This document shows positions 1 through 64,000 of a stretch of 64,000 bases of DNA, one piece after another (positions within the stretch are counted from its first letter, which is position 1; each line of letters begins with the position of its first letter). This stretch comes from Synechococcaceae cyanobacterium (GTDB lineage: Bacteria; Cyanobacteriota; Cyanobacteriia; PCC-6307; Cyanobiaceae), in contig CANCJV010000013.1 of assembly GCA_947378425.1 (NCBI GenBank), forward strand, positions 2,826 to 66,825, written 5' to 3'. The notes below the pieces were generated by a model. The model saw only the letters and a list, made by a program, of their open reading frames with translations. It ran no database searches and was not told the origin of the DNA. The position numbers and the translations under genes are program-made.

Positions 1-1349
1 TTGACTTCAACGCCAAGAAGAGAGTGGATGATAGGCAACTCAGGGACCTGCTCTCTCACTATTCAAAGTTCCGCCTGAGAACTGAGGACTTTGAGCGACC
101 TGATCTATTGGGTGCTGCCTATGAGTACCTGATCAAGAAATTCGCAGACACAGCAGGAAAAAAGGGCGGTGAATTCTATACCCCTGTCGAAGTTGTTCGG
201 TTGCTCGTCGCTCTGCTACGACCACGAGCAGGAATGAAGATCCTTGACCCTACCTGTGGGTCTGGAGGAATGTTCATCGGTATCAGAAACTACCTGGAAA
301 CTCATGGGGAGAATCCAGCGAACCTCCAGTTGTTCGGGCAAGAGATGAACCTGAGCACCTGGGCGATCTGCAAACTGAACATGTTCATCCACGGGGTTTT
401 CAGTGCAGACATTCGCAAAGGCGACACCATCACTGATCCTCAGCATGTACTCAACGGTACATTGATGCTGTTTGATCGGGTGATTGCCAACCCTCCCTTC
501 TCCCTGAAGAACTGGGGTCGGGAATCTGCTGAGCACGATGGGTATGGGCGGTTTCGCTTTGGTATCCCACCCAAGGACGCTGGTGATCTGGCATTCGTTC
601 AGCACATGATCGCCTCACTGAACCAAGAAGGAATGATGGGCGTGGTGGTTCCTCATGGTGTCCTGTTCCGTGGTGGTCAGGAAGGGGAGATTCGTAAGGG
701 CATTCTTGAGGATGACTTGGTGGAAGCGGTGATTGGTCTGCCCTCAGGGTTGTTCTATGGAACTGGTATTCCTGCAGCACTCCTGATCATCAACAAGAAC
801 AAGACTGCTGAGCGGAAAGGGAAGGTTCTCTTCATCAATGCTGAACTGGACTACCAGGAGGGCAAGAACCAGAACATCCTGAGAGACCAGGACATTGAGA
901 AGGTGGTGGGATGCTTTGACGCCTTCAACGAAATCAAGCGGTTCTCACGGGTGGTGCCCATTGAAGAGATACGGAAAAACGGACACAACCTGAACATTCG
1001 CCGTTACGCAGATACCTCACCGCCACCTGAACCTTTTGATGTCCGTGGCATTCTTCATGGTGGGGTGCCGATCAAGGAGATTGAGAGTGATTACATCCAG
1101 GAGATCCTGGAGGGATTTGATGTCAGCGTGGTTCTGGTGCCCAAGGATGGGGAGTATCTGAAATTTCAGGACGACATCAAGGAGAAATCCCAGATCCGTC
1201 AGCACCTGGGGGATGCCTCTGATGCTGTGATCCAGCAGTTTGAGCGATGGTGGGACAAGTACGGGGTCTCACTCGCTCAGATTGATGCTGAAGTCAAGGA
1301 AGCAGAAGCAGTGATGCACGGGTTCTTGAAGGAGTTGGGATATGAGTAA
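1..1349 (+). CDS. hsdM: Type I R-M DNA methyltransferase subunit HsdM (5' end outside window)
   Basis: The frame is open from the window edge. N6-adenine MTase motifs are present: DPTCGSGGM (AdoMet motif I) and NPPF (motif IV). It is followed by hsdS and hsdR with overlapping stop/start codons. Confidence 0.93.
   Translation, partial: DFNAKKRVDDRQLRDLLSHYSKFRLRTEDFERPDLLGAAYEYLIKKFADTAGKKGGEFYTPVEVVRLLVALLRPRAGMKILDPTCGSGGMFIGIRNYLETHGENPANLQLFGQEMNLSTWAICKLNMFIHGVFSADIRKGDTITDPQHVLNGTLMLFDRVIANPPFSLKNWGRESAEHDGYGRFRFGIPPKDAGDLAFVQHMIASLNQEGMMGVVVPHGVLFRGGQEGEIRKGILEDDLVEAVIGLPSGLFYGTGIPAALLIINKNKTAERKGKVLFINAELDYQEGKNQNILRDQDIEKVVGCFDAFNEIKRFSRVVPIEEIRKNGHNLNIRRYADTSPPPEPFDVRGILHGGVPIKEIESDYIQEILEGFDVSVVLVPKDGEYLKFQDDIKEKSQIRQHLGDASDAVIQQFERWWDKYGVSLAQIDAEVKEAEAVMHGFLKELGYE
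1311..1347 (+). repeat. 37-bp exact direct repeat, copy 1 (hsdM/hsdS-1 junction)
   Basis: gtgatgcacgggttcttgaaggagttgggatatgagt is found again at 2547-2583. It includes the ATG of the downstream hsdS. Confidence 0.9.
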
Positions 1350-2592
1350 TGCACCTCCAAACCTAATCAAGATTTCAGCAATCGCGACAAAAATAGGGAG
1401 CGGTATAACCCCCAAAGGCGGTTCAAGTATTTACACAAAAAGAGGAGTAAAACTCATAAGAAGTCAAAATGTTCATCCAGGACACTTAGATCTTAAGGAT
1501 GTTGCCTGCATCTCTGATGAGATACACAGATCCATGGTTTCAACCAGGGTTGAGACAGGAGATGTCTTGCTCAACATTACAGGCGCATCAATAGGAAGAT
1601 GTGCGATAGCACCATCTGACCTGGGAGAGGCGAATGTAAATCAGCATGTTTGCATAATCCGACCACAACCTGCCGACTTGATCGGCGCATATCTGATGCA
1701 CTTCCTGAACTCTTATGGCGGGCAAGAGCAAATCAATAGGTTCCAGGCAGGGGGCAACAGAGAGGGTCTTAATTTTGCACAGATCAGGTCAATGGAAATC
1801 CCCCTACCCCCACTCCCCGAGCAGAAGAAGATCGCCGAGATACTCTCTGGGATTGATAAAGAAATTGCAGGAGTCTCCCAGATTATTCAAGGAAAGCGTC
1901 TTTTCAGAGAGTCACTGCTTAGGCAAATAATTCCTCATCAGTCAAGTTTTGGCGACGGACTCCCTCCCAAAGGTTGGACCCTGACGACGATAGACAACAT
2001 CTGTTCGTTGATTACATATGGATTCACCAATCCCATGCCCACTACCGATAGAGGCATTTGCATGGTTACTGCGAAGGATGTTAGGGATGGAAAGATTGAC
2101 AAAAGGACCGCCAGATTTACAAGCGTTGAGGCGTATGAGACTCTTCTTACAGACAAGAGCAGACCAAGACGGAATGACATCTTGGTAACCAAAGACGGGA
2201 CGCTAGGACGCACTGCAGTAGTTGGTGAAGAGACCATCTGCATCAATCAGTCAGTTGCCCTGCTAAGACCAAGTGACGAACAAAACTCTCAATTCCTGCA
2301 ACTGCTGCTGAGTTCCCCTCAGTATCAAGAAACAATGATTGAGGAGTCAGGAGGATCCGCAGTAAAACACATTTACATAACAACTCTCGCAAAGATGCCA
2401 ATAGCGATACCCTCCTCCCCAGAGACAAGAGGGGAGGTCGTTGGTTTTTGCTATGCCTTGAATAAGTCAATTGATATATTGCTCAAGAAGCATGACTGCT
2501 TGACCAATCTCAAGAAAGGTCTTGCATCAGACCTTCTCTCAGGTTGCAAGAGGGTCGGTGATGCACGGGTTCTTGAAGGAGTTGGGATATGA
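1342..2592 (+). CDS. hsdS: Type I R-M specificity subunit HsdS, copy 1
   Basis: It has a two-TRD architecture with the central conserved helix PLPPLPEQKKIAEILSGIDKEI and the C-terminal conserved LKKGLASDLLSG. Its start overlaps the hsdM stop. Confidence 0.9.
   Translation: MSNAPPNLIKISAIATKIGSGITPKGGSSIYTKRGVKLIRSQNVHPGHLDLKDVACISDEIHRSMVSTRVETGDVLLNITGASIGRCAIAPSDLGEANVNQHVCIIRPQPADLIGAYLMHFLNSYGGQEQINRFQAGGNREGLNFAQIRSMEIPLPPLPEQKKIAEILSGIDKEIAGVSQIIQGKRLFRESLLRQIIPHQSSFGDGLPPKGWTLTTIDNICSLITYGFTNPMPTTDRGICMVTAKDVRDGKIDKRTARFTSVEAYETLLTDKSRPRRNDILVTKDGTLGRTAVVGEETICINQSVALLRPSDEQNSQFLQLLLSSPQYQETMIEESGGSAVKHIYITTLAKMPIAIPSSPETRGEVVGFCYALNKSIDILLKKHDCLTNLKKGLASDLLSGCKRVGDARVLEGVGI
1807..1856 (+). 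repeat. 50-bp exact direct repeat, copy 1 (central conserved region of hsdS-1)
   Basis: cccccactccccgagcagaagaagatcgccgagatactctctgggattga is identical to 3048-3097. Confidence 0.9.
2547..2583 (+). repeat. 37-bp exact direct repeat, copy 2 (hsdS-1/hsdS-2 junction)
   Basis: Identical to 1311-1347 by manual comparison. Confidence 0.9.
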
Positions 2593-3833
2593 GTGTATTT
2601 CCTTCTGAGTGGGAGAATGGGTGCATCGGAGATATCGCTAAAGTCATTAGTGGATACGCCTTCCCAAGCGAGGACTTTCATGACAACCATCAGGAAGGCA
2701 TCCCTGTGGTGCGTATGTCCGACATCAAAGATAAAGGACTGAATCTAGGAAGTGCAAAACGAATTAGCAATATCAACCAAGAGTTCTTAAGGAAGTTTCA
2801 GATAAGGCAAGGCGATCTCCTTTTTGGCATGTCAGGCAGTATTGACAAGTCCGCACTTGTGCTTAACAATCAGCAAGCATTGCTCAATCAACGAGTTGGA
2901 GCACTACGCTCAGTCCAGGCAAATGGGAACTTTCATGCACACATTTTTCAAAACGAAAGAGTAAAGAGTCAGATTCTTGACTTGGCGGCAGGCGGGGCAC
3001 AACTCAATATCAGTGCTAAGCAGATAGAATCAATAAGAATAGCAATTCCCCCACTCCCCGAGCAGAAGAAGATCGCCGAGATACTCTCTGGGATTGACAG
3101 AGAAATTGAATCCCTATCAAAAGCAATTGGCTCACATAGAACGACAAGAAATGCTTTGATAGAGTCAATCTTTGAGGATGGTCACAAAAAGGCAGAGAAT
3201 GGATCAAGTGAATGGCGAGTTTGGTCAATTGAGGACTTGCTTGCAAGCACTGCAACCCCAATGCGTAGCGGACCATTCGGGAGTGCATTGCTTAAAGAAG
3301 AACTTGCCAAGGAGGGGATTCCATTTCTCGGCATTGACAATGTACGGACCGAAGAGTTCGTTCTAACTTTCAAAAGATTTCTGACTGATGAGAAATTTAA
3401 GGAGTTAAGGCGATACGAGGTCTTTCCACAAGATGTGATGATAACCATTATGGGGACAGTTGGGAGGTCCTGTGTTGTCCCCGAAGGCATAGGACCATGC
3501 GTTTCCTCCAAGCACACTTGGACAATGACTTTTGATCACAGCAAGGTCGCCCCAGAAATTATCTGCTGGCAATTAAATCACTATGGCAGGACAAGAACAA
3601 AGTTTCTAGAAAGCAGTCAAGGTGGTGTAATGGATGCCATCAGTTCCCAGACACTACGGGAAACAGAAGTCCCGATTCCCACAAGCAGGCTGTTTGCCGA
3701 GCAAATAGTTGGGCAATACAAGAGTTCGCACAATCACGAGCAGACATTAAACAAAAAGTTTCATAAGATGAGGTTGCTTAAAAATGCCGTCGCCAGTGAT
3801 CTCCTTTCAGGTCGCAAGAGGGTCAGCATCTAA
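2589..3833 (+). CDS. hsdS: Type I R-M specificity subunit HsdS, copy 2
   Basis: It carries the central IPPLPEQKKIAEILSGIDREIE and C-terminal LKNAVASDLLSGRKRV motifs. Its TRDs are unrelated to those of copy 1. Confidence 0.9.
   Translation: MSVFPSEWENGCIGDIAKVISGYAFPSEDFHDNHQEGIPVVRMSDIKDKGLNLGSAKRISNINQEFLRKFQIRQGDLLFGMSGSIDKSALVLNNQQALLNQRVGALRSVQANGNFHAHIFQNERVKSQILDLAAGGAQLNISAKQIESIRIAIPPLPEQKKIAEILSGIDREIESLSKAIGSHRTTRNALIESIFEDGHKKAENGSSEWRVWSIEDLLASTATPMRSGPFGSALLKEELAKEGIPFLGIDNVRTEEFVLTFKRFLTDEKFKELRRYEVFPQDVMITIMGTVGRSCVVPEGIGPCVSSKHTWTMTFDHSKVAPEIICWQLNHYGRTRTKFLESSQGGVMDAISSQTLRETEVPIPTSRLFAEQIVGQYKSSHNHEQTLNKKFHKMRLLKNAVASDLLSGRKRVSI
3048..3097 (+). repeat. 50-bp exact direct repeat, copy 2 (central conserved region of hsdS-2)
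   Basis: Identical to 1807-1856. Confidence 0.9.
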
Positions 3834-6802
3834 TGGCAGGAGACGAGCACCAATTTGTAGAGGCACCTGCCCTTGAACAACTCAAGGGTCTGGGGTGGTC
3901 TCATCTGGATGGCACCACACTCGTCCCTGAGAAGTCAAATCACCGCTCATCACTCAAGGATGTGGTTCTCACGCCCAACCTTGAGCAGGCAATCCAACGC
4001 ATCAACCCCTGGATCAGCGAAGACAACCTCCGCAAGGTCATCCGAGAAGTCACCATCATTCAGACCGCCACCCTGATGGAGGCAAACCAGTGGTTCTGGG
4101 AACGCCTGACCCAGTACTTCAGCGTGGATCAGGACCTTGGCAGTGGTCGTCGTGGTCAGACACTGAAACTGATTGACTTTGACCAACCAGAGAACAACGA
4201 GTTCCTTTGCGTTGATCAGTTCAAGATCCAGGGTCCATCGCAGAACATCATTCCCGACATCCTGCTTTTCGTGAATGGATTGCCTTTGGGGGTGATGGAG
4301 TGCAAGTCGCCCTTCGTGACCGATCCAATGGCAGAGGGCATCAATCAACTACGCCGCTACGCCAACCTCAGGAATCCAAGCGATACCGAAGGATGCGAGA
4401 AACTGTTGCACTATAACCAAGTGATGATTTCTACCCACAGAGATGGGGCAAGAGTTGGGACAATTTCATCGCTTGCTGAGCACTACCTTGAATGGAAAGA
4501 TCCCTATCCGCTCACGAAAGAGGATCTGGGTAAAAATGCAACTCCTCAAACCCTTCTGATCCAAGGTTTGTTGCATCCAAGGAGCTTCCTGGACATCATA
4601 CAGAACTTCACAGTCTTTGAGGCCGATAGCGGTCGCACGATCAAGAAGATCGCCCGCTACCAGCAGTTCAGAGCAGTTCATAAAACTCTGAAACGCCTCA
4701 AAACGAAGGGTAGTCGCAAGAATAAAGGTGGAGTGATCTGGCACACCCAGGGATCGGGTAAATCCCTGACCATGGTCTTCCTCACCCTGAAGATCCGTAG
4801 GGATCCACTGCTACGAGACTACAAACTGGTTTTCCTGACCGACCGAACCCAACTGGATGGACAACTGACCAAAACATTCAAAAATGCACAAGGAGAAACC
4901 GTCCTTCATGCAACATCGGTCAGTCACCTCAAGGAACTGCTCTCTAAGGACGCTTCTGATCTGGTCACTGCCACGATCCAGAAACTGCAGGAAGGGGACT
5001 TCGGGTTCGCTTGCCTGAACGACTCTGATCGGATCATCGTTCTGGCGGACGAGGCACACCGCACTCAGTACGGGACCTTGGGTGCCGCCATCAACACTGC
5101 TCTGCCCAATGCTCCCAAGATCGCCTTCACGGGTACTCCCCTGATCATCAGCGAGAAGACCACAGGGGAGTTCGGTTCCTACATAGACACCTACACCATT
5201 GAACAGGCAGTCGCTGATGGTGCTACCTGCCAGATCCTCTACGAAGGAAGGGAGGTAAGTACCAAGGTCACGGGTGATTCGTTGGATGCCCTGTTTGATC
5301 GCTACTTCCAGGACAGGACACCAGAAGAAAAGACAGCAATTAAGAAGAAGTACGGCACGGAACGGGCAGTCCTGGAAGCACCTCAACGCCTTGAATGGGT
5401 GGGTCTGGATCTGGTCGGACACTACCGCAGCACAATTCTGCCCAATGGGTTCAAGGGCATTCTGGTAACCAGTAGCAGGGAAGCAGCAGTCACCTACAAA
5501 CAGAAACTGGATGCTATCCCAGGAGCACCAGAGTCAGCAGTGGTGATTTCAGGCGATCACAACGACCCACCCCACATCTCTAAATGGACCAATCCTGCCG
5601 ATCACAAGAAGGCGATTGAGAACTTCAAGAAACCGCTCAGCGAGCACCCACTTTCGCTTCTGATTGTCAAGGACATGCTGCTAACGGGGTTTGATGCTCC
5701 CGTTTGTCAGGTCATGTATCTGGACCGCAAACTAACCGACCATAACCTCTTGCAAGCAATCGCACGGGTGAATCGGACTGCCGCCAATAAGTTCTGCGGG
5801 TATATCGTTGATTACTACGGTCTGACCGACTACCTGGCGGATGCTCTCAAGGTCTTCTCCTCCTCTGATGTCCAGGGTGCTCTCAAGAACCTCAAGGACG
5901 AGATCCCCAAATTGCAGGCAGCACACACTAAGGTCAAGCAGCATCTGAAGAAAACTGACCTTCAGGACATTGATGCCTGCATTGAACTGTTGGAGGACGA
6001 ACTGAAGCGTCAGCGGTTTGAGATGGACTTTCGCTCCTTCGCCAAGCAGGTGGAAATCGTCCTACCCGATCCAGCAGCGAACCCCTTCCTTGCTGATCTC
6101 AAGGCACTGGGCAAGGTGGTGATCGGATGCCGTAACCGCTATCGGGATGAGCAGTTGAATCTCGTTGGGTGCGGGGAGAAGGTCAGAAAACTCATAGAGG
6201 AACATGTTCGTGCCACAGGAGTGGATCCACGGGTGCCCCCCACCAAACTCTTTGATGTGGAGTTTGAGCAGGTTCTTGCCGCACAGACCAGCGATAAGGC
6301 AAAGGCATCCGAGATAGAACACGCCACCAAGGCGGTTCTCAAGGTCAAGATGGACGATGACCCCGAGTACTACCAGTCCCTGGCGCTGCGTTTGGAGGAG
6401 ATCATCCAGAAATACCAGCAGAAGTGGCAGGAACTGGTTCAGCAACTCCTCCTGTTCCGTGACGACATGGAGGAGGAGAGGACCAAGAAGGCGAGTGAAC
6501 TCGGATTGAACGAGACCGAATTTGCCTTCCACGGGGTGCTGATGGCAGAGATCATCAGGGCATCAGGGGAGGAGTCCATGGACGAGGAGACCCATCAACG
6601 GGTGCTGGACCTGACCAAGGATCTGGTCGCCAAGTTTCAGGAGGCAACCCACATCGTCGGGTTCTTCCAGAAGTGGGATGAGATTGCCCGAATCAAGAAG
6701 CAGATCAAGCGGGCAATATTGGATCAACCGTTCGGAGATAAGGCACTGGTGGATGCCGTGACGGACCGGTTCATGGATCTGGGCAAAAGGCACTTCCGAT
6801 GA
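3833..6802 (+). CDS. hsdR: Type I restriction enzyme R subunit HsdR
   Basis: 989 aa. SF2 motifs are present: HTQGSGKSLTM (motif I), LADEAHRTQ (DEAH, motif II) and FTGTP (motif III). Its ATG overlaps the hsdS-2 stop. Confidence 0.95.
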   Translation: MAGDEHQFVEAPALEQLKGLGWSHLDGTTLVPEKSNHRSSLKDVVLTPNLEQAIQRINPWISEDNLRKVIREVTIIQTATLMEANQWFWERLTQYFSVDQDLGSGRRGQTLKLIDFDQPENNEFLCVDQFKIQGPSQNIIPDILLFVNGLPLGVMECKSPFVTDPMAEGINQLRRYANLRNPSDTEGCEKLLHYNQVMISTHRDGARVGTISSLAEHYLEWKDPYPLTKEDLGKNATPQTLLIQGLLHPRSFLDIIQNFTVFEADSGRTIKKIARYQQFRAVHKTLKRLKTKGSRKNKGGVIWHTQGSGKSLTMVFLTLKIRRDPLLRDYKLVFLTDRTQLDGQLTKTFKNAQGETVLHATSVSHLKELLSKDASDLVTATIQKLQEGDFGFACLNDSDRIIVLADEAHRTQYGTLGAAINTALPNAPKIAFTGTPLIISEKTTGEFGSYIDTYTIEQAVADGATCQILYEGREVSTKVTGDSLDALFDRYFQDRTPEEKTAIKKKYGTERAVLEAPQRLEWVGLDLVGHYRSTILPNGFKGILVTSSREAAVTYKQKLDAIPGAPESAVVISGDHNDPPHISKWTNPADHKKAIENFKKPLSEHPLSLLIVKDMLLTGFDAPVCQVMYLDRKLTDHNLLQAIARVNRTAANKFCGYIVDYYGLTDYLADALKVFSSSDVQGALKNLKDEIPKLQAAHTKVKQHLKKTDLQDIDACIELLEDELKRQRFEMDFRSFAKQVEIVLPDPAANPFLADLKALGKVVIGCRNRYRDEQLNLVGCGEKVRKLIEEHVRATGVDPRVPPTKLFDVEFEQVLAAQTSDKAKASEIEHATKAVLKVKMDDDPEYYQSLALRLEEIIQKYQQKWQELVQQLLLFRDDMEEERTKKASELGLNETEFAFHGVLMAEIIRASGEESMDEETHQRVLDLTKDLVAKFQEATHIVGFFQKWDEIARIKKQIKRAILDQPFGDKALVDAVTDRFMDLGKRHFR

Positions 6803-7560
6803 CCGCCATTCCAAAAGAGGTCTTGGGTCTGCGTGTGGAGGTGGTCCGCTCCATCAGGCGAACTGCGGGTCTTCACATCGTTGGAACTGATCTGCAGGTC
6901 CGTGTTCCCGAGCACCTGGGGGATGAGCGGGTGGCAGCGATCCTCAAGCAGAAGCGTCCATGGATCAGGTCCAAGGTTGCTGAACTCAGTTCCGTTCCTG
7001 CTCATCGCTCCAAGGAACTGGTCAGTGGGGAGTCCTTCCTCTATCTGGGAAGGAACTACCGCCTCAAGATTCAGGAGGGGCATCAGGTAGGGGTGTGCCT
7101 ATCTGGGGGATACCTCAAAGCAACCATCCGACCCAGTGAGCAGGGTGAGCATCGGACGCAAAGGATTCAGCAGTATCTGCAGAACTGGTATCGCATTAAG
7201 GCGCTTGAGCGGTTGAGAGAAAAAGTAAACCGCTATGCCAAAGAGATTGGTGCGATACCAACGGATGTATGCGTGAAGAACTTCAAATCCCGCTGGGGAT
7301 CATGCCACAAGAACGGACAAATTGTTTTTAACTGGAACATCATCAAGGCACCTCATACCATCGTAGATTATGTTGTCATTCATGAGTTGTGCCACCTTAT
7401 TCACCCCAATCACTCCAAACAGTTTTGGGAGTTTGTCGGTTGGCATGACAGCACCTACCCTGAACGCAAGGAATGGTTAAAAGTACATGGTAGGTCTCTG
7501 CTGTCAGATATTACATACACCAATCATTCAAGAGAGAGCGAACCAGATGGAAAGAATTGA
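6799..7560 (+). CDS. YgjP-like (DUF45/M48-type) zinc metallopeptidase
   Basis: It has the HELCHLIHPNH zinc motif (HExxH) near the C-terminus and overlaps the hsdR stop. This family is commonly linked to Type I R-M operons. Confidence 0.8.
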   Translation: MTAIPKEVLGLRVEVVRSIRRTAGLHIVGTDLQVRVPEHLGDERVAAILKQKRPWIRSKVAELSSVPAHRSKELVSGESFLYLGRNYRLKIQEGHQVGVCLSGGYLKATIRPSEQGEHRTQRIQQYLQNWYRIKALERLREKVNRYAKEIGAIPTDVCVKNFKSRWGSCHKNGQIVFNWNIIKAPHTIVDYVVIHELCHLIHPNHSKQFWEFVGWHDSTYPERKEWLKVHGRSLLSDITYTNHSRESEPDGKN

Positions 7561-7774
7561 AAGAACAAGGCAACCAAGGAAATGCCCAAATTGCGGACAT
7601 AGCATAGTCGGCAAAATCTTGTATGGAATGCCAGGTTTTTCAAAAGAACTTGAGGAATCGATCGAGAAGGGAGAAGTGATTCTGGGAGGTTGCTGCGTGG
7701 GAATGGATGATCCCGCCTGGCAGTGCTCTAAATGCGAACAACAAATATGGAAAAAGCAGGGCAGACCCCGATAG
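7547..7774 (+). CDS. Small zinc-ribbon protein, function unknown
   Basis: The internal ATG gives MERIERTRQPRKCPNCG...CSKCEQ, two CxxC pairs. It overlaps the peptidase gene end by 14 nt. Confidence 0.5.
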   Translation: MERIERTRQPRKCPNCGHSIVGKILYGMPGFSKELEESIEKGEVILGGCCVGMDDPAWQCSKCEQQIWKKQGRPR

Positions 7775-7991
7775 GAACGCACTGCAAAGGTGATGGAAGC
7801 GGTTCCCTGGTGCTTGAGACACGATGGACCACCTGCCATCACCGCGAGCACATTCATCTATGTCTACAGAAAAGCACCCCGGTAATCACTTTAAATGCCT
7901 CGGATTCGCTTCATAAAGACTGTGATGTCCAAAACTTGAATGAACCAGTCAATGACTAAAGTTGTTATGTCTGCTCATGAGGAGACGAGGC

Positions 7992-8912
7992 ATGAATGAT
8001 GTGCCGCAGTTTGACGCCCTAATGCTGCCACTGCTTCAAGCAATGTCAGAAGGGCATGAGATGACACCAACGCAAATGCACGATGCAGTTGTAAATCGTC
8101 TACTGCTTTCAGAGGATGTCCTAACAAAGCGCCTACCCAGTGGAATTCAGACTACTTTTGATAACAGGATGGGATGGGCGCGAACATATCTATTCAAAGC
8201 AGGATTGATAAATCGCCCACGCAGAGCAACCTACATAATTTCTCCATTTGGCAAGGAACTTCTTGCCAACCCTCCAGCAACAATAGATACAGAGTTCTTG
8301 CGCAAATATCAGACATTCAACGAATTTCTCCCGGAACATGGAGCAGGGGACTCTTCTGCAGCGCATCCACCTATTCCTCCAATAGACCTAACTCCTGAGG
8401 AGCAAATTGAAAATGGATTTCGACAGATCCACCGTGATCTAACTCAAGATTTGCTGGAGAGAATAAAGCAACTGCCGCCAGCAGGTTTTGAACAATTAGT
8501 TCTCCGGTTATTGGTTGGGATGGGATATGGAGGATCCTTGGCGGATGTTCAAGGTGTCGCAAGAGGATCGGATGGGGGCGTAGATGGCGTGGTCAATCAA
8601 GACCATCTGGGGCTAGATCGTATCTACATCCAAGCAAAATGCTGGGAGGGATCTGTGGGTAGGCCAGTCATACAGGGTTTTGTTGGTGCTCTATCAGGTG
8701 TCGGCGCGTCCAAAGGCGTTCTTATGACAACCTCTAGTTTTGCTCAACCGGCAGAAGAGTACGCTAGGACCCTAACTGATCGACGAATTGTTCTTGTAGA
8801 TGGAAAGCGCATGGTCGAACTTATGGCACGGCATAAAGTTGGCGTATCCACGAAGCAAGCATATGAGATACAGCGTATGGATGAGGACTTCTTCCTGGAA
8901 TTGGAATCTTAG
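7992..8912 (+). CDS. mrr: Mrr-family (Type IV-like) restriction endonuclease
   Basis: It has an Mrr_N-like winged helix (FDALMLPLLQAM) and an Mrr catalytic core (GSDGGVDGVV...IYIQAKCW). An AGGAGA Shine-Dalgarno lies 6 nt upstream of this ATG. The ORF track starts at a TTG at 7962. Confidence 0.85.
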   Translation: MNDVPQFDALMLPLLQAMSEGHEMTPTQMHDAVVNRLLLSEDVLTKRLPSGIQTTFDNRMGWARTYLFKAGLINRPRRATYIISPFGKELLANPPATIDTEFLRKYQTFNEFLPEHGAGDSSAAHPPIPPIDLTPEEQIENGFRQIHRDLTQDLLERIKQLPPAGFEQLVLRLLVGMGYGGSLADVQGVARGSDGGVDGVVNQDHLGLDRIYIQAKCWEGSVGRPVIQGFVGALSGVGASKGVLMTTSSFAQPAEEYARTLTDRRIVLVDGKRMVELMARHKVGVSTKQAYEIQRMDEDFFLELES

Positions 8913-9076
8913 GTCTGATCAACCACCTCCAACAGATCCTCAATACCACAATCCAGCACCGTCACAATTCTCTCTGCAAGATCTAGAGACAGTACCTGTG
9001 ATAGTTTTTCATCATTCCTCGCCAACCTTGTGATCGTTGTCGATGCCACACCTGCTGCAACCGCCAGTGAATTCAT
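8909..9076 (-). CDS. XRE/Cro-type helix-turn-helix protein
   Basis: From the internal ATG the product reads MNSLAVAAGVASTTITRLARNDEKLSQVSLDLAERIVTVLDCGIEDLL, a typical short HTH_XRE. The gene is convergent with mrr. Confidence 0.55.
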   Translation of the reverse strand: MNSLAVAAGVASTTITRLARNDEKLSQVLSLDLAERIVTVLDCGIEDLLEVVDQT

Positions 9077-9230
9077 TGTTATTGCTTTTTCCCCTGCCTT
9101 AGACGACGGAGATATGCCTTGTCGAAGGCAGCCAACAAACAGCTGGGCAGTACACCAGGTGGAGACCGGCGTGAACAAACAGATTTCCCTCCGGATAGCT
9201 GTGAGAAAAGGAAGACATGGTCTGTTCTCG

Positions 9231-9242
9231 CTTCTTAAGAAG
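9231..9242. promoter_or_regulatory. Perfect 12-bp palindrome in a divergent intergenic region (candidate operator)
   Basis: cttcttaagaag lies between the XRE gene (-) and the 9296 ORF (+). Confidence 0.3.
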
Positions 9243-9295
9243 AAAAAGGGGTTAAGTTAAGATTGGAAAAATCCACCGCAAGTGCCTTGCCCGTC

Positions 9296-9850
9296 ATGGA
9301 CGTTGATTGGCAGCAGCTTGAGCAGATCCGTGAACTGACGCCCTTTTTCAGCAGCGAGGGCACCAGCTTTCGCCAGGAGATTGAACGCGAACTGGTCCCG
9401 TTGCAAGCAATCGATCCCCACGACCTCGACAACCTGGCCCTATTGCGAGTGCTGGAAGTGACTAACGGTTGCGCCCAGTGGGGCTTTCGCCGCCAGGATC
9501 AAGATTGCCTCAGTGCCGACCATGCCCGAAATTGCATGCGCCAGGTAATCGGTTTTATCAAGGACAAGCGAATTCTCCTGCCAAGCGGCGAGACTATTGG
9601 TTTCAGTCCGGTAGTTGAAGACTTGATTGAATCAGGCAGGGAGCTTTATCAAAATGCCTTCAAACGCAATCAGGCTAGTGGCCAGAGGGCCTACTACGCC
9701 GCATCCACCGCTCAGTTCATCGCCTACGGTCCCGAGCGCCTGCAGCGAGCTAGCGACTTGGTTGAGCTGAACTTCGAATCACTCTTTACCCCAATCTGGA
9801 TTGCCAGGGGCCAGCGTTACATCGCCCCCTATCTCCAGGCCATGCGCTAG
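9296..9850 (+). CDS. Hypothetical protein
   Basis: Long ORF (TTG at 9263, first ATG at 9296). No motif recognised. Confidence 0.5.
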   Translation: MDVDWQQLEQIRELTPFFSSEGTSFRQEIERELVPLQAIDPHDLDNLALLRVLEVTNGCAQWGFRRQDQDCLSADHARNCMRQVIGFIKDKRILLPSGETIGFSPVVEDLIESGRELYQNAFKRNQASGQRAYYAASTAQFIAYGPERLQRASDLVELNFESLFTPIWIARGQRYIAPYLQAMR

Positions 9851-9885
9851 GTAGCATTGAGGCAGTGTTGCACCAGACTCAAATC

Positions 9886-10149
9886 ATGCGTTCCCTGATT
9901 CCCCAACTGCTGCGGGCCGCCGCTCTACTCACCGCCGCTGGCCTGAGCACTGCCTTGGTCACCCAACCTGCCCAGGCCCAGCGTGTGGTGCCAAAGCTCG
10001 GCAACATCTGCCCCCTCGGCTACGTGGACACATTGAACGGCAAGTGCACCACCCTGGGGCTGGCCAACTACACGGTGCAACCCACTAATGGCAAAGCTTG
10101 TCCAGAGGGGTGGATGAATGTGGGCGGTGGCTATTGCCGTAAGAAATAG
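9886..10149 (+). CDS. Small secreted cysteine-containing protein
   Basis: The signal peptide MRSLIPQLLRAAALLTAAGLSTALVTQPAQA is followed by a mature part of about 56 aa with 4 Cys. Confidence 0.5.
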   Translation: MRSLIPQLLRAAALLTAAGLSTALVTQPAQAQRVVPKLGNICPLGYVDTLNGKCTTLGLANYTVQPTNGKACPEGWMNVGGGYCRKK

Positions 10150-10193
10150 TTGATTACTTGAGAGAGCAGCTCTGTCCAAAGCATCAGCTGATC

Positions 10194-10328
10194 ATGAAGG
10201 TGGATCAGATCTGGGCGACTTACATCCCCTATATCCCGCTCCAGAAAGGCTTCCTGTACCTTGTGGCAGTGGTGGATCCCTTCTCCAGAAACGTTCGCAG
10301 TTGGAAGCTCTCAAATACAACCCCCTAA
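10194..10328 (+). pseudogene. IS3-family transposase (rve integrase core) fragment
   Basis: The 44-codon remnant MKVDQIWATYIPYIPLQKGFLYLVAVVDPFSRNVRSWKLSNT matches the conserved D..W..DIT...gflYL..v.D.fSR region of IS3/IS150 OrfB. There is no upstream or downstream continuation. Confidence 0.7.
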
Positions 10329-10538
10329 CTCGGTCCCAGAATAGTCGCAGATGATAGCTCGCTTCAATGATACCAATTGCTTGAAATCGATTGTAAGACA
10401 GTTGATTTCGGCGAATCCACTGCACCAAGATCAATTCAATGTGATCTCAGCTTGATTCCGTACTGAGTTCCTTTAGCGGCGGAAATCCTCGATTTCCGTT
10501 AGGTGATCTATGCACAACAGGCTCCTATCAGAAACGTC

Positions 10539-11123
10539 CTAGATTAGGTCTATTGTCTGAGTCTTCGCCTCTCGCACAGCAGACTGAGTTGCACGCAGAT
10601 CGCTCTCGAAACCTTGTATGATGTGCTTCGCGTACCGAGAGCGTTCATTCTTGTCTGATGCCGAATCCTGAATCTGCGTAGCAATTCGATCGAGTTCAGC
10701 AACCAGTTCGTCGTACGACTGGAAGATAGCGCCATTGAAATTGCCGAATTTGTGGAGATACTGCCGAACGTCGTTAATATGGCGGTAGTCTATAGAATAC
10801 TTTAGAGGGTCAAGGTTGCTGCTGAGCTGCGTCAAGAGCTGATCTACCTGACCACAAAGTTGGTCAGGTTTGAAGTTTGCACGGGCCACGGCATCGGCCG
10901 CAAATACACGTAATTCAGCGGCTAGAGTCGTTGGATCGGAGAAAGCATTTTTAATTGGCACGAGCCGAATGAGTACGGCATCATATGCAGCCTCGCAATT
11001 TGTACATATGGTCTGAAGGTCAGCGATTAAACTTTTTCTCGTGGGTTCCTGGATTCCCGCACCGAATTTCACCACGTCGGCGCACGTCTTCACAGCTTGC
11101 TTCAGTGCATTCAAGACTTCCAT
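10539..11123 (-). CDS. Hypothetical all-helical protein (AT-rich cassette)
   Basis: 194-aa ORF in a clearly AT-rich segment. No motif recognised. Confidence 0.55.
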   Translation of the reverse strand: MEVLNALKQAVKTCADVVKFGAGIQEPTRKSLIADLQTICTNCEAAYDAVLIRLVPIKNAFSDPTTLAAELRVFAADAVARANFKPDQLCGQVDQLLTQLSSNLDPLKYSIDYRHINDVRQYLHKFGNFNGAIFQSYDELVAELDRIATQIQDSASDKNERSRYAKHIIQGFESDLRATQSAVREAKTQTIDLI

Positions 11124-11295
11124 AAAACGAGCCTATCTTGGGAGTGAAGAGTCGGTGATGTCTAACATTCGCCATCGCCAAGCCGAAATGTGTACTGGCG
11201 AGAGCCCGTTTCAAGACACTGTGAGTGGATGGTGGCAGATTAAGTGGACTGCAGTGTGAGATTCTCCAACAGAATTAAGAAATTGCCTTGTTCCT

Positions 11296-11634
11296 CTACT
11301 CTAGCTTGCGACGCAACAACAATGCCATGGCTCTCTTAGCCCTTTCTACGAACTCATCCTCCGTCTCACACTTTAAAGGCGCACCGATATCATCACTTAG
11401 TTCAGATATGAACTCCTCGCTATGAGTAAGAGATGCTACCTTCTCTGCAAACTCCTCACGCGAGGCTTCAGGAAATGGGAAACCTGTCGAAAGCACTTTT
11501 CCAACGAGACTCTCTGATATTAGCGCAGCCCCAATTGAAAAGGACTGGAGCTTTGGTGGAAGTGCTCTGTCTGGATTGTCATCCGAGTTAAAGAAGTCCT
11601 TGAAGCTCTCTTCACTGCTCATGCGTTTGTCCAT
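11296..11634 (-). CDS. Hypothetical acidic protein (AT-rich cassette)
   Basis: The ORF has a GTG at 11679 and its first ATG (MDKRMSSEE) at 11634. The product is Glu/Asp-rich. Confidence 0.45.
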   Translation of the reverse strand: MDKRMSSEESFKDFFNSDDNPDRALPPKLQSFSIGAALISESLVGKVLSTGFPFPEASREEFAEKVASLTHSEEFISELSDDIGAPLKCETEDEFVERAKRAMALLLRRKLE

Positions 11635-12338
11635 TTGCGATACCAGCGATAGTAAGCGCGAAAGGTAGCGTCGAAGCACTCAATTAAGAGATCGATTATC
11701 TTATCCTTGGTGGGTTGAGGGATATCTCTCCATAGCCCAAGAAGCCATTCAATGAACTTCCATATTTGGCCGAACATCCTTCTTCGACATATTGCTCATT
11801 ATACACACCACAGACGAAGACTGCAAAGTCAGCGCTTCTAATGCTCAAGATCAGCGGCATTCAGCAGCTATATGCATCTAACGGGTATGCTTGGGCCACC
11901 GCTCGCTATATCTTGGAGTTTATCCATGCTGTTACGTTGCAGATCAATAACTAGATCACAGCGTCCCTGAGAGCACCGATATGGCGCGCGTATCGCGACG
12001 CTGCTCTCCGGCTAAGCAAATATTGCTGATACAACGAAGTGGGAGAATCAAGCTTGGGCCAAGGAGTGTTCATGAGTCAGTTCTCGACCCGTGAGATGAG
12101 TCTTTAGCTGGATACTCTCGAGGCTAATCTACCGTGATATGCCACGAGTGCAAGAGGTAGAAAGTACAGACAATATCGGTATTAATTCGCAGGCCTGCCA
12201 CTATGTCGACCGCCAATTATCAAGCGAACCAAAGGTCAGTCGGTCTTATCTGCATTGGGACAGGGCCAGTTGATGGCTTCAATGGTCTTGTCCAACACAA
12301 GACGAAGTTGCAGCTTGAATGGGATCTACCCTTGTTTG

Positions 12339-13157
12339 TTAAGAATTACTGAAACAAGAAACCAGCTCTTCAATTGACAAAACAGGTTTGCGTCGGTGGA
12401 GCATTCGGTGGCAGTTTGCACATACGGGTCTGAGATCTCGAGTGGGATCAATCAGATGGGATCCGGCTTCTTCTGCTACTGGTCGCAGGTGGTGTACTTC
12501 AATATACTCAGAACCTAGTTCGCCATACTTGTTCTCAAAGGAGAAGCCACAAGCGGCGCACTTATACCCGTAATGAGCAATGCACGCCTCCCGCGCTCTA
12601 GAACATCTGTCATAGGTACGAATTGTTATCTCCTTACTGCCACCCTCAGGAAACAGCTCGCTCCCTGTAAAGGCGAACGAGTCCGCAGCCGCCTTAAAGC
12701 CAGTTAGCTTTTGAAATATCTTCTGCCCAACGTCAACAGGTACCGAAACACCGGATTGCCGGGGAGTCCAATTAACATTTTGAAATCTGTCAGTCAGCTC
12801 ATCGTAAGATATCAGTGGGCGATCATTAAGAGCCTTGAAAATGACATTTGTCGAAAGCACGCTTTTACCATCTAAGCGTTTCTTCTCATCCCAATGCTCG
12901 ATTAGCTCTGGGGTTCCCAATATATAGCCGCATCCCACAAGGCCCTTCCCAATGCCCGACGGATCTCCTCCGAGCTTCATGAGCAAAAACAAGTCACCAG
13001 GTCGTGGCTTCTTGGTGCTTCCGCAACTCCACTGACATATGAAGTTCTCCCCAGAGCTAACTAAGCTAATGCCATAGGCAAGGTCAACCCACTTCCATCT
13101 CGAAGGATTCCATAGATAGATGTAGACGTTCACAGAAGAATAAACACAATGATGCAA
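12339..13157 (-). CDS. HNH endonuclease with an N-terminal PUA-like (EVE/ASCH-like) domain; candidate modification-dependent restriction nuclease
   Basis: The C-terminus carries the HNH motif CAACGF...IEVHHLRPV...NLRPVCANCHRMLH. The N-terminus reads LWNPSRWKW...RPGDLFLL...GIGKGLVGCGYI, the pattern of PUA-like reader folds. An alternative GTG start lies at 13133. Confidence 0.7.
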   Translation of the reverse strand: MHHCVYSSVNVYIYLWNPSRWKWVDLAYGISLVSSGENFICQWSCGSTKKPRPGDLFLLMKLGGDPSGIGKGLVGCGYILGTPELIEHWDEKKRLDGKSVLSTNVIFKALNDRPLISYDELTDRFQNVNWTPRQSGVSVPVDVGQKIFQKLTGFKAAADSFAFTGSELFPEGGSKEITIRTYDRCSRAREACIAHYGYKCAACGFSFENKYGELGSEYIEVHHLRPVAEEAGSHLIDPTRDLRPVCANCHRMLHRRKPVLSIEELVSCFSNS

Positions 13158-13248
13158 ACCAGTCTAAGCAGTTCTTTCACCGGCAAACGAACAACGCTGA
13201 TTGGGCGTGCCTGCATTGCATCCCATCCTGTGCTGCGATCAGCAGCAT

Positions 13249-13323
13249 AAGTGTGCTAGACCCTAAGGGCAAGACTACCGAACCCCTGTGATGGCAGAGA
13301 TATTGGATGGATGCTTTTAGAAC
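13249..13323 (-). repeat. Conserved leader-like repeat, copy 1 (upstream of the HNH gene)
   Basis: The core gaccctaagggcaagactaccgaacccctgtga (13259-13291) matches 14299-14331 at 29 of 33 positions. A second shared block is attggatggatgcttttagaac. Confidence 0.75.
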
Positions 13324-13615
13324 CCTGAATTAATGAGTGTTAAAATAGTATGTGTTTCGTGTTACTCAACGCCGACTCGACTGACGCGACCAAGACGTCT
13401 TCTAGATCTGGATATTAGGCGATAAAGACAACATGTGCTCTGCTGTATTGCTTACGGGTTCCTCAAAAAGCCTAGCCGACTACACATGAAAATCTCATCA
13501 GGAAATTACGGGGAACTGGGTTCGCAACCATCGGCTCGCTTAGTAAACACTTAACATCTCATCAACTGGCACCGAGTAGCACTTGCAAGACTTCCAGTCT
13601 AGAGCCCAACGAAAT

Positions 13616-14272
13616 TTATTTGCTTGATCTTGGTTCTTTAAATTCAAAGAAGCCCACAATATCTTCGGACTCCTTGTAGGCTCGAAGCAAGCCCTCAGAA
13701 TCCATGGAGCCATTATATTCATACTCAAGAATAGCTTGCTCTAAATTGCGGAAGGCGCGCCAGATATCTGCTGACTTGCCTTGCAGGTTAAAGGCAGCGA
13801 TCAAGCCAGAACTACAAGCAGCCACTAGAATAATGACCTTGAGCCATCCACTTTTTTGAAGTTGATCTGCGTACGTTACAGCAGCAAGCGCACAAATTAC
13901 TGACAACATCCCTAGGATTACGAATATACTCATTAATGCTGCCGACCAAAAGCGATAACCGCGAAGGCGCTCTCTAATCCTAGGATGAATGGCTTTGGTC
14001 ATGCTTGCATCAAGCAAGCTTCCAGCCTCTAGTTGCCTGGAGCCTTGGCTCTGAACTCTGATTGTAATTGATGCCAAAACAAAACAAATTAGGCCAATGC
14101 TGCCCAGGATGCACGTCAAGCCGTACAATGGGAGCTTCCATACATTTAACTCTTGAACAATATTCCAATAAACATTAATCACAAAAGGCAATACAGCTAC
14201 GCTACCGAGGATGAACCAAGCGGAACAGCCAGCTCTAACAAAAAACCTTGCGGTTGGGAATTTATTAATCAT
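13616..14272 (-). CDS. Four-TM membrane protein with a SLATT-like C-terminal half (candidate membrane-disrupting effector)
   Basis: Four hydrophobic helices. The last two are followed by an amphipathic helix (KSADIWRAFRNLEQAILEYEY), which resembles the SLATT 2TM + helix layout. This is pattern recognition only. Confidence 0.55.
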   Translation of the reverse strand: MINKFPTARFFVRAGCSAWFILGSVAVLPFVINVYWNIVQELNVWKLPLYGLTCILGSIGLICFVLASITIRVQSQGSRQLEAGSLLDASMTKAIHPRIRERLRGYRFWSAALMSIFVILGMLSVICALAAVTYADQLQKSGWLKVIILVAACSSGLIAAFNLQGKSADIWRAFRNLEQAILEYEYNGSMDSEGLLRAYKESEDIVGFFEFKEPRSSK

Positions 14273-14290
14273 ATAAGTCTGAATCCTGTA

Positions 14291-14370
14291 AAGTGTTGGA
14301 CCCTAATGGCAACGCTATCGAACCCCTGTGACGCGGACGACATGAGTTATTGGGTGGACGGTTTCAGAAC
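14291..14370 (-). repeat. Conserved leader-like repeat, copy 2 (19 nt upstream of the membrane-protein start)
   Basis: It contains gaccctaatggcaacgctatcgaacccctgtga and attgggtggacggtttcagaac. See copy 1. Confidence 0.75.
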
Positions 14371-14500
14371 TCGACGTCTTATGCGAGTCCGTATTTCGCT
14401 GCTATGAGCAAGCCGGCGTGAGCCGAATGGGTACACAAGAATCATTCGGTGGCAGCTAAGGCGCAAGACATGGCTGGGCTGCGTCGCTACTTGGGTGGCC

Positions 14501-14962
14501 TCACACATCATTTGATCCTGTGCTGGGGGCGTGCCTCAGAAAACCGACGACGAGCAACGACCACGCGACGATCAGCCCCAATCCAGCGCCGATGTGCGTG
14601 AGTTTGACTAACAGTTCTTGCCATGGTTCGCCACCAGTGGCACCTGCCTGATTTGCGGCAATAGACAACATTTGCGTCGTTCCCCACCAAGAATTGGCTG
14701 CCTCGGAGATCGCCATGGTCCATGTCAACCAAGCCGCTACGACCATCACCCAGACGGACTTGAGACCGACACTGTGCGGGAGCGCCAGCAGCGCAGTCGC
14801 CAAGACGATGAACAGCATGCCGTTTGTTACGAACTGGATGTGAGCGCCGAGGGCGAGCCTTGGGTACGGAGTACCGGGGACGACAAGGCCCCACACCAAT
14901 CCGACCAGCACGAGCAGCATGCCGTGGATCAAAACCTGCCAACTGCCGCTACGAACGTTCAT
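14501..14962 (-). CDS. Integral membrane protein (4 TM), function unknown
   Basis: From the internal ATG the product reads MNVRSGSWQVLIHGMLLVLVGLVWG... and is hydrophobic throughout. Overlapping same-region ORFs in other frames are rejected. Confidence 0.55.
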   Translation of the reverse strand: MNVRSGSWQVLIHGMLLVLVGLVWGLVVPGTPYPRLALGAHIQFVTNGMLFIVLATALLALPHSVGLKSVWVMVVAAWLTWTMAISEAANSWWGTTQMLSIAANQAGATGGEPWQELLVKLTHIGAGLGLIVAWSLLVVGFLRHAPSTGSNDV

Positions 14963-15482
14963 CAGTGTTGGCCTCTTTGTGTCTGGGGCTTCGCCGAGGG
15001 CGCCCAGCAATCATGCACAGGAACAATCTTATTCGAAGTTGAACAAGCCTACAGCTCTGGAGCTCAGGGCTCTACTGCAGGAAGACTCGTTCATTTGTCA
15101 GATTGGCTTCACCTTTACCATGGTTAGAAATACCTGAACCCTTAACCCACTGCCATTGATGATCTACTGCCTATGAAGCAGACGGGTACTACAGCGAAAC
15201 TGAAAGGCTAGTTTTCCATTTTAAAAAAGCCTGTGCTCACACTTGCTGCATTGGAACACCACCCTGCTGTCAACAGCGCCGCATCATCTGCAGTGCCTCA
15301 TCCTCAATTTTCTGTAGTTGCTCAAGACTGATCTGTGACTTGTTGGCGTGGATCTACACGGCGCTTCGACAAGGGGGTGCTGCAGATCTGCGCACTTGAC
15401 CTCCGCAACGTTCCTTGGTGTCAGAGGTGACACCGGCGCAACCGGCACACCGTCCAGGATCGTCCTAAACGACGATCGAGTG

Positions 15483-15758
15483 ATGGCATCCCCGAGCGCG
15501 GAACTGCTTTTTTCTCGCAACCCTGGGACAAGGGGCTACAGGCTCACTGACGCCGTCCTTCAGCCCCATCCGCACCTTGACGGCATCTACGACTCGATTG
15601 AGGAAGCCATTCGTGATGCCATTGACTGGCTGGAAGACCTCGAGCCCGAAGCCGGACAGGCGTCCATCGGACTGGAAGTGAGCACCAACAACGGTGACTG
15701 GCGCACCATCCGCCAACCGACGCAGCTCCTCTGCCCATTGCCGCTGGCAATCTCGTAG
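15483..15758 (+). CDS. Small hypothetical protein
   Basis: The internal ATG gives MASPSAELLF...; the acidic region IYDSIEEAIRDAIDWLEDLEPE looks protein-like. Confidence 0.35.
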   Translation: MASPSAELLFSRNPGTRGYRLTDAVLQPHPHLDGIYDSIEEAIRDAIDWLEDLEPEAGQASIGLEVSTNNGDWRTIRQPTQLLCPLPLAIS

Positions 15759-15779
15759 CACCTGGGCCGTGTGTGTCAA

Positions 15780-17054
15780 TCACGCCACCAACGCCGCATT
15801 CGCCCGTTCGAATGCCGCAGCCGCGCCTGAACTGCTCGCCCAAGGATAGGAGCGGCAGTGAACCTCAAAACTGTGACCCATGCTCAATGCCACCGAGCCC
15901 GCATCAATCCCCCTGACATGCCCTCTGAGGCTGTAGCTGTGACGGAAGCTGTAGGGCACTGCCCGCTCATCCATCTCAGCCATCAATGCCTTGAGGCTTT
16001 GCCAACCATGCTGACGATTCAAGTAGGTGGCAATCGCGTCCCCGGCACCATTGCCACTGGCGAGTGGTGGGAGCTTGATCAGTCCGGCTTGCCAACGCTC
16101 TATCAACTTCCAGTCCTGGACAAGCCCATCGCAGTCAACAAGAGGCAAAGGATGCACCTGCCGAGGCTGGGTGTCACCGCCACCACTGCGCTTCCGGTAG
16201 CTACACCACCAGTAAGGCTGACTTGTGCCGGGATCAATCTTCACCGTCAGGTGGAGAAGTTCGATCGGTCGTAATCCGAGCTCGGCAAGCAACCGGACGA
16301 CATCAGCCCAACGCCCTCCCACTGGATCGCTCGGCAGCGTCGCCAGCAGGTTGATGATCTCCAGATCGGCGATTGGGTCGCCTTTGAGGCTGACCGATCC
16401 ATGTGCTGCCTTGGCTCCCACATGTGACTTGACATCAGTGGGTGGCTGCCAGAGCAGGGGAAATTGTTCTCGTGTGACGCAGTAACGGAGGAACTGCGCC
16501 AGTGACTGCGCTTTGATTTGCCGTGCTCGACTTCCTGGTTGCCATTTTCTGATCACCTGATCAAGCAGATCAGCTGGATTCGATGGTGATTTGCGTCCCG
16601 TCAGCAGAGCCACCGCATCGGCAAGCACTGGTTCATAGGAGTGTTCCCATGTTCCTTGCTTGATGGTTCGGCCATGTTCCAGCTTCTGGACTTTGAAGCG
16701 CTGCACCGCCCCTTCCCAGTCCATTGTCGGTTTGGGCGCTTTGCCCTCGGCGATCTCAGCAGCGCCCCTGAGGCTATGGCCATCACACACGAGGACGTAG
16801 AGGTTCCGCACCCTGGTGAGCACGTCTCCTACCGAGGCCTTGGCCCAGTCAAAGGGGAGCATCACCGTTTGCTTGGGGAGCCCTGGTTGGCGCACCTCCA
16901 CACGCACCCTTCCGCGATGCTCACAAACGTTCCACCCCTCTGCCGTGCTGGTTCGGGTCGAGGTTCTGAGGGCTACTGCCCATGGCTCAACATGACGCAA
17001 GGCAGGCATGACGAGGTTTGCGCCGGTTCCCACGTGTGGGCAAGATGTGGGCAA
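15780..17054 (-). CDS. int: Tyrosine recombinase / phage-type integrase
   Basis: The catalytic signature is present: LGLRPIELLHL (Arg), YSFRHSY (HxxR) and MGHS...HCRSY (His...Tyr). An alternative ATG start lies at 17009. Confidence 0.88.
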   Translation of the reverse strand: MPTSCPHVGTGANLVMPALRHVEPWAVALRTSTRTSTAEGWNVCEHRGRVRVEVRQPGLPKQTVMLPFDWAKASVGDVLTRVRNLYVLVCDGHSLRGAAEIAEGKAPKPTMDWEGAVQRFKVQKLEHGRTIKQGTWEHSYEPVLADAVALLTGRKSPSNPADLLDQVIRKWQPGSRARQIKAQSLAQFLRYCVTREQFPLLWQPPTDVKSHVGAKAAHGSVSLKGDPIADLEIINLLATLPSDPVGGRWADVVRLLAELGLRPIELLHLTVKIDPGTSQPYWWCSYRKRSGGGDTQPRQVHPLPLVDCDGLVQDWKLIERWQAGLIKLPPLASGNGAGDAIATYLNRQHGWQSLKALMAEMDERAVPYSFRHSYSLRGHVRGIDAGSVALSMGHSFEVHCRSYPWASSSGAAAAFERANAALVA

Positions 17055-17070
17055 GGATAGCCGAAAACGA

Positions 17071-17088
17071 CCGGACAGGTCCGGACAG
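17071..17088 (+). repeat. Tandem CCGGACAG x2 between the integrase start and the att core
   Basis: The sequence is ccggacag gt ccggacag. It is a possible protein-binding site. Confidence 0.3.
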
Positions 17089-17142
17089 ACCCCACCAGAC
17101 CCTTTGCAAACACTCGAAAAGCCTTTCCGCCACTACAGCTCC

Positions 17143-17191
17143 TGAGCGCTTTGGGAGCACTAGGTCGCAGGTTCGAATCCTGTCGCCCCGA
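17143..17191 (+). other. Attachment-site core: 3' ~49 nt of a tRNA-Pro(UGG) gene (partial, not a functional tRNA)
   Basis: Present are the anticodon loop tttggga (UGG with U33/G37), a variable loop, the T-arm gcagg-ttcgaat-cctgt, the acceptor 3' strand cgccccg and discriminator a. No complementary cggggcg or D-arm lies upstream. Confidence 0.75.
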
Positions 17192-17254
17192 TTCCAGTTA
17201 TAGCAAGGGTTCTCGGCGACGCCGGGGACCTTCTTTTTTGGCCAAAAAGGGCCA

Positions 17255-17334
17255 ATGTACGGAAAATGTACGAATGACAGGCTCCGAGGATGGTCCCCGG
17301 GGGCCTGTTTGGGTGGTTGTACGAGCGATGTACG
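17255..17334 (+). repeat. Four direct copies of (A/T)TGTACG(A/G): candidate integrase/Xis arm-type binding sites
   Basis: The copies start at 17255, 17266, 17317 and 17328, as two pairs with 11-nt spacing. They lie immediately right of the att core and left of the xis-like gene. Confidence 0.5.
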
Positions 17335-17455
17335 AACGGTGCCTCAGCGCCAGGGAGCGAGTGCTTCATTCAGGCCCTCCCCAGCGTCGGCGACCACAAA
17401 ACGCCCCTCCCTCCGCCGAGGCAGGAGGAAGGGGCGTTGGAGCTGGCAGCCGATC

Positions 17456-17716
17456 TCAGTCCGTTTCGAGCAAGTGGGGTGAGCGAGCAGTCGCTTCGCT
17501 CATCGCCTCGTTGCATCGCTCTAGGTGATAGAGCACTGGTGAATTGGCGGAAGGGAACTTGCGGCGCCAATGGATCCCAGGCTTGAACAGGCCGGCCTTG
17601 CGCCATCGGCACAGCGTTCTCTCGCTGACCTTGAGGGTGATCCCAAGGGCACGAGCATCGAGCCATTCCCCCACCGGCACAGGTTCCACCACTGGGTTGC
17701 CCCTCGGCAATCTCAT
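17456..17716 (-). CDS. Excisionase-like / DNA-binding HTH protein
   Basis: 86 aa. The segment WLDARALGITLKVSERTLCRWRKAGLFKPGIHWRRKF...VLYHLERC resembles Xis/AlpA-type winged HTH proteins. The gene is adjacent to the att core. Confidence 0.6.
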   Translation of the reverse strand: MRLPRGNPVVEPVPVGEWLDARALGITLKVSERTLCRWRKAGLFKPGIHWRRKFPSANSPVLYHLERCNEAMSEATARSPHLLETD

Positions 17717-17831
17717 GATTCCCCCCGCCGCATTTCAGGGCTGAAATCCAGCTGTTCGCCGGGATCCGCTCTGGTGATCCAGGCCCATGGACGGCCAAGG
17801 CAAGGTCTGGGGTTGGTGGTCCGCTCGTCCA

Positions 17832-18299
17832 TCAGCCCAGCTCCCGCACCACATCAACAACGGCGGGGTCCCAGAGAATCTGGTAACTGCTGTGAGTGCC
17901 GCGGCAATACGGCAGTGCCTCGCCCCTTGGCCGGACGGTATCGGTGAGCTCCCATTCGCCACGCTGGTTGCTGATCTGCAGCCCGCAGGCGGCGAGGTGC
18001 AGGATCGTGTCCTTGGCCTTCATCCCCCTGGCTGCCGGCTTGCGGCTGCCCAGCACCAGGTTGTGGTGACCCGGCTCGTTGATGGTGGTCATGGACTGCT
18101 CGCCGCCAGGGGTGTCAGTTGAAATGACACCCTTCTCGTCTTCATCCAGGCGGCTCATGGCCTGACGGGGATGACCGATGCCCAGCACGCTGCAGACATC
18201 GGCGCCGACAAACCAGGGGGCGCTCTGCTCGTCGGTGAAGACACGGATCTGGCTGCCTTCGAAGTCAAAGGGAACCAGGGACGATTCGTTGCTGCTCAT
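17832..18299 (-). CDS. BRO-N domain protein (phage antirepressor-like)
   Basis: The internal ATG gives MSSNESSLVPFDFEGSQIRVFTDEQSAPWFVGADVCSVLGI...TINEPGHHNLVLGSRKPAA, the canonical Bro-N pattern. The longer 316-aa ORF extension is rejected. Confidence 0.8.
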   Translation of the reverse strand: MSSNESSLVPFDFEGSQIRVFTDEQSAPWFVGADVCSVLGIGHPRQAMSRLDEDEKGVISTDTPGGEQSMTTINEPGHHNLVLGSRKPAARGMKAKDTILHLAACGLQISNQRGEWELTDTVRPRGEALPYCRGTHSSYQILWDPAVVDVVRELG

Positions 18300-18577
18300 C
18301 GGATCGGACGCGGTGTGACAGGGATGGATCCGGCCGCGGCGGTGATCAAGGTGCGAGAGGGTGCTGGGGCCGGTGACAGTCGCGACGGCACCGGACCGGC
18401 GATCACCAGCAGGACCGTGCTCAGTTGCAGGAACACCACCAGCCAGAGCAGCCACAGGAGTTGCTGCAGGGTGCTCACCCGCACGGTGGTGGTGATCGGC
18501 CGGCGCGTGCGGCAGAAGGCCGGCAGCTGGGGACTCTTTCCCCTGTCGCCGAGGCGGACATTGGTGTGATGGGTCAT
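18296..18577 (-). CDS. Small single-pass membrane protein
   Basis: The 93-aa ORF exactly fills the SSB-BRO gap, with ATGA overlaps at both ends that suggest translational coupling. It has a hydrophobic helix LLWLLWLVVFLQLSTVLLVIAG. Confidence 0.55.
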   Translation of the reverse strand: MTHHTNVRLGDRGKSPQLPAFCRTRRPITTTVRVSTLQQLLWLLWLVVFLQLSTVLLVIAGPVPSRLSPAPAPSRTLITAAAGSIPVTPRPIR

Positions 18578-19122
18578 CAGAAGGGCACCTCCTCGTCACT
18601 GATGGGGCCATTGGTGGACCAGGCCGGGGCTGCCGGCGCTGCTGGTGTGGGGGCTCCAGCGGGTGCGCCCCATGTCGTCGCGCTCGAAATGCGGGAGCCC
18701 CCTGCAGCGGCGGTTGCCGTCTGAGACGCGGAGCTACTGACGGACTGGCCAGCGGAGAAGACAGCCAAGTCGGCGGCTCCATCGATCTGCTGCGTACCGT
18801 TCCTGCCCCCGCAGAGCTCCAGGCGATCGATCACCACCAGGGTCTTGCTGCGCACCTCGCCGCTGCTGCGGTCGGTCCATTGCTCGATCTCGAGCCGGCC
18901 GACGACCGCCACCTTGCTGCCTTTGCGTAGGTAGTCCCCCGCCACCTGGGCGGTCTTGCCCCACGCCTTGCAGTTCACCCAGAGCGGCTCCTGGTTCTGG
19001 CCATCCCGGGGCGGTCGGTTGACCGCCAGGGTGAACTCGCAGACGCAGCTGCCACTCTCAAAGAAGCGCAGCTCTGGATCCCGGCCGGCATTGCCGACCA
19101 GCACGATCAGGTTGATGCTCAT
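18577..19122 (-). CDS. ssb: Single-stranded DNA-binding protein
   Basis: It has an OB-fold N-terminus (MSINLIVLVGNAGRDPELRF...WVNCKAWGKTAQ), a Gly/Ala/Pro-rich linker and the acidic tail DEEVPF. Confidence 0.92.
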   Translation of the reverse strand: MSINLIVLVGNAGRDPELRFFESGSCVCEFTLAVNRPPRDGQNQEPLWVNCKAWGKTAQVAGDYLRKGSKVAVVGRLEIEQWTDRSSGEVRSKTLVVIDRLELCGGRNGTQQIDGAADLAVFSAGQSVSSSASQTATAAAGGSRISSATTWGAPAGAPTPAAPAAPAWSTNGPISDEEVPF

Positions 19123-19364
19123 GCCTCCACCTCCAGCGCCGAGCCGCTGCGGGCCTCGATGCGCTCCTGGACCGCCAGCAGTGACGGCAGGCCGATGAGT
19201 GGATGGGTGCGCACCAGTTCGTGCAGTGCTCCGCTCCAGGTGATGTTGTGCCTGCGGGCGAACGCATCGACCCGCTCAAAGGTGTCGTTGTTCATGGCGA
19301 TGGTCTTCTTGTGGTTGCCGATCCGCTGGCGCAGCGGCCGCGGTTTCTGGGGGGAGGTGCTCAT
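19119..19364 (-). CDS. Small protein, possible ribbon-helix-helix
   Basis: 81 aa. The segment KKTIAMNNDTFERVDAFARRHNITWSGALHELV is RHH-like. ATGA overlaps occur with both neighbours. Confidence 0.5.
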   Translation of the reverse strand: MSTSPQKPRPLRQRIGNHKKTIAMNNDTFERVDAFARRHNITWSGALHELVRTHPLIGLPSLLAVQERIEARSGSALEVEA

Positions 19365-20710
19365 GCCGCCGCCCCCGCGATTTGCTGGGAGCTCTCGCCG
19401 CCTTCGAGCTGACGGCGGCGCCTGGAGATCGCATTCCAGAGCCGCTCAGCGTTCTCGTCGTTGATCTGGCCTGCGCTGAGCAGCTGATTGACGCGTCCGT
19501 AGGCGCTGTCGAGTTCCAGCAGGGTGGCGATGCGTGGGATCTGGCGGAGGCCCACCTCCACAGGATCCAACTCAGGCTCTGGAGCTGGGGCAGGAGCTTG
19601 AGCCGAAGCTGGCTCAGGAGCTGGAGCTGGGCTTGGAGCCGAGGCAGCAGCGGCCTGGCTCCTGGTTCGCCGCGGTGCTGGCTGGGTGACTGCGTCAGAG
19701 GTTTCGTTGGCCTGCACCGAAAGGGCCTCCTGCTGCGCGGCTTGCTGCCCAGCTGAGGTGGTCGGCTCCGATTCAGCCCTGCTGGCGTCCACAAGCACGG
19801 CGTCGATGACCTCCGCCTTGGGCTCAGCGCCACCCCCATGGGGCAACTCGATGCGCCCATCGGCGCTGTTCTGGACTTGCTGCGGATCTTCCTTGTCTTC
19901 GCGATGGCGTAAAAGCTCGGGCACAGCGGCAGCACGGGAGCTCGCTGCAGGACGCCGGGCGGCGGGTTTTGCCGGCGCCGTGGCGGCTGGCCCTGCCGGC
20001 TCTTCAGCGACCTGGCTCCATGCCGTAGCCGCCAGAGTTGGGGCCTGGATTTCAGCCCCACTAACGTTGGCGCCGCCGGTTTCTCGGACCGTGACCGCCT
20101 CGATGTCGAGTGCTTCCTCCTGGGTGATCAACCCCAGGGCGATCTCCGGGCAGTAGACGTTGGACCACCAGGCGGCAGCGCGATAGCGCAGCATCTGGCC
20201 GGTCATCGTCTGCCACTTGCTGGTTTCGTTGCCCTGGCGGTCCTTGCGGCTCCACCAGCCCTCCTTGCGGGCCAGCTCCAGGGTGATGGTTTCTCCTTCC
20301 AGCACCTCTCCGGTGGCCTTATCGGTGGCCATCGCATAGCAACTGGTGGGCTTCTCCTTGTCGTCAAAGACAAAGCGCAGCGGCGAGAAGCGGCCGCTGG
20401 CATTGACCGTGGCGATCAGGAACTTGCTGCTCCAGGTCGGCCGGCCGTGGATCGGCGTCATGTTCTGCATCACCACCAGCGGTGAGAGCCGCATGCGACC
20501 GGCGATCTCCAGGGCGATCAGGCTGTTGGCCAGGCCCTGCTGTCCCTGGTAGTCCCTGGGCACCAGGGTGGAGGAGCACAGGGCCCGGGCCATCCGCTGG
20601 GCGGCGTCAAAGGCGGCGATGCCGCTGAACACCTGCAGCACCTCCCCCGCTGGGGCAAGGGCTGAGGACGGCGGTGCGTCAGCACCGGTGGAGAGAGTGG
20701 AGTCGTTCAT
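19361..20710 (-). CDS. recT: RecT/Red-beta-superfamily single-strand annealing protein with a long Ala/Pro-rich C-terminal extension
   Basis: The N-terminal ~230 aa follow the RecT pattern (GLANSLIALEIAGRMRLSPL...IHGRPTWS...MLRYRAAAWWSNVY). It is paired with a PD-(D/E)XK exonuclease gene. Confidence 0.7.
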   Translation of the reverse strand: MNDSTLSTGADAPPSSALAPAGEVLQVFSGIAAFDAAQRMARALCSSTLVPRDYQGQQGLANSLIALEIAGRMRLSPLVVMQNMTPIHGRPTWSSKFLIATVNASGRFSPLRFVFDDKEKPTSCYAMATDKATGEVLEGETITLELARKEGWWSRKDRQGNETSKWQTMTGQMLRYRAAAWWSNVYCPEIALGLITQEEALDIEAVTVRETGGANVSGAEIQAPTLAATAWSQVAEEPAGPAATAPAKPAARRPAASSRAAAVPELLRHREDKEDPQQVQNSADGRIELPHGGGAEPKAEVIDAVLVDASRAESEPTTSAGQQAAQQEALSVQANETSDAVTQPAPRRTRSQAAAASAPSPAPAPEPASAQAPAPAPEPELDPVEVGLRQIPRIATLLELDSAYGRVNQLLSAGQINDENAERLWNAISRRRRQLEGGESSQQIAGAAA

Positions 20711-21558
20711 TAGAAGAGGTCGATGGAATCCAAATCAATGCCTTCGGCTTCGGGAAGGCTGAAATCTTGGGAGACAGGACGAAACGCCTGGCGCCCGTGA
20801 CTCGGCCAGCTGCCTGTGGCCTGGCATTCGGCGATCCGCCGGAAGGCCTCCTCCCGGCGCTGCAGACCTTTTTGGAGGTCCTGCCCATCAAAGATGAGCA
20901 GGCTGCAGTCGATCGGTGCGGCCGGATCGGTGGGCCACTCAAAGGCGATCACGCCGGTCTCAACCGGCGGCTCACCATGGCGGTCCTCGTGGCCCAGGGC
21001 CAGGTGGGCCATTTGCAGGTCATAGGCCAGGTCCTTGGCCTGCCAGTAGAACTTCCGCGGCACGGCGCTGCGGGTCTTCTTGAGGTCGAACAGGCGGCCG
21101 TCGCTGGTGACGACATCGGGGAGGCAGCGGCAGGGCCGGCCTTCCTGGTCATCCCAGAAGTGGGGCTGCTGGCTAAGCGCTGGATCCAGCGCCGCCAGCA
21201 CCTCGCCCACCACCGGATCGGCCCGCAGGGCCTCACGGATGCGCTGGGCCTGCTCGACCATCTCGTTGCTCACCGGCGTGAGTCCGGCGGCCTCGGCTTC
21301 TGCGCAGTTGGCGGCACCGGCTTTGGTGTTGCGGGCGATCGATGGGTACGCGACGAACCGGCCATCGATCCGGAAGGGCGGCGTCAGCAAGGCATCGACC
21401 AGATCGCCCTTGACCATGTCGGCCGAGGGAACGAACCGCGCTGCCCCTGGCCCGAACCGATGGCTCCAGGTCCGCATCGTGCCGGTCACCGCAGCCTTGA
21501 GCGCCGTCGGGGACCAGGCGGGATGGCGGTGATACTCCGCCAGGGAGATGGTGCTCAT
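20710..21558 (-). CDS. PD-(D/E)XK exonuclease (RecE/exonuclease VIII-like, DUF3799-type)
   Basis: The N-terminus reads ISLAEYHRHPAWSPTALK. The motif PDVV...LFDLKKT fits D-(D/E)xK. It is coupled to recT. Confidence 0.65.
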   Translation of the reverse strand: MSTISLAEYHRHPAWSPTALKAAVTGTMRTWSHRFGPGAARFVPSADMVKGDLVDALLTPPFRIDGRFVAYPSIARNTKAGAANCAEAEAAGLTPVSNEMVEQAQRIREALRADPVVGEVLAALDPALSQQPHFWDDQEGRPCRCLPDVVTSDGRLFDLKKTRSAVPRKFYWQAKDLAYDLQMAHLALGHEDRHGEPPVETGVIAFEWPTDPAAPIDCSLLIFDGQDLQKGLQRREEAFRRIAECQATGSWPSHGRQAFRPVSQDFSLPEAEGIDLDSIDLF

Positions 21559-21890
21559 GGCGTGTCCTCCAGGCCCTGGCCCAGGACGATCCGCCGTGCC
21601 TCGATCAGCGAGGGACAGAGACCTGAATCAATCCCGCCGCCGTCGCGGTGCAGCAGCGTTGCCACGTAGCTCCCGCAGACGCTCTGGCGAAAGCTGATGG
21701 CGATGCCGTGGCCGGCCAGGGCCGCCAACGAGTCGGTCGTGATCGCCCTCCAGCGCTGCTGCCATTCAGCCAGGGCGGCAGAGAAGGAGGCCTGGATCAG
21801 GATGTACTGCTCCAGATCGGAGCGTTGCCATCCCCTGGAATCAGGGGACACGGAGAGGGAAGCCGGAGAGCCTCGTTCGTGTTGATTCAC
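21555..21890 (-). CDS. Hypothetical phage protein
   Basis: 111-aa ORF. It is the first gene of the coupled leftward operon and has an ATGA overlap with the exonuclease gene. Confidence 0.5.
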   Translation of the reverse strand: MNQHERGSPASLSVSPDSRGWQRSDLEQYILIQASFSAALAEWQQRWRAITTDSLAALAGHGIAISFRQSVCGSYVATLLHRDGGGIDSGLCPSLIEARRIVLGQGLEDTP

Positions 21891-22035
21891 CTTGCTGCAA
21901 TGAGGGACGCCAACGCTACCCCTGTGGTCATCTATTCGGGAACCCAGAACCTAGGTATTCCGATACCGCATAAATTGCCTTTCCGTAGCACTCGCGACGG
22001 CGACGGCAGCTGCGTTCTGGCACCCCGCTGCCTTT

Positions 22036-22719
22036 TCAGACTGGATTGCTCACCAGTTCGGTGGGCTCCAGCTCCGGGGCTACCTCCCGCACCCAGGCAT
22101 GCAACGCCTCGCGGGCGATCGGGACGATGGCCGGGCCCAGCCGCTCCCCAGCGAATAGCGCGTTTTCAATCGCCACGACCTGCTCCATCGGCAGATCTCC
22201 CGCCTTGCGCAACACCTGCATCGCGGCGGACACCGGCCGCACCCTGACCTGTTCGAGGACCTGATCAAACAGGCTGCGCAGCCGCTTGGTCTCAGCCTCG
22301 GCGTCGATCTCCTCCTGGCAGGGCCAGAGCTCAGTGGGCCCTTCCAGTTTGCCGATGTAGCAGGCGAACCAGTCCTCAGCGCCCCAGGGGCGGCCGTCGT
22401 CATGCAGCACCGGCCTGGCCCGCTGCACCCGATCGCGCAGCAACCGGTCCTTGATCGTGCCCCGCTCGTCTTGCGCCAGGCACTCGTTGAGCACCCCCAG
22501 CTGGATGAAGGTGCTGGGCTGGGGCTGCAACACCTTGCTGTTCTCCAGGTTTCCCCATTGGCCACCGGCCACCCGCAGCGGCCAGGGGATCAACCCTGGG
22601 CAGACCTTGGCCCAGTCCTGGGCGGTGGTGACGGTCCAGTCATTGCTCTTGCGCCAGTTCCGTAGGAACTTGCCGAACTGCACTCGGGCCGCATCGAGCT
22701 TGTCCTGCAGGCTCTGCAC
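22036..22719 (-). CDS. Putative XRE-like DNA-binding protein
   Basis: The N-terminal FGKFLRNWRKSNDWTVTTAQDWAKV...QWGNLENSKV resembles an HTH_XRE with an insertion. The rest is unknown. Confidence 0.45.
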   Translation of the reverse strand: MQSLQDKLDAARVQFGKFLRNWRKSNDWTVTTAQDWAKVCPGLIPWPLRVAGGQWGNLENSKVLQPQPSTFIQLGVLNECLAQDERGTIKDRLLRDRVQRARPVLHDDGRPWGAEDWFACYIGKLEGPTELWPCQEEIDAEAETKRLRSLFDQVLEQVRVRPVSAAMQVLRKAGDLPMEQVVAIENALFAGERLGPAIVPIAREALHAWVREVAPELEPTELVSNPV

Positions 22720-22868
22720 TGGGTTACCGTTTGGGAACCCTTAAAGTATGACTTGCTACCTGCGAAGCATCCAGCCCCAGGGGTCGGCTTCGTGACAGGC
22801 TGTTACGCCGCTTCGGTTGGCGGCTGGCTGGACAGGGACAGGGACTGCGGCAACCCCCACTGGGGTGA

Positions 22869-23213
22869 TCAGCTCAGCCTCAGCACCGCTGTGGCCTCAC
22901 CCACGCTCCTGGCCACACCGGCGTAGCCGCCAAACGCTTCCACCAGGGCAAGGAACGATCGCTGCTCCTCCCGCAACCTTCCGCCAGGGGCCTTCACCTC
23001 GATGGCGGTGAACACCGCCAGGGTCTGGCCCAGGTGCTCCGGGCCGATCAGCACCTGGCGCAGGCCGATCAGGTCGCTGCTGCCCTTGCACAACCCGTAG
23101 GTCACCAGCCGGCCGCGTTCATCGCGCAGGGCGCCGACGTTGTTGCGCCACAGCCGCACTGGACCGGTACCCAGCTCCAGCCGGATCCGCTGCTGTAGCT
23201 CCTGCTCGTTCAT
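22869..23213 (-). CDS. VRR-NUC domain nuclease
   Basis: The internal ATG gives MNEQELQQRIRLELGTGPVRLWRNNVGA...GSSDLIG...IEVKAPGGRLREEQRSF, the VRR-NUC pattern. An ATGA overlap occurs with the helicase stop. Confidence 0.75.
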   Translation of the reverse strand: MNEQELQQRIRLELGTGPVRLWRNNVGALRDERGRLVTYGLCKGSSDLIGLRQVLIGPEHLGQTLAVFTAIEVKAPGGRLREEQRSFLALVEAFGGYAGVARSVGEATAVLRLS

Positions 23214-25498
23214 GCCACCTGGCTCCAGTGGCCCCGCGTTTGGCGGCCCGCCAACACATGCCGTGCCCAGCCCTGGGGGTTCTTGAGGCCACGCTTGGTG
23301 CCCAGCGCAATCAGCTCCTCGAGGCTGCGGGCTTCTCCTTGCTCCCTCTTCTTTCTGCACCGGAGCTCCTGCTGGCTGATCTCCCGCAGCTCACCCTCCA
23401 CCGTGACCAGCTTCTGGCGCTCCGGGCGGAACACATGGCCGCACTCCGGGCAAAGGCTGAGCGTGCTGGCCATGGCGCAGAAACACTGCGGACAGGTCTT
23501 CACCGAGTGGGCCCTGGGTTGCTCCCGCTTCTTGATTCCGTCGAGGCTCCACTCCTGCGCGTCGAGGTGGTGGCCCAGCCGCTCGATGTTGCCGACGTGA
23601 TCGAGGATCACCGCCTCCTTCCCCGGCTGGGGCCGCAGGCAACGGCCGATCATCTGCAGATGCAGCCCCAGGCTCTGGGTAGGCCGCAGCAGCAGGCAGC
23701 CGCCCACCGAGGGCACATCCACGCCCTCGCCGATCAGGTTGCAGCTGGTCAGGACCTTCAGCTCCCCGGCCCCCAGCTGCTCCAGCAGCTGCCTGCGCGT
23801 TGCCGCATCCTGGGTGCCGTCGATGCTGGCCGCCTTTACGCCACGCTCGCTGAACGCTTCGGCCACCGCCTCGGCATGGGCGATCGAGCAGCAAAACGCA
23901 ATCGCCTTGCGGCCCGCCAGGTGGCGCTGGTAGTGGCTGACCGCATCGCCCAGGATGCGGCTACCGCCGAGGGCACCGGCGGCCTGGCGCAGATCGAAAT
24001 CCCCCATCCGTCGCCGCAGCCCCTGTGTCGTAAAACCGATCGGCGGGGCGTAGATCCGGGCAGGGGCCAGGTAGCCGTTGTCGCTCAGCCAGGCTGGTGT
24101 GGGGCCGAGCACCAGCTCGGAATACCAGGCGCCGAGTGGCCGGCCATCGCTGCGGCATGGTGTTGCCGTGACGCCGAGCACCTTGGCGCTGCAGAAATGT
24201 TTGAGCGCCTTCGCCCAGGTACCGGCGCTGGTGTGGTGGCAGTTGTGCACCAGGAGGCCAGCGGCAAAGTAGTTGTGGTGCTGCTCAACTTCGATGTTGT
24301 ACACATAATTTCCCTCACGCAACTCTGCAGATCCGCCTCGACCTGTTGGTTCGTAAACCTCAACACGCTCCACCCGATCGAGGCAAGGAACTCCTCCTTC
24401 TTCCTGTCCAGCATCTGGCGCTGGATCGCGCCATGGGATGGGCCATCCACCTCGATGCCGATCCGCAGCTCCTGATGGCCGATATCCAGCTTGTAGCAAG
24501 TCGGGTAGCCACTGCCGCGCGGCATCGCCGTTCGGACCACCACTTCCATCGGCCAGCCCAGGGCATCCGCCAGACGCTGCTGATGCCTGGTGGGTCCACG
24601 GCCATTGCCGCCGCGTACCAGTGGCTGATGCTTGTTGCGCCGCAGGGTTGCACTCACCTTTTCCCTGCTCCCTTGCCGCTGCATCGGGTTGTTGTCCCGC
24701 ATGCGTTGCGATGCGTACTGCCGATTGGTTCTCGCCATCACCACGGCTTTTTGCTGGCTCAAAGAGGCGCCGGAGCACTGCCGGCTGCAGTAAACCCGGC
24801 CTCTTGCTCTTAGTTGGTCGCGCTTGACCTTCGTGATCAGAGCAACTAAGACTCCGCACCAATGGCACGGCGCAGAGTTCGTCTCCAGGACGCAGGATGC
24901 CTGCGGGGATGTAGCCATGGTTGACCGTAAAGAACGGATGGGAGAGGGTGGTTTCGATGCTTCTGCCGGAGGTTGTCGTGACACGCACCATCCAGCGGGG
25001 CATCGGATTGCAGAACAGGCGCTTGACGCGGCCGCTGGTGATCTGACCGCTCTGGTGGTCAAAGCAGCTCACGACATCGCCGACCTGCAGGGTTTCGATC
25101 GGCCTGCCGTCAACCGGTGTTCCGGCTGGAAAGCATTCATCAACCACCAGCAGCTGAAAGTGCTCCGGCTTGAGCAAATCCAGCCGCCTGGCCAGGGTGG
25201 CGACCGAGGCCACCTGCACCGGCGCCCGCAGATTCATCGAGCGGCCCGAGGCGATCAGACCGTGCTCCACCCCCAGCGCCGCCAGGGAGCGTGAGGCCTG
25301 CTCCAGCAACTCGGCCCGGTGCACCAGCACGGCGATGCGGTTGCCGCGGGCTGCCGTTTGCTGGGCGATGTGGCTGAACACCACCGTCTTGCCACCACCG
25401 GTGGGGAGGACAAACAGCACGGCGCGGTGCCCCTCCATGAAGGCAAGCCGGACCCGCTGCACGGCCTCCAATTGGTAAGGACGCAGGGCGATGGACAT
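23210..25498 (-). CDS. SF2 DEAD/DEAH-box DNA helicase precursor containing an intein in motif II
   Basis: Motif I is LPTGGGKT. Motif II VVDE|...|CHH is split by 298 codons. Motif III is GVTATP and motifs V-VI are present (GEGVDVP, QMIGRCLR). A C-terminal zinc ribbon reads CPQC...CPECG. Confidence 0.88.
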   Translation of the reverse strand: MSIALRPYQLEAVQRVRLAFMEGHRAVLFVLPTGGGKTVVFSHIAQQTAARGNRIAVLVHRAELLEQASRSLAALGVEHGLIASGRSMNLRAPVQVASVATLARRLDLLKPEHFQLLVVDECFPAGTPVDGRPIETLQVGDVVSCFDHQSGQITSGRVKRLFCNPMPRWMVRVTTTSGRSIETTLSHPFFTVNHGYIPAGILRPGDELCAVPLVRSLSCSDHEGQARPTKSKRPGLLQPAVLRRLFEPAKSRGDGENQSAVRIATHAGQQPDAAAREQGKGECNPAAQQASATGTRRQWPWTHQASAASGGCPGLADGSGGPNGDAARQWLPDLLQAGYRPSGAADRHRGGWPIPWRDPAPDAGQEEGGVPCLDRVERVEVYEPTGRGGSAELREGNYVYNIEVEQHHNYFAAGLLVHNCHHTSAGTWAKALKHFCSAKVLGVTATPCRSDGRPLGAWYSELVLGPTPAWLSDNGYLAPARIYAPPIGFTTQGLRRRMGDFDLRQAAGALGGSRILGDAVSHYQRHLAGRKAIAFCCSIAHAEAVAEAFSERGVKAASIDGTQDAATRRQLLEQLGAGELKVLTSCNLIGEGVDVPSVGGCLLLRPTQSLGLHLQMIGRCLRPQPGKEAVILDHVGNIERLGHHLDAQEWSLDGIKKREQPRAHSVKTCPQCFCAMASTLSLCPECGHVFRPERQKLVTVEGELREISQQELRCRKKREQGEARSLEELIALGTKRGLKNPQGWARHVLAGRQTRGHWSQVA
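24085..24918 (-). CDS. Nested Vsr/DUF559-like homing-endonuclease ORF in the +1 frame of the intein (meaningful part about 24307-24918)
   Basis: Frame-B translation begins MATSPQASCVLETNSAPCHWCG...YCSRQC (zinc finger). It continues with NPM...SREKVSATLR (NUMOD-like) and then GYPTCYKLDIGHQELRIGIEVDGPSHG...DRKKEEFLASIGWSVLRFTNQQVEADLQSCVREI (Vsr/DUF559 fold pattern). The tail after 24307 is probably non-functional read-through. Confidence 0.6.
   Translation of the reverse strand: MATSPQASCVLETNSAPCHWCGVLVALITKVKRDQLRARGRVYCSRQCSGASLSQQKAVVMARTNRQYASQRMRDNNPMQRQGSREKVSATLRRNKHQPLVRGGNGRGPTRHQQRLADALGWPMEVVVRTAMPRGSGYPTCYKLDIGHQELRIGIEVDGPSHGAIQRQMLDRKKEEFLASIGWSVLRFTNQQVEADLQSCVREIMCTTSKLSSTTTTLPLASWCTTATTPAPVPGRRRSNISAAPRCSASRQHHAAAMAGHSAPGIPSWCSAPHQPG
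24242..25135 (-). mobile_element. Intein (298 codons) inserted in the DE-CHH box
   Basis: Block A is CFPAGTPV and block B is TLSHPFFT. Blocks F/G are NYVYNIEVEQHHNYFAAGLLVHN followed by a +1 Cys. The central ~190 codons in this frame are low-complexity. Confidence 0.8.
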
Positions 25499-25531
25499 GG
25501 CACGCCGACAGCACTTCGCCAGAGTTTAGGA

Positions 25532-25551
25532 CTAGCAGAAAATGCTGCTAG
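25532..25551. promoter_or_regulatory. Inverted repeat (7-bp arms, 6-nt spacer) in the divergent control region
   Basis: ctagcag-aaaatg-ctgctag lies between the leftward helicase operon and the rightward RHH/primase operon. Confidence 0.4.
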
Positions 25552-25579
25552 GCTTTTGCGGTAGCACTCCACTGTCATC

Positions 25580-25765
25580 ATGAAGCGCGTACAGCTCCAG
25601 CTCCCCGAGGCCGTCGTCGCCTGGATTGACCGCAACGCCGACGGCATCGAAAGCCGCGCCTCCTTTGTCAGGCGCACCCTGGTACAGGTGATGCGCGGCG
25701 ACGAGCGCAGGCTGCCCCCCGCCTCCAGTGACTCGATCTCCAGCGGTGGGGCTTCCCTGCGCTGA
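25580..25765 (+). CDS. Ribbon-helix-helix (CopG/Arc-type) protein
   Basis: The segment MKRVQLQLPEAVVAWIDRNADGIESRASFVRRTLVQV shows the RHH pattern. Its stop overlaps the primase ATG. Confidence 0.6.
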   Translation: MKRVQLQLPEAVVAWIDRNADGIESRASFVRRTLVQVMRGDERRLPPASSDSISSGGASLR

Positions 25766-28440
25766 TGGCGAGCGATGTGCTGCTTGCTGCTGATGGCCAG
25801 TGGCCCCGGCTTCTGGCGGAACTGGCCGGCCTGTCGCCGGAGCAGCTGCAGGACCGGCACCAGCCCTGCCCCGCCTGCGGCGGCACCGATCGCTACCGCT
25901 GGGACCGTGACGACGGCCCCGGCGGCTGGTTCTGCAACCAGTGCGGTGGCCGTGAGCGCAGCGGCGGTGGCGGCAGCGGCATCGATCTGCTGCTGCGCGT
26001 GACCGGCTGGGATTTTGCGACCGCCGCCCGGCGGATCGAGGCCCAGCTCGGGCTGGGACAACCATCACCGCCACCGGCCTCGGCACACCCTCCTGCTGCA
26101 GAGCAGGGATCGGAGCCCCATGCCGCCTGGGATGGCCTGCTGGCTTCTGGGCAACCCACACCGCCCCCTTTGCCGGCAGCGGGGTCGACGTTCCAGCTGG
26201 CGCTACTCGATCAGCAGGCAGCGCCGCTATCTACCGGCAGCCCCTACGCCTACTCCGATCACCAGCGCGTCAGCCGCGTTGATCGATCCGGCGGCAAGGT
26301 CTTCTACGCCAACCACCGCACCGACCAGGGCTGGCAGCGCGGCGCCGGTCCCGATCCCTGGCCCATGTACCAGTGGCCAGCCCTGCTGCAGGCCACCGGC
26401 CGCTGGCTGATCGAACTTGAGGGAGAGAAGTGCGCCGATCTGGTGATCCGCGGTGGTTTTCTCGCCACCACCCAACCGGGCCACGCCCACAGCAGCCCCC
26501 AGATCGCCGAGCGCTACCGCGCCCTCCAGCAGGCCGGTGTAGCCGGCATCGTCTATCTCTCTGATCACGATGAGCAGGGCCAGCGTCGCGCCCGCCAAGT
26601 GATCAAGGCCGCAGCCGAGGTGGGCCTGCCGCTGCTGCACCTGCCGGCTGGCGAGATCTGGGCCGGCCTGCCGCAGGGCGGTTCGGTTGATGACGCTCCT
26701 GGCCTACTGGGTGAGCGGATCGGCGTGATTCTTCTCGCTGCACGGGCCGCCTACAGAAGGATGCAAGAAGTGGCCGCCGGCAGCAGCCAGGCTCCCTCCA
26801 AGCCGGCCCCCGCCCCCAGAGCAACACCTGTGGCGCGGCCGTTTCTCTGTCTTGGCTTCGATGGCGACGGCTACTACTACCAGCCCCGCTCCACCGGGCT
26901 GGTGGTGCGCCTGGCATCTTCCTCCCATGGCGGCATGAACCTCTGCCGTCTGGCGCCGCTGGCCTACTGGGAGACCATTTTCCCCTCCAAGAACGGTGTG
27001 AACTGGACAGCCGCCGCATCGGATCTCTTCTGCCAGCAGGCGGCGGTGGGCATGTTCGATGCCTGCAACCTCCGGGGCCGCGGTGCCTGGTGGGACCAGG
27101 GCCGCTCGCTGCTCCACCTCGGTGATCGGCTGGTGGTGGATGGCCGCAGCCAGCCGATCAACGAGGTCTTCCCATCACGCTTCCACTACCAACGAGGACC
27201 GGCCCTGCATGGCCCCGGTGACGCGCCTCCCCTGTCGGATGAAGAGGCCTTCACGGTGCTGGCCATCGCTGAGCGCTTCCACTGGGAGATTCCCGCCTCC
27301 GCCCTGCTGCTGGCGGGCTGGGTGGCCCTGGCCCCCATCTCCGGAGTGCTCTCCTGGCGCCCCCACATCTGGCTCACGGCCGCAGCTGGTTCCGGCAAGT
27401 CCGCCATCCTTGAGCGCTTTGTCGGCGTGCTGCTGGGAGATCTCGCCTTCCCGGTGGTCGGCAACACCACCGAGGCCTTCATTCGCCAGGCCCTGCGCTG
27501 CGATGCCCTGCCGGTGGTGATCGATGAGGCTGAGAGCAACGAGAAGGTGGACCAGCAGCGGATCCAGCAGATCCTCGCCCTGGCCCGCTATTCCTCCAGC
27601 GAGACGCGGGCCTCGATCGGCAAGGGCTCTGCGGCGGGGGAGGTGCAGCGCTTCCAGGTGCGCTCGATGTTCCTGCTCAGCAGCATCTCTACTGCCCTCA
27701 AGCAAGGCGCCGATCGTCGCCGCTTCTCCCAGCTCACCCTGCGCCAACCCACCGAACTGCCTTCGGAGCTGCGGCAGGCCCACTGGGATGGCTTGAACCG
27801 TGATCTCGCTGAGCTGATCACCGAGGACTTCGCAGCACGGCTGATCGCCCGCATCGTTGCTCTGATTCCGGTGATCCGCAGCTCGATCACTGTTTTCTCT
27901 GGGGTGTGCAGCAGGCACTTCCAGTCCCAGGCTATGGGGGATCAGTACGGCGCCCTGCTGGCCGGCGCCTGGGCTCTGCAGTCCTCAAGAGTGCCAACGA
28001 CCGCCGATGCCCAGGCGCTGATCGCCGGGGTCGACTGGAGCAGCTACGAGCAGAGCAACGGCCAGCCGGATGAGCGCCGCTGCCTCAACCGGATCCTGCA
28101 GCACCAGCTGCGCGTTGAAACCGAGGACCGGGTGCTGACGCGCACCATCGGTGAGCTGGTGGAACTGCTCAGCAGTGCCCCTTCCCCGCTGGAGGCGGTG
28201 TCGGGCCGCCATGCCGAGGAGCTGCTCTCCAGACACGGGATGCGGGTCCAGGAGGGAAGGCTGCTGGTCAGCAACACCTCGGAGGCCATCGCCCGGATCC
28301 TGGCCGACACGGCCTGGGCGACCAGCTGGGGCACCATCCTGTCCCGGTTACCTGGGGCGATACCCACCAGCAACCCGGTGCGCTTCAAGGGGGCGGGCGC
28401 CAAGGATCGCGCCTGCAGCATCCCCCTCGACAGCCTCTGA
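25765..28440 (+). CDS. Bifunctional DNA primase / P-loop helicase (P4-alpha-like)
   Basis: It has the primase zinc-binding domain HQPCPACGGTDRYRWDRDDGPGGWFCNQCG and a Toprim-like region (IELEGEKCADL...YLSDHDEQG). Walker A is AAAGSGKSA and Walker B is VVIDEAE. Confidence 0.85.
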   Translation: MASDVLLAADGQWPRLLAELAGLSPEQLQDRHQPCPACGGTDRYRWDRDDGPGGWFCNQCGGRERSGGGGSGIDLLLRVTGWDFATAARRIEAQLGLGQPSPPPASAHPPAAEQGSEPHAAWDGLLASGQPTPPPLPAAGSTFQLALLDQQAAPLSTGSPYAYSDHQRVSRVDRSGGKVFYANHRTDQGWQRGAGPDPWPMYQWPALLQATGRWLIELEGEKCADLVIRGGFLATTQPGHAHSSPQIAERYRALQQAGVAGIVYLSDHDEQGQRRARQVIKAAAEVGLPLLHLPAGEIWAGLPQGGSVDDAPGLLGERIGVILLAARAAYRRMQEVAAGSSQAPSKPAPAPRATPVARPFLCLGFDGDGYYYQPRSTGLVVRLASSSHGGMNLCRLAPLAYWETIFPSKNGVNWTAAASDLFCQQAAVGMFDACNLRGRGAWWDQGRSLLHLGDRLVVDGRSQPINEVFPSRFHYQRGPALHGPGDAPPLSDEEAFTVLAIAERFHWEIPASALLLAGWVALAPISGVLSWRPHIWLTAAAGSGKSAILERFVGVLLGDLAFPVVGNTTEAFIRQALRCDALPVVIDEAESNEKVDQQRIQQILALARYSSSETRASIGKGSAAGEVQRFQVRSMFLLSSISTALKQGADRRRFSQLTLRQPTELPSELRQAHWDGLNRDLAELITEDFAARLIARIVALIPVIRSSITVFSGVCSRHFQSQAMGDQYGALLAGAWALQSSRVPTTADAQALIAGVDWSSYEQSNGQPDERRCLNRILQHQLRVETEDRVLTRTIGELVELLSSAPSPLEAVSGRHAEELLSRHGMRVQEGRLLVSNTSEAIARILADTAWATSWGTILSRLPGAIPTSNPVRFKGAGAKDRACSIPLDSL

Positions 28441-28450
28441 ACCCCCGTCC

Positions 28451-28902
28451 GGGACGCTGGGCGGGACGGCCAGAACCGTTGCGCTGCAAACGATGGGACG
28501 CTGGGACGGTATTGGCTGCATGCCCAGGCCGGCCGCGCGCACGCGTGCCGGTTACCTCTTGGTGCGCCTAGTTGGTCACCCAGCAGGCCCGGGACGCCTG
28601 GGACGCTTGGGACGCTCGCCTTTTGGCTGAAAACGCCTGTGCCGCAATGGATCAGGCGATTTTGGCGCCTGGGACGCTCAGCACACACACAGACCCCTCC
28701 AGAAGACAAAGGAGCTCGGGCAGAAAAACAGTTGCCTAGAGGACCACCAAGCGGTAACCGGATTATTCGGTAGGTCTCTAATTAATTATCTATCTGTATA
28801 TATGGATTTGATTGATTGGGGCCTCCAGATCCCTGTTGCTGCAAAGGTTTTAGGCTGGGACACCCACCGTCCCACAGCGTCCCAGAGCGTCCCACCCGTC
28901 CC
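28451..28902. repeat. Iteron cluster flanking an AT-rich segment: candidate phage replication origin
   Basis: The GGGACG core (extended TGGGACGCT) starts at 28451, 28463, 28495, 28503, 28591, 28600, 28609 and 28671 on the + strand. Inverted copies (cgtccc) start at 28869, 28879, 28889 and 28897. The AT-rich stretch taattaattatctatctgtatatatggatttgattgatt lies at ~28778-28818. Confidence 0.6.
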
Positions 28903-29055
28903 GCCTAGCCGTGCAGCCGCCTATTGCGGCCTGACGGCCACAGGGTCTTGACGCAGGGACCGATTGCACCGAATCTGGATTCATTCATTTCGCGAACCCG
29001 AATTCGTGGTTTTGCTCTTCCTGGCCCCTGATGCGCCCAAGCGGGTGGCCCGACG

Positions 29056-29604
29056 GTGACGGCCGCCCAGGCTGCTGCCGTGCCTCCCCAGGCCGATCCG
29101 ATCGAGGATCTGCGCTTGGCCGCCTCCCTCGAGGACGAGAACGGCCAGCCACTGCTGCAGCCCGAGGGCACCGATCCCTCCCGCCCGATCGGCAAAGGCA
29201 ACCCACCCCGGCGACGTCGCGGCATCGCGAGCAAGAACGCTCCAAGGCCCTCTCGCATGGAGGTGGAGCGGCGGGTGGCGATGGCCCAGCTGTGGGTAGC
29301 GCAGCGCCTGCCGCTGGTGCACATCCGCGAAAACGCTCGAAATGACTGGGGGGTGAGCAACATCACCACGATCAACGCCTACCTCAACACCGCCCGCGAG
29401 CGGATGGTGGAAGAGCTGATTTCTGACCGCCGCCGCCACCAGGCTGAGCAGATCTTTGCACTGAACGACTGCGCCAGGCGAGCCATGGACGCTGAGCAGT
29501 TCAGTGCTGCGGTGGGTGCCTTCCGGGTGATTGCCGAGATCGGCGGGCTGCTGCGGGCCCCCCTCAAGGCACCGGATCCCCATGGGGGCGGGGCCAAGGG
29601 CTGA
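29056..29604 (+). CDS. Putative terminase small subunit
   Basis: The call rests on position (immediately upstream of TerL and coupled to it) and on a basic N-terminal region. No motif was recognised. Confidence 0.4.
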   Translation: MTAAQAAAVPPQADPIEDLRLAASLEDENGQPLLQPEGTDPSRPIGKGNPPRRRRGIASKNAPRPSRMEVERRVAMAQLWVAQRLPLVHIRENARNDWGVSNITTINAYLNTARERMVEELISDRRRHQAEQIFALNDCARRAMDAEQFSAAVGAFRVIAEIGGLLRAPLKAPDPHGGGAKG

Positions 29605-31298
29605 TGGGCCGCATCGCCTCCACCCTCCGCCCCCCGGTTCCCAGCCTGCCCAGTGCGGGTGGGCTGCTGCTGGACCCTGCGACGGACCTCTGGGCTGACT
29701 GGGGCCTGCTGGGTGTTCCCGACCCGGACCGGGTGACAACGATCGACAAACAACGGAAATTCGGTGAGTTCATCCTCCAGGCCTTCCCCAGCTTCCAGTT
29801 CAGCCGCTTCTCCGAGCTGCTGATCGGCCTTCTCCAGCAGGTGGCCGATGGCCAGCTGACGCGACTGATCGTCTGCTGTCCACCGCGGGCTGGTAAATCC
29901 GCTCTTGTGTCGCGCCTGTTTCCCGCCTACTGGGTGAGCAGGCACCCAGAGCTGTTCTGCGCCATTGCCAGCTACTCAGCCGAGCTGGCCTACGCCCACT
30001 CCCGTGAGGCGCGCCACTACTACCGGAGCACCGGTCACGCCCTCTCCAAGGACTCCGCGGCGGTGGGCAACTGGCTTACGCCGCAACGGGGCGGCTGCAT
30101 CGCTGCCGGTGTGCGCGGCCCGTTCACAGGGAAGGGTTACAACCTCGGGATCATCGATGACCCCTACAAGGGTCCGGAGGATGCCAAGTCGGCCCTGCAG
30201 CGCGAGCGGCTGATCGACTGGCTCAAGAGCGTTTGGTTCACCCGCGCTGAACCCGGCCAGAGCAGCGACGGCCAGTGGCTGCCAGCGGCCCAGGTGGTGG
30301 TGCAGACCCGCTGGGACCACCAGGACATGATCGCCTGGCTCCTCGCGCAAGAGTCAGAAGAAAACCCCGAGCACTGGACGGTGCTCAACCTGCCCGCCAT
30401 CGCCGAGCCGATCAGCATCGCGATGCCGATCCCGCCCACCTGCACCCGCGTTCCGGATTGGCGCCAACCCGGTGAACCCCTATGCCCGGAGCGGGTGCCG
30501 CTGGAGGTGCTGCAACGGATCCGTACCCGGCTGGGCTCCTATTGGTGGAACGCCCTGTACCAACAGCGCCCCAGCCCTGCTGAGGGTCTGCTGTTCCGCA
30601 AGGACTGGATCCAGGCACCATTGCCCACCGCACCTGGCCAGCCCCGCCGCTTTGCGCCCCTGGTGCTGAGCTGTGACCTGAGCTTCAAGGACGGCAAGGA
30701 CAACGACGCCTGCGGCTTTGCCCTGCTGGGCTTGCTGGAACCCCAGCGCCACCTGGCGGTAGAAGCGCGGCGGCAGGGTCTGGTGCTGGCCACGAACGCC
30801 GCTGGTGCTCAACGACCCGGGCAGCACCCCGGCGAGGGTGTTAATCACCCTGATCCCTGGGCGGAGCTGCAGATCGAAACGCTCTGGGCCCACCGCCAGC
30901 GGCTTGATCTGCCGGGGGTAATCAAGTTCCTGATGGCGTCTCTCGCCTCCCTGGAGCGCCAGGGCCTCCGCCCCCACGCCGTGCTGATTGAGGACGCCGC
31001 CAACGGCCCGGCGGTCTGCCAGCTGCTGAGGCGCCAGGTACCGGGGCTGATCGCCATTCCGCCCAAAGGCAGCAAGGCCTCCCGCGCCCATGCCGTTGCT
31101 CCCCTGGTTGAGGCGGGCCAGGTGCGCTTCCACCGACGCAGCGAGTCGCTGATCGAGGAGCTGCTGGCCTTCTCGCCCCGCGGCGGGATCGACGACCAGG
31201 TGGATGCCTTCTGCCAAGGGGTGCTCTGGATCGAGGGGCAGTACTGGCGCGGGCGGGGCCACAGCTCGGCGCCGCTGCCGATGGTCTTTAGTCGCTGA
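29604..31298 (+). CDS. terL: Terminase large subunit
   Basis: Walker A-like CCPPRAGKSALV and Walker B-like GIIDDPYK are present. The C-terminal nuclease region reads LIEDAANGPAVCQLL...PKGSKASRAHAVAPLVEAGQVRF. Confidence 0.85.
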   Translation: MGRIASTLRPPVPSLPSAGGLLLDPATDLWADWGLLGVPDPDRVTTIDKQRKFGEFILQAFPSFQFSRFSELLIGLLQQVADGQLTRLIVCCPPRAGKSALVSRLFPAYWVSRHPELFCAIASYSAELAYAHSREARHYYRSTGHALSKDSAAVGNWLTPQRGGCIAAGVRGPFTGKGYNLGIIDDPYKGPEDAKSALQRERLIDWLKSVWFTRAEPGQSSDGQWLPAAQVVVQTRWDHQDMIAWLLAQESEENPEHWTVLNLPAIAEPISIAMPIPPTCTRVPDWRQPGEPLCPERVPLEVLQRIRTRLGSYWWNALYQQRPSPAEGLLFRKDWIQAPLPTAPGQPRRFAPLVLSCDLSFKDGKDNDACGFALLGLLEPQRHLAVEARRQGLVLATNAAGAQRPGQHPGEGVNHPDPWAELQIETLWAHRQRLDLPGVIKFLMASLASLERQGLRPHAVLIEDAANGPAVCQLLRRQVPGLIAIPPKGSKASRAHAVAPLVEAGQVRFHRRSESLIEELLAFSPRGGIDDQVDAFCQGVLWIEGQYWRGRGHSSAPLPMVFSR

Positions 31299-31307
31299 GG
31301 GGTCGCC

Positions 31308-31958
31308 ATGGCACGGGTCATCGCCTGCATCGCCACACGCCTCGACCAGCCCCCCGCGGGGGGGCGGCCCCATGGCGGCCTCTGTCGTGCCAGCCAGCTG
31401 CCCCTGCCGTTTAGGCCGCCCGTGGTGGCGTCCTGTATACCGAGGCAGCAGCGGCTTCCCAAGCCCCCCAGGCCGGCCTGCAGTCAGAAGGCGGTGCAGC
31501 TGGTGCTCGCCTATCCCAGCCGACCGCGCCGCCACAGGCCGGTCAATCCCCACGCTGCTGCCAACGCCCTGGCGCTGCAGCACCGGGACATCGCCCAGAC
31601 GGTTGCGGCCAACATCTCGCGCCGCACCGGCCATCCAAGGGAAGACCTGGAGCAGATCGCCATGCTCGGCATCCTTCAGGCCGCCCGGCGCTTCTCACCC
31701 GAACGTGGATCGTTCCGGCCCTATGCCCGTACCTATGCCAACGGGGAGGTGTATCACTACCTCCGCGACAAGGGCTTTCTGATCAAGGTGCCGGCGAGCT
31801 GGCGGGAGCTGCATGCGCGGGGGCAGAAGTTGCTGAGGCTGGGGTCTGCGCCTGCTGAAGTACCCGAGCGGTTGGGGGTCAGCAGGGAGCGGTGGCGGGA
31901 GATCGCTGGGGCTTGCAGTCAGCGGGTGGTGGCGATGGAAGTTGTGGAGCAGGATTGA
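31308..31958 (+). CDS. Sigma-70-family-like factor with regions 2 and 3 but no recognisable region 4
   Basis: The segment EDLEQIAMLGILQAARRFSPERGSFRPYARTYANGEVYHYLRD matches regions 2.1-2.4, and LGVSRERWREIAG is a region 3-like HTH. The ORF ends where the lower-G+C insert begins. Confidence 0.65.
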   Translation: MARVIACIATRLDQPPAGGRPHGGLCRASQLPLPFRPPVVASCIPRQQRLPKPPRPACSQKAVQLVLAYPSRPRRHRPVNPHAAANALALQHRDIAQTVAANISRRTGHPREDLEQIAMLGILQAARRFSPERGSFRPYARTYANGEVYHYLRDKGFLIKVPASWRELHARGQKLLRLGSAPAEVPERLGVSRERWREIAGACSQRVVAMEVVEQD

Positions 31959-32008
31959 CGACCCAGATCAAGGGCTCGTGGCCGCAGGATTATCCACGCC
32001 GCTGGGCT

Positions 32009-32341
32009 TCATCGCGAGTCCATTTCGTCGAGTGGTTCGACAGCGGGCGTGTCATCGATCCAATAGTGCTCGACGGAACAACTCTTCACGAACGCCTCCA
32101 TTCCGGAAGGGATCACAGGCGTGTTCCATTTCTGCCCCGCGAAGGCAATCAGAGCATCTTCGTTACACCAACGGCTGATCATCGCGTAGGTGTTCGGCGC
32201 CCATCGCGTTGGCATGCCGATCTCGCACGACAGATTGCCAGGCGCTTGCTTTACGGCGTCGACAGACCGAGTCCTAAACCCGGCCTCAAAGGCGGATCGC
32301 GTAACTGGATCGATCTCGACACGAAAGATGCGAATGATCAC
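32009..32341 (-). CDS. Antibiotic-biosynthesis-monooxygenase (ABM/Dabb-fold)-like protein
   Basis: 110 aa. The pattern MIIRIFRVEIDP...YAMISRWCNEDALIAFAG..W...EHYW is typical of the ABM family. Confidence 0.55.
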   Translation of the reverse strand: MIIRIFRVEIDPVTRSAFEAGFRTRSVDAVKQAPGNLSCEIGMPTRWAPNTYAMISRWCNEDALIAFAGQKWNTPVIPSGMEAFVKSCSVEHYWIDDTPAVEPLDEMDSR

Positions 32342-32433
32342 AGGAAGACTGGCGAACGCTGCCCCTGAGTGGCAGGCAAGGATTAAAAGGTGCGGAAGTT
32401 AATCATTGGTGGCCTGTCCACTCAAGGGGTTAG

Positions 32434-33312
32434 CTAGGCCTGCATGCGATGAATGGAGCCGAGCTCTTTCTCAGCTGGCTTAACACCGCTGAGCAGTTCT
32501 CGATAGCCATAGTCATAAAATGCTGGCGGGAAGAGGGAGTGTGTAGTGAGCGTTGTGGCGTCACCAAGCCAGTCAAGGGCTGCTTCGAGTCGAACTCGGA
32601 TAGTCCCCATATGTAGTGGTAGCTGATCACTGACAGGTAGGCCAGCATTGCTCAGCCGACGGACCAAAAGTCCGTGCTGGGCGTGCGGGCGCACAAAGTG
32701 AGATGGAACTGCAGTTCGTAGATCGATAGTCTCGGATCGGTCATCCTTGAAGCGGCCTGGCTTGCCGGGCACTGGAGTCGAGTATGCAGATGCCAGCAAC
32801 AAGACGTAAGCGTACTCTTGATCGACCCGAGGATTAGGTATACGCTTCTCGAAGTGCAGGTACTCTTCAGGCCACCCAACTGAACGAGCCGAGTGACAGG
32901 CAAACCAAAGTGCAATCCAGATGTTGTCGACGACGTCAAGCCAAGTAGTGCGAATGCCGTAATGCTGCAGGAGGGGCTCACGACAGTCAGAATCCACAGC
33001 TCGTAGCGCAGAGCCTTCTGCTTCGATTGAAGTCAGTAGTCTATCTAGAAGCGCCCTTCTCTGAACATTAGGTGACCCATCCTTTATGCCACGCAGCAAA
33101 GTAGGCGATAACGTCTCGTATAGGCGACTTTGACCACGGAAGAAGACCCCCTGCCCGCTCGTCTTTGCCAAGTTGTACTTTAGGTAGCCGGCCGCCTGAA
33201 TCAACGAGTGAGAGGTTGGAGCATCGAATACCTCAAGTCCTGATTCTGCATCGATGGCATGCTTGCCGTACTCGTGAGTTAGCTTGGAGAGAGGGTAAGC
33301 GTGAGATGACAT
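32434..33312 (-). CDS. FRG-domain protein
   Basis: It has the signature VFFRGQSRLYETLSPTLLR and the second conserved block LLQHYGIRTTWLDVVDNIWIALWFA. Confidence 0.75.
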   Translation of the reverse strand: MSSHAYPLSKLTHEYGKHAIDAESGLEVFDAPTSHSLIQAAGYLKYNLAKTSGQGVFFRGQSRLYETLSPTLLRGIKDGSPNVQRRALLDRLLTSIEAEGSALRAVDSDCREPLLQHYGIRTTWLDVVDNIWIALWFACHSARSVGWPEEYLHFEKRIPNPRVDQEYAYVLLLASAYSTPVPGKPGRFKDDRSETIDLRTAVPSHFVRPHAQHGLLVRRLSNAGLPVSDQLPLHMGTIRVRLEAALDWLGDATTLTTHSLFPPAFYDYGYRELLSGVKPAEKELGSIHRMQA

Positions 33313-33554
33313 AGTGGTTGACTTGTAAGTCTAACTCATTCTTCGCTGGTGCCGAGAGCCACGGAGCTCACTACACTCCTGTCCGAGAACCATTTCGGCT
33401 ATGGCGAGGTCGATAGCTAATAGTCCAGCGCGCATAAGGATCCTCAGGCCAGCTCCTCTGCCGATAGCCATGGTTCACGGGTCCGAGAACCACTTGTTCA
33501 ATCTGCCATACAAGCCTCAACAGTCTTGGTGGCAACAGCAAGCAGCTGAGATCT

Positions 33555-35174
33555 TTGTACGTGCATCCAGCCCCCAACCCGAGAGCCCACGCCCCATGGG
33601 CCCTGCACCCCACCCTGAACGCGCTGCAGCCTTCCCTACAGATCACCGCAGACTGCTGGAGCCTCCTCGCCGCCCCTGACGGCACCAGCCGCAAGGAGCA
33701 CTACCTCCCCAAGGGTGAGCGGGAACCGGAGACCGCCTACCGCAAGCGTTTGGATGCCGCCCGCCCCTCAGGCTTTTTCCGCGATGCCCTGCGCACCTAT
33801 GCCGGCATGCTCAGCCGGGGGAGCTGGATCAGCCTCCCCGCCAGCCTGAGTTCCGTGCTCACCGACGTGGATGGGCGGGGCACGGACCTGGGCGTCTTCC
33901 TGGCTGCGGCTGACCTACTGGTCCTGCGCGACGGCGCGGCACTGGTGCTGGTGTTGCCTCCCCAGCACAGCTGGCCCAGCGAGGGGGACCGGCAGGAGGC
34001 CCTACGCCGGGGTGATCGACTGTCGCTGCCCCGGCTTCAGCTGGTGCCGCGGGCGAACTGCCTGAACTGGGAGCTGCCCGTCTCCTACGGCCTGCCGGGC
34101 CGGATCATCTGGCGCGAACCGGTGAACCGGCCGATGGGTGCTGAATCGACCGGGCCAGAGGGTGCGGTGGCTGAGCAGATCACTGCCCTGCTGGGCGATG
34201 CCGACGCCCCCGATCGCTGGCACTACCGCAGCCTGTCGCTGCTCACCACCGGCGACGCCGCCAAGGGTGGGACCGCCAGGGGCGGGGCCGTCACCGGCCT
34301 GCAGCTGGCCCACCACCCGGTCTGCGCTGACCCCCAAGCCACCAGCGGCTGGCGTTGCGATGAGCCCGTCGCCACCACATTTGAGGGGATCAGCCGGCTG
34401 CCGGCCTGCTGGTACACCTCCGATGGTTCGGCCTTCGGGGAGGGGGACCTGCCGCACCTGGGCCTGGCCCACCAGTACCTCAACCACTTCCGCTGCAAGA
34501 GCGAGTACGAGGAGCTGTTGAGCCGTACGGCCCTTCCGGTCGGTGTCCGCAAGGGGATGGTGGACGCCATGGGCAACAGCCAGGCCGGTCCGGTGGTGCT
34601 TGGCCCCAACACCTGCATGGACCTGCCCTCGGACGCGTCCTTCGAGTTCGTCGAGATCCGGGCCCGCTCGCTTGCGGAGCACCGGGCCTGGCTACAGATC
34701 CTCGATGACACCATGCGGCGCGATGCCCTGATCCCCTCTCAAAACCGCGGCGCTGCCCGCACTGAGATGGAGATCAGCCTCACCGCCAGCCAGAGCTATG
34801 CCCTGCTGCAGGCAATGGCGATCCAGAAGGCCTCGCTGTTCTCGACGCTGCTCCAGCACTGGTGCTCCCTGACTGGCGAGCAGCTCACGCCCGGTGCCGG
34901 CCTGCAAGTGACGGTGAGCCCGCTCACCCCGCCGATCCAGCCGCAGCCCCAGGTGAAGGAATGGATCGAGCTGTTCGACAAGGGCGTGATCTCTAGAGAG
35001 GAGCTGCGCCACCAGCTGGCCCTGGCCACGGCCAATGCGATCAGCAGCCCGACTCTCGATGACAGCCCGGCCACCAGGGCCGGGGAGGCCGGAGGCAGTG
35101 GCGGGCCGGCATCGGCCAAGGCACCAGCGGCTGAACCCACGCGGCAACAGGAGGCAGCTGCCCCTGCCACATGA
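33555..35174 (+). CDS. Phage portal protein (DUF4055-type N-terminus)
   Basis: The segment KEHYLPKGEREPETAYRKRLDAARPSGFFRDALRTYAGML matches the portal N-terminal motif seen in DUF4055 proteins. Size and position after the terminase fit a portal. The start is TTG or GTG. Confidence 0.65.
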   Translation: MYVHPAPNPRAHAPWALHPTLNALQPSLQITADCWSLLAAPDGTSRKEHYLPKGEREPETAYRKRLDAARPSGFFRDALRTYAGMLSRGSWISLPASLSSVLTDVDGRGTDLGVFLAAADLLVLRDGAALVLVLPPQHSWPSEGDRQEALRRGDRLSLPRLQLVPRANCLNWELPVSYGLPGRIIWREPVNRPMGAESTGPEGAVAEQITALLGDADAPDRWHYRSLSLLTTGDAAKGGTARGGAVTGLQLAHHPVCADPQATSGWRCDEPVATTFEGISRLPACWYTSDGSAFGEGDLPHLGLAHQYLNHFRCKSEYEELLSRTALPVGVRKGMVDAMGNSQAGPVVLGPNTCMDLPSDASFEFVEIRARSLAEHRAWLQILDDTMRRDALIPSQNRGAARTEMEISLTASQSYALLQAMAIQKASLFSTLLQHWCSLTGEQLTPGAGLQVTVSPLTPPIQPQPQVKEWIELFDKGVISREELRHQLALATANAISSPTLDDSPATRAGEAGGSGGPASAKAPAAEPTRQQEAAAPAT

Positions 35175-35689
35175 GCCAGACCCCCACCGAATCGCCCTAC
35201 CGCTGGCGGGCTGCTGACCTGGAGGGGATTCGCGTCGCCCTCGCTATTCCGGCCCGGATGCCTGCGATCCGGGCGATCAACGACGCCATGTCGGATCTGG
35301 AGCAGCTCTACCCCGATGCCATCCCCACCGCCCGGCGGGAGCTGGATGCCATCAACGCCATCGACACCGAGCTGGCGGGGCTGGGCCCCGAGCAACTGCA
35401 GGCCCCGATCGAGACCCGCCGCAAGGCCGTGGCCGCGGACGTCCTGCCCGATGACGGCACCCTGCCAGTCAAGAAGGCGGACGTGATCGAATTCGACACC
35501 GAGCTGCTGCGGGAGGAGATCACCACCCGCTACGGCGAGGGGCTTTCGATCGAGGCCGCTCTCCGGCGCCAGCGGGGCAGCCATGCCCAGGCGCTGCTGT
35601 TGATGCTTCCCACCCTGGCGAACTGGAGCCGGGATCCCCAGCTCGGCGGCCAGGGCAGTGGGTTCACCGCAGCACTGGAGCGGGGTTGA
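35171..35689 (+). CDS. Hypothetical phage protein
   Basis: 172 aa, with an ATGA overlap with the portal gene. Confidence 0.5.
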   Translation: MSQTPTESPYRWRAADLEGIRVALAIPARMPAIRAINDAMSDLEQLYPDAIPTARRELDAINAIDTELAGLGPEQLQAPIETRRKAVAADVLPDDGTLPVKKADVIEFDTELLREEITTRYGEGLSIEAALRRQRGSHAQALLLMLPTLANWSRDPQLGGQGSGFTAALERG

Positions 35690-35692
35690 ACC

Positions 35693-36601
35693 GTGACCAG
35701 CACCTCAGGTGCGGGGGCTTTGCCCCCCTCGGCGTTGCAGCCCTATGCCAACGCCCGCATCCTGCTCTTCTCCAATTCCATCCCTGGCGTGCTCGATTCC
35801 GAGCGCACCGGGCGCTTCCTGTTTGAGGGCTTCCTCAAGAGGCTGCGGGGGATCTCCAGCAAGGAGAACTCACCGGGCGTCGACACGGGGGACTTCACCT
35901 ACGAGGGCTACCTCACCCGCGGGGCGGTGCTGGCGCTGACCCCTTCCCAACCCTGGGACTGGCTGGGGACGGCCATCAGCTGGAGCACCACCGGCATCCG
36001 TCCGGTGTCTGGCACCACGCCTGTGTTGCTGGCGCCCTGCTTCGGGGCGGTGTGGCTCGGGCCTCTTACGGAGTTGCGCGCTCCCGGCCGGTTGCCGACC
36101 CCAAGCCGCGGGCAGCTGGCCGCCTTCTCAGTGACCGAGTTCGGCGGTCTCTATGGCGCCGGGGGCATTGGCTCGTTGACCCAGCCCCTGCTGGGCGAAC
36201 GCGTCCAGGCCGCCCTCAAGCCCAACCGGGTGGTGGTCGTAGCCAATGGCGAGAGCCTCAACCTTCTCGCCGAGCGACACCTCACCACGGTCACCACCTT
36301 GCGGGGCCTGAACCCCACCCTCACCGGCCGGCCCTCCGATCCACTGCCAGTGGGCAGCTGGCTGTTCATCCCCAAGCGCCGGGCCGCCGCAAACGCTGAC
36401 ACCAGCACCACCAGCCTGCCGGCTGGCTTCTACACGCCCGAAACCCTGGCCACCTATCTGGGCGTGTCGCTCTCGACCATCTACAGCTGGAACTCCAGCG
36501 GCTACGGGCCTCCCTTCGTGAAGCTGGGTAACCTAGTCCGTTACACCTACGAGGGCGTGGAGATCTGGCTGGCCAGGCAGCTGGAGCTCTCGCGGGGGTG
36601 A
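35693..36601 (+). CDS. Chimeric-looking protein: unknown N-domain + LysM-like motif + C-terminal excisionase-type HTH (HTH_17/AlpA-like)
   Basis: The LysM-like segment is GESLNLLAERHLTTVTTLRGLNPTL...PLPVGSWLFIP. The C-terminal 68 aa, FYTPETLATYLGVSLSTIYSWNSSGYGPPFVKLGNLVRYTYEGVEIWLA, form an excisionase-family HTH and coincide with repeat copy 1. Confidence 0.6.
   Translation: MTSTSGAGALPPSALQPYANARILLFSNSIPGVLDSERTGRFLFEGFLKRLRGISSKENSPGVDTGDFTYEGYLTRGAVLALTPSQPWDWLGTAISWSTTGIRPVSGTTPVLLAPCFGAVWLGPLTELRAPGRLPTPSRGQLAAFSVTEFGGLYGAGGIGSLTQPLLGERVQAALKPNRVVVVANGESLNLLAERHLTTVTTLRGLNPTLTGRPSDPLPVGSWLFIPKRRAAANADTSTTSLPAGFYTPETLATYLGVSLSTIYSWNSSGYGPPFVKLGNLVRYTYEGVEIWLARQLELSRG
36395..36601 (+). 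repeat. 207-bp direct repeat, copy 1 (HTH-coding)
   Basis: It aligns without gaps to 58862-59068. A hand count gives 21 mismatches in 207 nt. Only 2 of 68 codons change the amino acid. Confidence 0.9.
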
Positions 36602-36644
36602 GGGCTGAACTGTGCTGGCTGCAGGGGTAAGCCTGTCGATCGAA

Positions 36645-37190
36645 CTACAGCCAATGCAGGGGGTAGGGCATCGCCCCTGGGACCCAGCTGCTGAATCCCC
36701 AGGCCAGCACGACCATCAGCACAGATCCCGTGAGCACCGGGAACAGGAGGAAGGGCCAGGTCACGCCAAGAAACACCGTCAGAAACGCCATCCCTCCGGC
36801 GGGTGGATGCAGGCAGCGCAGCTGCTGACCCAACAAAATCGTGAGTCCAACAGCCAGAGCCAGCACCAGAGGCCCCTGGCCGAAAAGTGAGCCCAGCGCC
36901 ACTCCTAGAAAACCGCCGAGGGTGTTGCCCACGACGACATTGCGGGGCTGTGCCAGGGGGCTGCGCGGATAGCCAAAGAGCAGAACGGAAGAGGCGCCAA
37001 GTGGAGCCACGATCAACACATGACCACTCCAGGCTGAGAGCAGAGCCAGCAACCCCACTGCCATCAGACCGCCAAGGGAGGTCACTCCGATCTGGGAGAT
37101 CCGAAAGCGCGGCTGTATTCGACGCCCTCTGCGGCGTTCGCGCCGCTGAAGCACGGCGGCCCGCCTCACCAGCCTGCCGATGGAAGCCAT
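36645..37190 (-). CDS. HPP-family membrane protein (putative nitrite transporter)
   Basis: The internal ATG gives MASIGRLV... The product has 4-5 TM helices and the family signature CLHPPAGG. The 350-aa ORF extension is rejected. Confidence 0.75.
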
Positions 37191-37659
37191 GGCCTCCGGT
37201 GAATTCGCCCCTGCAGTCTGTAGGCGGCCCACTCTCGACGTGGACGGGCCAGTGGCCAGAGCCATGTATCGCCCGTTCCCTGTCCCCGCTTCTGCTACGG
37301 CGAAAGCCTGGTGGTCGAACCCGAACGGGGACTGGGCCTTCCCGCCAGTCTGTTTGTGGCGCCCCATCGGGCCTGGGAAGTTCCGAGGCCCCGGGCGCCC
37401 GCAGCCACCCCCGCTGGCGCGATCATGGCTTTGGCTTCTCGATGAGCTTTGCCATGGTCCGACACCTCCAGGTGCCCAGCGATGGTTGCGATCTGGCCGA
37501 TGGCACGATCCACATAGCGGTGAGTTCCGTCCGGGTGTCGGCGCCTGTATTGCCTCTGTGCATGGCCAGGCCATTCGCACGCCTGCTGAGCCATGGGGCT
37601 TTGGATGGCCTCCTCTACGCCATCCCATCAGCACCCCCTCTGACCCCCACGCCCCATCC

Positions 37660-38166
37660 ATGAGCCAAGCCTTGGACGGAACTCTCCCCAGCCTCACGCA
37701 CCTTGATTCGCGCGGTGACGTTCACATGGTCGATGTGAGCAGTCGGGCAGCCACGGTTCGCGAGGCCGTGGCCGAGGGCTGGCTGCGCATGCAGCCGGTT
37801 ACGCTGGCGTTGGTCCTGGAGGGTCAGGCGCCCAAGGGAGATGTGCTGGCGGTGGCCCGGGTGGCGGCAATCCAGGCTGCCAAGCGCACCGCTGAGCTGA
37901 TTCCCCTCTGCCATCCGCTGCCGCTTTCGGGGGTGAAGGCCACGATCGGGCCTGCGCTTGATGGGTCTGGGCTGCGTGTGGAGGTGCGGGTCCGCACCAC
38001 CGCCGCCACCGGCGTGGAGATGGAGGCGCTCACGGCCGTGAGTGTGGGCCTGCTCACGCTCTACGACATGGTAAAGGCCGCCGATCCCGCCATGACGATC
38101 GGGCCAATCCAGCTGCTGTCCAAGCAAGGCGGCCGCAATGGTGTCTGGCAGCGGCGAGATGGCTGA
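37660..38166 (+). CDS. moaC: Cyclic pyranopterin monophosphate synthase MoaC
   Basis: Motifs are [45 protein letters not shown] and [21 protein letters not shown]. Confidence 0.9.
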
Positions 38167-39406
38167 ACCCAGGGCTGAACCCTTTCCCGCCGAGGGATTG
38201 CCGCTGGAGGAGGCGCGGGCGCGGGTGTTGGCCGCGCTGCGGCCTCATCCGCCGATCGAGACCCTCCCCCTGGCGGCCTGCCTGGGCCGGGTGGTGGCGC
38301 AATCGGTGTTGGCCAGCGAAGCGGTGCCCGGATTCCGGGCCGCGATCCTCGATGGCTACGCCGTGGCCGATGCCACGCCACCGAAGCCCGGTCGCCGCTG
38401 GCGGGTGGTGGGACACTCCGCAGCCGGCGCTCCCTACCCGCAGCCCATTGGGGAGGGGGAGGCGGTGCGCATCCTCACCGGCGCCCCCTTGCCGGAGGGT
38501 GCCGCGCGGGTGTTAGCCCAGGAGCAGGTGGAGGTTCAGGGGACGTCGCTGCTCCTCACAGAGGCCGTGGGCCCGGAGCCCTGGATCCGTGCCGCCGATG
38601 AGGAGGCGGCGCCGGGGCAGTTGCTGTTGGAGGCCGGCCAGCGCCTCGGGCCCGCCGATCTGGGTCGGTTGGCGGGCTGTGGTGTGGCGATGCTGCCGGT
38701 GGCGACCCGCCCGCGGATTGGCCTGCTGATCACCGGCGATGAACTGGTGAGGCCCGGTGCCCGTCGCGGGCCCGGTGAGATCTGGGAAAGTAACGGCACC
38801 ATCCTTGAGGCTCTGTTAGCCCGTCTGGGCTACCCGCTGACCCTACGGTTGCAGGTGGCCGATCAGCCGGAGCGATTGGCGGCCGCCTTTGATCAGCTGG
38901 CTGCCGGTTGCGATCTGGTGGTGAGCACCGGTGGCGTTTCTGCCGGCGACAGCGACTGGATCCGCCCCCTGTTGGCCGAGCGGGGCACGGTGGCGTTCTG
39001 GAAGTTGTTCCTGCGGCCGGGACGCCCCTTTGCGTTCGGCTCCCTGGCCGGATTGCCTTTCTTCGGTCTGCCGGGTAATCCGGTGGCGGCCGCCATCACG
39101 GCCTTGCAGCTTGTGCTGCCGGCTCTGCAGGCGCTGGAAGGGGGCGATGCCGTGGGTCTGCGGCGGTTGCGGGTGAGGCTGGCGGCGCCCCTGAGGCGAC
39201 GGCCGGGGCGGCCGGAACTGGCCCGGGCCCGATTGGCATTCGCCGCTGACGGGCTGCCGCTGGCGTTGCTGGAGGGCAGCCAGGCGTCGTCCCGCATCGG
39301 TTCGCTGCAAGGGGCCGAGCTGCTGTTGGAGCTGCCCGCCGAGGCGGCCACGCTGGAGGCCGGTACCGAGCTCTGGGCCCAGCTGCTGCTGCTGCCCCTG
39401 TTCTGA
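38159..39406 (+). CDS. moeA: Molybdopterin molybdenumtransferase MoeA
   Basis: Patterns [11 protein letters not shown]...[10 protein letters not shown]...[13 protein letters not shown] and [10 protein letters not shown] are present. The ATG overlaps the moaC stop (ATGGCTGA). An alternative ATG lies at 38138. Confidence 0.88.
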
Positions 39407-39417
39407 TCCCCCTGTCT

Positions 39418-39927
39418 TCAAAGGGGCGTGTTGCCTTCCACCCAGGTGCCCACCCCGTTCACCCATTCCCGTTTCCAGAAGGGAACCTCGTGCTTGAGGC
39501 CTTCCAGCAGGGCCTGGCCGCACCGCTGGGCCGGGCCGCGGCGATCGGCCGCCACCGCCACCAGCACGATGACCTCGCCGGGTCGTAGCTGGCCGATCCG
39601 GTGGCGCACCAGCACTGCAGCGGTCCCCTGGGCCGTGACCATGGCCAGCTCCTGCAGGCGGCGTTCAGCCATGGCGGGGTAATGCTCCAGCTCCAGGGCC
39701 TCCAGCGGCAGGCCTAGGCCACTCACACCCCGCACCCTGCCGATGAAGTGGGCCTCAGCGGCAGGCATGCCACCGGGCAAGTCCGCCAGCTGCCTTTGCC
39801 AGGCGGCCAGGCAGGCGAGGGGATCAAGGGTGGCGGAGAGCAGCTGCAGATCCAGCCGGGGCTGCGCCGTTTCCACGGGTTCGCGCCGCTCAGCCTCCAC
39901 TGATCGGCGGCAGGAAGGCCAGTTCAT
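39418..39927 (-). CDS. moaE: Molybdopterin synthase catalytic subunit MoaE
   Basis: Motifs are FIGRVRG...LELEHYPAMAE...HRIGQLRPGE...PFWKRE. Confidence 0.88.
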   Translation of the reverse strand: MNWPSCRRSVEAERREPVETAQPRLDLQLLSATLDPLACLAAWQRQLADLPGGMPAAEAHFIGRVRGVSGLGLPLEALELEHYPAMAERRLQELAMVTAQGTAAVLVRHRIGQLRPGEVIVLVAVAADRRGPAQRCGQALLEGLKHEVPFWKREWVNGVGTWVEGNTPL

Positions 39928-40162
39928 CGTCGGGGTTGAGGGGCGTGTCGAAGCTGGCGAAGCTGTGGTTGATCGCCACCCGCACGGTGTGCGCTGGTGC
40001 TGGATCGGGCAGTTGGCTCCAGATCTGGTGCGGTGTGAGGCCGGCGCTGTGGGGCCAGGTTCGCTCCCCCCAGCCCGCCCGCTCCCGCAGTCCGGCGAAG
40101 AGCTTGACCCTCACCGTGGCCGCTGCCACGGCGTTGGATCCCCCGTCACCTGGCCCCCGCAT
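39890..40162 (-). CDS. moaD: Molybdopterin synthase sulfur carrier MoaD
   Basis: The product reads VRVKLFAGLRERAG...DELAFLPPISGG with a C-terminal Gly-Gly. The start is uncertain. Confidence 0.8.
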   Translation of the reverse strand: MRGPGDGGSNAVAAATVRVKLFAGLRERAGWGERTWPHSAGLTPHQIWSQLPDPAPAHTVRVAINHSFASFDTPLNPDDELAFLPPISGG

Positions 40163-40237
40163 CGTTTTGGTCTGGATCACTCCACCCACTCTGTCGCTAC
40201 CGCAGCCCCACAATGGGCCTTCCGCCGCTGGCCTGCT

Positions 40238-40753
40238 GTGGCCCTTTCGATCGCCCTGCTCACGGTGTCCGATCGGCGTAGCCTCGCCGACGATCCCTCC
40301 GGCGATGCCCTCCAGCAGCGCCTTGAGGCAGCGGGCCACCGGCTGCAGGAGCGTTGCCAGGTGCCCGATGACCGATACCGGATCCGAGCGGAGGTCAGTC
40401 GCTGGATCGCCGATCCGGCCGTGCAGGTGATGATCAGCAGTGGTGGTACTGGCTTAACCGGTCGTGATGGCACCCCGGAAGCGGTGGCTCCTTTGCTCGA
40501 CAAGACCATGGATGGCTTCGGGGAGCTCTTCCGGATGCTCTCCTTCCAGACCATCGGCACCAGCAGCCTCCAGAGCCGCTGCCTGGCGGGGGTGGCCAAT
40601 GGCACCCTCATTTTCGTGTTGCCCGGTTCTCTCGATGCGGTGTCCACGGCCTGGGATCGGTTGATTCGCGCCCAGCTGGACGCGGAGACCCTCCCCTGCA
40701 ATCTGGTGCAGCTGTTGCCTCGCTTGCGGGAAGATCCCGATCAGCTCGCCTGA
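40238..40753 (+). CDS. moaB: Molybdenum cofactor biosynthesis protein MoaB/Mog-type
   Basis: The GTG start gives (M)ALSIALLTVSDRRS...ISSGGTGLTGRDGTPEA...VLPGS. The long upstream ORF extension is rejected. Confidence 0.8.
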   Translation: MALSIALLTVSDRRSLADDPSGDALQQRLEAAGHRLQERCQVPDDRYRIRAEVSRWIADPAVQVMISSGGTGLTGRDGTPEAVAPLLDKTMDGFGELFRMLSFQTIGTSSLQSRCLAGVANGTLIFVLPGSLDAVSTAWDRLIRAQLDAETLPCNLVQLLPRLREDPDQLA

Positions 40754-40759
40754 GCGCCG

Positions 40760-41506
40760 ATGGAGACCTCAGCGCTGCTGCTTGCCCTGGCTGGGGTGGC
40801 CTTTCTCTATGCCTCCGTTGGCCATGCGGGGGCCTCCGGCTACATCGCGGTGCTTGCGCTGAGCGGTTTTGCCGCCGCAGAGATCCGACCCCTAGCGCTG
40901 GTCCTCAACGTGCTCGTGTCCAGCCTCGCCACCTGGAATTTCGCCGCCGCCGGCCACTTTCGGCGCGAGGTGTTTCTGCCGCTCGCCCTGTTCTCGATTC
41001 CTGCGGCGTTGGTGGGCGGCATGGTCTCCTTGCCCACCCAGCCGCTCCAACGCCTGCTTGGGCTGGTGCTGCTGTTCTCAGCCTGGCGGTTGTCGCAGCC
41101 TTCCCAACCCGGAGAGGTTTCTCTAGCCGTGCCAGGACCCATGACCATCAGCCTGACGGGGGGCCTCCTTGGCGGGCTGGCCGGCATCACCGGCACCGGT
41201 GGCGGCATCTTCCTGACGCCGCTGATGATCCTGCGGGGCTGGCTGGTGCCTCGCCAGGCGGCGGCCGTCTCGGCGGCATTCATCCTGGTCAATTCCCTGG
41301 CGGGGCTGGTCGGGTTGGTGATGGCCAGGGGGAGCGCCGCTCTGCCTGCGGCCGGAGTGGTGGGGCCCATGGCGTTGGCAGTGATGATGGCCGGAGGGCT
41401 GGGGGGCCATTGCGGCAGCCGCCGCTTTCCTTCCCTGTGGATTCGGCGCCTGCTGGCCGTGGTGCTGTTGGTGGCAAGCGGAAAGTTGCTGGGCTGGATG
41501 GGCTGA
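40760..41506 (+). CDS. TauE/SafE-family (DUF81) membrane transporter
   Basis: 248 aa with 7-8 TM helices. The N-terminal LLALAGVAFLYASVGHAGASGY and an internal repeat GGLLGGLAGITGTGGGIF fit the family. Confidence 0.7.
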   Translation: METSALLLALAGVAFLYASVGHAGASGYIAVLALSGFAAAEIRPLALVLNVLVSSLATWNFAAAGHFRREVFLPLALFSIPAALVGGMVSLPTQPLQRLLGLVLLFSAWRLSQPSQPGEVSLAVPGPMTISLTGGLLGGLAGITGTGGGIFLTPLMILRGWLVPRQAAAVSAAFILVNSLAGLVGLVMARGSAALPAAGVVGPMALAVMMAGGLGGHCGSRRFPSLWIRRLLAVVLLVASGKLLGWMG

Positions 41507-41569
41507 GGGCAGGCGACAGGAGTTGATCGCTGCTGCCTGAGCGAAGCACCGGCGCGATCGGCGCAGGCC

Positions 41570-42658
41570 TCAGCCGCCCAAGTAGGCCATCTCCGCATGG
41601 CGAGCCGCGGCGGCGGCTGGCGGGGCCGGCGCCGCTCCGGGCGTCCAGGCCGCCTGACGTTGTTCGCTCCAGCGGTCGTCCCGCTGCGCCCAGCGGGCTG
41701 CCAGCACCTGCCGCAGCGCCCCCGGCGGGGTGCTGAGCTCTAACCAAGGCCGTAGATCCAGGCCGCTGCCGGGGGCGGCGAACAGGCAGCTGTAGGCGAG
41801 GCCGTCGGCGGTCACCCGCAGGCGATTGCAGTCGCCGCAGAAGGGGGTGCTCACGGAAGCCACTACGGCTAGCAGGCCGCGGCCGTCGCGGTAGCGCCAG
41901 CGGATCGCCGTGCCGTGCGGATCGCGGCCCACGGGCTCCAGCGGCCAGCGTTCCGCGATCCGCTCCACCATCACGCCGGCGCTCAGCACCGCCTCCGGCC
42001 GCCAGCCGTTCCGATTGCCGACATCCATGTATTCGATCAGCCGCAGCTCCACCCCCCGCTGCCGCGCCAGGTCCGCCAGCGTCAGCAGCTGGTCGTCGTT
42101 GCGGCCGCGTTGGATCACGGCATTGAGCTTCAGCGCTCCCTTCCCCGGATCGAAGCCCGCATCCCGGGCGTAGTCGATCGCCGCCAACACCTTCGCCAGC
42201 AGATCGTCGCCGGCTGTCGTTCCGCCCGGGAGACCCGCCATCGCTGCCACGCTGGCCCCTGTGGCGCCATCGAGGCTCAGGGTGATCCGGTCCAGCCCGG
42301 CCTTGCGAAGGGATCGGGCCCGAGCGGCCGTGAGCAGGCTGCCGTTGCTGGTGAGGGCGATTTCAGCCAGGCCAGCGGCTCCGGTGGCCGCGGCCTGGCG
42401 CAGGGGCGCGGCGCCGCTGATCAGATCCTCAAGGCCGGGGTGAAGCAGGGGTTCGCCGCCGGTGAGGCGCAGGCTCCGGACCCCCAGCTCCACCGCGGCG
42501 CGCACCACTGAAAGGCGTTGAGACCGGTTCAGCAGCCCCGGCGGCTCGACCCCATCCGGCAGGCAGTAGGGGCAGGCCAGGTTGCAGCGGGCCGTGAGCG
42601 AGAGGCGCAGAACCCCCAGCGGGCGGCCGTGGCGGTCGAGGGGCAGGGGTGGCGCCAT
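41570..42658 (-). CDS. moaA: GTP 3',8-cyclase MoaA (radical SAM)
   Basis: It has the CNLACPYC radical-SAM cluster motif, LRLTGGEPLL and the C-terminal CGDCNRLRVTADG. Confidence 0.92.
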   Translation of the reverse strand: MAPPLPLDRHGRPLGVLRLSLTARCNLACPYCLPDGVEPPGLLNRSQRLSVVRAAVELGVRSLRLTGGEPLLHPGLEDLISGAAPLRQAAATGAAGLAEIALTSNGSLLTAARARSLRKAGLDRITLSLDGATGASVAAMAGLPGGTTAGDDLLAKVLAAIDYARDAGFDPGKGALKLNAVIQRGRNDDQLLTLADLARQRGVELRLIEYMDVGNRNGWRPEAVLSAGVMVERIAERWPLEPVGRDPHGTAIRWRYRDGRGLLAVVASVSTPFCGDCNRLRVTADGLAYSCLFAAPGSGLDLRPWLELSTPPGALRQVLAARWAQRDDRWSEQRQAAWTPGAAPAPPAAAAARHAEMAYLGG

Positions 42659-42771
42659 GGCCCGAACGCTAGGGGGCCCAGCCCCCGGCCAGCCGCTCTA
42701 GCTTCCGGCCCACCCGATCGGGCGGCCGTCGTGCCCGCTGATCCCTCTTAGGTGGTTGCTCTGGAGGCGCG

Positions 42772-43572
42772 TTAGGAGGAGGGGTGGTTCTGGTTACGGA
42801 TGGCGCGGGGATCGAGCGGCACCACCTGGCAGGGCAGATCCGCGAGCCAGCCCTGCAGACGCCGCTCGCCCCGCTGCACCGCCGCCGCCAGGTGGGCGCG
42901 GATCGGTGCGCTGCTCGGATAGAGGCCCAACAGCGGTTGTAGCCGGGTGCCGTCATGGGCGAGCTGAAGCCGGCCGGGGCTCGCAGTCGCTGCCGCCAGG
43001 AGAGTGTGCAGGGCCGCGAGGGTGAGGTCCGGCATGTCCACGGGGCAGAGCAGCAGACGCTCCTCGGGGTGGTGCTGCATCAGCCGGTGCAGGGCCAGCA
43101 GGGGCCCTTCCCAGGGCGGTGGCTCGGCCAGGGCGGTGAGAGGGCTGTGGCCCGCCTGGGGCTGCTCCCCTCTCGGCCGCAGCTCCTTCCCCAGCCGCTC
43201 GGCCAGCACCAGGTGCTGCGGGTGGCGGCTCAGCAGCGTGATCGGGCTGTGCAGGTCGGCCAGCAGCCGCAGGGTGCGCTCCAGCCAGGTGCCGCCCTCG
43301 GGGTGGGGCAGCAGGGCCTTGTCGCGCCCCATGCGCCGGCTTTCGCCGCCGCTGAGCAGGCAGCAGCGCAGCGGCGGTGGTGGCACTGCGGGGGTGGTGA
43401 TGGCAGGAACGGACGGAACGGTTTGAGCGGGCTGGTCCGGTTGGTCCGGCTTGGCAGGGTGTGATCCAGGCACGGCCTCTATGTAGCAGGGGCAGCCATC
43501 GGCGAACCCGCCGGCCCATAGGGTCGCCCTAACGCCTCTTGCCGCCATGCCTCTCTGCCCTCTGGCCGCCAC
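42772..43572 (-). CDS. mobA: Molybdenum cofactor guanylyltransferase MobA (start uncertain)
   Basis: It carries the [16 protein letters not shown] motif. The annotated start overlaps the divergent cynS start, so a downstream start is likely. Confidence 0.75.
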
Positions 43573-44002
43573 GCTGCTTGCCGCTAAGCGGCGCTGCGGG
43601 CTGAGCTTCGCCGATCTCGGCGCGCGGCTGGGGGTGGATGAGGTGTGGCTGGCGAGCCTGATTCATGGGCAGGCCACCGCCAACCTTGAGGAGGCCGACA
43701 GCCTGCTGGAGGCCCTGGCGATCCCCGAGGCGGAGCGCCAGGAGCTGCGCGAGCAGCTCACCACCTACCCGATCAAGGGCGCCCTCGACCCGGTGATCCC
43801 CACCGATCCGTTGCTGTATCGCTTCCACGAGATCCTGCAGGTGTATGGCCTGCCGCTGAAGGATGTGATCCAGGAGAAATTCGGCGATGGCATCATGTCG
43901 GCGATTGATTTCACCCTCACCGTCGCCAAGGTCGAAGACCCCAAGGGCGATCGGGTGGTGGTGACGATGAATGGCAAGTTTCTGCCGTATCGCAAGTGGT
44001 GA
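43547..44002 (+). CDS. cynS: Cyanase (cyanate hydratase)
   Basis: The full-length pattern is present, ending [39 protein letters not shown]. Confidence 0.95.
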
Positions 44003-44126
44003 GCCAAATGCGAACTGGTCTTGCCGGCTTGGCTTCGCTTGTCTTGGCGATCGTCCGACCCGATCCCGCCGCCCTCAGGCGTTGAGCTGACTTCCGCTCC
44101 TGAATGCTCCCGAGCCCGCTGCCGCC

Positions 44127-46307
44127 ATGGCCCCCGACCCTTCCCCCAGCCCCCAGCCGGTTCGCAGCCAGTGCCCCTATTGCGGCGTGGGTTGTGGTCT
44201 GGAGATGCTGCCGCCCCGCCCCAGTGCAGCTGCCGCAGCCCCTGGTGCCAGCGGCCAACCCTCACCAGCCGGCCCCTGGCAGGCCCGCGGCGATCGCCTC
44301 CATCCCTCCAGCCTCGGCCAGGTGTGCGTCAAGGGGGCCACGGTGGGCGAAAGCCTCGATCCGGGCCGCCTCACCCATCCCCTTTATCGCTCCAGCCGCG
44401 ATCAACCCTTCGAGCGGATTAGCTGGGACCAGGCCTTCGACGTGCTGGTGGAGCGCATTCAGACAACCCTGGACAGCAAGGGCCCCGGGGCGATCGCTAT
44501 GTACGGCAGCGGTCAATTTCTCACGGAGGACTACTACATCGCCCAGAAGCTGTTGAAGGGCGCCCTGGGCACCAACAACTTCGACGCCAATTCCAGGCTG
44601 TGCATGAGTTCGGCCGTCGCCGCCTATCGCCGCAGCTTCGGCTCCGATGGCCCTCCCTGCTGCTACGACGACCTCGACCTGGCCGATGGCGTGCTCTTGA
44701 TCGGCACCAATACCGCCGACTGCCATCCGGTGCTCTTTCAAAGGCTGCTGAAGCGCCGCAAACGGAATCCCGGCTCCGTGCGCGTTGTGGTGGTCGACCC
44801 CCGCGCCACCGCAACCACCGCCGCCGCCGACCTCCATCTGGCGATCGCTTCCGGCACGGATCTGGCCCTGCTGCACGGGGTGGCCCATCTGTTGCTGCGC
44901 GCCGGTGCCCTCGATCGGCCCTTCATGGAGGCGGCCACCGAGGGGTTTGAGGCCTTCGCGGCCCATGTGGAGCCCTGGACTCCGGAACGCACCGCCGCTG
45001 TCTGCAGGATCCCCGAGGAGCAGCTGCATGCCTTTGCCGAGATCTGGGCGGGCTCGGCGGCCATGCTCAGCCTCTGGTCGATGGGGCTGAATCAGCGGGC
45101 TGAAGGCACCGCCACGATCGGCGGGCTGATCAACCTCCACCTGCTCAGCGGTCAGATCTGCCGGCCCGGGGCTGGACCCTTCTCCCTCACCGGTCAGCCT
45201 AATGCCATGGGCGGTCGGGAGGCCGGTGGGCTGGCCCAGCTTCTGCCCGGATACCGCTCGGTGGGCGATGCCGGCCACCGGGTCGAGGTCGAGCAGGCCT
45301 GGGGGCTGCCGCCGGGTGCGATCGATTCCAGCCCGGGCCTGGCGGTATGGCAGCAGATCGAGGCCATGGAGGCCGGCGCCCTCGACCTCTGGTGGGTAGC
45401 AGCCACCAATCCCCTGGTCAGCCTGCCTGATCTCGACCGGGTGCGTGCCGCCCTGGCCCGGTGCCCCCTGGTGGTGCTGAGCGAGGCCTATGCCGGCAGT
45501 GAGACCGCCGCCGCCGCCCATCTGGTGTTGCCCGCGGCCCAGTGGAGTGAGAAGGAGGGCACGATGACCAACTCCGAGCGGCGGGTCACGTTATGTCCGG
45601 CCTTCCGGCCACCCCCGGGTGAGTCCCGTCCCGACTGGCAGGTGTTCGCCGAATTGGGCCGCCGCCTCGGCCATGGGAACCTCTTCCCCGCCGGAGCCAC
45701 CGCGGCCGATGTTCACGCCGAATTCGTGGCCCTCACTGCCGGCCGTGTCTGCGACCTCTCCGGCCTCAGCCATCACCTCCTGGCCGAGGCCGGCCCGCAG
45801 CAGTGGCCGTTTCCACCCGGTACCCCGGCCGGCGGGGAAGCTCGGCGCCTTTACGGCGATCGCCACTTCCCCACCCCTAGCGGCCGGGCCCGTTTCCTGT
45901 GCGATGTCCCCCTGGGCCTGGCCGAGCCACCCTGTGAGCGCTTTCCGCTGGTGCTCACGGTCGGCCGATACCTCGGCCACTGGCACACCATGACCCGCAC
46001 CGGTCAGGTGGCCCGCCTCTCGGCCCAGCATCCGGAGCCCCTTCTGGAGATCCATCCCGACGACGCGGTGGCCCACGGGGTGGCCGATGGCGGGATGGCC
46101 CGGGTCCACTCCCGCCGCGGCAGTGTGTCCGTGCGGGTACAGGTCACGCCACGCATCCGACCCGGCACCCTGTTCCTGCCGATGCACTGGGGGGCCAGCC
46201 AGGTTCATGCCTGCGAAGCCAACCTGCTCACTCACGAGTTGGCCTGTCCCCATTCCCTCCAGCCTGAACTCAAGGCTGCCGCCGTGTGGGTGGAGAGCCT
46301 GGCCTGA
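44127..46307 (+). CDS. narB: Ferredoxin-nitrate reductase (assimilatory, molybdopterin oxidoreductase)
   Basis: It has the N-terminal 4Fe-4S motif CPYCGVGCG, molybdopterin-binding domains, and sits in a cluster with nrt and nirA. Confidence 0.93.
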   Translation: MAPDPSPSPQPVRSQCPYCGVGCGLEMLPPRPSAAAAAPGASGQPSPAGPWQARGDRLHPSSLGQVCVKGATVGESLDPGRLTHPLYRSSRDQPFERISWDQAFDVLVERIQTTLDSKGPGAIAMYGSGQFLTEDYYIAQKLLKGALGTNNFDANSRLCMSSAVAAYRRSFGSDGPPCCYDDLDLADGVLLIGTNTADCHPVLFQRLLKRRKRNPGSVRVVVVDPRATATTAAADLHLAIASGTDLALLHGVAHLLLRAGALDRPFMEAATEGFEAFAAHVEPWTPERTAAVCRIPEEQLHAFAEIWAGSAAMLSLWSMGLNQRAEGTATIGGLINLHLLSGQICRPGAGPFSLTGQPNAMGGREAGGLAQLLPGYRSVGDAGHRVEVEQAWGLPPGAIDSSPGLAVWQQIEAMEAGALDLWWVAATNPLVSLPDLDRVRAALARCPLVVLSEAYAGSETAAAAHLVLPAAQWSEKEGTMTNSERRVTLCPAFRPPPGESRPDWQVFAELGRRLGHGNLFPAGATAADVHAEFVALTAGRVCDLSGLSHHLLAEAGPQQWPFPPGTPAGGEARRLYGDRHFPTPSGRARFLCDVPLGLAEPPCERFPLVLTVGRYLGHWHTMTRTGQVARLSAQHPEPLLEIHPDDAVAHGVADGGMARVHSRRGSVSVRVQVTPRIRPGTLFLPMHWGASQVHACEANLLTHELACPHSLQPELKAAAVWVESLA

Positions 46308-46367
46308 TCAGGCAGGCGGCAGCTTTCCGGTCCCTGCCATCCGAGCACCCCGATATCCGGCTGGCAA

Positions 46368-46985
46368 TCAGCGGCTTTCGATCAGATGGGGAGCGAAGCG
46401 AAGCAAGTGGCTTCCGGTTGGATCCTCCTCGATCAGGCCTTCGCGTCGCCAGCGGGCCATGTGGCGCGTCACAGTGACGCGGGAGTGGTTCACAAGCTCG
46501 GCCAGTCGCTCGTGCTTCAGCCGTACCGGCAGTTCGTACCACTCACCGCAGCGATTCCCCAGGCGATTCACTAGTAGTTGGATCAGGGCTCGGAGCCGCT
46601 GTTCAGGAGTGCTGATATGTTGAATTCTGAGCAGGGCTACGGTCCATTCGGAGAGCCCGATCGTATCGCCATCCTCCGCTGGGCTGGCAGTGCGCAGCAG
46701 ACTGGTGGGTTCGAGGGCCTCCAGGTGCAGCCAGGCGTGGCGCAGCAGTTCCAGGGAGAGGGGATCGCCTGTTTTCAGGAAGCCCAGGGTGATGGGAGCT
46801 GTAATGTCGCCGTTCGGCTCACTGGTGGTGAACGCAACGCGGATCAGACCCCGGCCGACCTGCAGCCTGGTGAGTTGGCGTAGGTGATCGCCATCCAGCA
46901 TGAGGGTGTGGCCCTTGGGGATGCACAGAAAGGGGGTCGCGTTTGAAGACGAGATCATGGTGCCATCAGCCGTCCTGGTGGGCAT
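46368..46985 (-). CDS. Crp/Fnr-family transcriptional regulator
   Basis: The C-terminal HTH reads ERLAELVNHSRVTVTRHMARWRREGLI and the N-terminus has a beta-roll-like region. It lies at the distal end of the nrt operon. An alternative ATG lies at 46958. Confidence 0.7.
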   Translation of the reverse strand: MPTRTADGTMISSSNATPFLCIPKGHTLMLDGDHLRQLTRLQVGRGLIRVAFTTSEPNGDITAPITLGFLKTGDPLSLELLRHAWLHLEALEPTSLLRTASPAEDGDTIGLSEWTVALLRIQHISTPEQRLRALIQLLVNRLGNRCGEWYELPVRLKHERLAELVNHSRVTVTRHMARWRREGLIEEDPTGSHLLRFAPHLIESR

Positions 46986-47823
46986 GGCGCCGGTACAGGA
47001 AATCGAGGGCGTGGTTGCGCAGGCGGCCGTAGCGGGGATCGGACTGGATCTGTTCGTAGCTTCGGGGACGATCGAAGGGAACGCTGAGGATTTCGCCGAT
47101 CGTGGCGGCCGGTCCGTTGGTCATCATCACAATGCGATCGGCGAGGAAAAGGGCCTCGTCGATGTCGTGTGTGATCATCAGCACGGTGCAGTTCTGGATG
47201 CCGGGCTGCTGGGTGTTCCAGTCAAAGTTCATCCAGATTTTGAGCAGTTCCTCCTGCAGCTCCTCCTTGGTGATCGCGTCGAGGGCGCCGAACGGTTCAT
47301 CGAGCACCAGAACCGCTGGATTGACCGCCAGCGCACGGGCGATCGCCACCCGTTGCTTCATCCCTCCGGAGATCTGGCCGGGTCGCTGATCGGCTGCGTC
47401 GCTCAGGTGGACCATCTCCAAGTGATGGTCCACCACCCGGCGGCGTGACGCCGGGTCTAGTTCAGGGCGTGCTGCCTTGACAGCGAGTTCCACGTTCTGG
47501 CGCACGGTCTTCCAAGGCAGCAAGGAATAGTTCTGGAAGACCACCATCCGGTCCGGCCCCGGGCGTTCAATCGGCTGACCAGCCAGAAGCACCTTGCCAG
47601 CGCTGGGCTGTAGAAAGCCCGAAACCATGTTGAGCAGGGTGCTCTTGCCGCAGCCGGAGTGGCCGATCACACAGAGGAATTCCCCTTGGTTCACCTGCAG
47701 ATTGATGTCCCGCAGGGCCTCGTATCGGCCCCGCCGGGTCTCGAAGACCTGGCTGACCTGCTTGAACTCCAGGAAGCTGGGGCTTCCAGGAGGCCGGGGG
47801 GAATCCAGAAGTGGGCTGGTCAT
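46966..47823 (-). CDS. nrtD: Nitrate/nitrite ABC transporter ATP-binding protein NrtD
   Basis: Walker A GHSGCGKST, the signature ISGGMKQR and Walker B LVLDEPF are present. An ATGA overlap occurs with nrtC. Confidence 0.9.
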   Translation of the reverse strand: MTSPLLDSPRPPGSPSFLEFKQVSQVFETRRGRYEALRDINLQVNQGEFLCVIGHSGCGKSTLLNMVSGFLQPSAGKVLLAGQPIERPGPDRMVVFQNYSLLPWKTVRQNVELAVKAARPELDPASRRRVVDHHLEMVHLSDAADQRPGQISGGMKQRVAIARALAVNPAVLVLDEPFGALDAITKEELQEELLKIWMNFDWNTQQPGIQNCTVLMITHDIDEALFLADRIVMMTNGPAATIGEILSVPFDRPRSYEQIQSDPRYGRLRNHALDFLYRRHAHQDG

Positions 47824-49892
47824 CTCAGATCGGGCACAGGAACGGCGGATGGCGGCGGCAAGGTCACGCTGGACAGGGGCGGTTGGGCCGCATCCGGCAG
47901 GGAGCGGAGGTAGTCGAGAGGGGTGTCCTGGTCAAAGGCGATGCCATCGGCAAGCAGGAAGGGATGGCGATCCGGTCGAAGGGCGGCATAGCCGGCTCGG
48001 GCCAGGGCGCGGTCGCACAGGTCTGGGCGGTACACCTGGCCCAGCAGTTCCAGCCGGTTCGTGGGGAAAGGGCAGAGCCCCCAGCGACTGAACTGGGCAA
48101 GGATCCAAGCCCCCTCCGCGGGATTGGGCACATGGGCCCGATCGGCGTGGTAGCAGTTGAAGTGCAGCAGGGTGCGGGGCTGCTCGTCGGTGCCATCGTC
48201 GAACTGGTTGCGCAGGGCGATGGCGGCCCGGCGGCCCAACCACTGGGGCTGGCTGAGCAGCGCGGCGAGCTCATCGCGTCGGCCACCGTCGTCGCAGCGG
48301 GCGCCTGCCCTCATCAAGCCGGCCCCCAGGGCCTCAAGGGCATCCGAGTTGGCCTCCGCCCAGGCTTCCGAGCAGGTGAGCACTTTCTCAGGGTGCCCGC
48401 TCCAGATGTCGAGGTCGGTGGCGAGCACGTAGCCCTGCCGATCTTCCACCGCTTCGGCGACGCGGTAGCGGCCGGCCACGAAGCCCTGCACCCGTTCGGT
48501 TCGCAGGGCGCCTTGCATCACCATCGGTGAGAGAGCCTCAAAGCGCACCTGTCGTTCTGGGTCGATGCCTCCTCCGACCAGCCAGTGACGGACGAGCAAT
48601 TCGGCGATGCCGAAACGTTGGGGCACGGCCAGGTGCAGAGGCTGCTCGCACTGATCCAGCCAGCGGGCCAGGCTCAGGCGGTCCCTCACCCCGGCCTGGA
48701 GAAGGGGGCGGCCCAGGCATAGGGCATTGCCGTTCCGGCTGACCGTCATCGGTGTGATCGCCGCCCAGGGCTGGCGGCCTTCGAGGCCGAGACTGAGGTT
48801 TAAGGGGGTGGTGGCCGGTGTGATCGCAACCTGCAGCTCACCGGCAACCAGAGCCGCATCAAGCCGCTCCCAAGATGCGAACGAGATCGGCACCAACTGC
48901 AAGGAGTTCCGATCGAAGAGATCCTGAGCCAAGGCCAGGGCTAAGGGAGCGATATCGAGGCCCGGCAGGTAGCCCAGCCGCACCATGCGCGGTGCCGGCC
49001 CCACCCCCGGCACCGGCCGGCCGGGCCCGGCAGCGGTGGCGACTCCAGCGGACTCTTCAACCGACGTGGTCCCCGGCCCGGCCATGGTGGCGCGGACCGT
49101 GCGGCGCTGGCGGAGGCGGCGCTGCTGCTGCAGAAAACCGATCAGTTCAGCCCGCAGGTCGTAGTAGGCGGGATGCTCCATCACCTCCAGCCGCTGCCGC
49201 GGCCGGGGGAACGGCACCCGCAGGATCTGGCCGATACCGGCCTCCGGTCCGTTGGTCATCATCACCACGCGGTCGGCGAGGAGCAGGGCCTCATCAACGT
49301 CGTGGGTCACCATCACCGTGGTGACACCGGCCTCTTGGCAGATCTGCATCAGCTGCTGCTGCAGATTGCCGCGAGTGAGTGCGTCGAGTGCGCCAAAGGG
49401 TTCATCGAGCAGCAGCAACCGCGGCTGGATCGACAGAGCGCGGGCGATCGCGACCCGCTGCTTCATGCCACCGGATAGTTCGGCCGGGAGCTTGTCGGCG
49501 GCCTGCGTCAGCCCCACCAGCGCCAGGCTGTCGTCCACCTTGGCCTTGCGTTCGCTGGCGCTGGCACCGCCCATCACCCGGTTCACCGCCAGGGCCACGT
49601 TCTGTCGGGCCGTTTGCCAGGGCAGCAGGGAGTAGTTCTGAAAAACCACCATCCGGTCCGGTCCCGGTTCGGTCACTTGGCGGCCATCCATCAAGATGCC
49701 GCCGCTGCTCGCTTGGGCGAGACCGGCCATCAGGTTGAGCAAGGTGCTCTTGCCGCAGCCCGAGTGGCCGATCAACGCGATGAACTCGCCTTTGGTGACC
49801 TCCAGGTCGATGTTCTTCAGGGCGACATAGCGGCCGCCGTTATCGAGCGGAAACTCCTGGGTGACATCATCAACAGTAAGGAATGCGGCCAT
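47820..49892 (-). CDS. nrtC: Nitrate/nitrite ABC transporter ATP-binding protein NrtC (ABC domain + NrtA-like C-terminal domain)
   Basis: The N-terminal ABC motifs are GHSGCGKST, LSGGMKQR and LLLDEPF. A C-terminal extension of about 400 aa is typical of NrtC. The start is MAAFLTVDDV. Confidence 0.9.
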   Translation of the reverse strand: MAAFLTVDDVTQEFPLDNGGRYVALKNIDLEVTKGEFIALIGHSGCGKSTLLNLMAGLAQASSGGILMDGRQVTEPGPDRMVVFQNYSLLPWQTARQNVALAVNRVMGGASASERKAKVDDSLALVGLTQAADKLPAELSGGMKQRVAIARALSIQPRLLLLDEPFGALDALTRGNLQQQLMQICQEAGVTTVMVTHDVDEALLLADRVVMMTNGPEAGIGQILRVPFPRPRQRLEVMEHPAYYDLRAELIGFLQQQRRLRQRRTVRATMAGPGTTSVEESAGVATAAGPGRPVPGVGPAPRMVRLGYLPGLDIAPLALALAQDLFDRNSLQLVPISFASWERLDAALVAGELQVAITPATTPLNLSLGLEGRQPWAAITPMTVSRNGNALCLGRPLLQAGVRDRLSLARWLDQCEQPLHLAVPQRFGIAELLVRHWLVGGGIDPERQVRFEALSPMVMQGALRTERVQGFVAGRYRVAEAVEDRQGYVLATDLDIWSGHPEKVLTCSEAWAEANSDALEALGAGLMRAGARCDDGGRRDELAALLSQPQWLGRRAAIALRNQFDDGTDEQPRTLLHFNCYHADRAHVPNPAEGAWILAQFSRWGLCPFPTNRLELLGQVYRPDLCDRALARAGYAALRPDRHPFLLADGIAFDQDTPLDYLRSLPDAAQPPLSSVTLPPPSAVPVPDLR

Positions 49893-49893
49893 C

Positions 49894-50736
49894 TCAGCGG
49901 GCTCCACTGGCGATGAGGCTGCCGAGCCAGGCCACGAGCCGATCAAGGGCCAGGCCCACTAGGCCGATTACAGCAATGGCCAGAATGATCTGGCTGGTGC
50001 TGGTGTCGCCGCCGGCGTTGTACGCATCCCAGATGAAGAAGCCGATGCCGCCATCGGCCTTCAGCATTTCCGCCGCCACGATCGCCAGCCAGGCCAGGCC
50101 GATGGCGATGCGAAGCCCCGTGAACACGTAGGGAGCTGTGGCCGGCATCAGGATGTCGACCAGGTAAGTGCGCTTGCTCAGGCGCAGCACCCGGGCGACG
50201 TTGGTGTAGTCCTGCGGTATTTCATTGATGCCGACGGCCGTGTTGATGATGATCGGCCAGATGGCGGTGATGAAGATCACGAAGATGGCGGCGCTGTCGG
50301 CCTGTTCGAACACCAGGAGCGAGATCGGCAGCCAGGCCAGTGGAGGCACGGTGCGCAACACCTGAATCAACGGATCGAAGCCACGCCGCAGGAAGCGGTT
50401 GAGGCCGATGGCGAGACCCGCTCCGATGCCGACGATCGCCGCGAGGCTGTAGCCCAAGGCGACGCGCTGCAGGGAAATCAGGAGCTGCAGCCCCAGACCT
50501 TTGGCGGTGCCGCCTTCATCAAAAAAGGGATGTTTGATGTAGGGGTCCCAGGTCTGGACGATCACTTCAATCGGACCTGGGAAGCCGTTCCGGTTGATCT
50601 GCGTCAGGAGCTGCCAGAGCAGCAGAGTCAGGCCGATGCACACCACCGGGGCCTTGATCTGAAGCGCCAGAGGTGAGCTCAGCCAGCTCTTCGCCGGTTG
50701 GCGCTTGCTCTGGGGGGAAGCGGTCAGAGTGGTCAT
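49894..50736 (-). CDS. nrtB: Nitrate/nitrite ABC transporter permease NrtB
   Basis: It is a multi-TM BPD-type permease lying between nrtA and nrtC. The ATG start is at 50736; the ORF track GTG is at 50787. Confidence 0.88.
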   Translation of the reverse strand: MTTLTASPQSKRQPAKSWLSSPLALQIKAPVVCIGLTLLLWQLLTQINRNGFPGPIEVIVQTWDPYIKHPFFDEGGTAKGLGLQLLISLQRVALGYSLAAIVGIGAGLAIGLNRFLRRGFDPLIQVLRTVPPLAWLPISLLVFEQADSAAIFVIFITAIWPIIINTAVGINEIPQDYTNVARVLRLSKRTYLVDILMPATAPYVFTGLRIAIGLAWLAIVAAEMLKADGGIGFFIWDAYNAGGDTSTSQIILAIAVIGLVGLALDRLVAWLGSLIASGAR

Positions 50737-50894
50737 CAATCGGGGGCGCTGACGGTGGGCAAGGGTGAGGGACTCGGGCAGTCCCACATCGTTCAGAACA
50801 CGGGGAGACTGAGGCGTGGAAGAGAGTTTGGAGTGGTGCGGGAGATGAACAGGAAGCCCATCACCCCGGACGAGCGGGATGATGGGCCCTCAGA

Positions 50895-52190
50895 TCATTT
50901 CAGAGCCTTGATCTTGAGGCTGTTGAGATAGGCCTGGGGATTGTTGGAGTCAAACTTGGTGCCGTCAAAGAACACCTCCAAACCACGGGAATCGCCGGCG
51001 GGACCAGTGCCGTAGCCATTGGCTTTGGCAGCGGCCCGCCAGAGGTCGCTGCGATTCACTTGATTCACCAGGGACTTGATGTTGGTTCCCTTCGGCAGAT
51101 AGCCCCAGCGGATGTCTTCGGTCACAAACCAGGTGTCATGGCTCTTGTAGGGGAAGGAAGCATTATCAGCCCAGAACTTCATCTTTAGGCCGGGGATATT
51201 CTCAACCTTGCCCGTGCCAAAATCGATTTTGCCCTGAAGCCGGGGCAGGAGATCATCCACGGTGGCCTTGACGTACTTGTCTTCAGAAAGGATCTTGGCC
51301 AGTTCATTGGTGTTGGCAGGGTTGTCGGCCCACTTCTGGGCTTGTTGCACGGCCATCAGCAGGCGCAGGGTGGCATTGGGGTTCTTCTTCACCCAGTCGG
51401 CGCGCATGGCGAAGGCCTTCTCAGGGTGATTCTTCCAGATCTGACCGGTGATCAGGACGCTATAGCCAAGCTTTTTATTGACCAGGCGCTCGTTCCAGGG
51501 CTCGCCAACAGCGAAGACATCCATGGTGCCCGACTTCATGTTGGCCACCATCTGCGGCGGCGGGATCACCACCAGGTCAGCCTTCTTGTTCGGGTCGACG
51601 CCATTGGCCGACAGCCAGTAGCGCATCCATAGGTCGTGGGTGCCGCCCGGGAAGGTCACAGCAGCCTTGAACTTATCTCCAGTTGCATTCTTGCGGTCGA
51701 CCGCCTTGGCGAGACCAGGCGCTTTGACACTGAACTTGTCCTTTAGAAAATCGTTGGAGGCTGAAATGCCCTGACCATTGAGGTTCAATCGCGCCAAGAT
51801 GAACATCGGCACGGGCTGCCTGCTCTTGGTGATCGCCCCGCTGGTCAGCAGATAGGGCATCGGTGACAGGATATGGGCACCATCGATGCCGCCGCGGGCA
51901 CCGCCCAGCTCCAGGTTGTCGCGGGTCACAGCCCAAGAGGTCTGCTTCTTGAGCTCCACTCCGGTCATGCCCTGCTTAACGAAGAAGCCCTTCTCCTTGG
52001 CGATGATCAGGGGGGCAGCATCGGTGAGGGCGATGAAGCCCAGCTCCACACTGGTGGTTTCGGGCTTGCCGGGGGCAGCCTGGGCGGGGCCGGCGCCCAG
52101 CAAGGTGGCGAGACTGCCGAACTGAACCACCGCACCGGTGGCGACGGCCAGGCCGGTGCGCAGGACTTGGCGGCGAGTGAAAGGGGTCAT
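50895..52190 (-). CDS. nrtA: Nitrate/nitrite ABC transporter substrate-binding protein NrtA
   Basis: It has a Tat-type signal (MTPFTRRQVLRTG) and a periplasmic-binding fold. It is the first gene of nrtABCD. Confidence 0.9.
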   Translation of the reverse strand: MTPFTRRQVLRTGLAVATGAVVQFGSLATLLGAGPAQAAPGKPETTSVELGFIALTDAAPLIIAKEKGFFVKQGMTGVELKKQTSWAVTRDNLELGGARGGIDGAHILSPMPYLLTSGAITKSRQPVPMFILARLNLNGQGISASNDFLKDKFSVKAPGLAKAVDRKNATGDKFKAAVTFPGGTHDLWMRYWLSANGVDPNKKADLVVIPPPQMVANMKSGTMDVFAVGEPWNERLVNKKLGYSVLITGQIWKNHPEKAFAMRADWVKKNPNATLRLLMAVQQAQKWADNPANTNELAKILSEDKYVKATVDDLLPRLQGKIDFGTGKVENIPGLKMKFWADNASFPYKSHDTWFVTEDIRWGYLPKGTNIKSLVNQVNRSDLWRAAAKANGYGTGPAGDSRGLEVFFDGTKFDSNNPQAYLNSLKIKALK

Positions 52191-52746
52191 GGGGTGATCA
52201 GGTAGCGGAAAGGGGCGACGATCGGCCGCCGGGACGGGAACTTAGAAGTGAATAGAGTTGCTGCCGGTCGGCAAAGCTGGAGGGTGCGGCCGGCTCCGTC
52301 GGTACAGAGCCGTCTCCAGGCGGGGGGTATCAGAGCCAGGAACCCAGTGATGGAAATCCTGGTAGGAACGACATCCCTGCAACCTCAGTCCATGGGTTTC
52401 GGATTAGAAACCTATTTCCAACCCCAAGGGGGAGGGAATAGGACCCGATGGTGGTCATCAGGATTGGTTGAATCCCGACGACTCCTGAACTGAACCGCCC
52501 GGTTTATCGCATTACCTTCCCTCAGCATCTTGGGGACAAGACACTGTTGAGTGGTCAGCAAAAACCTTGAAGGCAGTGCTAGTGGGGAGCTGGTGGATGG
52601 AGAGCGGCCGGCCAGCGACATCAGGGCTTCACAACAAAGAGCCCATGGCGAATGTTTTGATCGGCGCTAATGCTTGCCGATGCATCTACAAAATCATGCG
52701 TCCCCAGACCGCGTCCGTGGCTGTCGTTACAGAAACGCCCTCATTG

Positions 52747-53214
52747 TCAGATCTTCAGGCCAAATTCTTCCAGGGCCCTGGGCAGGTTGCGGTGCTCGTG
52801 GCCGGGATGGCAGAGCTTGACAAGAGCGAAACGTTCCAGTTCATCAAGTCGGCTCCATCGCTCTTCGTGGAGGGTGACTCCCAGCTGCCGACACGACTCC
52901 AGCAGGATGTCCGGGATGCATCCGCCCCGTAGCCAGGCCGCAGTGAGGAGGGGATCGATCGCTCGGGCCGGCCCCTGGGGCAGGTCGGCGCTGCGGGAAA
53001 GCAGCCACCGGCGCAACCCCTCCAGCTCGTCCGTGCTGTCGGGCCAGGCCAGCAGGTCGCGCCGTTCCGCCTCGCTCAGGCCATGCCAGTGCACCAACTT
53101 CAGCTTCACCCCCGCCAGATCGAGCTTGCGACGCACCGCCATCGGGATGCAGCGCAGATCGCCACTGAAGTCCGCCTCGAACGCGAAGATGCGCCGGTGT
53201 CGGTCGCCACTCAT
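52747..53214 (-). CDS. narM: Nitrate reductase-associated protein (NarM-type)
   Basis: 155 aa. The pattern FAFEADFSGDLRCIPMAVRRKLDLAGVKLKL..W..LS..ER is typical of the cyanobacterial nitrate-reductase-associated family. Confidence 0.7.
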   Translation of the reverse strand: MSGDRHRRIFAFEADFSGDLRCIPMAVRRKLDLAGVKLKLVHWHGLSEAERRDLLAWPDSTDELEGLRRWLLSRSADLPQGPARAIDPLLTAAWLRGGCIPDILLESCRQLGVTLHEERWSRLDELERFALVKLCHPGHEHRNLPRALEEFGLKI

Positions 53215-54293
53215 GGCGCCAGCTCCTGACGCAGCCGTTCGCCGCAGCGCGCCTGCAGCAGGGCCCGGGCCTGATCCAGGCCTGCCGGCAGACTGCTGAA
53301 ACGCCCTGCCAGCCAGAGGTAGGCTCCCAGATTCCAGAGTAGGGCTTCCGCCAGGGGACCTTCACCGCGAAGCGCTGCCAGGCCCTCGCTTTGCCAGGTC
53401 TCCAGGTTGGTCCAGGCCTGCTCGGGGGAGTTGATGCCATGGTCGCGAGGGTGCAGCAGGATCCGCTCCACGCTCCCGTCACGAACCCGTGCTGTGATTC
53501 CCGCCCGCGTGGTGGGCAGATCGGTGGAGCCCTCCAGTCCCTTCACCGTGAGCAGATTGGTTTCACCGGCTGCCGTCAGGGCCTCCCAGGCGCGGGTTTC
53601 CGTGGGGGGATGCACAAAGCCACTGACCAGGAGATGCTCGCCGCGATGCGGTGTCCAGAGCAGTTCGAGGCTGGCTACCGGGGGCCGTTTGCCGATCGCG
53701 TCCCGAATCGCGACCAGCCGCTCAGCGCCAGGGAAGTGATCGGGTTGGTGGGTGAGGGCCAGACCATGCCGATCGAGGCGTGCCTGCACGGTGGCCAGGG
53801 GCAGGCCGCACCATTCGATGCCCAGGCTGCGGAACAGCTCCGCCAGGGTCACCCCGTATTTCACAGGCATCGGAGCGCCACCGTGCAGCACCACCGGCAG
53901 CCCGGCGGCGGCCAAGCTGAGGGCAAGCAGGGGCAGCAGGGGGGCGGTGCGGCTGCGGCCGTCGTAGGGCACGCCGAAGCAGAGGGGCGCTGGACCGCAG
54001 CTGGTGAGGCTTGGTCCATGGTCTCGATAGCTCTCCAGCATGCCGGTGAGCTCCAGGGGGGCCGGACGGCGGATGCGGTGGGCAATCAGAAAAGCCCCGA
54101 TCTGGGCCTCGTCAACCTGACCTGTGAGCATCAGGTCGATGGCGGTGCGGGCTTCTTCGCGGCTCAGGCCGGTGCTGGTGTGTTCACCGCTGCCTACCTT
54201 GCCGATCAGCTCGCGGAACAGCGCCCGCTCCGGACCGAGGGCCCGAAGTTGGGCGGCCCGGCGCTCCTCCCCGGCCGCTGGCAGCGATGCCAT
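53211..54293 (-). CDS. Anthranilate phosphoribosyltransferase-like (glycosyl transferase family 3) protein
   Basis: The internal ATG gives MASLPAAGEE... It has a TrpD-like N-terminal helical domain (LSREEARTAIDLMLTGQVDEAQIGAFLIAHRIR) and the segment GKRPPVASLELL. The ORF extension to 54578 is rejected. Confidence 0.7.
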   Translation of the reverse strand: MASLPAAGEERRAAQLRALGPERALFRELIGKVGSGEHTSTGLSREEARTAIDLMLTGQVDEAQIGAFLIAHRIRRPAPLELTGMLESYRDHGPSLTSCGPAPLCFGVPYDGRSRTAPLLPLLALSLAAAGLPVVLHGGAPMPVKYGVTLAELFRSLGIEWCGLPLATVQARLDRHGLALTHQPDHFPGAERLVAIRDAIGKRPPVASLELLWTPHRGEHLLVSGFVHPPTETRAWEALTAAGETNLLTVKGLEGSTDLPTTRAGITARVRDGSVERILLHPRDHGINSPEQAWTNLETWQSEGLAALRGEGPLAEALLWNLGAYLWLAGRFSSLPAGLDQARALLQARCGERLRQELAP

Positions 54294-54705
54294 CTCTGGA
54301 TTTGGTGGCGATTGCAACAGGTCGCAACGGGGTCGACGTGGTGACATTGTCGCCGAGAGCTTGACGGCCAGAACCAGTCGACCCCATTTCCCTGAACCCA
54401 TCGGCCGATCGCTTCTGATCTGCTTGCTGTTTCGGTTCGGGTCTGTTGGGCATCTGAGTGATGCTGAATCGTGCTGTTTTCCATAGCCACGGAAGCATCG
54501 ACTGCAGTTTATGGCTGCACGATGTTTGCCGATATCTTTCTGGCATTTCGATCTTGCTATCCCGAAGCTTTTGTGCACGGACTTTTCTTCCTCCGGCGCT
54601 CATCTGCTCTGTCGCTCCGATTTTTCATCCCTTCTTGGTAGCCCAGCCAGCGCAGGCCTCCCAGGTTCAGGCCCCTGGCGTTATCCACTCGTCCCCGATC
54701 TGCCC

Positions 54706-56274
54706 ATGTCCGCTTCGGCTACCCCTTCCCCGGCCGCGCCCCTTCCCCGTCTTGAGGAGGCCAAGGCTAGTTTCAGCGGGCTTGATCTCGCGCCCCGACT
54801 GGAACAGTTGGGGCGCGACGGCTGGGAGTCTCTCGATGAAATGACCCTCACCGTGCACCTCAAGTGGCTGGGGATCTTCTTCCGGCCGGTCACGCCGGGA
54901 CGCTTCATGGTGCGGCTGCGGCTGCCCAATGGAGCCATCCAGGCTAAGCAGTTGGCAGTGCTCGCTGAGTTGGTCGATCGTTGTGGAGAGCACGGCAGCG
55001 CCGATATCACCACTCGCCAGAACCTCCAGCTCCGGGGTCTGCTCCTGGAGGACATGCCCCCCCTGATGGAGGCTCTGGAGCGGCTTGGGCTGACCAGCCG
55101 ACAGTCGGGTCACGACAACCCACGCAACATCACCGGTAACCCCCTGGCCGGTCTTGATCCTGAGGAATGGGTCGATACACGGCCGATCGTGCAGGCCATC
55201 CAGATCGCCTTGCTGGGCCCTGGCGGCCCCCGCAACCTGCCCCGCAAATTCAATGTCGCCGTCGGTGGCGCCCCCGACAGCTTTCTGCTCCACAACGACC
55301 TCGCCTTTCTGCCCGCCCTGCGGGACGGCGAGCTGGGCTTCACGGTGATGGTGGGCGGCTTCTTTTCGGGGCAGCGCAACGAGCTGGCAATTCCGCTGGG
55401 GCTGTGGCTGCGGGCTGAGCAGCTCCCTGGTTTCAGCCTGGCGGTGCTGCGCCACTTCGAGCGCCATGGCAATCGCAGGCAACGCACCAAGAGCCGTTTG
55501 ATGTATTTGATCGATCAGCTCGGGCTCGAGGGCTATCGGGCGGCGGTTCTCGACACCTGGCGCGAGCTGGTGGGGCAGGCCGCCGTAGCCCTGCCCCACA
55601 ACGGCGCTCACTTGGTGAACCGGGCGCCGCGGGATTGCCTGGGTGTGCAGCGACAGAAGCAGGCAGGCCTGCACTGGCTGGGGTTGCACGTGCCGATGGG
55701 GCGGCTTGATGCGGCGACGATGCTGGAGCTGGCCCGCCTGGCCCGCAGCTACGGCAGCGGCGAGCTGCGGCTCACCGAGGCTCAGAACGCCCTGATCGTC
55801 AATGTGCCAGCCGATCGGGTTGAGGCATTGCTGGCAGAACCCCTCCTGCAGCTCTACCGCCCCGATCCATCACCCCTGCAGGCCGAGGCGGTGAGCTGCA
55901 CCGGCAACGCCTACTGCAGCTTCGCCCTGATCCCCACCAAGGCCACGGCCCAGGCTGTGCTGGAGGAACTGGAGCGCCGGCTCGAGCTTCCCCATGCCGT
56001 GCGCATGCACTGGACCGGCTGCCCCAATGCCTGCGGCCAGCCCTACATGGGCCAGATCGGCCTGATGGGTGCCAAGGCCCGCATCGATGGCGCAACGGTG
56101 GAAGCCGTCAAGATCTTCCTGGGGGGCACCATGGACGCTGAACCGAAGCTGGCCGAGCTGCATGACAAGGGCGTGCCGCTCAGCGATCTGCCCGATGTGC
56201 TGGAAGCGTTGTTGATCGACAACTTCGGTGCCCGTCGGCGATCGGCCGCTGCTCCTCTGTCAGTGCCATCGTGA
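54706..56274 (+). CDS. nirA: Ferredoxin-nitrite reductase
   Basis: It has NIR_SIR ferredoxin-like repeats (LKWLGIFFRP..GRFMVRLRLPNG) and the siroheme/4Fe-4S Cys cluster CTGNAYC...CPNAC. The start is MSASATPS. Confidence 0.93.
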   Translation: MSASATPSPAAPLPRLEEAKASFSGLDLAPRLEQLGRDGWESLDEMTLTVHLKWLGIFFRPVTPGRFMVRLRLPNGAIQAKQLAVLAELVDRCGEHGSADITTRQNLQLRGLLLEDMPPLMEALERLGLTSRQSGHDNPRNITGNPLAGLDPEEWVDTRPIVQAIQIALLGPGGPRNLPRKFNVAVGGAPDSFLLHNDLAFLPALRDGELGFTVMVGGFFSGQRNELAIPLGLWLRAEQLPGFSLAVLRHFERHGNRRQRTKSRLMYLIDQLGLEGYRAAVLDTWRELVGQAAVALPHNGAHLVNRAPRDCLGVQRQKQAGLHWLGLHVPMGRLDAATMLELARLARSYGSGELRLTEAQNALIVNVPADRVEALLAEPLLQLYRPDPSPLQAEAVSCTGNAYCSFALIPTKATAQAVLEELERRLELPHAVRMHWTGCPNACGQPYMGQIGLMGAKARIDGATVEAVKIFLGGTMDAEPKLAELHDKGVPLSDLPDVLEALLIDNFGARRRSAAAPLSVPS

Positions 56275-57602
56275 TGGCGACACGGCTGAGCTGTGCCAAC
56301 TCGCGCCACCCCGCCGTGCAAGCCCCCCTCGACCCCGCCGACCTGCCTTCGCCGGCTAGCGAGGATCGTTGGGAGTGGTTGCAACGGTTGCGCGCCGGCG
56401 TCTTTCCCCTAGAGCCCTGGCTGGTCGCGATCGAGGCTGGTGGTGTGCCACCCGAGTCCGATCTGATCGCCGTTTTGGCTGACCGCCTCGATGGTGCCGC
56501 CACGGTGCGGTTGCTGCGATGGTGGCTGGCCCAGCCCCTGCGGGACCCGGCCTTTCCCCAGGGCATCGCACGGCATCGTGATCCTGTGGTAGCCACGGCC
56601 CTGCGCCAGGCCCTCGGCGACCATTGCGCCACCGAAGTTCAGGTGGCGCTGTTGCCCCTGCTCGGGCACCAGCGCCAATCCCTTGATTTCGGCCTGTTGC
56701 AACGCCGGGCCCTGGAGCCGGCACCACGGCAGCAGCGTTGTGCCGCCCTGGAGGGCCTGGGGCTTGGATTGAGCGTCTGGCCCCTGGGGGCCTTGCGCTC
56801 CACCTTGATCCAGCTCACCACGGACCTGGATCCCGCTCTGGCCGCCGCCGCGGTAGATAGCCTGGCCCGACTTCCCGATGGCCGCTCCAGTTTGCTGGCG
56901 GTGCGTTCTCGAGCACTGGAGCCAGCCGTGACGGCGCGGCTGGAGCGTCGTCTGCGGAGTCTGCCGATCCGTCCACTCCTGTTGCTGGTGCACGGGCGAG
57001 CCCAGGGGGAGATTCCGGCTGAGATCCGAAGCCTGGCCGCCGAGCTGCGGGAGCGGCGTGGTGCTCCGGTGCTGTTGCGGGCCCTGACGGATCCGCAGCC
57101 CGCAGAACTCCCAACCCTTGAGCACCCCCTGGCTCTGGTGCCGCTGTTGCTGCTGCCGGGTGAACACGTGCGCCACGACCTGCCCCGTCTGCGCCTCGAA
57201 ATTCGGCCCAGTAGCGGTCTAAAGGTGTTGCCGTTTCTAGGCAGCTGGCCCGTCTGGCAGCGTGCCCTGGCGGGTGAGCTGAGTCGTCAGGTGGCCGATC
57301 GGCCATCGCCGCCATCGAGCCCCCCCCTGCTGCTGCACCATCCCATCGCTTCTCCCTTGGGACGTCGTTATCTCCGCCTTCTCGCCGCCATCACGGGCGC
57401 CACACCCCTGGAGGCTCCGTACAGTTCGGATCGAATCGAGGCCAGCCTCCTGGGGCATCAAGGTCCCGTTCTGCCGCTGGCTTTGGCGGCCAACCGGCTC
57501 ACCGAGGTACTCACCCCCCGCTTCGGAGAGGCGGCGGCCCCGCTGCTCAGCCGTCCGGCCCTGCGCCAGGTTCTATTGGAGCAGCTGGAGGCCTTGCCAT
57601 GA
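56271..57602 (+). CDS. CbiX/SirB-like chelatase domain protein with an N-terminal helical-repeat domain (putative sirohydrochlorin ferrochelatase)
   Basis: The C-terminal half reads LLLLVHGRAQGE...PLLLLPGEHVRHDLP (CbiX pattern). It lies between nirA and cobA. Confidence 0.55.
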   Translation: MMATRLSCANSRHPAVQAPLDPADLPSPASEDRWEWLQRLRAGVFPLEPWLVAIEAGGVPPESDLIAVLADRLDGAATVRLLRWWLAQPLRDPAFPQGIARHRDPVVATALRQALGDHCATEVQVALLPLLGHQRQSLDFGLLQRRALEPAPRQQRCAALEGLGLGLSVWPLGALRSTLIQLTTDLDPALAAAAVDSLARLPDGRSSLLAVRSRALEPAVTARLERRLRSLPIRPLLLLVHGRAQGEIPAEIRSLAAELRERRGAPVLLRALTDPQPAELPTLEHPLALVPLLLLPGEHVRHDLPRLRLEIRPSSGLKVLPFLGSWPVWQRALAGELSRQVADRPSPPSSPPLLLHHPIASPLGRRYLRLLAAITGATPLEAPYSSDRIEASLLGHQGPVLPLALAANRLTEVLTPRFGEAAAPLLSRPALRQVLLEQLEALP

Positions 57603-58432
57603 CCCTCCCGGCACCCAGCGGTAGCGAATCTCCCGCCCCGGAGCGGACCGGCCTTTCCTCCCCCGGCACCGTCTACCTGGTGGGCGCCGGCCCCGGCGAT
57701 CCCGAGTTGCTCACCCTCAAGGCCCATCGCCTCCTGCGGGGTTGCGATGCCCTCGTGCACGACTCCCTGGTGCCGAAGGCCCTGCTCGATCTGGTGCCCG
57801 AGCACTGTGAGCAGCATTTTGTGGGCAAGCGCCGCGGCCACCATTCGGTGCCCCAGCCCAGCACCAATGCCCTACTGGTGGAGCTGGCGGGGCGCCACCG
57901 CACGGTGGTGCGGCTCAAGGGTGGTGATCCTTTCCTGTTTGGCCGCGGCGGCGAGGAGGCGGCTCACCTGGCCCGCCAGGGCATCCCGGTGGAGGTGGTT
58001 CCGGGCGTCACCGCCGGTCTCGCCGCCCCTGCCTACGCGGGCATTCCGGTGACCCACCGCCGCGCCGGATCCTCGGTGACGTTCGTGACCGGCCATGAGG
58101 AGATTGATAAGGGCCGCCCCGGTGTGGATTGGCGTGGTCTGGCCCGCAGCAGCGATGGGCTGGTGATCTACATGGGTCTCCACAACCTGCGCCGCATCGG
58201 CGAGGAACTGGTGGCCGGTGGTCTCGATCCCGCCACTCCGGCGGCGGTGATCCAGCAGGGCACGGTGAGGGGCCAGCGGCTGCTGCTGGCCAGCCTGGGG
58301 GAGCTGGCCGATCAGGTGGAAGCCCAGGGGTTCGCCTCGCCTTCGATCGTGGTGGTGGGGGAAGTGGTGGCCCAGCGGGTGGAGGCCTGTGCGCCGGAGC
58401 CGGCCGACGCCGAGCTCCCGATTCCGTTCTGA
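57599..58432 (+). CDS. cobA: Uroporphyrinogen-III C-methyltransferase (siroheme branch)
   Basis: Motifs are VYLVGAGPGDPELLTLKA, RLKGGDPFLFGRGGEE and VPGVTA. Confidence 0.92.
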   Translation: MTLPAPSGSESPAPERTGLSSPGTVYLVGAGPGDPELLTLKAHRLLRGCDALVHDSLVPKALLDLVPEHCEQHFVGKRRGHHSVPQPSTNALLVELAGRHRTVVRLKGGDPFLFGRGGEEAAHLARQGIPVEVVPGVTAGLAAPAYAGIPVTHRRAGSSVTFVTGHEEIDKGRPGVDWRGLARSSDGLVIYMGLHNLRRIGEELVAGGLDPATPAAVIQQGTVRGQRLLLASLGELADQVEAQGFASPSIVVVGEVVAQRVEACAPEPADAELPIPF

Positions 58433-58440
58433 ACGGCCGC

Positions 58441-58512
58441 CAGCCTTCACCCCAGCCGCTTCACTGCAGCCTTCACCCCAGCCGCTTCATTCCAGCGGTC
58501 TCATTCCAGCCG
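58441..58512 (+). repeat. Tandem 26-bp repeat (2 copies plus a degenerate tail) just downstream of cobA
   Basis: The units are cagccttcaccccagccgcttcactg and cagccttcaccccagccgcttcattc, followed by a duplicated tcattccagc. Confidence 0.8.
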
Positions 58513-58780
58513 CAAGGTCCCGCCGGTGCGCTCCCGGCGCTTCTGGACGAGGGCGGCATAGCGGGCCAGGTCAATACTCCGAGTTGCCACTGCCTTCGCC
58601 ACGACTGGATTGAGCCCCGAACTGCTGGAACCACCGCTGGCAGAGTCGCTGCTGATGGACTGCAACAGGTGGGTGACCCCTGGTTGAGGCGGATGAAGGG
58701 CAAGGAGAAGCATTTTTCGACGGGCGACATTGCCAGCGGATTGGCCGGCAGACCGTGGCCCCCTGCGCAATGCGCAGAGA

Positions 58781-59068
58781 ATGGTGACCGCCTTCACCAC
58801 GCTGGTGGGGGCCGCAGGCTGTGATGCCCTGGGTATCGACCGGATATGCACAGCCCTCGATGCCGACACCAGTACCACCAGCCTGCCGGCCGGTTTCTAC
58901 ACGCCGGAAACCCTGGCCACCTACTTGGGGGTCTCCACCTCCACGATCTACAGCTGGAACTCCAGCGGCTACGGCCCGCCCTTCGTGAAGCTGGGCAACC
59001 TGGTCCGCTACACCTACGAGGACGTGGAGATCTGGCTGGCCAGGCAGTTGGAGCTCTCGCGGGGGTGA
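58781..59068 (+). CDS. Excisionase-family HTH (HTH_17/AlpA-like) protein, second copy
   Basis: The C-terminal 68 aa are 66/68 identical to the C-terminus of the 35693-36601 product. The ATG lies at 58781; the ORF track TTG is at 58730. Confidence 0.6.
   Translation: MVTAFTTLVGAAGCDALGIDRICTALDADTSTTSLPAGFYTPETLATYLGVSTSTIYSWNSSGYGPPFVKLGNLVRYTYEDVEIWLARQLELSRG
58862..59068 (+). repeat. 207-bp direct repeat, copy 2 (HTH-coding)
   Basis: See copy 1 at 36395-36601. Confidence 0.9.
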
Positions 59069-59254
59069 TCCCTTCGAGAACTGCAAGGGCGAACAACTGG
59101 TGAGATCGAGAGATTGGGGAATACTCGCTCAAACTGGGTGCCCTGACCGTCATGTGAATCTTGGAGCTCAGCAAAGCCTGTTTGCGATATATTCAAGATT
59201 CCTTCGCCATTGGCCGGCTTTTGAGACTATGATTACTTATATTTTTTTCCATCC

Positions 59255-59941
59255 TTGACAACAGCTCTCCCAATTCCCAAGATCCTTGACAAGGTCGTAC
59301 AGGCTGCATTCCTTCTCGCTTGTGGAGGTCCGCTCTTGTCGGCCGGCGTGGTGAAAGCTGCTACTGAAAGCTTTACCGGCTTCAACACTGCCTTTGCCAC
59401 ACCTGCCACGGAAGGTGGTGCAACAATTCAAGGACTTAGTGGGCCTACGGTGGGAACAGGACAGATCGGATTTGGGAACCTCTCAATTGATGCGCCACCT
59501 TTCGAAGTGTGGGAAGTAAATATTAATTTCAGTCCTCTATTAAGTGGCAGCACGTCCAGGGGATTGTACGCTTATAGCCTAACAGCATCCTCAGGCAAGG
59601 CCTGGAACTCGTTCCGATTGAGTTTAGAATCCCTGGATGGCGGCTTTACGGCTAGATTTGCAATCTGCTCAGACAGCGACTTTGTGGCCGACTGCCAAGG
59701 ATATACACTAAAGCCCGGAGGAGTTCCTCCCATTATTAGCCTGTCAATTCCTTTGAGTGCGGTTTACGTCAAAACTTCCTACGCCGGAGTCGAGTTCGAT
59801 AGTGTCAGGAGGATTTCAGCTGAATTTTTTGCTGAAGCAGCTCCAATCCCCGCTGCACCCGGCCCCTTGCCCATCCTTGGAGTTGGCACAGCCTTTGGCT
59901 TCAGCCGCAAGCTCCGTAAGCGCATCAAGGCCTCACGCTGA
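59255..59941 (+). CDS. Secreted protein with a PEP-CTERM-like C-terminal sorting signal (low-G+C moron)
   Basis: It has an N-terminal signal-like helix. The C-terminus is PIPAAPGPLPILGVGTAFGFSRKLRKRIKASR, a Pro motif followed by a TM helix and a basic cluster. The segment is AT-rich, with a TTG start. Confidence 0.6.
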   Translation: MTTALPIPKILDKVVQAAFLLACGGPLLSAGVVKAATESFTGFNTAFATPATEGGATIQGLSGPTVGTGQIGFGNLSIDAPPFEVWEVNINFSPLLSGSTSRGLYAYSLTASSGKAWNSFRLSLESLDGGFTARFAICSDSDFVADCQGYTLKPGGVPPIISLSIPLSAVYVKTSYAGVEFDSVRRISAEFFAEAAPIPAAPGPLPILGVGTAFGFSRKLRKRIKASR

Positions 59942-60229
59942 ACTGACAAAAACAACGATCGCTTTTCATGGGCTATTGATCCTCGCCCGTATTCACTCAG
60001 TTCAGGAATATTTGATTTACGCCATCCCCTTTGGTCGGCGGAGCCCGTAGTAAACCTGCCCGCCAGTTCCCGCCCGAATTCCTTACGAGACGGGGTGCGA
60101 GCCGTAAAGGACGGGGGAAAGAGGTCGCTGATGGCTGCGTGCATGGATCGATTTCCAGCCGGTGCCCCTGGCAATAGCTGGAGAACGCAGCCCGGACGGG
60201 GCGTTCATCCACGACAGCCGCGATGGGTC

Positions 60230-61108
60230 ATGGCCACTGCCACCTCTGCTTCTTCCACCTCCAGCCCCGCCGCCTCCAGCGGCCAGGGCGCTGACGACAA
60301 CTACACCTTCCAGTCCGCCGCCGATGGGGGTGCTGATCCCCAGGGCAGCGACAACCTTCCTGGCGATCCGCCTGCGGCCACCCAGCCCCCGGCTGCGGCA
60401 ACGCCTCCCGGCGACATCGGAACCGACGACAGTCGGTCCGCCGATCCGCTCAAGGCCGAACGCCGCAAGAACAACCAGCTCGAAAAGGAGATCCGCACCC
60501 TCCGCCAACAGCTGAATCGCTTCTCCGAGATCAACCCCGAGGAATACTCCCGCCTGCAGGAGGCCGAACGCCAAAAGCAAGTCCTCGAGGAGCGCATGGA
60601 GCTGCGCGAACGCCAGATGGAAGAGGCCTCTGCCCAAAGGGTGGCCGCCGTCGCATCCGAGCGCGATGAGGCCAAACAGCAGGTGCTCCAGCTCCGCAAG
60701 GACCGCCTGCTGGAGCGCGCCTTTTCCCAGGCCGAGGGCCGCAATGGTGGTGACCGGCGCGGCACGTTCTTTGACATCTTCAAGGGCCAGCTGGGGAGCT
60801 GCTTCCGCCTGGGGACCGACAAGGAGGGCAAGGACGTGCTCGAACCCCTCGATGGTCAAGGCAAGCCCCTCCTTGGTGATGACGGCCGGCCCCTGACCAC
60901 CGCCGACTTCCTCGATGAGATGCGGGTTCATCCCGTCTACGGCTTCCTGTTCCAGCAGCGGGGCCCGGCCGGCATGCAGGCCGCCGGTGCCATGACGGCC
61001 TCCGGCATCGCCAGCAACGGCGAACCGCTCAACCCCCAGGCGATGTCGGCCTCCGAGCTCTACCGCGCCTCCTTCGCGGTCAACGGCCGCACCCAGTCGC
61101 GTCGCTGA
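60230..61108 (+). CDS. Scaffold-like coiled-coil phage protein
   Basis: The ATG gives MATATSASS... The N-terminus is low-complexity, followed by a long heptad-rich region (NQLEKEIRTLRQQLNRFSE...EERMELRERQMEE). Confidence 0.5.
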   Translation: MATATSASSTSSPAASSGQGADDNYTFQSAADGGADPQGSDNLPGDPPAATQPPAAATPPGDIGTDDSRSADPLKAERRKNNQLEKEIRTLRQQLNRFSEINPEEYSRLQEAERQKQVLEERMELRERQMEEASAQRVAAVASERDEAKQQVLQLRKDRLLERAFSQAEGRNGGDRRGTFFDIFKGQLGSCFRLGTDKEGKDVLEPLDGQGKPLLGDDGRPLTTADFLDEMRVHPVYGFLFQQRGPAGMQAAGAMTASGIASNGEPLNPQAMSASELYRASFAVNGRTQSRR

Positions 61109-61188
61109 GCGACAGCAGTGCCTGCTCAACCCCGAGGTGTCCCGTGACCCTCCGCTTCCTTCAACTCCTCTTCCATCCGTTCCGCACC

Positions 61189-61650
61189 ATGACTGCCCTG
61201 CTCGATCGCATCGTCGGCGTGATCGCCGGCTTCCAGTCCCGTGAGGCCAATCTCCGTCAGCAACTGGCCGAGGCCCTGGCTGATGACGCGGCCGATGACG
61301 CCGCCATCGCCGCCGCCCAACGCGATGCCCTCACCGCCATGGAGCGGGCTGCCACCGCCGAGGCGCTGATGGCCCAGCTGCAGGCCAGCGCAAAGGACGC
61401 TGACACCCAGCTGCAGGCCATCGGCGCCTACATCGATCAGTTCGTGCCGGCGCTCACCGAGCAGCCCGAGACCCCTGCTCTTCCTGGTGGCGACACGGCG
61501 GCGGTCCCTGCCGAACCGGAGGTTCTCGCCGGCGATCGCGACGGCGCCGATGAACCGGAGGCCAGCGCTGCCGCTGCCGATCCTGCCCTTGGGCTGGGCG
61601 CTGCTGACCCCGAGATCGGCAGCAGCCCCGATCAGCCCCCGTTGGCCTGA
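61189..61650 (+). CDS. Hypothetical phage protein (Ala-rich, helical)
   Basis: The internal ATG gives MTALLDRIVG... It lies downstream of the scaffold-like gene. Confidence 0.45.
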   Translation: MTALLDRIVGVIAGFQSREANLRQQLAEALADDAADDAAIAAAQRDALTAMERAATAEALMAQLQASAKDADTQLQAIGAYIDQFVPALTEQPETPALPGGDTAAVPAEPEVLAGDRDGADEPEASAAAADPALGLGAADPEIGSSPDQPPLA

Positions 61651-61655
61651 TCACC

Positions 61656-62012
61656 ATGCCGCGCCGGGGCAAGCAGTTCTATGGCGGCATCTCCTTCCAG
61701 CCGCCCGCTCCTGTCGCTGCTGCTGCCCGTCGTGCCCTCGAACGGCGGGCCCAGCAGCCAACGTCCAAACGCGGCATGACCCCGGTGGGCCTGGCCAGGG
61801 CCCGGCAGCTCGCCAATCGCCAGGAGCTCTCGCCCACCACCATCGACCGGATGGTGAGCTCCTTCGCTCGCCACGACGTCGACAAGGTGGGCTCCAGCTG
61901 GGGCGCCTACGGCAAGGGCCGCCAGGCCTGGGATGGTTGGGGTGGCGACCCCGGCCATCGCTGGGCACGCGCGATCGCCCGCCGCATGGATGCTGCTGAG
62001 CGTCGAGCCTGA
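61656..62012 (+). CDS. Hypothetical phage protein
   Basis: 118 aa, starting 6 nt after the preceding stop. The Trp/Gly-rich C-terminal half is WGAYGKGRQAWDGWGGDPGHRWA. Confidence 0.5.
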   Translation: MPRRGKQFYGGISFQPPAPVAAAARRALERRAQQPTSKRGMTPVGLARARQLANRQELSPTTIDRMVSSFARHDVDKVGSSWGAYGKGRQAWDGWGGDPGHRWARAIARRMDAAERRA

Positions 62013-62347
62013 TCGCCCGCCGACACGGACACAGCCAGCCGTCGCCACACCAAACCAACCAGGCGATCACTGACTTCTCCGTCGTCACCAAAATTCAGCA
62101 GCGCCGAAATAACCAACCCTCAAAAGGGGAGAAAGCAACGCAGAAAAAATTGAAAATTCTCCTCATAATTTCACTTTCAAAATCAACTCCCTGCAACTCC
62201 TTGCAAGCCCCTGTAGAAGCGCGTAGAAGAATCAAAACCGGAGGGGTATTCCCCTGTTTCTGGAAACGGCTGCAGAGCCGCTCGGAAAATTTCTCAGTTC
62301 TGGGAAATCAATCCGCCGCCCTGCTGCCCTGATCAGCCATCAGCAGC

Positions 62348-62722
62348 GTGGCGCCGGTGTCGTGCTCTACCTGTAGTGTCCTGGCTCCCTCGGTGCCACC
62401 ATGGGTGGAGGAAGGGGATCTAGCGCAGGTGGCGATCACCAGCTTCAACCTGCAGAACCTGCGGGGGCAGTCCCTGCTGTTCCGCTGTCTGGACACTGGT
62501 TTTGTCACCACGGCCCCAGCCCTCACCCGCTACCAGCAGGGCCGTGGCATTGACCCCAGCCGGCGGGAGCTGGTGGGCGAGCGGCCGGCGCAATGGTGCA
62601 GGAGTCGCCCCGTGACGATCTGCGAGCACTGCGGCCTGGCGATCAAGGGAAACCAGTGGACCCTCCGCCAGCACCAAGAGAGCAAACGCTGTAGAAGAAC
62701 CAGGACGCCGCTGCCGCTCTGA
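62348..62722 (+). CDS. Hypothetical protein
   Basis: 124 aa with a GTG start. It contains a CEHCG...KRCR cysteine cluster. Confidence 0.35.
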   Translation: MAPVSCSTCSVLAPSVPPWVEEGDLAQVAITSFNLQNLRGQSLLFRCLDTGFVTTAPALTRYQQGRGIDPSRRELVGERPAQWCRSRPVTICEHCGLAIKGNQWTLRQHQESKRCRRTRTPLPL

Positions 62723-62898
62723 TGGCCCATCCGATCGGGCTCCTGCTGCCCTGGCTGGTGTTCGCCATCGCCGTGGGGCTCAAGACCTGGAAGGTGTCCC
62801 GCATGATCAACCGTCAGGTGCGCAGCAGCCCCTGGGGGAGGGAGCGCTTTCGAGCCGCGCTGGAGCGGAACTGGCAGCGGAGTGAGTCGCTGCGTTGA
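62722..62898 (+). CDS. Small single-TM protein (58 aa; below the ORF-track cutoff)
   Basis: The product is MAHPIGLLLPWLVFAIAVGLKTWKVSRMINRQVRSSPWGRERFRAALERNWQRSESLR. Its ATG overlaps the preceding stop (TGATG). Confidence 0.4.
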   Translation: MAHPIGLLLPWLVFAIAVGLKTWKVSRMINRQVRSSPWGRERFRAALERNWQRSESLR

Positions 62899-62908
62899 GA
62901 GCAGCGAA

Positions 62909-62939
62909 AGCCCCGGCGAGCTGCTGACCCGCCGGGGCT
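62909..62939. terminator. GC-rich hairpin between convergent ORFs (possible bidirectional terminator)
   Basis: agccccggcg - 11-nt loop - cgccggggct forms a perfect 10-bp stem. No clear U-tract is present. Confidence 0.4.
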
Positions 62940-62957
62940 GAGCCAAGGCCCAACGGC

Positions 62958-63392
62958 TCAGAGCACCGAGACGGTGCCGAGACGCCGGGCCTGTAGCTTG
63001 CGGGCCCACTGATGGGCAAGAGCCGCCGGGATGAAGCGGGGCTTTTTGACGGGGCGACCGCGGCGGCCATAGAAGACCGTGATGCGCTCAGCACCGGGGG
63101 CCTTGCTGCCACCGGGATAGACGTGCACCAGCAACTGGCGGATTTCGCAGCTGGGGAAAGAGGAGGCCATCACAAGAGAGGCGAGGGACACCCGCGTCAG
63201 GCCTCGGCTGTAGCGACCCACCGGGGCGAGACAGCTGGGGCAGCGGTGCAGTCCTCCCCCCTCGCCGACTGTGATGGCTCCGGTCCCCGGCAGTGCTGAA
63301 GCCCTCCGCCAGTGGGGTCGTCGTGTCATCGGTGGAGTAGCCGCCAGCACCTGCCAGCTCACGGCTGCTATCTGCAGTAGGCAGCGCCGCAT
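62958..63392 (-). CDS. Hypothetical protein (extent uncertain; internal ATG at 63170)
   Basis: The ORF lies on the - strand between a hairpin and a terminator. No motif recognised. Confidence 0.3.
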   Translation of the reverse strand: MRRCLLQIAAVSWQVLAATPPMTRRPHWRRASALPGTGAITVGEGGGLHRCPSCLAPVGRYSRGLTRVSLASLVMASSFPSCEIRQLLVHVYPGGSKAPGAERITVFYGRRGRPVKKPRFIPAALAHQWARKLQARRLGTVSVL

Positions 63393-63428
63393 GTCCCGCT
63401 GACCCGCATTGCACTTGGCCCAGCGTCC

Positions 63429-63457
63429 AAAAAAAGAGGCCCCCCTGGGGCCCCCCG
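63429..63457 (-). terminator. Rho-independent terminator for the 63472-63657 ORF
   Basis: On the - strand a GGCCCC/GGGGCC stem-loop is followed by CTCTTTTTTT. Confidence 0.6.
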
Positions 63458-63471
63458 GGTGGCGGCTGAGA

Positions 63472-63657
63472 TCAGAAGGGGATCAGGGCCTCCAAGGCCG
63501 GATCAACCGCCACCAGCGGCTGAGCCGCCTGCTGCTCGAACAGCAGCTGGGCCGCCAGCTCAGCCAGGCGGGGATAGCGCTCGCTGCAGAACGCCAGATC
63601 ATCAAGCAGCTCCCAGCAGCACTGCTGCAGGCGGGCTTTGCGGGACAGAGAAGCCAT
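63472..63657 (-). CDS. Small hypothetical protein
   Basis: 61 aa, followed by an intrinsic terminator. Confidence 0.4.
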   Translation of the reverse strand: MASLSRKARLQQCCWELLDDLAFCSERYPRLAELAAQLLFEQQAAQPLVAVDPALEALIPF

Positions 63658-63910
63658 GGGAGGGCTCCGCGTAGGACCCTTCAGCCGGCGGGGGGCGGGT
63701 CAAGGGCCCGTCCACCAGTGAGATGCGGAGCGGAGCGCAGCCAACGTCCACAGCGGCGGGCTCGTATCACCCTTGAGGCGCCCCCCGACCATGAAGAGGG
63801 CCGGAGCGGAGCCCGTTCAGGAGCTGGTGGAGACCGCTGCGGAGGATTGCAGCGATCCCTGGCAATAGCCCGTGACGTGACTGGGGCTGATCCCCGGGAG
63901 TGCAGCACCG

Positions 63911-64000
63911 ATGGGCCTCACCTTGATCGAGGCAGCCAAGTACGAGAGCCGCCTGGAGCACCTGGCGGTGATCAAGACCTTCAGCGAGGGGGAACTGCTC
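63911..64000 (+). CDS. Partial CDS (5' end only), function unknown; possibly a phage structural protein by position
   Basis: The ATG at 63911 gives MGLTLIEAAKYESRLEHLAVIKTFSEGELL and runs off the window. The only support is its position after the scaffold-like genes. Confidence 0.3.
   Translation, partial: MGLTLIEAAKYESRLEHLAVIKTFSEGELL

Follow-up and report, generated by a model that had tools for sequence, protein, structure and literature searches.

A Synechococcaceae cyanobacterium contig (CANCJV010000013.1), of which a stretch of 64,000 nucleotides was analysed (the window), carries an SF2 helicase gene on the minus strand, and its features are collected in Table 1. A Pfam search of the helicase ORF found ResIII and Helicase_C domains together with a match to Intein_splicing (PF14890; 43.7 bits against a cut-off of 35.8, E 3e-11). 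The host-frame reading of the 762-aa ORF is ...VVDE/CFPAGTPV...TLSHPFFT...NYVYNIEVEQHHNYFAAGLLVHN/CHHTS (slashes at the intein junctions), and the splicing residues can be read from it directly: C1 (25135), the block B motif TLSH, the LLVHN end and the +1 Cys (24239-24241). The same residues (C1, TLSH, HN and the +1 Cys) are kept in 57 non-redundant relatives. The insertion is precise and in-frame, in that intein-less homologues are exactly 464 aa long and align without gaps; arithmetic on the lengths of the ORF and the intein (762 - 298 aa) gives the same 464 aa for the spliced helicase. The initial annotation had reported an intein with blocks A, B and F/G and a +1 Cys at 24242-25135, and we arrived at identical coordinates and residues, with the Pfam intein match above its cut-off. 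Most likely, a contiguous class-1 intein that splices in cis sits in the DExH box (motif II) of a prophage-type SF2 helicase gene.

Table 1. Coordinates, strand and supporting evidence for the features of the helicase-intein locus
Feature	Position in the window	Strand	Evidence
SF2 helicase precursor ORF (ResIII/DEAD + Helicase_C), 762 aa	23210..25498	minus	Pfam, ORF reading
N-extein side of the divergent patch	25136..25198	minus	comparison with intein-less allele
Class-1 intein, 298 aa, 894 nt, in helicase motif II (DE/C...HN/CHH)	24242..25135	minus	sequence, Pfam, relatives
Hint N-terminal lobe (CFPAGT...RPGDEL), host frame	24875..25135	minus	tblastn and HMM matches in the host frame of relatives
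Host-frame linker, 164 codons	24383..24874	minus	stop count, substitutions relative to L084, pLDDT
Hint C-terminal lobe (LDRVERVEVYEPTG...NYVYNIEVEQHHNYFAAGLLVHN), dual-coding with the endonuclease C-terminus (GWSVLRFTNQQVEADLQSCVREIM...)	24242..24382	minus	both frames match family profiles
Endonuclease ORF, +1 frame relative to the helicase; ATG 24918, stop 24085-24087	24085..24918	minus	ORF, Pfam, homologues
Four-Cys zinc-ribbon-like N-terminal motif (CHWC...CSRQC) of the endonuclease	24775..24867	minus	Cys columns conserved in the family alignment
Vsr-like/DUF559 nuclease core	24304..24558	minus	Pfam, PDB profile matches, Foldseek, invariant columns
Divergent C-extein patch adjoining the insertion site	24125..24241	minus	comparison with intein-less allele

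The two Hint lobes are joined in the host frame by a stop-free linker rich in Arg, Pro, Gly and Ala whose amino acids are not conserved; the low-complexity composition noticed earlier between the lobes was as described and corresponds to 164 codons. The linker translation has no nuclease match in Pfam, and it is predicted to be disordered, with a pLDDT of 22-29 at residues 209-373 of an AlphaFold2 model of the whole precursor. Because few rows of the underlying alignment bear the intein, the Hint lobes have low confidence in this model, which we used solely for linker disorder.

A second gene lies in the +1 frame of the same DNA. The open frame spans 24085..25062 in full, with the ATG at 24918 internal to it, and the conserved part of the product comprises 205 aa (24304-24918). 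The product matches DUF559 (PF04480; 39.2 bits against a cut-off of 20.6, E 7e-10) and its homologues, of which there are more than 200, measure about 190-260 aa, with identities of up to 50-54% over more than 90% of the length. The proposal that this frame encodes a Vsr/DUF559-type protein agrees with the Pfam match. A profile search of the PDB retrieved 3HRL (E 2e-8) and 3R3P (E 0.007), and the AlphaFold2 model of the endonuclease (pLDDT 90.7) has 3R3P_B, 3R3P_A and 3HRL as its top three Foldseek matches (probability 1.0, TM-target 0.57-0.59; the E-values for the nuclease core are modest, 6e-3 to 1e-2). The first of these structures is I-Bth0305I and 3HRL is a DUF559 entry. The catalytic residues E156, D158, H162 and D171 are invariant in 38 aligned sequences, the window included, and all invariant catalytic and zinc-binding residues are intact in the window's endonuclease. 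The CxxC...CxxxC zinc finger proposed in the initial annotation corresponds to four Cys columns conserved in the family alignment, and this region of the model contains a beta-hairpin (residues 15-26). Residues 46-94 are predicted to form helices. Here a NUMOD-like segment had been proposed, and its NPM...R.KVS.TLR motif is indeed conserved in the alignment, but the N-terminal region has no Pfam NUMOD match at E<=0.1; the EDxHD family is said to carry N-terminal NUMOD-like motifs (PMC3239194). The product is most likely a homing endonuclease of about 205 aa of the Vsr-like/DUF559 type (EDxHD, I-Bth0305I-like), consisting of a zinc ribbon, a helical DNA-binding region and a nuclease core.

In the window's cyanobacterial clade the 3' end of this gene is unusual. 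The reading frame continues for 72 codons past the conserved 205 aa, through Hint-C, of which 52 lie beyond the intein end, and it terminates inside the C-extein, 157 nt beyond the end of the intein, whereas a table of 56 non-redundant viral relatives has the endonuclease stop inside Hint-C. Such a C-terminal read-on, following loss of the family's usual stop, could impair the enzyme of the cyanobacterial clade.

The two genes are not simply placed side by side within the intein. Hint-N ends (24875) 44 nt past the endonuclease ATG, and Hint-C starts at about 24382, while the conserved endonuclease domain runs on for some 79 nt more, to 24304. The frame switches had been taken to fall exactly at the domain boundaries; instead, the coding regions of both Hint-N and Hint-C overlap the endonuclease. 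The overlap with Hint-C amounts to about 80-140 nt, so that the last 25-45 or so endonuclease codons also encode the first beta-strand(s) of Hint-C in the host frame, and for this reason no single frame can hold both complete domains. The zone shared with Hint-C has low diversity at all three codon positions. Thus the 3' end of the endonuclease gene and Hint-C are truly dual-coding, which is more than nesting, and from these shared codons two constraints become visible: the choice of synonymous sites against stops, and an overlap zone kept at all positions.

To assess the constraint on each frame, we compared the stop-free host frame with synonymous-codon shuffles of the endonuclease gene. The window has 0 host-frame stops against a mean of 4.4 in the shuffles, of which 0.3% are free of stops; in low-GC loci, where 8-15 stops are expected, most gave 0/2000 zero-stop shuffles. 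The open host frame is more than chance and is kept by selection. Diversity at the three codon positions of the endonuclease frame is 0.42/0.36/0.59, with position 3 falling only in the Hint-C overlap, and this third-position variability shows that the endonuclease frame is under purifying selection at the amino-acid level. For the linker substitutions relative to L084, an allele from another Cyanobacteriota MAG, the ratio of synonymous to non-synonymous changes is 17:17 in the endonuclease frame and 7:27 in the host frame. Among the three close alleles the endonuclease frame gives ratios of 17:17 and 11:13, which amounts to only moderate constraint.

Related loci were collected in two scans, one of viral and one of genome sequences, giving 164 loci in all and 127 unique inteins from phage contigs and MAGs. 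The frame relation is identical in 136/164 loci (the endonuclease is in the host +1 frame, i.e. Hint is in the endonuclease +2 frame) and comes with 0 host-frame stops, and none of the 164 has the endonuclease in the Hint frame. All 65 viral loci (65/65) have Hint at endonuclease +2 and 0 host-frame stops, while the third frame of the loci contains 3-30 stops. Most of the 127 unique relatives share the insertion site DE/C, with a few at DE/S. The initial annotation's first reading, an endonuclease gene nested out of frame within a host frame held stop-free, is supported by these family loci together with the shuffles and the codon-position diversity. Closest to the window are L084 and L085, from independent Cyanobacteriota MAGs, which contain the same 2289-nt gene at 93% identity with zero indels; the endonuclease ATG and stop are identical in all three alleles. 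Only two of the unique inteins have stops in the host frame, the other 125 being without any. These two, L124 (Lutibacter) and L129 (Lacinutrix), are fractured genes: their host frame is broken by 19-23 stops, and inside the endonuclease gene an ATG (MRQKK) precedes the Hint-C match. In one relative (L152) the endonuclease carries an internal deletion, and some family members occur as free-standing proteins of about 200 aa. Relatives of the fractured (split-intein), free-standing or truncated kind are rare, and they connect the family with the fractured genes of Dassa et al. Gene callers often split or miss genes of this kind, and at one locus (L001) only a C-terminal helicase fragment was called.

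Endonuclease identities within the family fall to about 30%, the GC content of the 127 unique inteins ranges from 25 to 68%, and the MAGs are assigned to many phyla. The arrangement had been suggested to be a snapshot of homing-endonuclease invasion, but the spread of identities, base composition and phyla shows it to be old and stable. The architecture is an old, stable and widespread family trait and not a local accident, an error or a one-off. Since the layout is real and recurs in well over 100 viral and bacterial sequences, it represents a stable design.

The start of the endonuclease gene is similarly recurrent. It is ATG in 54/57 loci and GTG in three, mostly 2-20 residues before the zinc finger, and many relatives have a stop in the endonuclease frame only a few codons ahead of it (e.g. 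L013, L023, L009). A Shine-Dalgarno-like motif is present at the start in 22/57 loci, compared with a background of 15%. The window's own ATG has no such motif, RNA folding around it is nothing unusual (z = -0.5), and a sigma-70 promoter scan of 23000-25800 found none. A tRNA scan of the window detected no tRNA genes and therefore offers no integration-site clue from tRNAs.

Several patterns suggest that the element moves by homing. Intein-less 464-aa alleles exist at 92-94% extein identity, and the intein can be 91% identical where the exteins are 83% identical, an incongruence between intein and extein. A divergent patch flanks the insertion site on both sides (Table 1); its C-extein part has 60-73% nucleotide identity to an intein-less allele that is otherwise 93-97% identical, and it looks like a co-conversion tract. 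Alleles with and without the intein whose exteins are 94% identical point, like the incongruence, to recent mobility.

Taken as a whole, we consider it very probable, from comparative sequence evidence, that the locus is a helicase intein combined with a separate +1-frame Vsr-like homing-endonuclease gene, with a read-through linker, internal initiation and homing. Ribosomes on the helicase message would read through the endonuclease segment and produce a disordered loop of about 164 residues, which would be excised with the intein to leave the 464-aa DECHH helicase. For the endonuclease, ribosomes would start separately within the message, at the gene's own ATG (24918) close to where Hint-N ends. 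It would cut intein-less helicase alleles, and repair would then copy the intein, the endonuclease and short flanking extein tracts into the cut allele, as the distribution of alleles suggests. A canonical bifunctional intein was considered and rejected: in the Hint frame the linker is disordered and without a nuclease match, and no in-frame relative occurs among the loci. The chance that an ordinary bifunctional intein has been obscured by sequencing or assembly error, or by two recent compensating frameshifts, is negligible. Indels are common assembly errors in G+C-rich homopolymer runs, and a gggaaatt run lies near one of the apparent switches, but two independent MAG assemblies match the gene over 2289 nt without an indel, the frame offset is identical in 136 loci and none has the endonuclease in frame, and the overlapping domains cannot both be complete in one frame. 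The alternative of two boundary frameshifts or sequencing error, left open in the initial annotation, is thus refuted by three assemblies without indels and by the 136/164 loci.

It is exceedingly unlikely that the window contains a split intein of the type described by Dassa et al., with two trans-splicing polypeptides and an endonuclease gene between them. The Lutibacter and Lacinutrix relatives are organised in this way, but in the window there is no host-frame stop between the Hint lobes and the openness of the frame is under selection, so translation reads through. Programmed ribosomal frameshifting, in which the endonuclease would be made as a +1-shift fusion to the helicase N-extein and Hint-N, is formally possible because in the window the +1 frame is already open ahead of the ATG, from 25062 on, and the missing SD-like motif would fit such a fusion as well. 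We judge it very improbable because many relatives have stops in the endonuclease frame just upstream of the ATG; the position of the start codon is also conserved and enriched for SD-like motifs, free-standing members of about 200 aa exist, and a non-systematic inspection of the surroundings of the window's ATG revealed neither a slippery site nor a stimulatory structure. Unlikely, though less so than these rivals, is the reading that the endonuclease of the cyanobacterial clade is a decaying or inactive passenger, retained through the overlap and open-frame constraints in an intein that persists only since splicing is obligatory. The loss of the family-typical stop with a read-on ending 157 nt inside the C-extein, the lack of an SD-like motif, the moderate constraint among close alleles and the internally deleted relative would agree with decay. 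Against it stand intact catalytic and zinc-binding residues in a confidently predicted fold, substitutions that are synonymous much more often in the endonuclease frame than in the host frame, an ATG and a stop both conserved in three alleles, and the signs of recent mobility. The nested, separately initiated homing endonuclease is thus the reading that we prefer. What the initial annotation observed, a helicase intein with a Vsr-like/DUF559 gene in the +1 frame, is confirmed, including its frame structure in independent assemblies; of its interpretations, the nested gene with a host frame kept open stands, while the frameshift alternative and the invasion snapshot do not.

Non-canonical inteins, with the endonuclease in another frame or antisense, have been reported before (Gorbalenya 1998, as cited in 10.1101/2025.01.02.630785; Gosselin, Arsenault & Gogarten, bioRxiv 10.1101/2025.01.02.630785; a cyanobacterial dnaX intein, bioRxiv 10.64898/2026.09.14.751524). 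The actinophage cases comprise antisense VSR-like, antisense LAGLIDADG and frame-3 EndoVII-like endonucleases (10.1101/2025.01.02.630785), and the dnaX intein has an out-of-frame LAGLIDADG (10.64898/2026.09.14.751524); the hosts are DNA polymerase, minor capsid, terminase, thymidylate synthase and dnaX, and both studies call the out-of-frame architecture rare (10.1101/2025.01.02.630785; 10.64898/2026.09.14.751524). The earlier remark that a contiguous intein with an out-of-frame endonuclease is unusual is therefore right as to rarity, but the category had already been described in these two studies. Similar to these inteins, the one in the window is contiguous, has its endonuclease outside the Hint frame, an open host frame and an endonuclease frame under purifying selection, and its origin is likewise attributed to a free-standing endonuclease gene that entered a mini-intein; as in dnaX, the insertion adjoins a Walker B motif. 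Unlike them, it combines a sense-strand, +1-frame Vsr-like/DUF559 endonuclease with an SF2 helicase motif II intein, and its family, with a conserved functional Hint-C overlap, is far more widespread (127 unique loci). We found no report in the literature of a sense-strand Vsr-like family in a contiguous helicase intein.

The link drawn in the initial annotation between Vsr-like endonucleases and split-intein fractured genes is correct: in the fractured genes described by Dassa et al. (2009, PMC2677866), the two parts of a split intein are separated by a free-standing endonuclease gene, Vsr-like or GIY-YIG, whose 3' end overlaps the start of the IntC coding region by 6-69 bp. The window shares with them the Vsr-like superfamily, a phage context and an endonuclease 3' end that overlaps the IntC start, and two of its relatives (L124 and L129) are true fractured genes. 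It differs in its stop-free host frame, its contiguous, cis-splicing intein and its host gene, an SF2 helicase as opposed to gp41, NrdA/J, IMPDH, DnaE, ligase and terminase (PMC2677866). I-Bth0305I, which lies in a group I intron in recA (2011, PMC3239194; PDB 3R3P), has a similar Vsr-like core with E, D, H and D and a similar order of an N-terminal DNA-binding region and a C-terminal nuclease, is likewise tied to phage mobile elements and is the top structural match; however, the sequence similarity is weak (profile E 0.007), and an N-terminal zinc ribbon is not described for I-Bth0305I. In the ShiLan type of insertion in phage methylase genes (PMC11855218), an endonuclease gene is also hidden in an alternative frame of a stop-free read-through insertion, but there the endonuclease is of the HNH type and, with no intein to remove it, the insert remains part of the host protein.

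These comparisons raise the possibility, which we put forward tentatively, that the family is a large and previously undescribed clade of "entangled" inteins, in which the endonuclease has been overprinted and its catalytic C-terminus shares nucleotides with the essential first strands of Hint-C, so that neither partner could be cleanly deleted without killing the helicase. If true, this entanglement would explain the persistence of the element across phages of many phyla, as opposed to the usual cycle of endonuclease decay. The clade would then hold four states (a free-standing endonuclease beside an intein-less helicase, the contiguous nested form, the internally deleted form and the fractured form) and would therefore provide a living series for the model of Dassa et al. 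of endonuclease acquisition and split-intein origin.

In this widespread family of phage helicase inteins (127 unique inteins in two scans), the out-of-frame architecture is the rule. It presents about 600 nt of overlapping coding sequence under three regimes: stop-avoidance only, protein-level constraint and a short, doubly constrained zone. The coexistence of contiguous, fractured, free-standing and truncated relatives makes the family relevant to how endonucleases are acquired and how split inteins originate, and the family may supply new compact inteins and EDxHD-type endonucleases as tools.

The helicase gene encodes a precursor that matches ResIII (E 1e-24) and Helicase_C (E 9e-14) in Pfam, together with an Intein_splicing domain, whose score of 43.7 bits exceeds the curated cut-off of 35.8. 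The precursor reads ...QLLVVDE↓CFPAGTPVDGRP...TLSHPFFT...NYVYNIEVEQHHNYFAAGLLVHN↓CHHTSAGTW (arrows mark the intein borders), and the intein carries the splicing residues Cys1, block-B Thr/His, terminal His-Asn and +1 Cys. Its removal in silico gives a 464-aa helicase with an improved ResIII match (E 5e-30, Pfam), and the window intein is predicted to undergo protein splicing. The initial annotation had described an intein at motif II with a Vsr/DUF559-like endonuclease out of the Hint frame, and ORF and Pfam analysis bear out this anatomy, with the DUF559-matching ORF lying in the +1 frame relative to the host (helicase and Hint) frame.

Coordinates of the intein-bearing helicase, the endonuclease ORF and surrounding genes (window positions)
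Feature	Position	Strand	Remarks
Type I restriction enzyme R subunit	3833-6802		HSDR_N, SWI2_SNF2, T1R_D3; low-GC part
Bro-N	17832-18782		prophage-like block
RecT	19361-20710		prophage-like block
PDDEXK/DUF3799 nuclease	20710-21558		prophage-like block
VRR-NUC, longest ORF	22869-23360	minus	overlaps helicase 3' end by ~150 nt
Helicase precursor, 762 aa	23210..25498	minus	ORF, Pfam
Intein, 298 aa	24242-25135	minus	within helicase motif II (DExH box)
Endonuclease ORF, +1 frame	24085..25062, ATG at 24918	minus	Pfam DUF559
Primase with zinc ribbon	25765-28440		prophage-like block
Terminase large subunit	29604-31298		prophage-like block
DUF4055 portal-like protein	33555-35174		prophage-like block

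The helicase lies within a prophage-like block (17832-35174). To judge by the names of homologues and by a match of the helicase to that of cyanophage S-LBS1, the block probably comes from a Cyanobium-type picocyanobacterium. In L164, a locus with an intein-less (empty) helicase allele, the VRR-NUC start overlaps the helicase stop by 4 nt, and the true VRR-NUC start in the window is therefore probably near 23213. GC content steps from ~47-55% (1-15000) to ~65-70% (16000-64000), and the low-GC part may be a foreign island or a defence locus beside the prophage-like block; no tRNA genes were found within the 64-kb window.

The 205-aa +1-frame product scores 39.2 bits against DUF559/PF04480 (cut-off 20.6, E 7e-10, Pfam). 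At E ≤ 1e-3 its homologues number more than 200, most of them 190-260 aa long, and the best share 50-54% identity with it across more than 90% of its length. By sequence comparison it belongs to a real protein family: in an alignment of 38 homologues the zinc-binding cysteines and an NPM...R.KVS.TLR...GGNG segment are conserved, and E156, D158, H162 and D171 are invariant in the nuclease core. No NUMOD profile in Pfam matched the product, which leaves the proposed NUMOD-like nature of this segment unconfirmed. The profile of the alignment matches the DUF559 structure 3HRL (E 2e-8) and 3R3P, the catalytic domain of the homing endonuclease I-Bth0305I (E 0.007). The AlphaFold2 model is confident (mean pLDDT 90.7), and its top three Foldseek matches in the PDB are 3R3P_B, 3R3P_A and 3HRL (probability 1.0, TM-score on target 0.57-0.59). 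The Vsr-like 'EDxHD' homing endonucleases, whose prototype is I-Bth0305I, were originally recognised in the fractured genes that Dassa et al. described (PMC3239194, PMC2677866). The window endonuclease is predicted to cleave intein-less helicase alleles.

Two boundary frameshifts in an ordinary intein had been offered as the alternative to a nested gene. A scan of one genome per species recovered two MAGs of Cyanobacteriota that stem from different projects: L084 (JBKDPV010000008) and, from Lac Pavin, L085 (JAPLIB010000089). Their helicase genes are 93% identical to that of the window across 2289 nt with no indels and share its +1-frame ATG and stop. Sequencing or assembly error is thereby ruled out, and the frameshift alternative fails on the same frame structure; further 762-aa alleles (P0121-P0124, 76-91% identity) exist in the protein database. 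The nested layout also recurs at the divergent locus L001, where the endonuclease is 54% identical. Scans with the endonuclease alignment yielded 80 viral contigs among 332 confirmed relatives and, from genomes and MAGs, 80 contigs among 98; the Hint lobes were sought in these first with those of the window as tblastn queries and later with Hint HMMs built from the loci so found. In all 65 loci where tblastn detected both lobes (Hint-N and Hint-C), the Hint frame is the endonuclease frame +2 and the host ORF is unbroken, with no host-frame stops across the endonuclease gene and 3-30 in the third frame. With the Hint HMMs, 136 of the 164 loci among the scan matches listed are nested, and in no case is the endonuclease in frame with Hint, which upholds the reading as a nested gene. 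De-duplication leaves at least 127 unique inteins, 200-399 aa long, from contigs with a GC of 0.25-0.68; ~115 are inserted at DE↓C(H/Q)x or DE↓S, and a few lie close by within motif II (DEAH↓C, DEGH↓C, DEHHR↓C and others). The architecture is old, stable and common, and not the snapshot of invasion that had been suggested.

To assess the openness of the host frame, we shuffled synonymous codons within each endonuclease gene. Shuffles of the window gene contained a mean of 4.4 host-frame stops, with 0.3% free of stops, and for most low-GC loci 8-15 stops were expected and none of 2000 shuffles was free of them; the observed number is zero in 57/57 non-redundant viral loci. Across these 57 loci, the endonuclease codons show a nucleotide diversity of 0.42, 0.36 and 0.59 at positions 1, 2 and 3. 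Position 3 is the most diverse throughout residues 41-179, which is the signature of purifying selection on the endonuclease frame and not on the host frame. Compared with L084, the exteins carry 58 synonymous and 35 non-synonymous substitutions in the host frame; those of the linker between the lobes number 7 and 27 in the host frame, and 17 and 17 in the endonuclease frame. Host-frame residues 209-373 are modelled by AlphaFold2 in the precursor at pLDDT 22-29 without secondary structure.

The endonuclease 3' end is truly dual-coding with Hint-C. The nucleotides of the Hint-C start LDRVERVEVYEPTG (~24382) encode the endonuclease segment GWSVLRFTNQQVEADLQSCVREIM in the +1 frame, and the overlap is the same in relatives. 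Diversity drops at every codon position in this zone (0.29/0.22/0.44, followed by 0.11/0.24/0.20), and the tail that many family members conserve (...CVQTVLSTISK or ...STTSKLR..TTTSP.AS) corresponds to Hint blocks F and G read in the +1 frame. The endonuclease stop falls within Hint-C in the 56 viral relatives, at a few discrete offsets of -8 to -50 nt relative to the intein end; such stops are missing only from the window's clade, where the ORF continues 157 nt into the C-extein.

The endonuclease starts with ATG in 54/57 loci, mostly 2-20 codons before the zinc finger and usually where Hint-N ends, 250-300 nt after the intein start. It could in principle be made as a frameshift fusion with the preceding host-frame sequence, but in many loci an endonuclease-frame stop lies just upstream of the ATG, which argues against a fusion, and we infer independent translation. 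A GGAG, GAGG or AGGA motif precedes the start in 22/57 loci, against 15% at control positions; upstream of the window ATG no such motif was found, nor any promoter-like site or notable RNA structure near it. At several loci, on peptides read by eye, the GGAG-type motif overlaps host-frame Gly-Asp/Glu-type codons at the end of Hint-N.

Several comparisons bear on mobility. The window is 93-97% identical in DNA to the empty allele L164 along most of the helicase gene, and identity falls to 60-73% from ~60 nt upstream to ~120 nt downstream of the insertion site, a divergent patch such as homing co-conversion would leave. Between the window and P0122, intein identity is 91% and extein identity only 83%. 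Intein-less alleles of exactly 464 aa occur in two site forms: DEAHH in P0125 and P0126, with exteins 92% identical to those of the window, and DECHH in Cyanobium P0134, with exteins 94% identical to the intein-bearing P0124. The DECHH form, whose flanks resemble those of the intein-bearing alleles, could stem from a donor lineage or from precise loss of the intein, and the DEAHH form may differ in susceptibility to the endonuclease.

Other states of the system also exist. At L002 (4001-6294, ENA contig_52401) a free-standing endonuclease, P0007 (51% identical), immediately precedes a helicase that is homologous but intein-less (34% identity, motif DESHH) and overlaps its start by 4 nt, which suggests that the family is associated with the SF2 helicase gene even without an intein; a DnaB-type helicase gene is next in line. 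No Hint signal was detected by tblastn or Hint HMMs at L042, L077, L090 and other loci. In the MAGs of Lutibacter (L124, ~2169-3144) and Lacinutrix (L129, ~3136-4117) the Hint-N ORF of the helicase N-part is closed by a stop codon. Next comes the endonuclease gene, in the +1 frame, with an ATG (MRQKK/MRQQK) inside it, upstream of the Hint-C match; insertion is at DEHHR↓C or DESHT↓C, and the layout is that of the fractured genes of Dassa et al. A Planctomycetota MAG (L152) carries a 200-aa intein at DEAH↓C (~600 nt around 3300-3900) with both frames open, and its endonuclease has lost the central DNA-binding region, so that nothing separates the zinc finger from the nuclease core; the endonuclease here seems to be partway through decay, without closure of either frame.

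Contiguous inteins with an endonuclease gene antisense or in another frame are known as 'non-canonical inteins'. The cases in a 2025 actinophage survey are antisense VSR-like, antisense LAGLIDADG and frame-3 EndoVII-like, and the survey states that VSR-like endonucleases had otherwise been reported only with split inteins (10.1101/2025.01.02.630785). Cyanobacterial dnaX carries an out-of-frame LAGLIDADG, an arrangement termed a rarity in a 2026 preprint (10.64898/2026.09.14.751524). Dassa et al. described split inteins with Vsr-like endonuclease genes overlapping the downstream half by 6-69 bp; SF2 helicases are not among the host genes of that study (PMC2677866), whereas the window host gene encodes one. 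A full-text literature search found no description of a Vsr-like/DUF559 out-of-frame helicase-intein family. We therefore rate endonuclease genes out of the Hint frame as known, and a sense-strand +1 Vsr-like gene overprinted on a contiguous helicase intein as new, the system being further set apart by its wide spread and the conserved functional overlap with Hint-C.

At L001 (2806-6099), automatic gene calling split the intein-bearing helicase and recorded nothing of it beyond the endonuclease and a C-terminal helicase fragment of 404 aa; the nested architecture is therefore probably under-annotated in public data. It is also present in a cultured isolate, Ktedonobacter racemifer DSM 44963 (L091; NZ_ADVG01000004, ~2.36 Mb; endonuclease 47% identical), which could be an experimentally tractable source of a nested intein and endonuclease.

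Follow-up and report, generated by a model that had tools for sequence, protein, structure and literature searches.

The window, a 64-kb stretch of DNA from a Synechococcaceae cyanobacterium, probably holds an integrated, temperate-siphovirus-like element that starts near 15.8 kb, runs past the end of the window at 64 kb and carries a nitrate-assimilation pathway at a fixed cargo position (probability roughly 0.7). Of the readings offered by the initial annotation, the one in which an entire nitrate pathway is the cargo of a phage-like integrative element agrees best with the data and is largely supported: related elements are contiguous at the site where the window holds the cluster. The insert, 22,467 bp long and with a complete set of Moco, cyanase, nitrate and nitrite assimilation genes, immediately follows the LysM-HTH gene in the head module.

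The host element and its cargo positions

On the left the element probably starts with a putative tyrosine integrase gene (15780-17054, minus strand), where the GC content steps from about 50% to about 65%. The integrase assignment is weak, with a phrog_1 match at E = 4.7e-5, a Pfam Phage_integrase match at E = 0.074 that covers the C-terminal catalytic part only, and no sequence match found in the PDB. It is followed by an early/replication module (17832-28440) predicted from Pfam and PHROG to encode a Bro-N/Ant anti-repressor (17832-18782, minus), a RecT-like annealing protein (19361-20710, minus), an SNF2/DEAD helicase with an intein (23210-25498, minus) and a primase (25765-28440, plus; phrog_35358, E = 5.5e-132). 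The packaging genes on the plus strand, namely a putative TerS named from its position only (29056-29604), TerL (29604-31298; Terminase_6C) and a sigma-70 region-2 protein (31308-31958; Sigma70_r2), are conserved in the same order at over 25 related loci.

Between the sigma and portal genes there is a first variable cargo slot of lower GC content (32009-33312, minus; GC 0.557), with ABM-domain and FRG-domain genes (Pfam ABM, FRG) in the window and RexA or an acetyltransferase in relatives; across 29 loci the gap measures 0.75 to 5.1 kb. The portal gene (33555-35174, plus; DUF4055; phrog_145, E = 3.6e-32) and a conserved 172-aa head-module gene with homologues in relatives (35171-35689, plus) form a segment whose homologues in many Cyanobium/Synechococcus genomes and MAGs are 85-94% identical. 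Next is the LysM-HTH gene (35693-36601, plus; Pfam LysM and HTH_17), for which intact homologues of 299-302 aa were found at 43 genome loci.

To the right of the insert, the remainder of the slot holds a low-GC orphan ORF of 228 aa (59255-59941, plus; GC 0.517), with no convincing Pfam or PHROG family match and no homologue in any of the related loci. The head module resumes with the scaffold gene (60095-61108, plus; phrog_206, E = 2.6e-16), conserved small genes colinear with relatives (61144-63392, some on the minus strand) and, from 63911 to the window end at 64000, the first part of the major capsid gene (plus), whose first 30 aa are 93% identical to an SU10_MCP-family gene of locus L001. 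This resumed part (60095-64000) is 91-95% identical to, and colinear with, loci L006, L007 and L004. The right end of the element, its tail genes and its att sites lie beyond the window.

The claim that the cluster sits between the two halves of a phage-like module was borne out by 46 related Cyanobium/Synechococcus loci, in which the LysM-HTH and scaffold genes are adjacent (median gap about 265 bp, maximum 6,363 bp); the distance in the window is 23.5 kb. The window and L006 are colinear on either side of the insertion, and both flanks match the same relatives (L006, L007, L004), contiguous there, at 87-94% identity. This comparison supports the view that both flanks belong to a single phage-like morphogenesis module and that the nitrate cluster is an insertion into it. 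Other cargo was found at the same slots in relatives, including RexA, acetyltransferase, PIN/DUF433, cupin, DoxX and cobW genes. The element family is common in freshwater Cyanobium/Synechococcus, often with several diverged copies per genome, as in Cyanobium Cruz-8D1, where six copies share 86-90% identity.

The nitrate insert and its junctions

The first part of the insert (36645-43572) contains genes for an HPP membrane protein (minus) and for molybdenum-cofactor synthesis and related functions, assigned by Pfam as MoaC (+), MoeA (+), MoaE (-), MoaD/ThiS (-), MoaB-like (+), TauE (+), MoaA (-) and MobA-like (-); these coordinates are those of maximal ORFs, and the true starts may therefore lie further in. 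The second part (43547-58432, mixed strands, Pfam) contains the cyanate, nitrate and nitrite assimilation genes: cynS, narB, a Crp-family regulator (-), nrtD/C/B/A (-), narM (-), a conserved 317-aa gene, nirA, a 443-aa weakly CbiX-like gene and cobA. The gene list proposed for the intervening pathway is thus confirmed by Pfam, with one exception, the CbiX-like gene, whose match is weak (E = 0.0016). No recombinase gene was found in the insert by Pfam.

Between cobA and the right-hand repeat copy is a spacer (58433-58861, plus) with a 26-bp tandem repeat at 58441-58492. A 95-aa ORF (58781-59068) has its N-terminal extension in the final 81 nt of the spacer. The spacer is conserved and colinear with cobA and an HTH fragment in contigs L136-L140 at 80-90% identity, and homology to it was absent from every other element locus compared. 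The metagenome contig L047 has the identical gene order from narB to cobA, followed by a GGDEF-EAL gene. Relatives of HPP and cobA elsewhere have non-phage neighbours, and the cluster is chromosomal there; no close relative of NarB, NirA or CobA was found in the phage collection or in IMG/VR records.

The left junction recurs in the isolate genome L038, where the LysM-HTH gene runs into the 3' end of HPP, beyond which an HPP-to-scaffold deletion follows. The right junction recurs in two distinct metagenome sequences represented by five contigs from several samples (L136-L140), in which cobA, the spacer and the HTH fragment are colinear with the window at 90% identity and the homology stops at the HTH stop codon. 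These contigs are at most 3 kb long, the element past the HTH segment is visible in them only through 26 bp in L136, and both junctions are present on one molecule in this window only.

That two related elements or remnants flank a native nitrate locus, or that the assembly is chimeric at a repeated element, is very improbable. Similar nitrate clusters are chromosomal elsewhere, and this multicopy family does break assemblies, since many of its loci stop at contig ends. However, the reading of two elements around a native locus is rejected by the contiguous match of both flanks to the same relatives, and an assembly chimera is excluded by the occurrence of the left junction in L038 and of the right junction in L136-L140; repeats of 90% identity would also not be collapsed by an assembler.

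The repeat copies and the route of entry

The insert is bracketed by the longest direct repeat within the window, and its description in the initial annotation was confirmed by alignment and by Pfam and PHROG. Copy A (36395-36601, plus), the last 207 nt of the LysM-HTH gene, and copy B (58862-59068, plus), the displaced resident 3' end of such a gene, align without gaps with 21 mismatches in 207 nt (89.9% identity) and amino-acid differences in 2 of 68 codons (L26T, G54D), and each ends in a TGA stop. Both match HTH_17 (E = 5.7e-8 and 3.6e-10, respectively) and the excisionase/regulator family phrog_66, while the 150 nt on either side of the copies are unrelated (25-30% identity). The longest identical run between A and B is 29 bp.

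The two copies have different nearest lineages. Copy A shares 96.1% identity with L038 and 95.2% with L011, against just 90% with L007 and L004, the lineage of the element surrounding it, and the switch of lineage along the LysM-HTH gene occurs at about 36386, at the left edge of the repeat. Copy B shares 96.6% identity with the LysM-HTH genes of L007 and L020, the lineage to which both flanks belong, and its protein sequence equals that of L008. Copy A would be an HTH-coding 3' end that was brought by the insert: the first base of the insert coincides with the start of the final, HTH-coding 207 nt of a LysM-HTH gene from another lineage of the same family, so that the reading frame of the resident gene is restored and its own 3' end pushed 22.5 kb downstream. 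These affinities are drawn from 207 nt in a family that is highly mosaic, and gene conversion could mimic or blur them; copy A is 96% identical to L038, yet the adjacent HPP is just 81-83% identical.

It had been proposed that purifying selection has kept both copies since a duplication. This was not supported in that form, because the A/B identity of 89.9% equals the mean among functional copies of different elements (89.8%), so that the synonymous-only pattern reflects lineage divergence predating the joining. The separate lineage affinities of A and B also counter the proposal, as does the decay of displaced copies elsewhere: the displaced HTH copies of other lineages, P0158 and P0159, which are homologues of copy B, carry 3 and 5 conserved-residue changes, compared with 0-2 in 42 functional copies.

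With regard to entry, an element of the same family most probably acquired the cluster a single time from a nitrate locus on a chromosome, through one illegitimate join that fused the spacer downstream of cobA to the first base of the HTH segment. The module of HTH segment, cluster and spacer would then have been inherited, and element copies would have exchanged it through the well-conserved HTH segment, by homologous recombination or gene conversion. This exchange could take place between co-resident copies, between sister chromosomes or following transfer.

Site-specific integration of a 22.5-kb cassette, with an attachment site at the start of the HTH segment, a surrogate 3' end, repeats acting as attL/attR and a recombinase supplied in trans, e.g., by the element's own integrase, is considered unlikely. 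It predicts the observed topology, in which the left side has the restored gene and the right side the displaced native 3' end; the weak integrase candidate could be counted in its favor, and the right-junction breakpoint at nt 1 recurs in L136 and in L137-L140, which are two more sequence lineages. However, this shared breakpoint is accompanied by the 80-90% identical spacer and so suggests a single inherited event, not repeated integration. Moreover, the insert encodes no recombinase, there is no perfectly conserved core at the repeat edge (identical runs of 2, 8 and 17 nt), and cargo is flanked by a second HTH copy in 0 of 46 other loci. An illegitimate join with subsequent homologous exchange is favored over site-specific integration because other HTH fragments in the family break elsewhere, at nt 18 and nt 52.

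Campbell-type entry, in which a circle with one HTH copy and the nitrate cluster recombined into the resident HTH, is topologically compatible but not required, and it appears comparably doubtful. Over its full length A resembles one lineage and B the recipient lineage. The B-type copies also differ in their nearest lineages (window, 96.6% to L007; L136, 92.3% to L015; L137, 92.4% to L032), while the 81 nt upstream of them are 84-90% alike among the three, as expected if the module entered, or was converted by, different recipients; these discordant affinities are equally explained by gene conversion. The crossover would have to be confined to the first few bases of the 207-nt homology, with no homology leftward. 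The circle could have come from A/B recombination in a donor element, but the origin is then left unexplained, because the donor must already hold the two-copy structure.

Comparison with known systems and consequences

Multicopy lambdoid prophages, e.g., those of enterohaemorrhagic E. coli, have moron or exchangeable-cargo loci, and they share with the window family diverged co-resident copies, fixed positions with unrelated cargo and frequent recombination between copies. Lambdoid cargo usually comprises one to a few genes (such as toxins or effectors) located by tail or lysis genes, whereas the window has a 22-gene pathway in the head module. In islands and phages that target tRNA genes with a surrogate 3' end, the direct repeat likewise consists of a restored and a displaced 3' end, but the window insert has no recombinase, no fixed core and a repeat that is 10% diverged. 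The closest cultured relatives of the portal and TerL are those of the cyanosiphoviruses P-SS2, S-CBS2 and S-CRES1-3, which also have about 10-13 kb in TerL-portal, as judged from match coordinates; these phages are distant from the window family (portal 30-32% and TerL 34-37% amino-acid identity) and are isolated lytic or potentially temperate viruses without nitrate genes.

The closest precedent is provided by the tycheposons of Prochlorococcus, mobile integrative elements that carry complete nitrate-assimilation clusters (Hackl et al., bioRxiv 10.1101/2020.12.28.424599), and the novelty previously ascribed to a complete, phage-bracketed and repeat-flanked nitrate set was overstated. Both systems are picocyanobacterial, of mobile integrative type, with the complete cluster as plug-in cargo, and both occur in several copies per genome with gain, loss and duplication of cargo. 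Tycheposons, however, integrate next to tRNA genes, while no tRNA gene was found in the window, and they combine a recombinase module with one for replication and have no more than one terS or capsid gene, unlike the full packaging/head module of the window element (TerL, portal, scaffold, capsid), which has the cargo inside it.

One point against the main reading is that 22.5 kb of additional DNA may be more than can be packaged. The pathway would be tied to a potentially mobile element and could be lost through deletion, as in L038; recombination between A and B could also excise or delete it, inefficiently, because the longest identical run is so short. Since the element is common and often multicopy in freshwater picocyanobacteria, a whole nutrient pathway may travel as cargo of such phage-like elements.

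Gene content of the element and of its nitrate-assimilation insert

The left portion of the phage-like element (~15.8-36.6 kb) contains genes encoding a weak integrase candidate, Bro/Ant anti-repressor, RecT-like protein, an intein helicase, primase, putative TerS, TerL (Terminase_6C) and a sigma-70 region-2 protein, followed by a small slot of lower GC for cargo (ABM and FRG genes on the minus strand), the portal gene (DUF4055 and phrog_145), a 172-aa conserved gene and the LysM-HTH gene (35693-36601). The integrase candidate gave weak matches (phrog_1, E = 4.7e-5; Pfam Phage_integrase, E = 0.074) and a PDB sequence search returned nothing. The head module resumes at 60.1-64.0 kb with the scaffold gene (phrog_206), small conserved genes and the start of the major capsid gene; the 30 N-terminal residues of the capsid protein that lie in the window (63911-64000) are 93% identical to the SU10_MCP-family gene of a related locus (L001). 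A plasmid origin was rejected, the portal having no match in the plasmid collection.

Between these two portions, the insert encodes HPP, moaC, moeA, moaE, moaD, moaB-like, tauE, moaA, mobA and cynS, followed by narB, a Crp-family regulator, nrtDCBA, narM, a conserved 317-aa gene, nirA, a weakly CbiX-like gene and cobA. Intact open reading frames were found for NirA, NrtA/B/C/D, NarB and NarM (Pfam NIR_SIR, NMT1_2, BPD_transp_1, ABC_tran, Molybdopterin, Nitr_red_assoc), and the Moco biosynthesis set moaA, moaC, moaD, moaE, moeA and mobA is all present. Judged by gene content, the insert is predicted to be a complete cyanobacterial assimilatory nitrate-reduction cluster with its Moco genes. Direct repeats at 47063-47730 and 49198-49835 (75-80%) correspond to the paralogous ATPase domains of nrtD and nrtC and are not a mobile feature.

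Some side features were also observed. A defence island of low GC (46-56%) occupies 1-15 kb, adjacent to the element, and encodes hsdM, two tandem hsdS and hsdR (type I restriction-modification), YgjP-like peptidase, Mrr and an HNH nuclease; the tandem hsdS pair has in common an exact 37-nt repeat and an 88-nt repeat at 84% identity, which could permit specificity shuffling. The SNF2/DEAD-type helicase (23210-25498, minus strand) carries an intein (Pfam Intein_splicing, PT-HINT) between its ResIII and Helicase_C domains.

Junctions of the insert and contiguity of the flanks in related genomes

The inserted segment of 22,467 bp opens with a foreign 3' end that codes for an HTH (copy A, 36395-36601) and closes with cobA and a 430-bp spacer, directly upstream of the resident HTH-coding 3' end (copy B, 58862-59068). 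In the simplest description of this sequence, the LysM-HTH reading frame is completed by copy A, and copy B is its displaced original end. Just 3' of cobA, the spacer contains two tandem 26-bp units that are 92% identical (58441-58492).

The left junction was found again in the element locus of Synechococcus sp. BA-132 (L038), which is colinear with 33592-36791, an alignment that crosses the HTH stop codon and enters HPP at its 3' end. Beyond this point L038 has a 1.3-kb insert, after which HPP resumes to the position of window 37220 and the alignment then jumps to the scaffold gene at window 60155; L038 is thus a deletion derivative of a window-like arrangement. The 1.3-kb insertion within the HPP remnant (L038 8194-9496) encodes two unannotatable ORFs (246 and 106 aa) and may be a small mobile element. 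The right junction was traced by searching proteins with the copy-B ORF, which retrieved the 94-95-aa proteins P0158 and P0159, which have the same 27-residue N-terminal extension. Their contigs (L136 and L137-L140) represent two distinct sequences from several metagenomes and are colinear with window 56143-59068 or 57813-59068 at ~90% identity, with homology stopping at the HTH stop codon; in L136, the 26 bp beyond the HTH stop correspond to what follows LysM-HTH in other elements. Since both junctions recur elsewhere, an assembly chimera is excluded for each of them. The arrangement is older than about 7-10% sequence divergence, and the observation stands on firmer ground than the initial annotation could have known.

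The left junction was absent from the HPP relatives L127, L128, L143, L144 and the contig of P0134, all of which have non-phage neighbours. Past the HPP stop codon, close relatives (85-92% amino-acid identity) have non-phage genes encoding a peroxidase, an Xre-RES pair with PstS, or HupE/UreJ. A metagenome scan with CobA found the same gene order only in L047, where narB-nrtDCBA-x-nirA-x-cobA is followed by a GGDEF-EAL gene. These non-phage neighbours of the HPP relatives and L047 indicate that location inside a phage-like element is the derived state of the cluster. The window and the L136-L140 lineages have this placement, and L038 retains a remnant of it.

Portal homologues at 85-94% identity were found in many freshwater Cyanobium/Synechococcus genomes and MAGs, and the element family was sampled by a genome scan with the LysM-HTH protein, which gave 43 loci, and by IMG/VR, which added 7 contigs carrying the element, virion or cell in origin. 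Among the 46 loci showing both genes, the LysM-HTH stop codon and the scaffold gene are separated by a median of ~265 bp and by 6,363 bp at most, compared to 23.5 kb in the window. The related locus L006 matches the window colinearly up to 36601 (87% identity) and again from 60169 to the end of the window (92-94%), with only ~240 bp of L006 separating the two blocks. The flanks are thus two portions of one phage-like element, as had been proposed, and because they are contiguous in relatives, the alternative that two related elements flank a native nitrate locus is ruled out. Across the 43 genome loci and 7 IMG/VR loci, no second HTH copy and no nitrate genes were found apart from the HPP remnants of L038, and the two flanks of copy B (58433-58861 and 59069-60094) had no homology to any of the element loci. 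The interval between copy B and the scaffold gene also contains an orphan ORF (59255-59941, 228 aa, GC 0.52) with no homologue in related loci and a sub-threshold match to a capsid C-terminal domain (E = 0.0085).

In the relatives, unrelated cargo occupies the same positions. The slot between sigma and portal contains RexA or an acetyltransferase, and the slot after LysM-HTH contains a PIN/DUF433 pair and cupin, with DoxX and a cobW/metallophosphoesterase/ABC-3 set further on. In L003 (11395-15839), the slot after DoxX encodes two cobW, metallophosphoesterase, hydrolase and an ABC-3 transporter gene, a zinc-limitation-type set, so the element family may be prone to taking up large nutrient-related cargo. 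The 6.3-kb slot of L017 carries mostly unannotatable cargo and one AraC-like gene.

The element is also multicopy. Six distinct copies with 86-90% nucleotide identity are present in Cyanobium sp. Cruz-8D1 (L018, L020, L023, L024, L025, L034) and five in the Lac Pavin MAG_64_39 (L013, L014, L016, L019, L028). Many copies stop at contig ends, and the family probably fragments assemblies. Genome records with a Cyanobium-type element (L022, L035, L031, L037, L026) bear the titles Bradyrhizobium ivorense, Chitinophaga pinensis, Pseudanabaena sp. and Microcystis elabens FACHB-917, and these are probably mislabelled or contaminated bins or cultures.

Divergence of the HTH copies and possible routes of insertion

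Re-alignment of 36395-36601 with 58862-59068 confirmed the gapless 207-nt direct repeat as first described, with 21 mismatches (89.9% identity), amino-acid differences at 2 of 68 codons (L26T and G54D) and TGA closing each copy. Both copies encode an HTH_17 domain (excisionase/MerR-like type) and the pair is the longest direct repeat in the window, while the 150 nt flanking each copy on either side are unrelated (25-30% identity).

The nearest lineages of the two copies differ. In the LysM-HTH 3' end, copy B matches L007 and L020 at 96.6% identity and L008 and L004 at 95-96%, and its amino-acid sequence equals that of L008; these four loci are among the closest relatives of both flanks. Copy A is closest to L038 (96.1%) and L011 (95.2%), with ~90% identity to L007, L020, L008 and L004. 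Within the LysM-HTH gene of the window, the nearest relatives are L007/L004 until ~36386 and L038/L011 thereafter, the switch lying at the left edge of the repeat. The mean pairwise identity of the HTH segments of the family (42 distinct functional segments) is 89.8%, so copies A and B at 89.9% are as unlike as two random family members. With this degree of divergence and with different nearest lineages, an in-situ tandem duplication followed by divergence was rejected, and the suggestion that purifying selection had kept both copies since their duplication lost its support. Differences that are mostly synonymous are what would be expected of functional alleles from different lineages.

Displaced copies decay, since L136 and L137 have 3 and 5 changes at positions where at least 95% of the family keep one residue, including W to C and G to C, compared to 0-2 in functional copies. 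Copy B of the window has none, which suggests a recent displacement or conversion. Each of the three B-type copies is nearest to another functional lineage, yet the upstream spacer is common to all three; the discordant affinities and the common spacer point to ongoing homologous exchange, or gene conversion, by way of the HTH segment.

Two other loci contain rearranged joins. In L141 (2574-2917), a scaffold 5' fragment runs directly into HTH nt 18-207, with a PIN gene next, and this join resembles the junction that a tandem duplication or a circle of the slot cassette HTH-PIN-DUF433-cupin-scaffold5' would give. In L142 (388-2325), the HTH fragment begins at nt 52, and the scaffold 5' fragment of the same cassette is joined to an internal TerL piece. 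From their sequences, these joins look like products of illegitimate recombination and not of the use of a fixed att core.

If the insert were a site-specific integrative cassette, copies A and B would be its attL and attR. This is less likely, since Pfam scans of the main ORFs at 36.6-58.4 kb found no recombinase in the insert, and the breaks at nt 18 (L141) and nt 52 (L142) do not define a fixed crossover. The breakpoint at nt 1 is shared together with homologous flanks, which points to one event, and the identical runs at the repeat edge (2, 8 and 17 nt) provide no identical core. Instead, we infer that the ancestral spacer-HTH junction would have arisen by one illegitimate join, for example through unequal exchange between two element copies or sister chromosomes, and that the left side would reflect ordinary continuity or a homologous crossover within LysM-HTH. 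The module would then have been spread or maintained by homologous recombination among many co-resident and related copies. The mechanistic reading of the initial annotation needs correction. The entry of a circular DNA by Campbell-type recombination, one of the readings first offered, may account for the latest step.

Recombination between copies A and B, expected earlier to delete or circularise the pathway, could do so. It is not frequent, because the longest identical runs are short (29, 25 and 20 nt), the sole loss seen, in L038, took another route, and the structure with two copies was kept in three lineages.

Relation to cyanophages and tycheposons and biological meaning

Among cultured phages, the nearest are the cyanosiphoviruses P-SS2, S-CBS2 and S-CRES1-3, the amino-acid identity of TerL and portal being only 30-37%. 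The window element has the large terminase, portal, scaffold and major capsid genes expected of a tailed-phage prophage (Caudoviricetes, P-SS2/S-CBS2-like cyanosiphovirus group); any tail and lysis genes, the right end of the element and its att site would lie beyond the right edge of the window. In structure it is like the moron or exchangeable-cargo loci known from multicopy lambdoid prophages, with a pathway of roughly 22 genes as the cargo. Searches of the phage collection and IMG/VR with NarB, NirA and CobA gave no close relative; the matches were distant, none was from a cyanophage, and most were host-like records or unannotated fragments. No paper was found in the literature on this element family or on a nitrate cluster in a Cyanobium prophage, and prophages have been described as rare in cluster-5 picocyanobacteria (PMC6157547).

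A complete nitrate-assimilation cluster that is gained, lost and duplicated is carried by a tycheposon of Prochlorococcus MIT0604 (Hackl et al., bioRxiv 10.1101/2020.12.28.424599). Tycheposons are mobile elements of picocyanobacteria and, like the window element, carry nutrient-assimilation cargo, and they are the nearest functional precedent, so that the novelty first claimed for a mobile complete nitrate set has to be tempered. However, tycheposons integrate beside a tRNA with partial tRNA repeats, whereas no tRNA or tmRNA was found within the 64-kb window, the right end of the element lying outside it. In contrast to a tycheposon, the carrier in the window has a full packaging and head module, with the cargo within the morphogenesis block. 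Nutrient-pathway cargo on a picocyanobacterial mobile element is already known, and the phage-like carrier with its cargo in the head-gene block seems to be a new vehicle for it.

With 22.5 kb of extra DNA, the element could be either an active phage or a defective resident. The most far-reaching reading is a family of multicopy temperate cyanosiphovirus-like elements of freshwater picocyanobacteria that carry whole nutrient pathways in fixed slots (nitrate assimilation in the window, cobW/zinc-limitation genes in L003), in which the nitrate-bearing element is still packaged or mobilised, nitrate use passes from cell to cell as a phage cargo and the HTH segment acts as a homology handle for hopping of the cargo module between co-resident copies. 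This is considered unlikely, with a probability of roughly 0.2; if the element is packaged or mobilised, it would amount to lysogenic conversion for a nitrogen source.

Nitrate use varies between picocyanobacterial strains, and the gain and loss of this trait is a long-standing question. For nitrate use in MIT0604 the answer is a tycheposon, and the window provides a second, structurally different carrier in freshwater Cyanobium/Synechococcus, in which a complete pathway of ~22 genes is located in the head-gene block of an element family conserved across many species, with up to six diverged copies per genome. If the elements are active, no larger metabolic cargo would so far have been linked to a cyanophage-like vehicle, and they would offer a testable route for the transfer of nitrogen-use traits; if they are defective, they would still be a recombination hot spot shaping the flexible genome.
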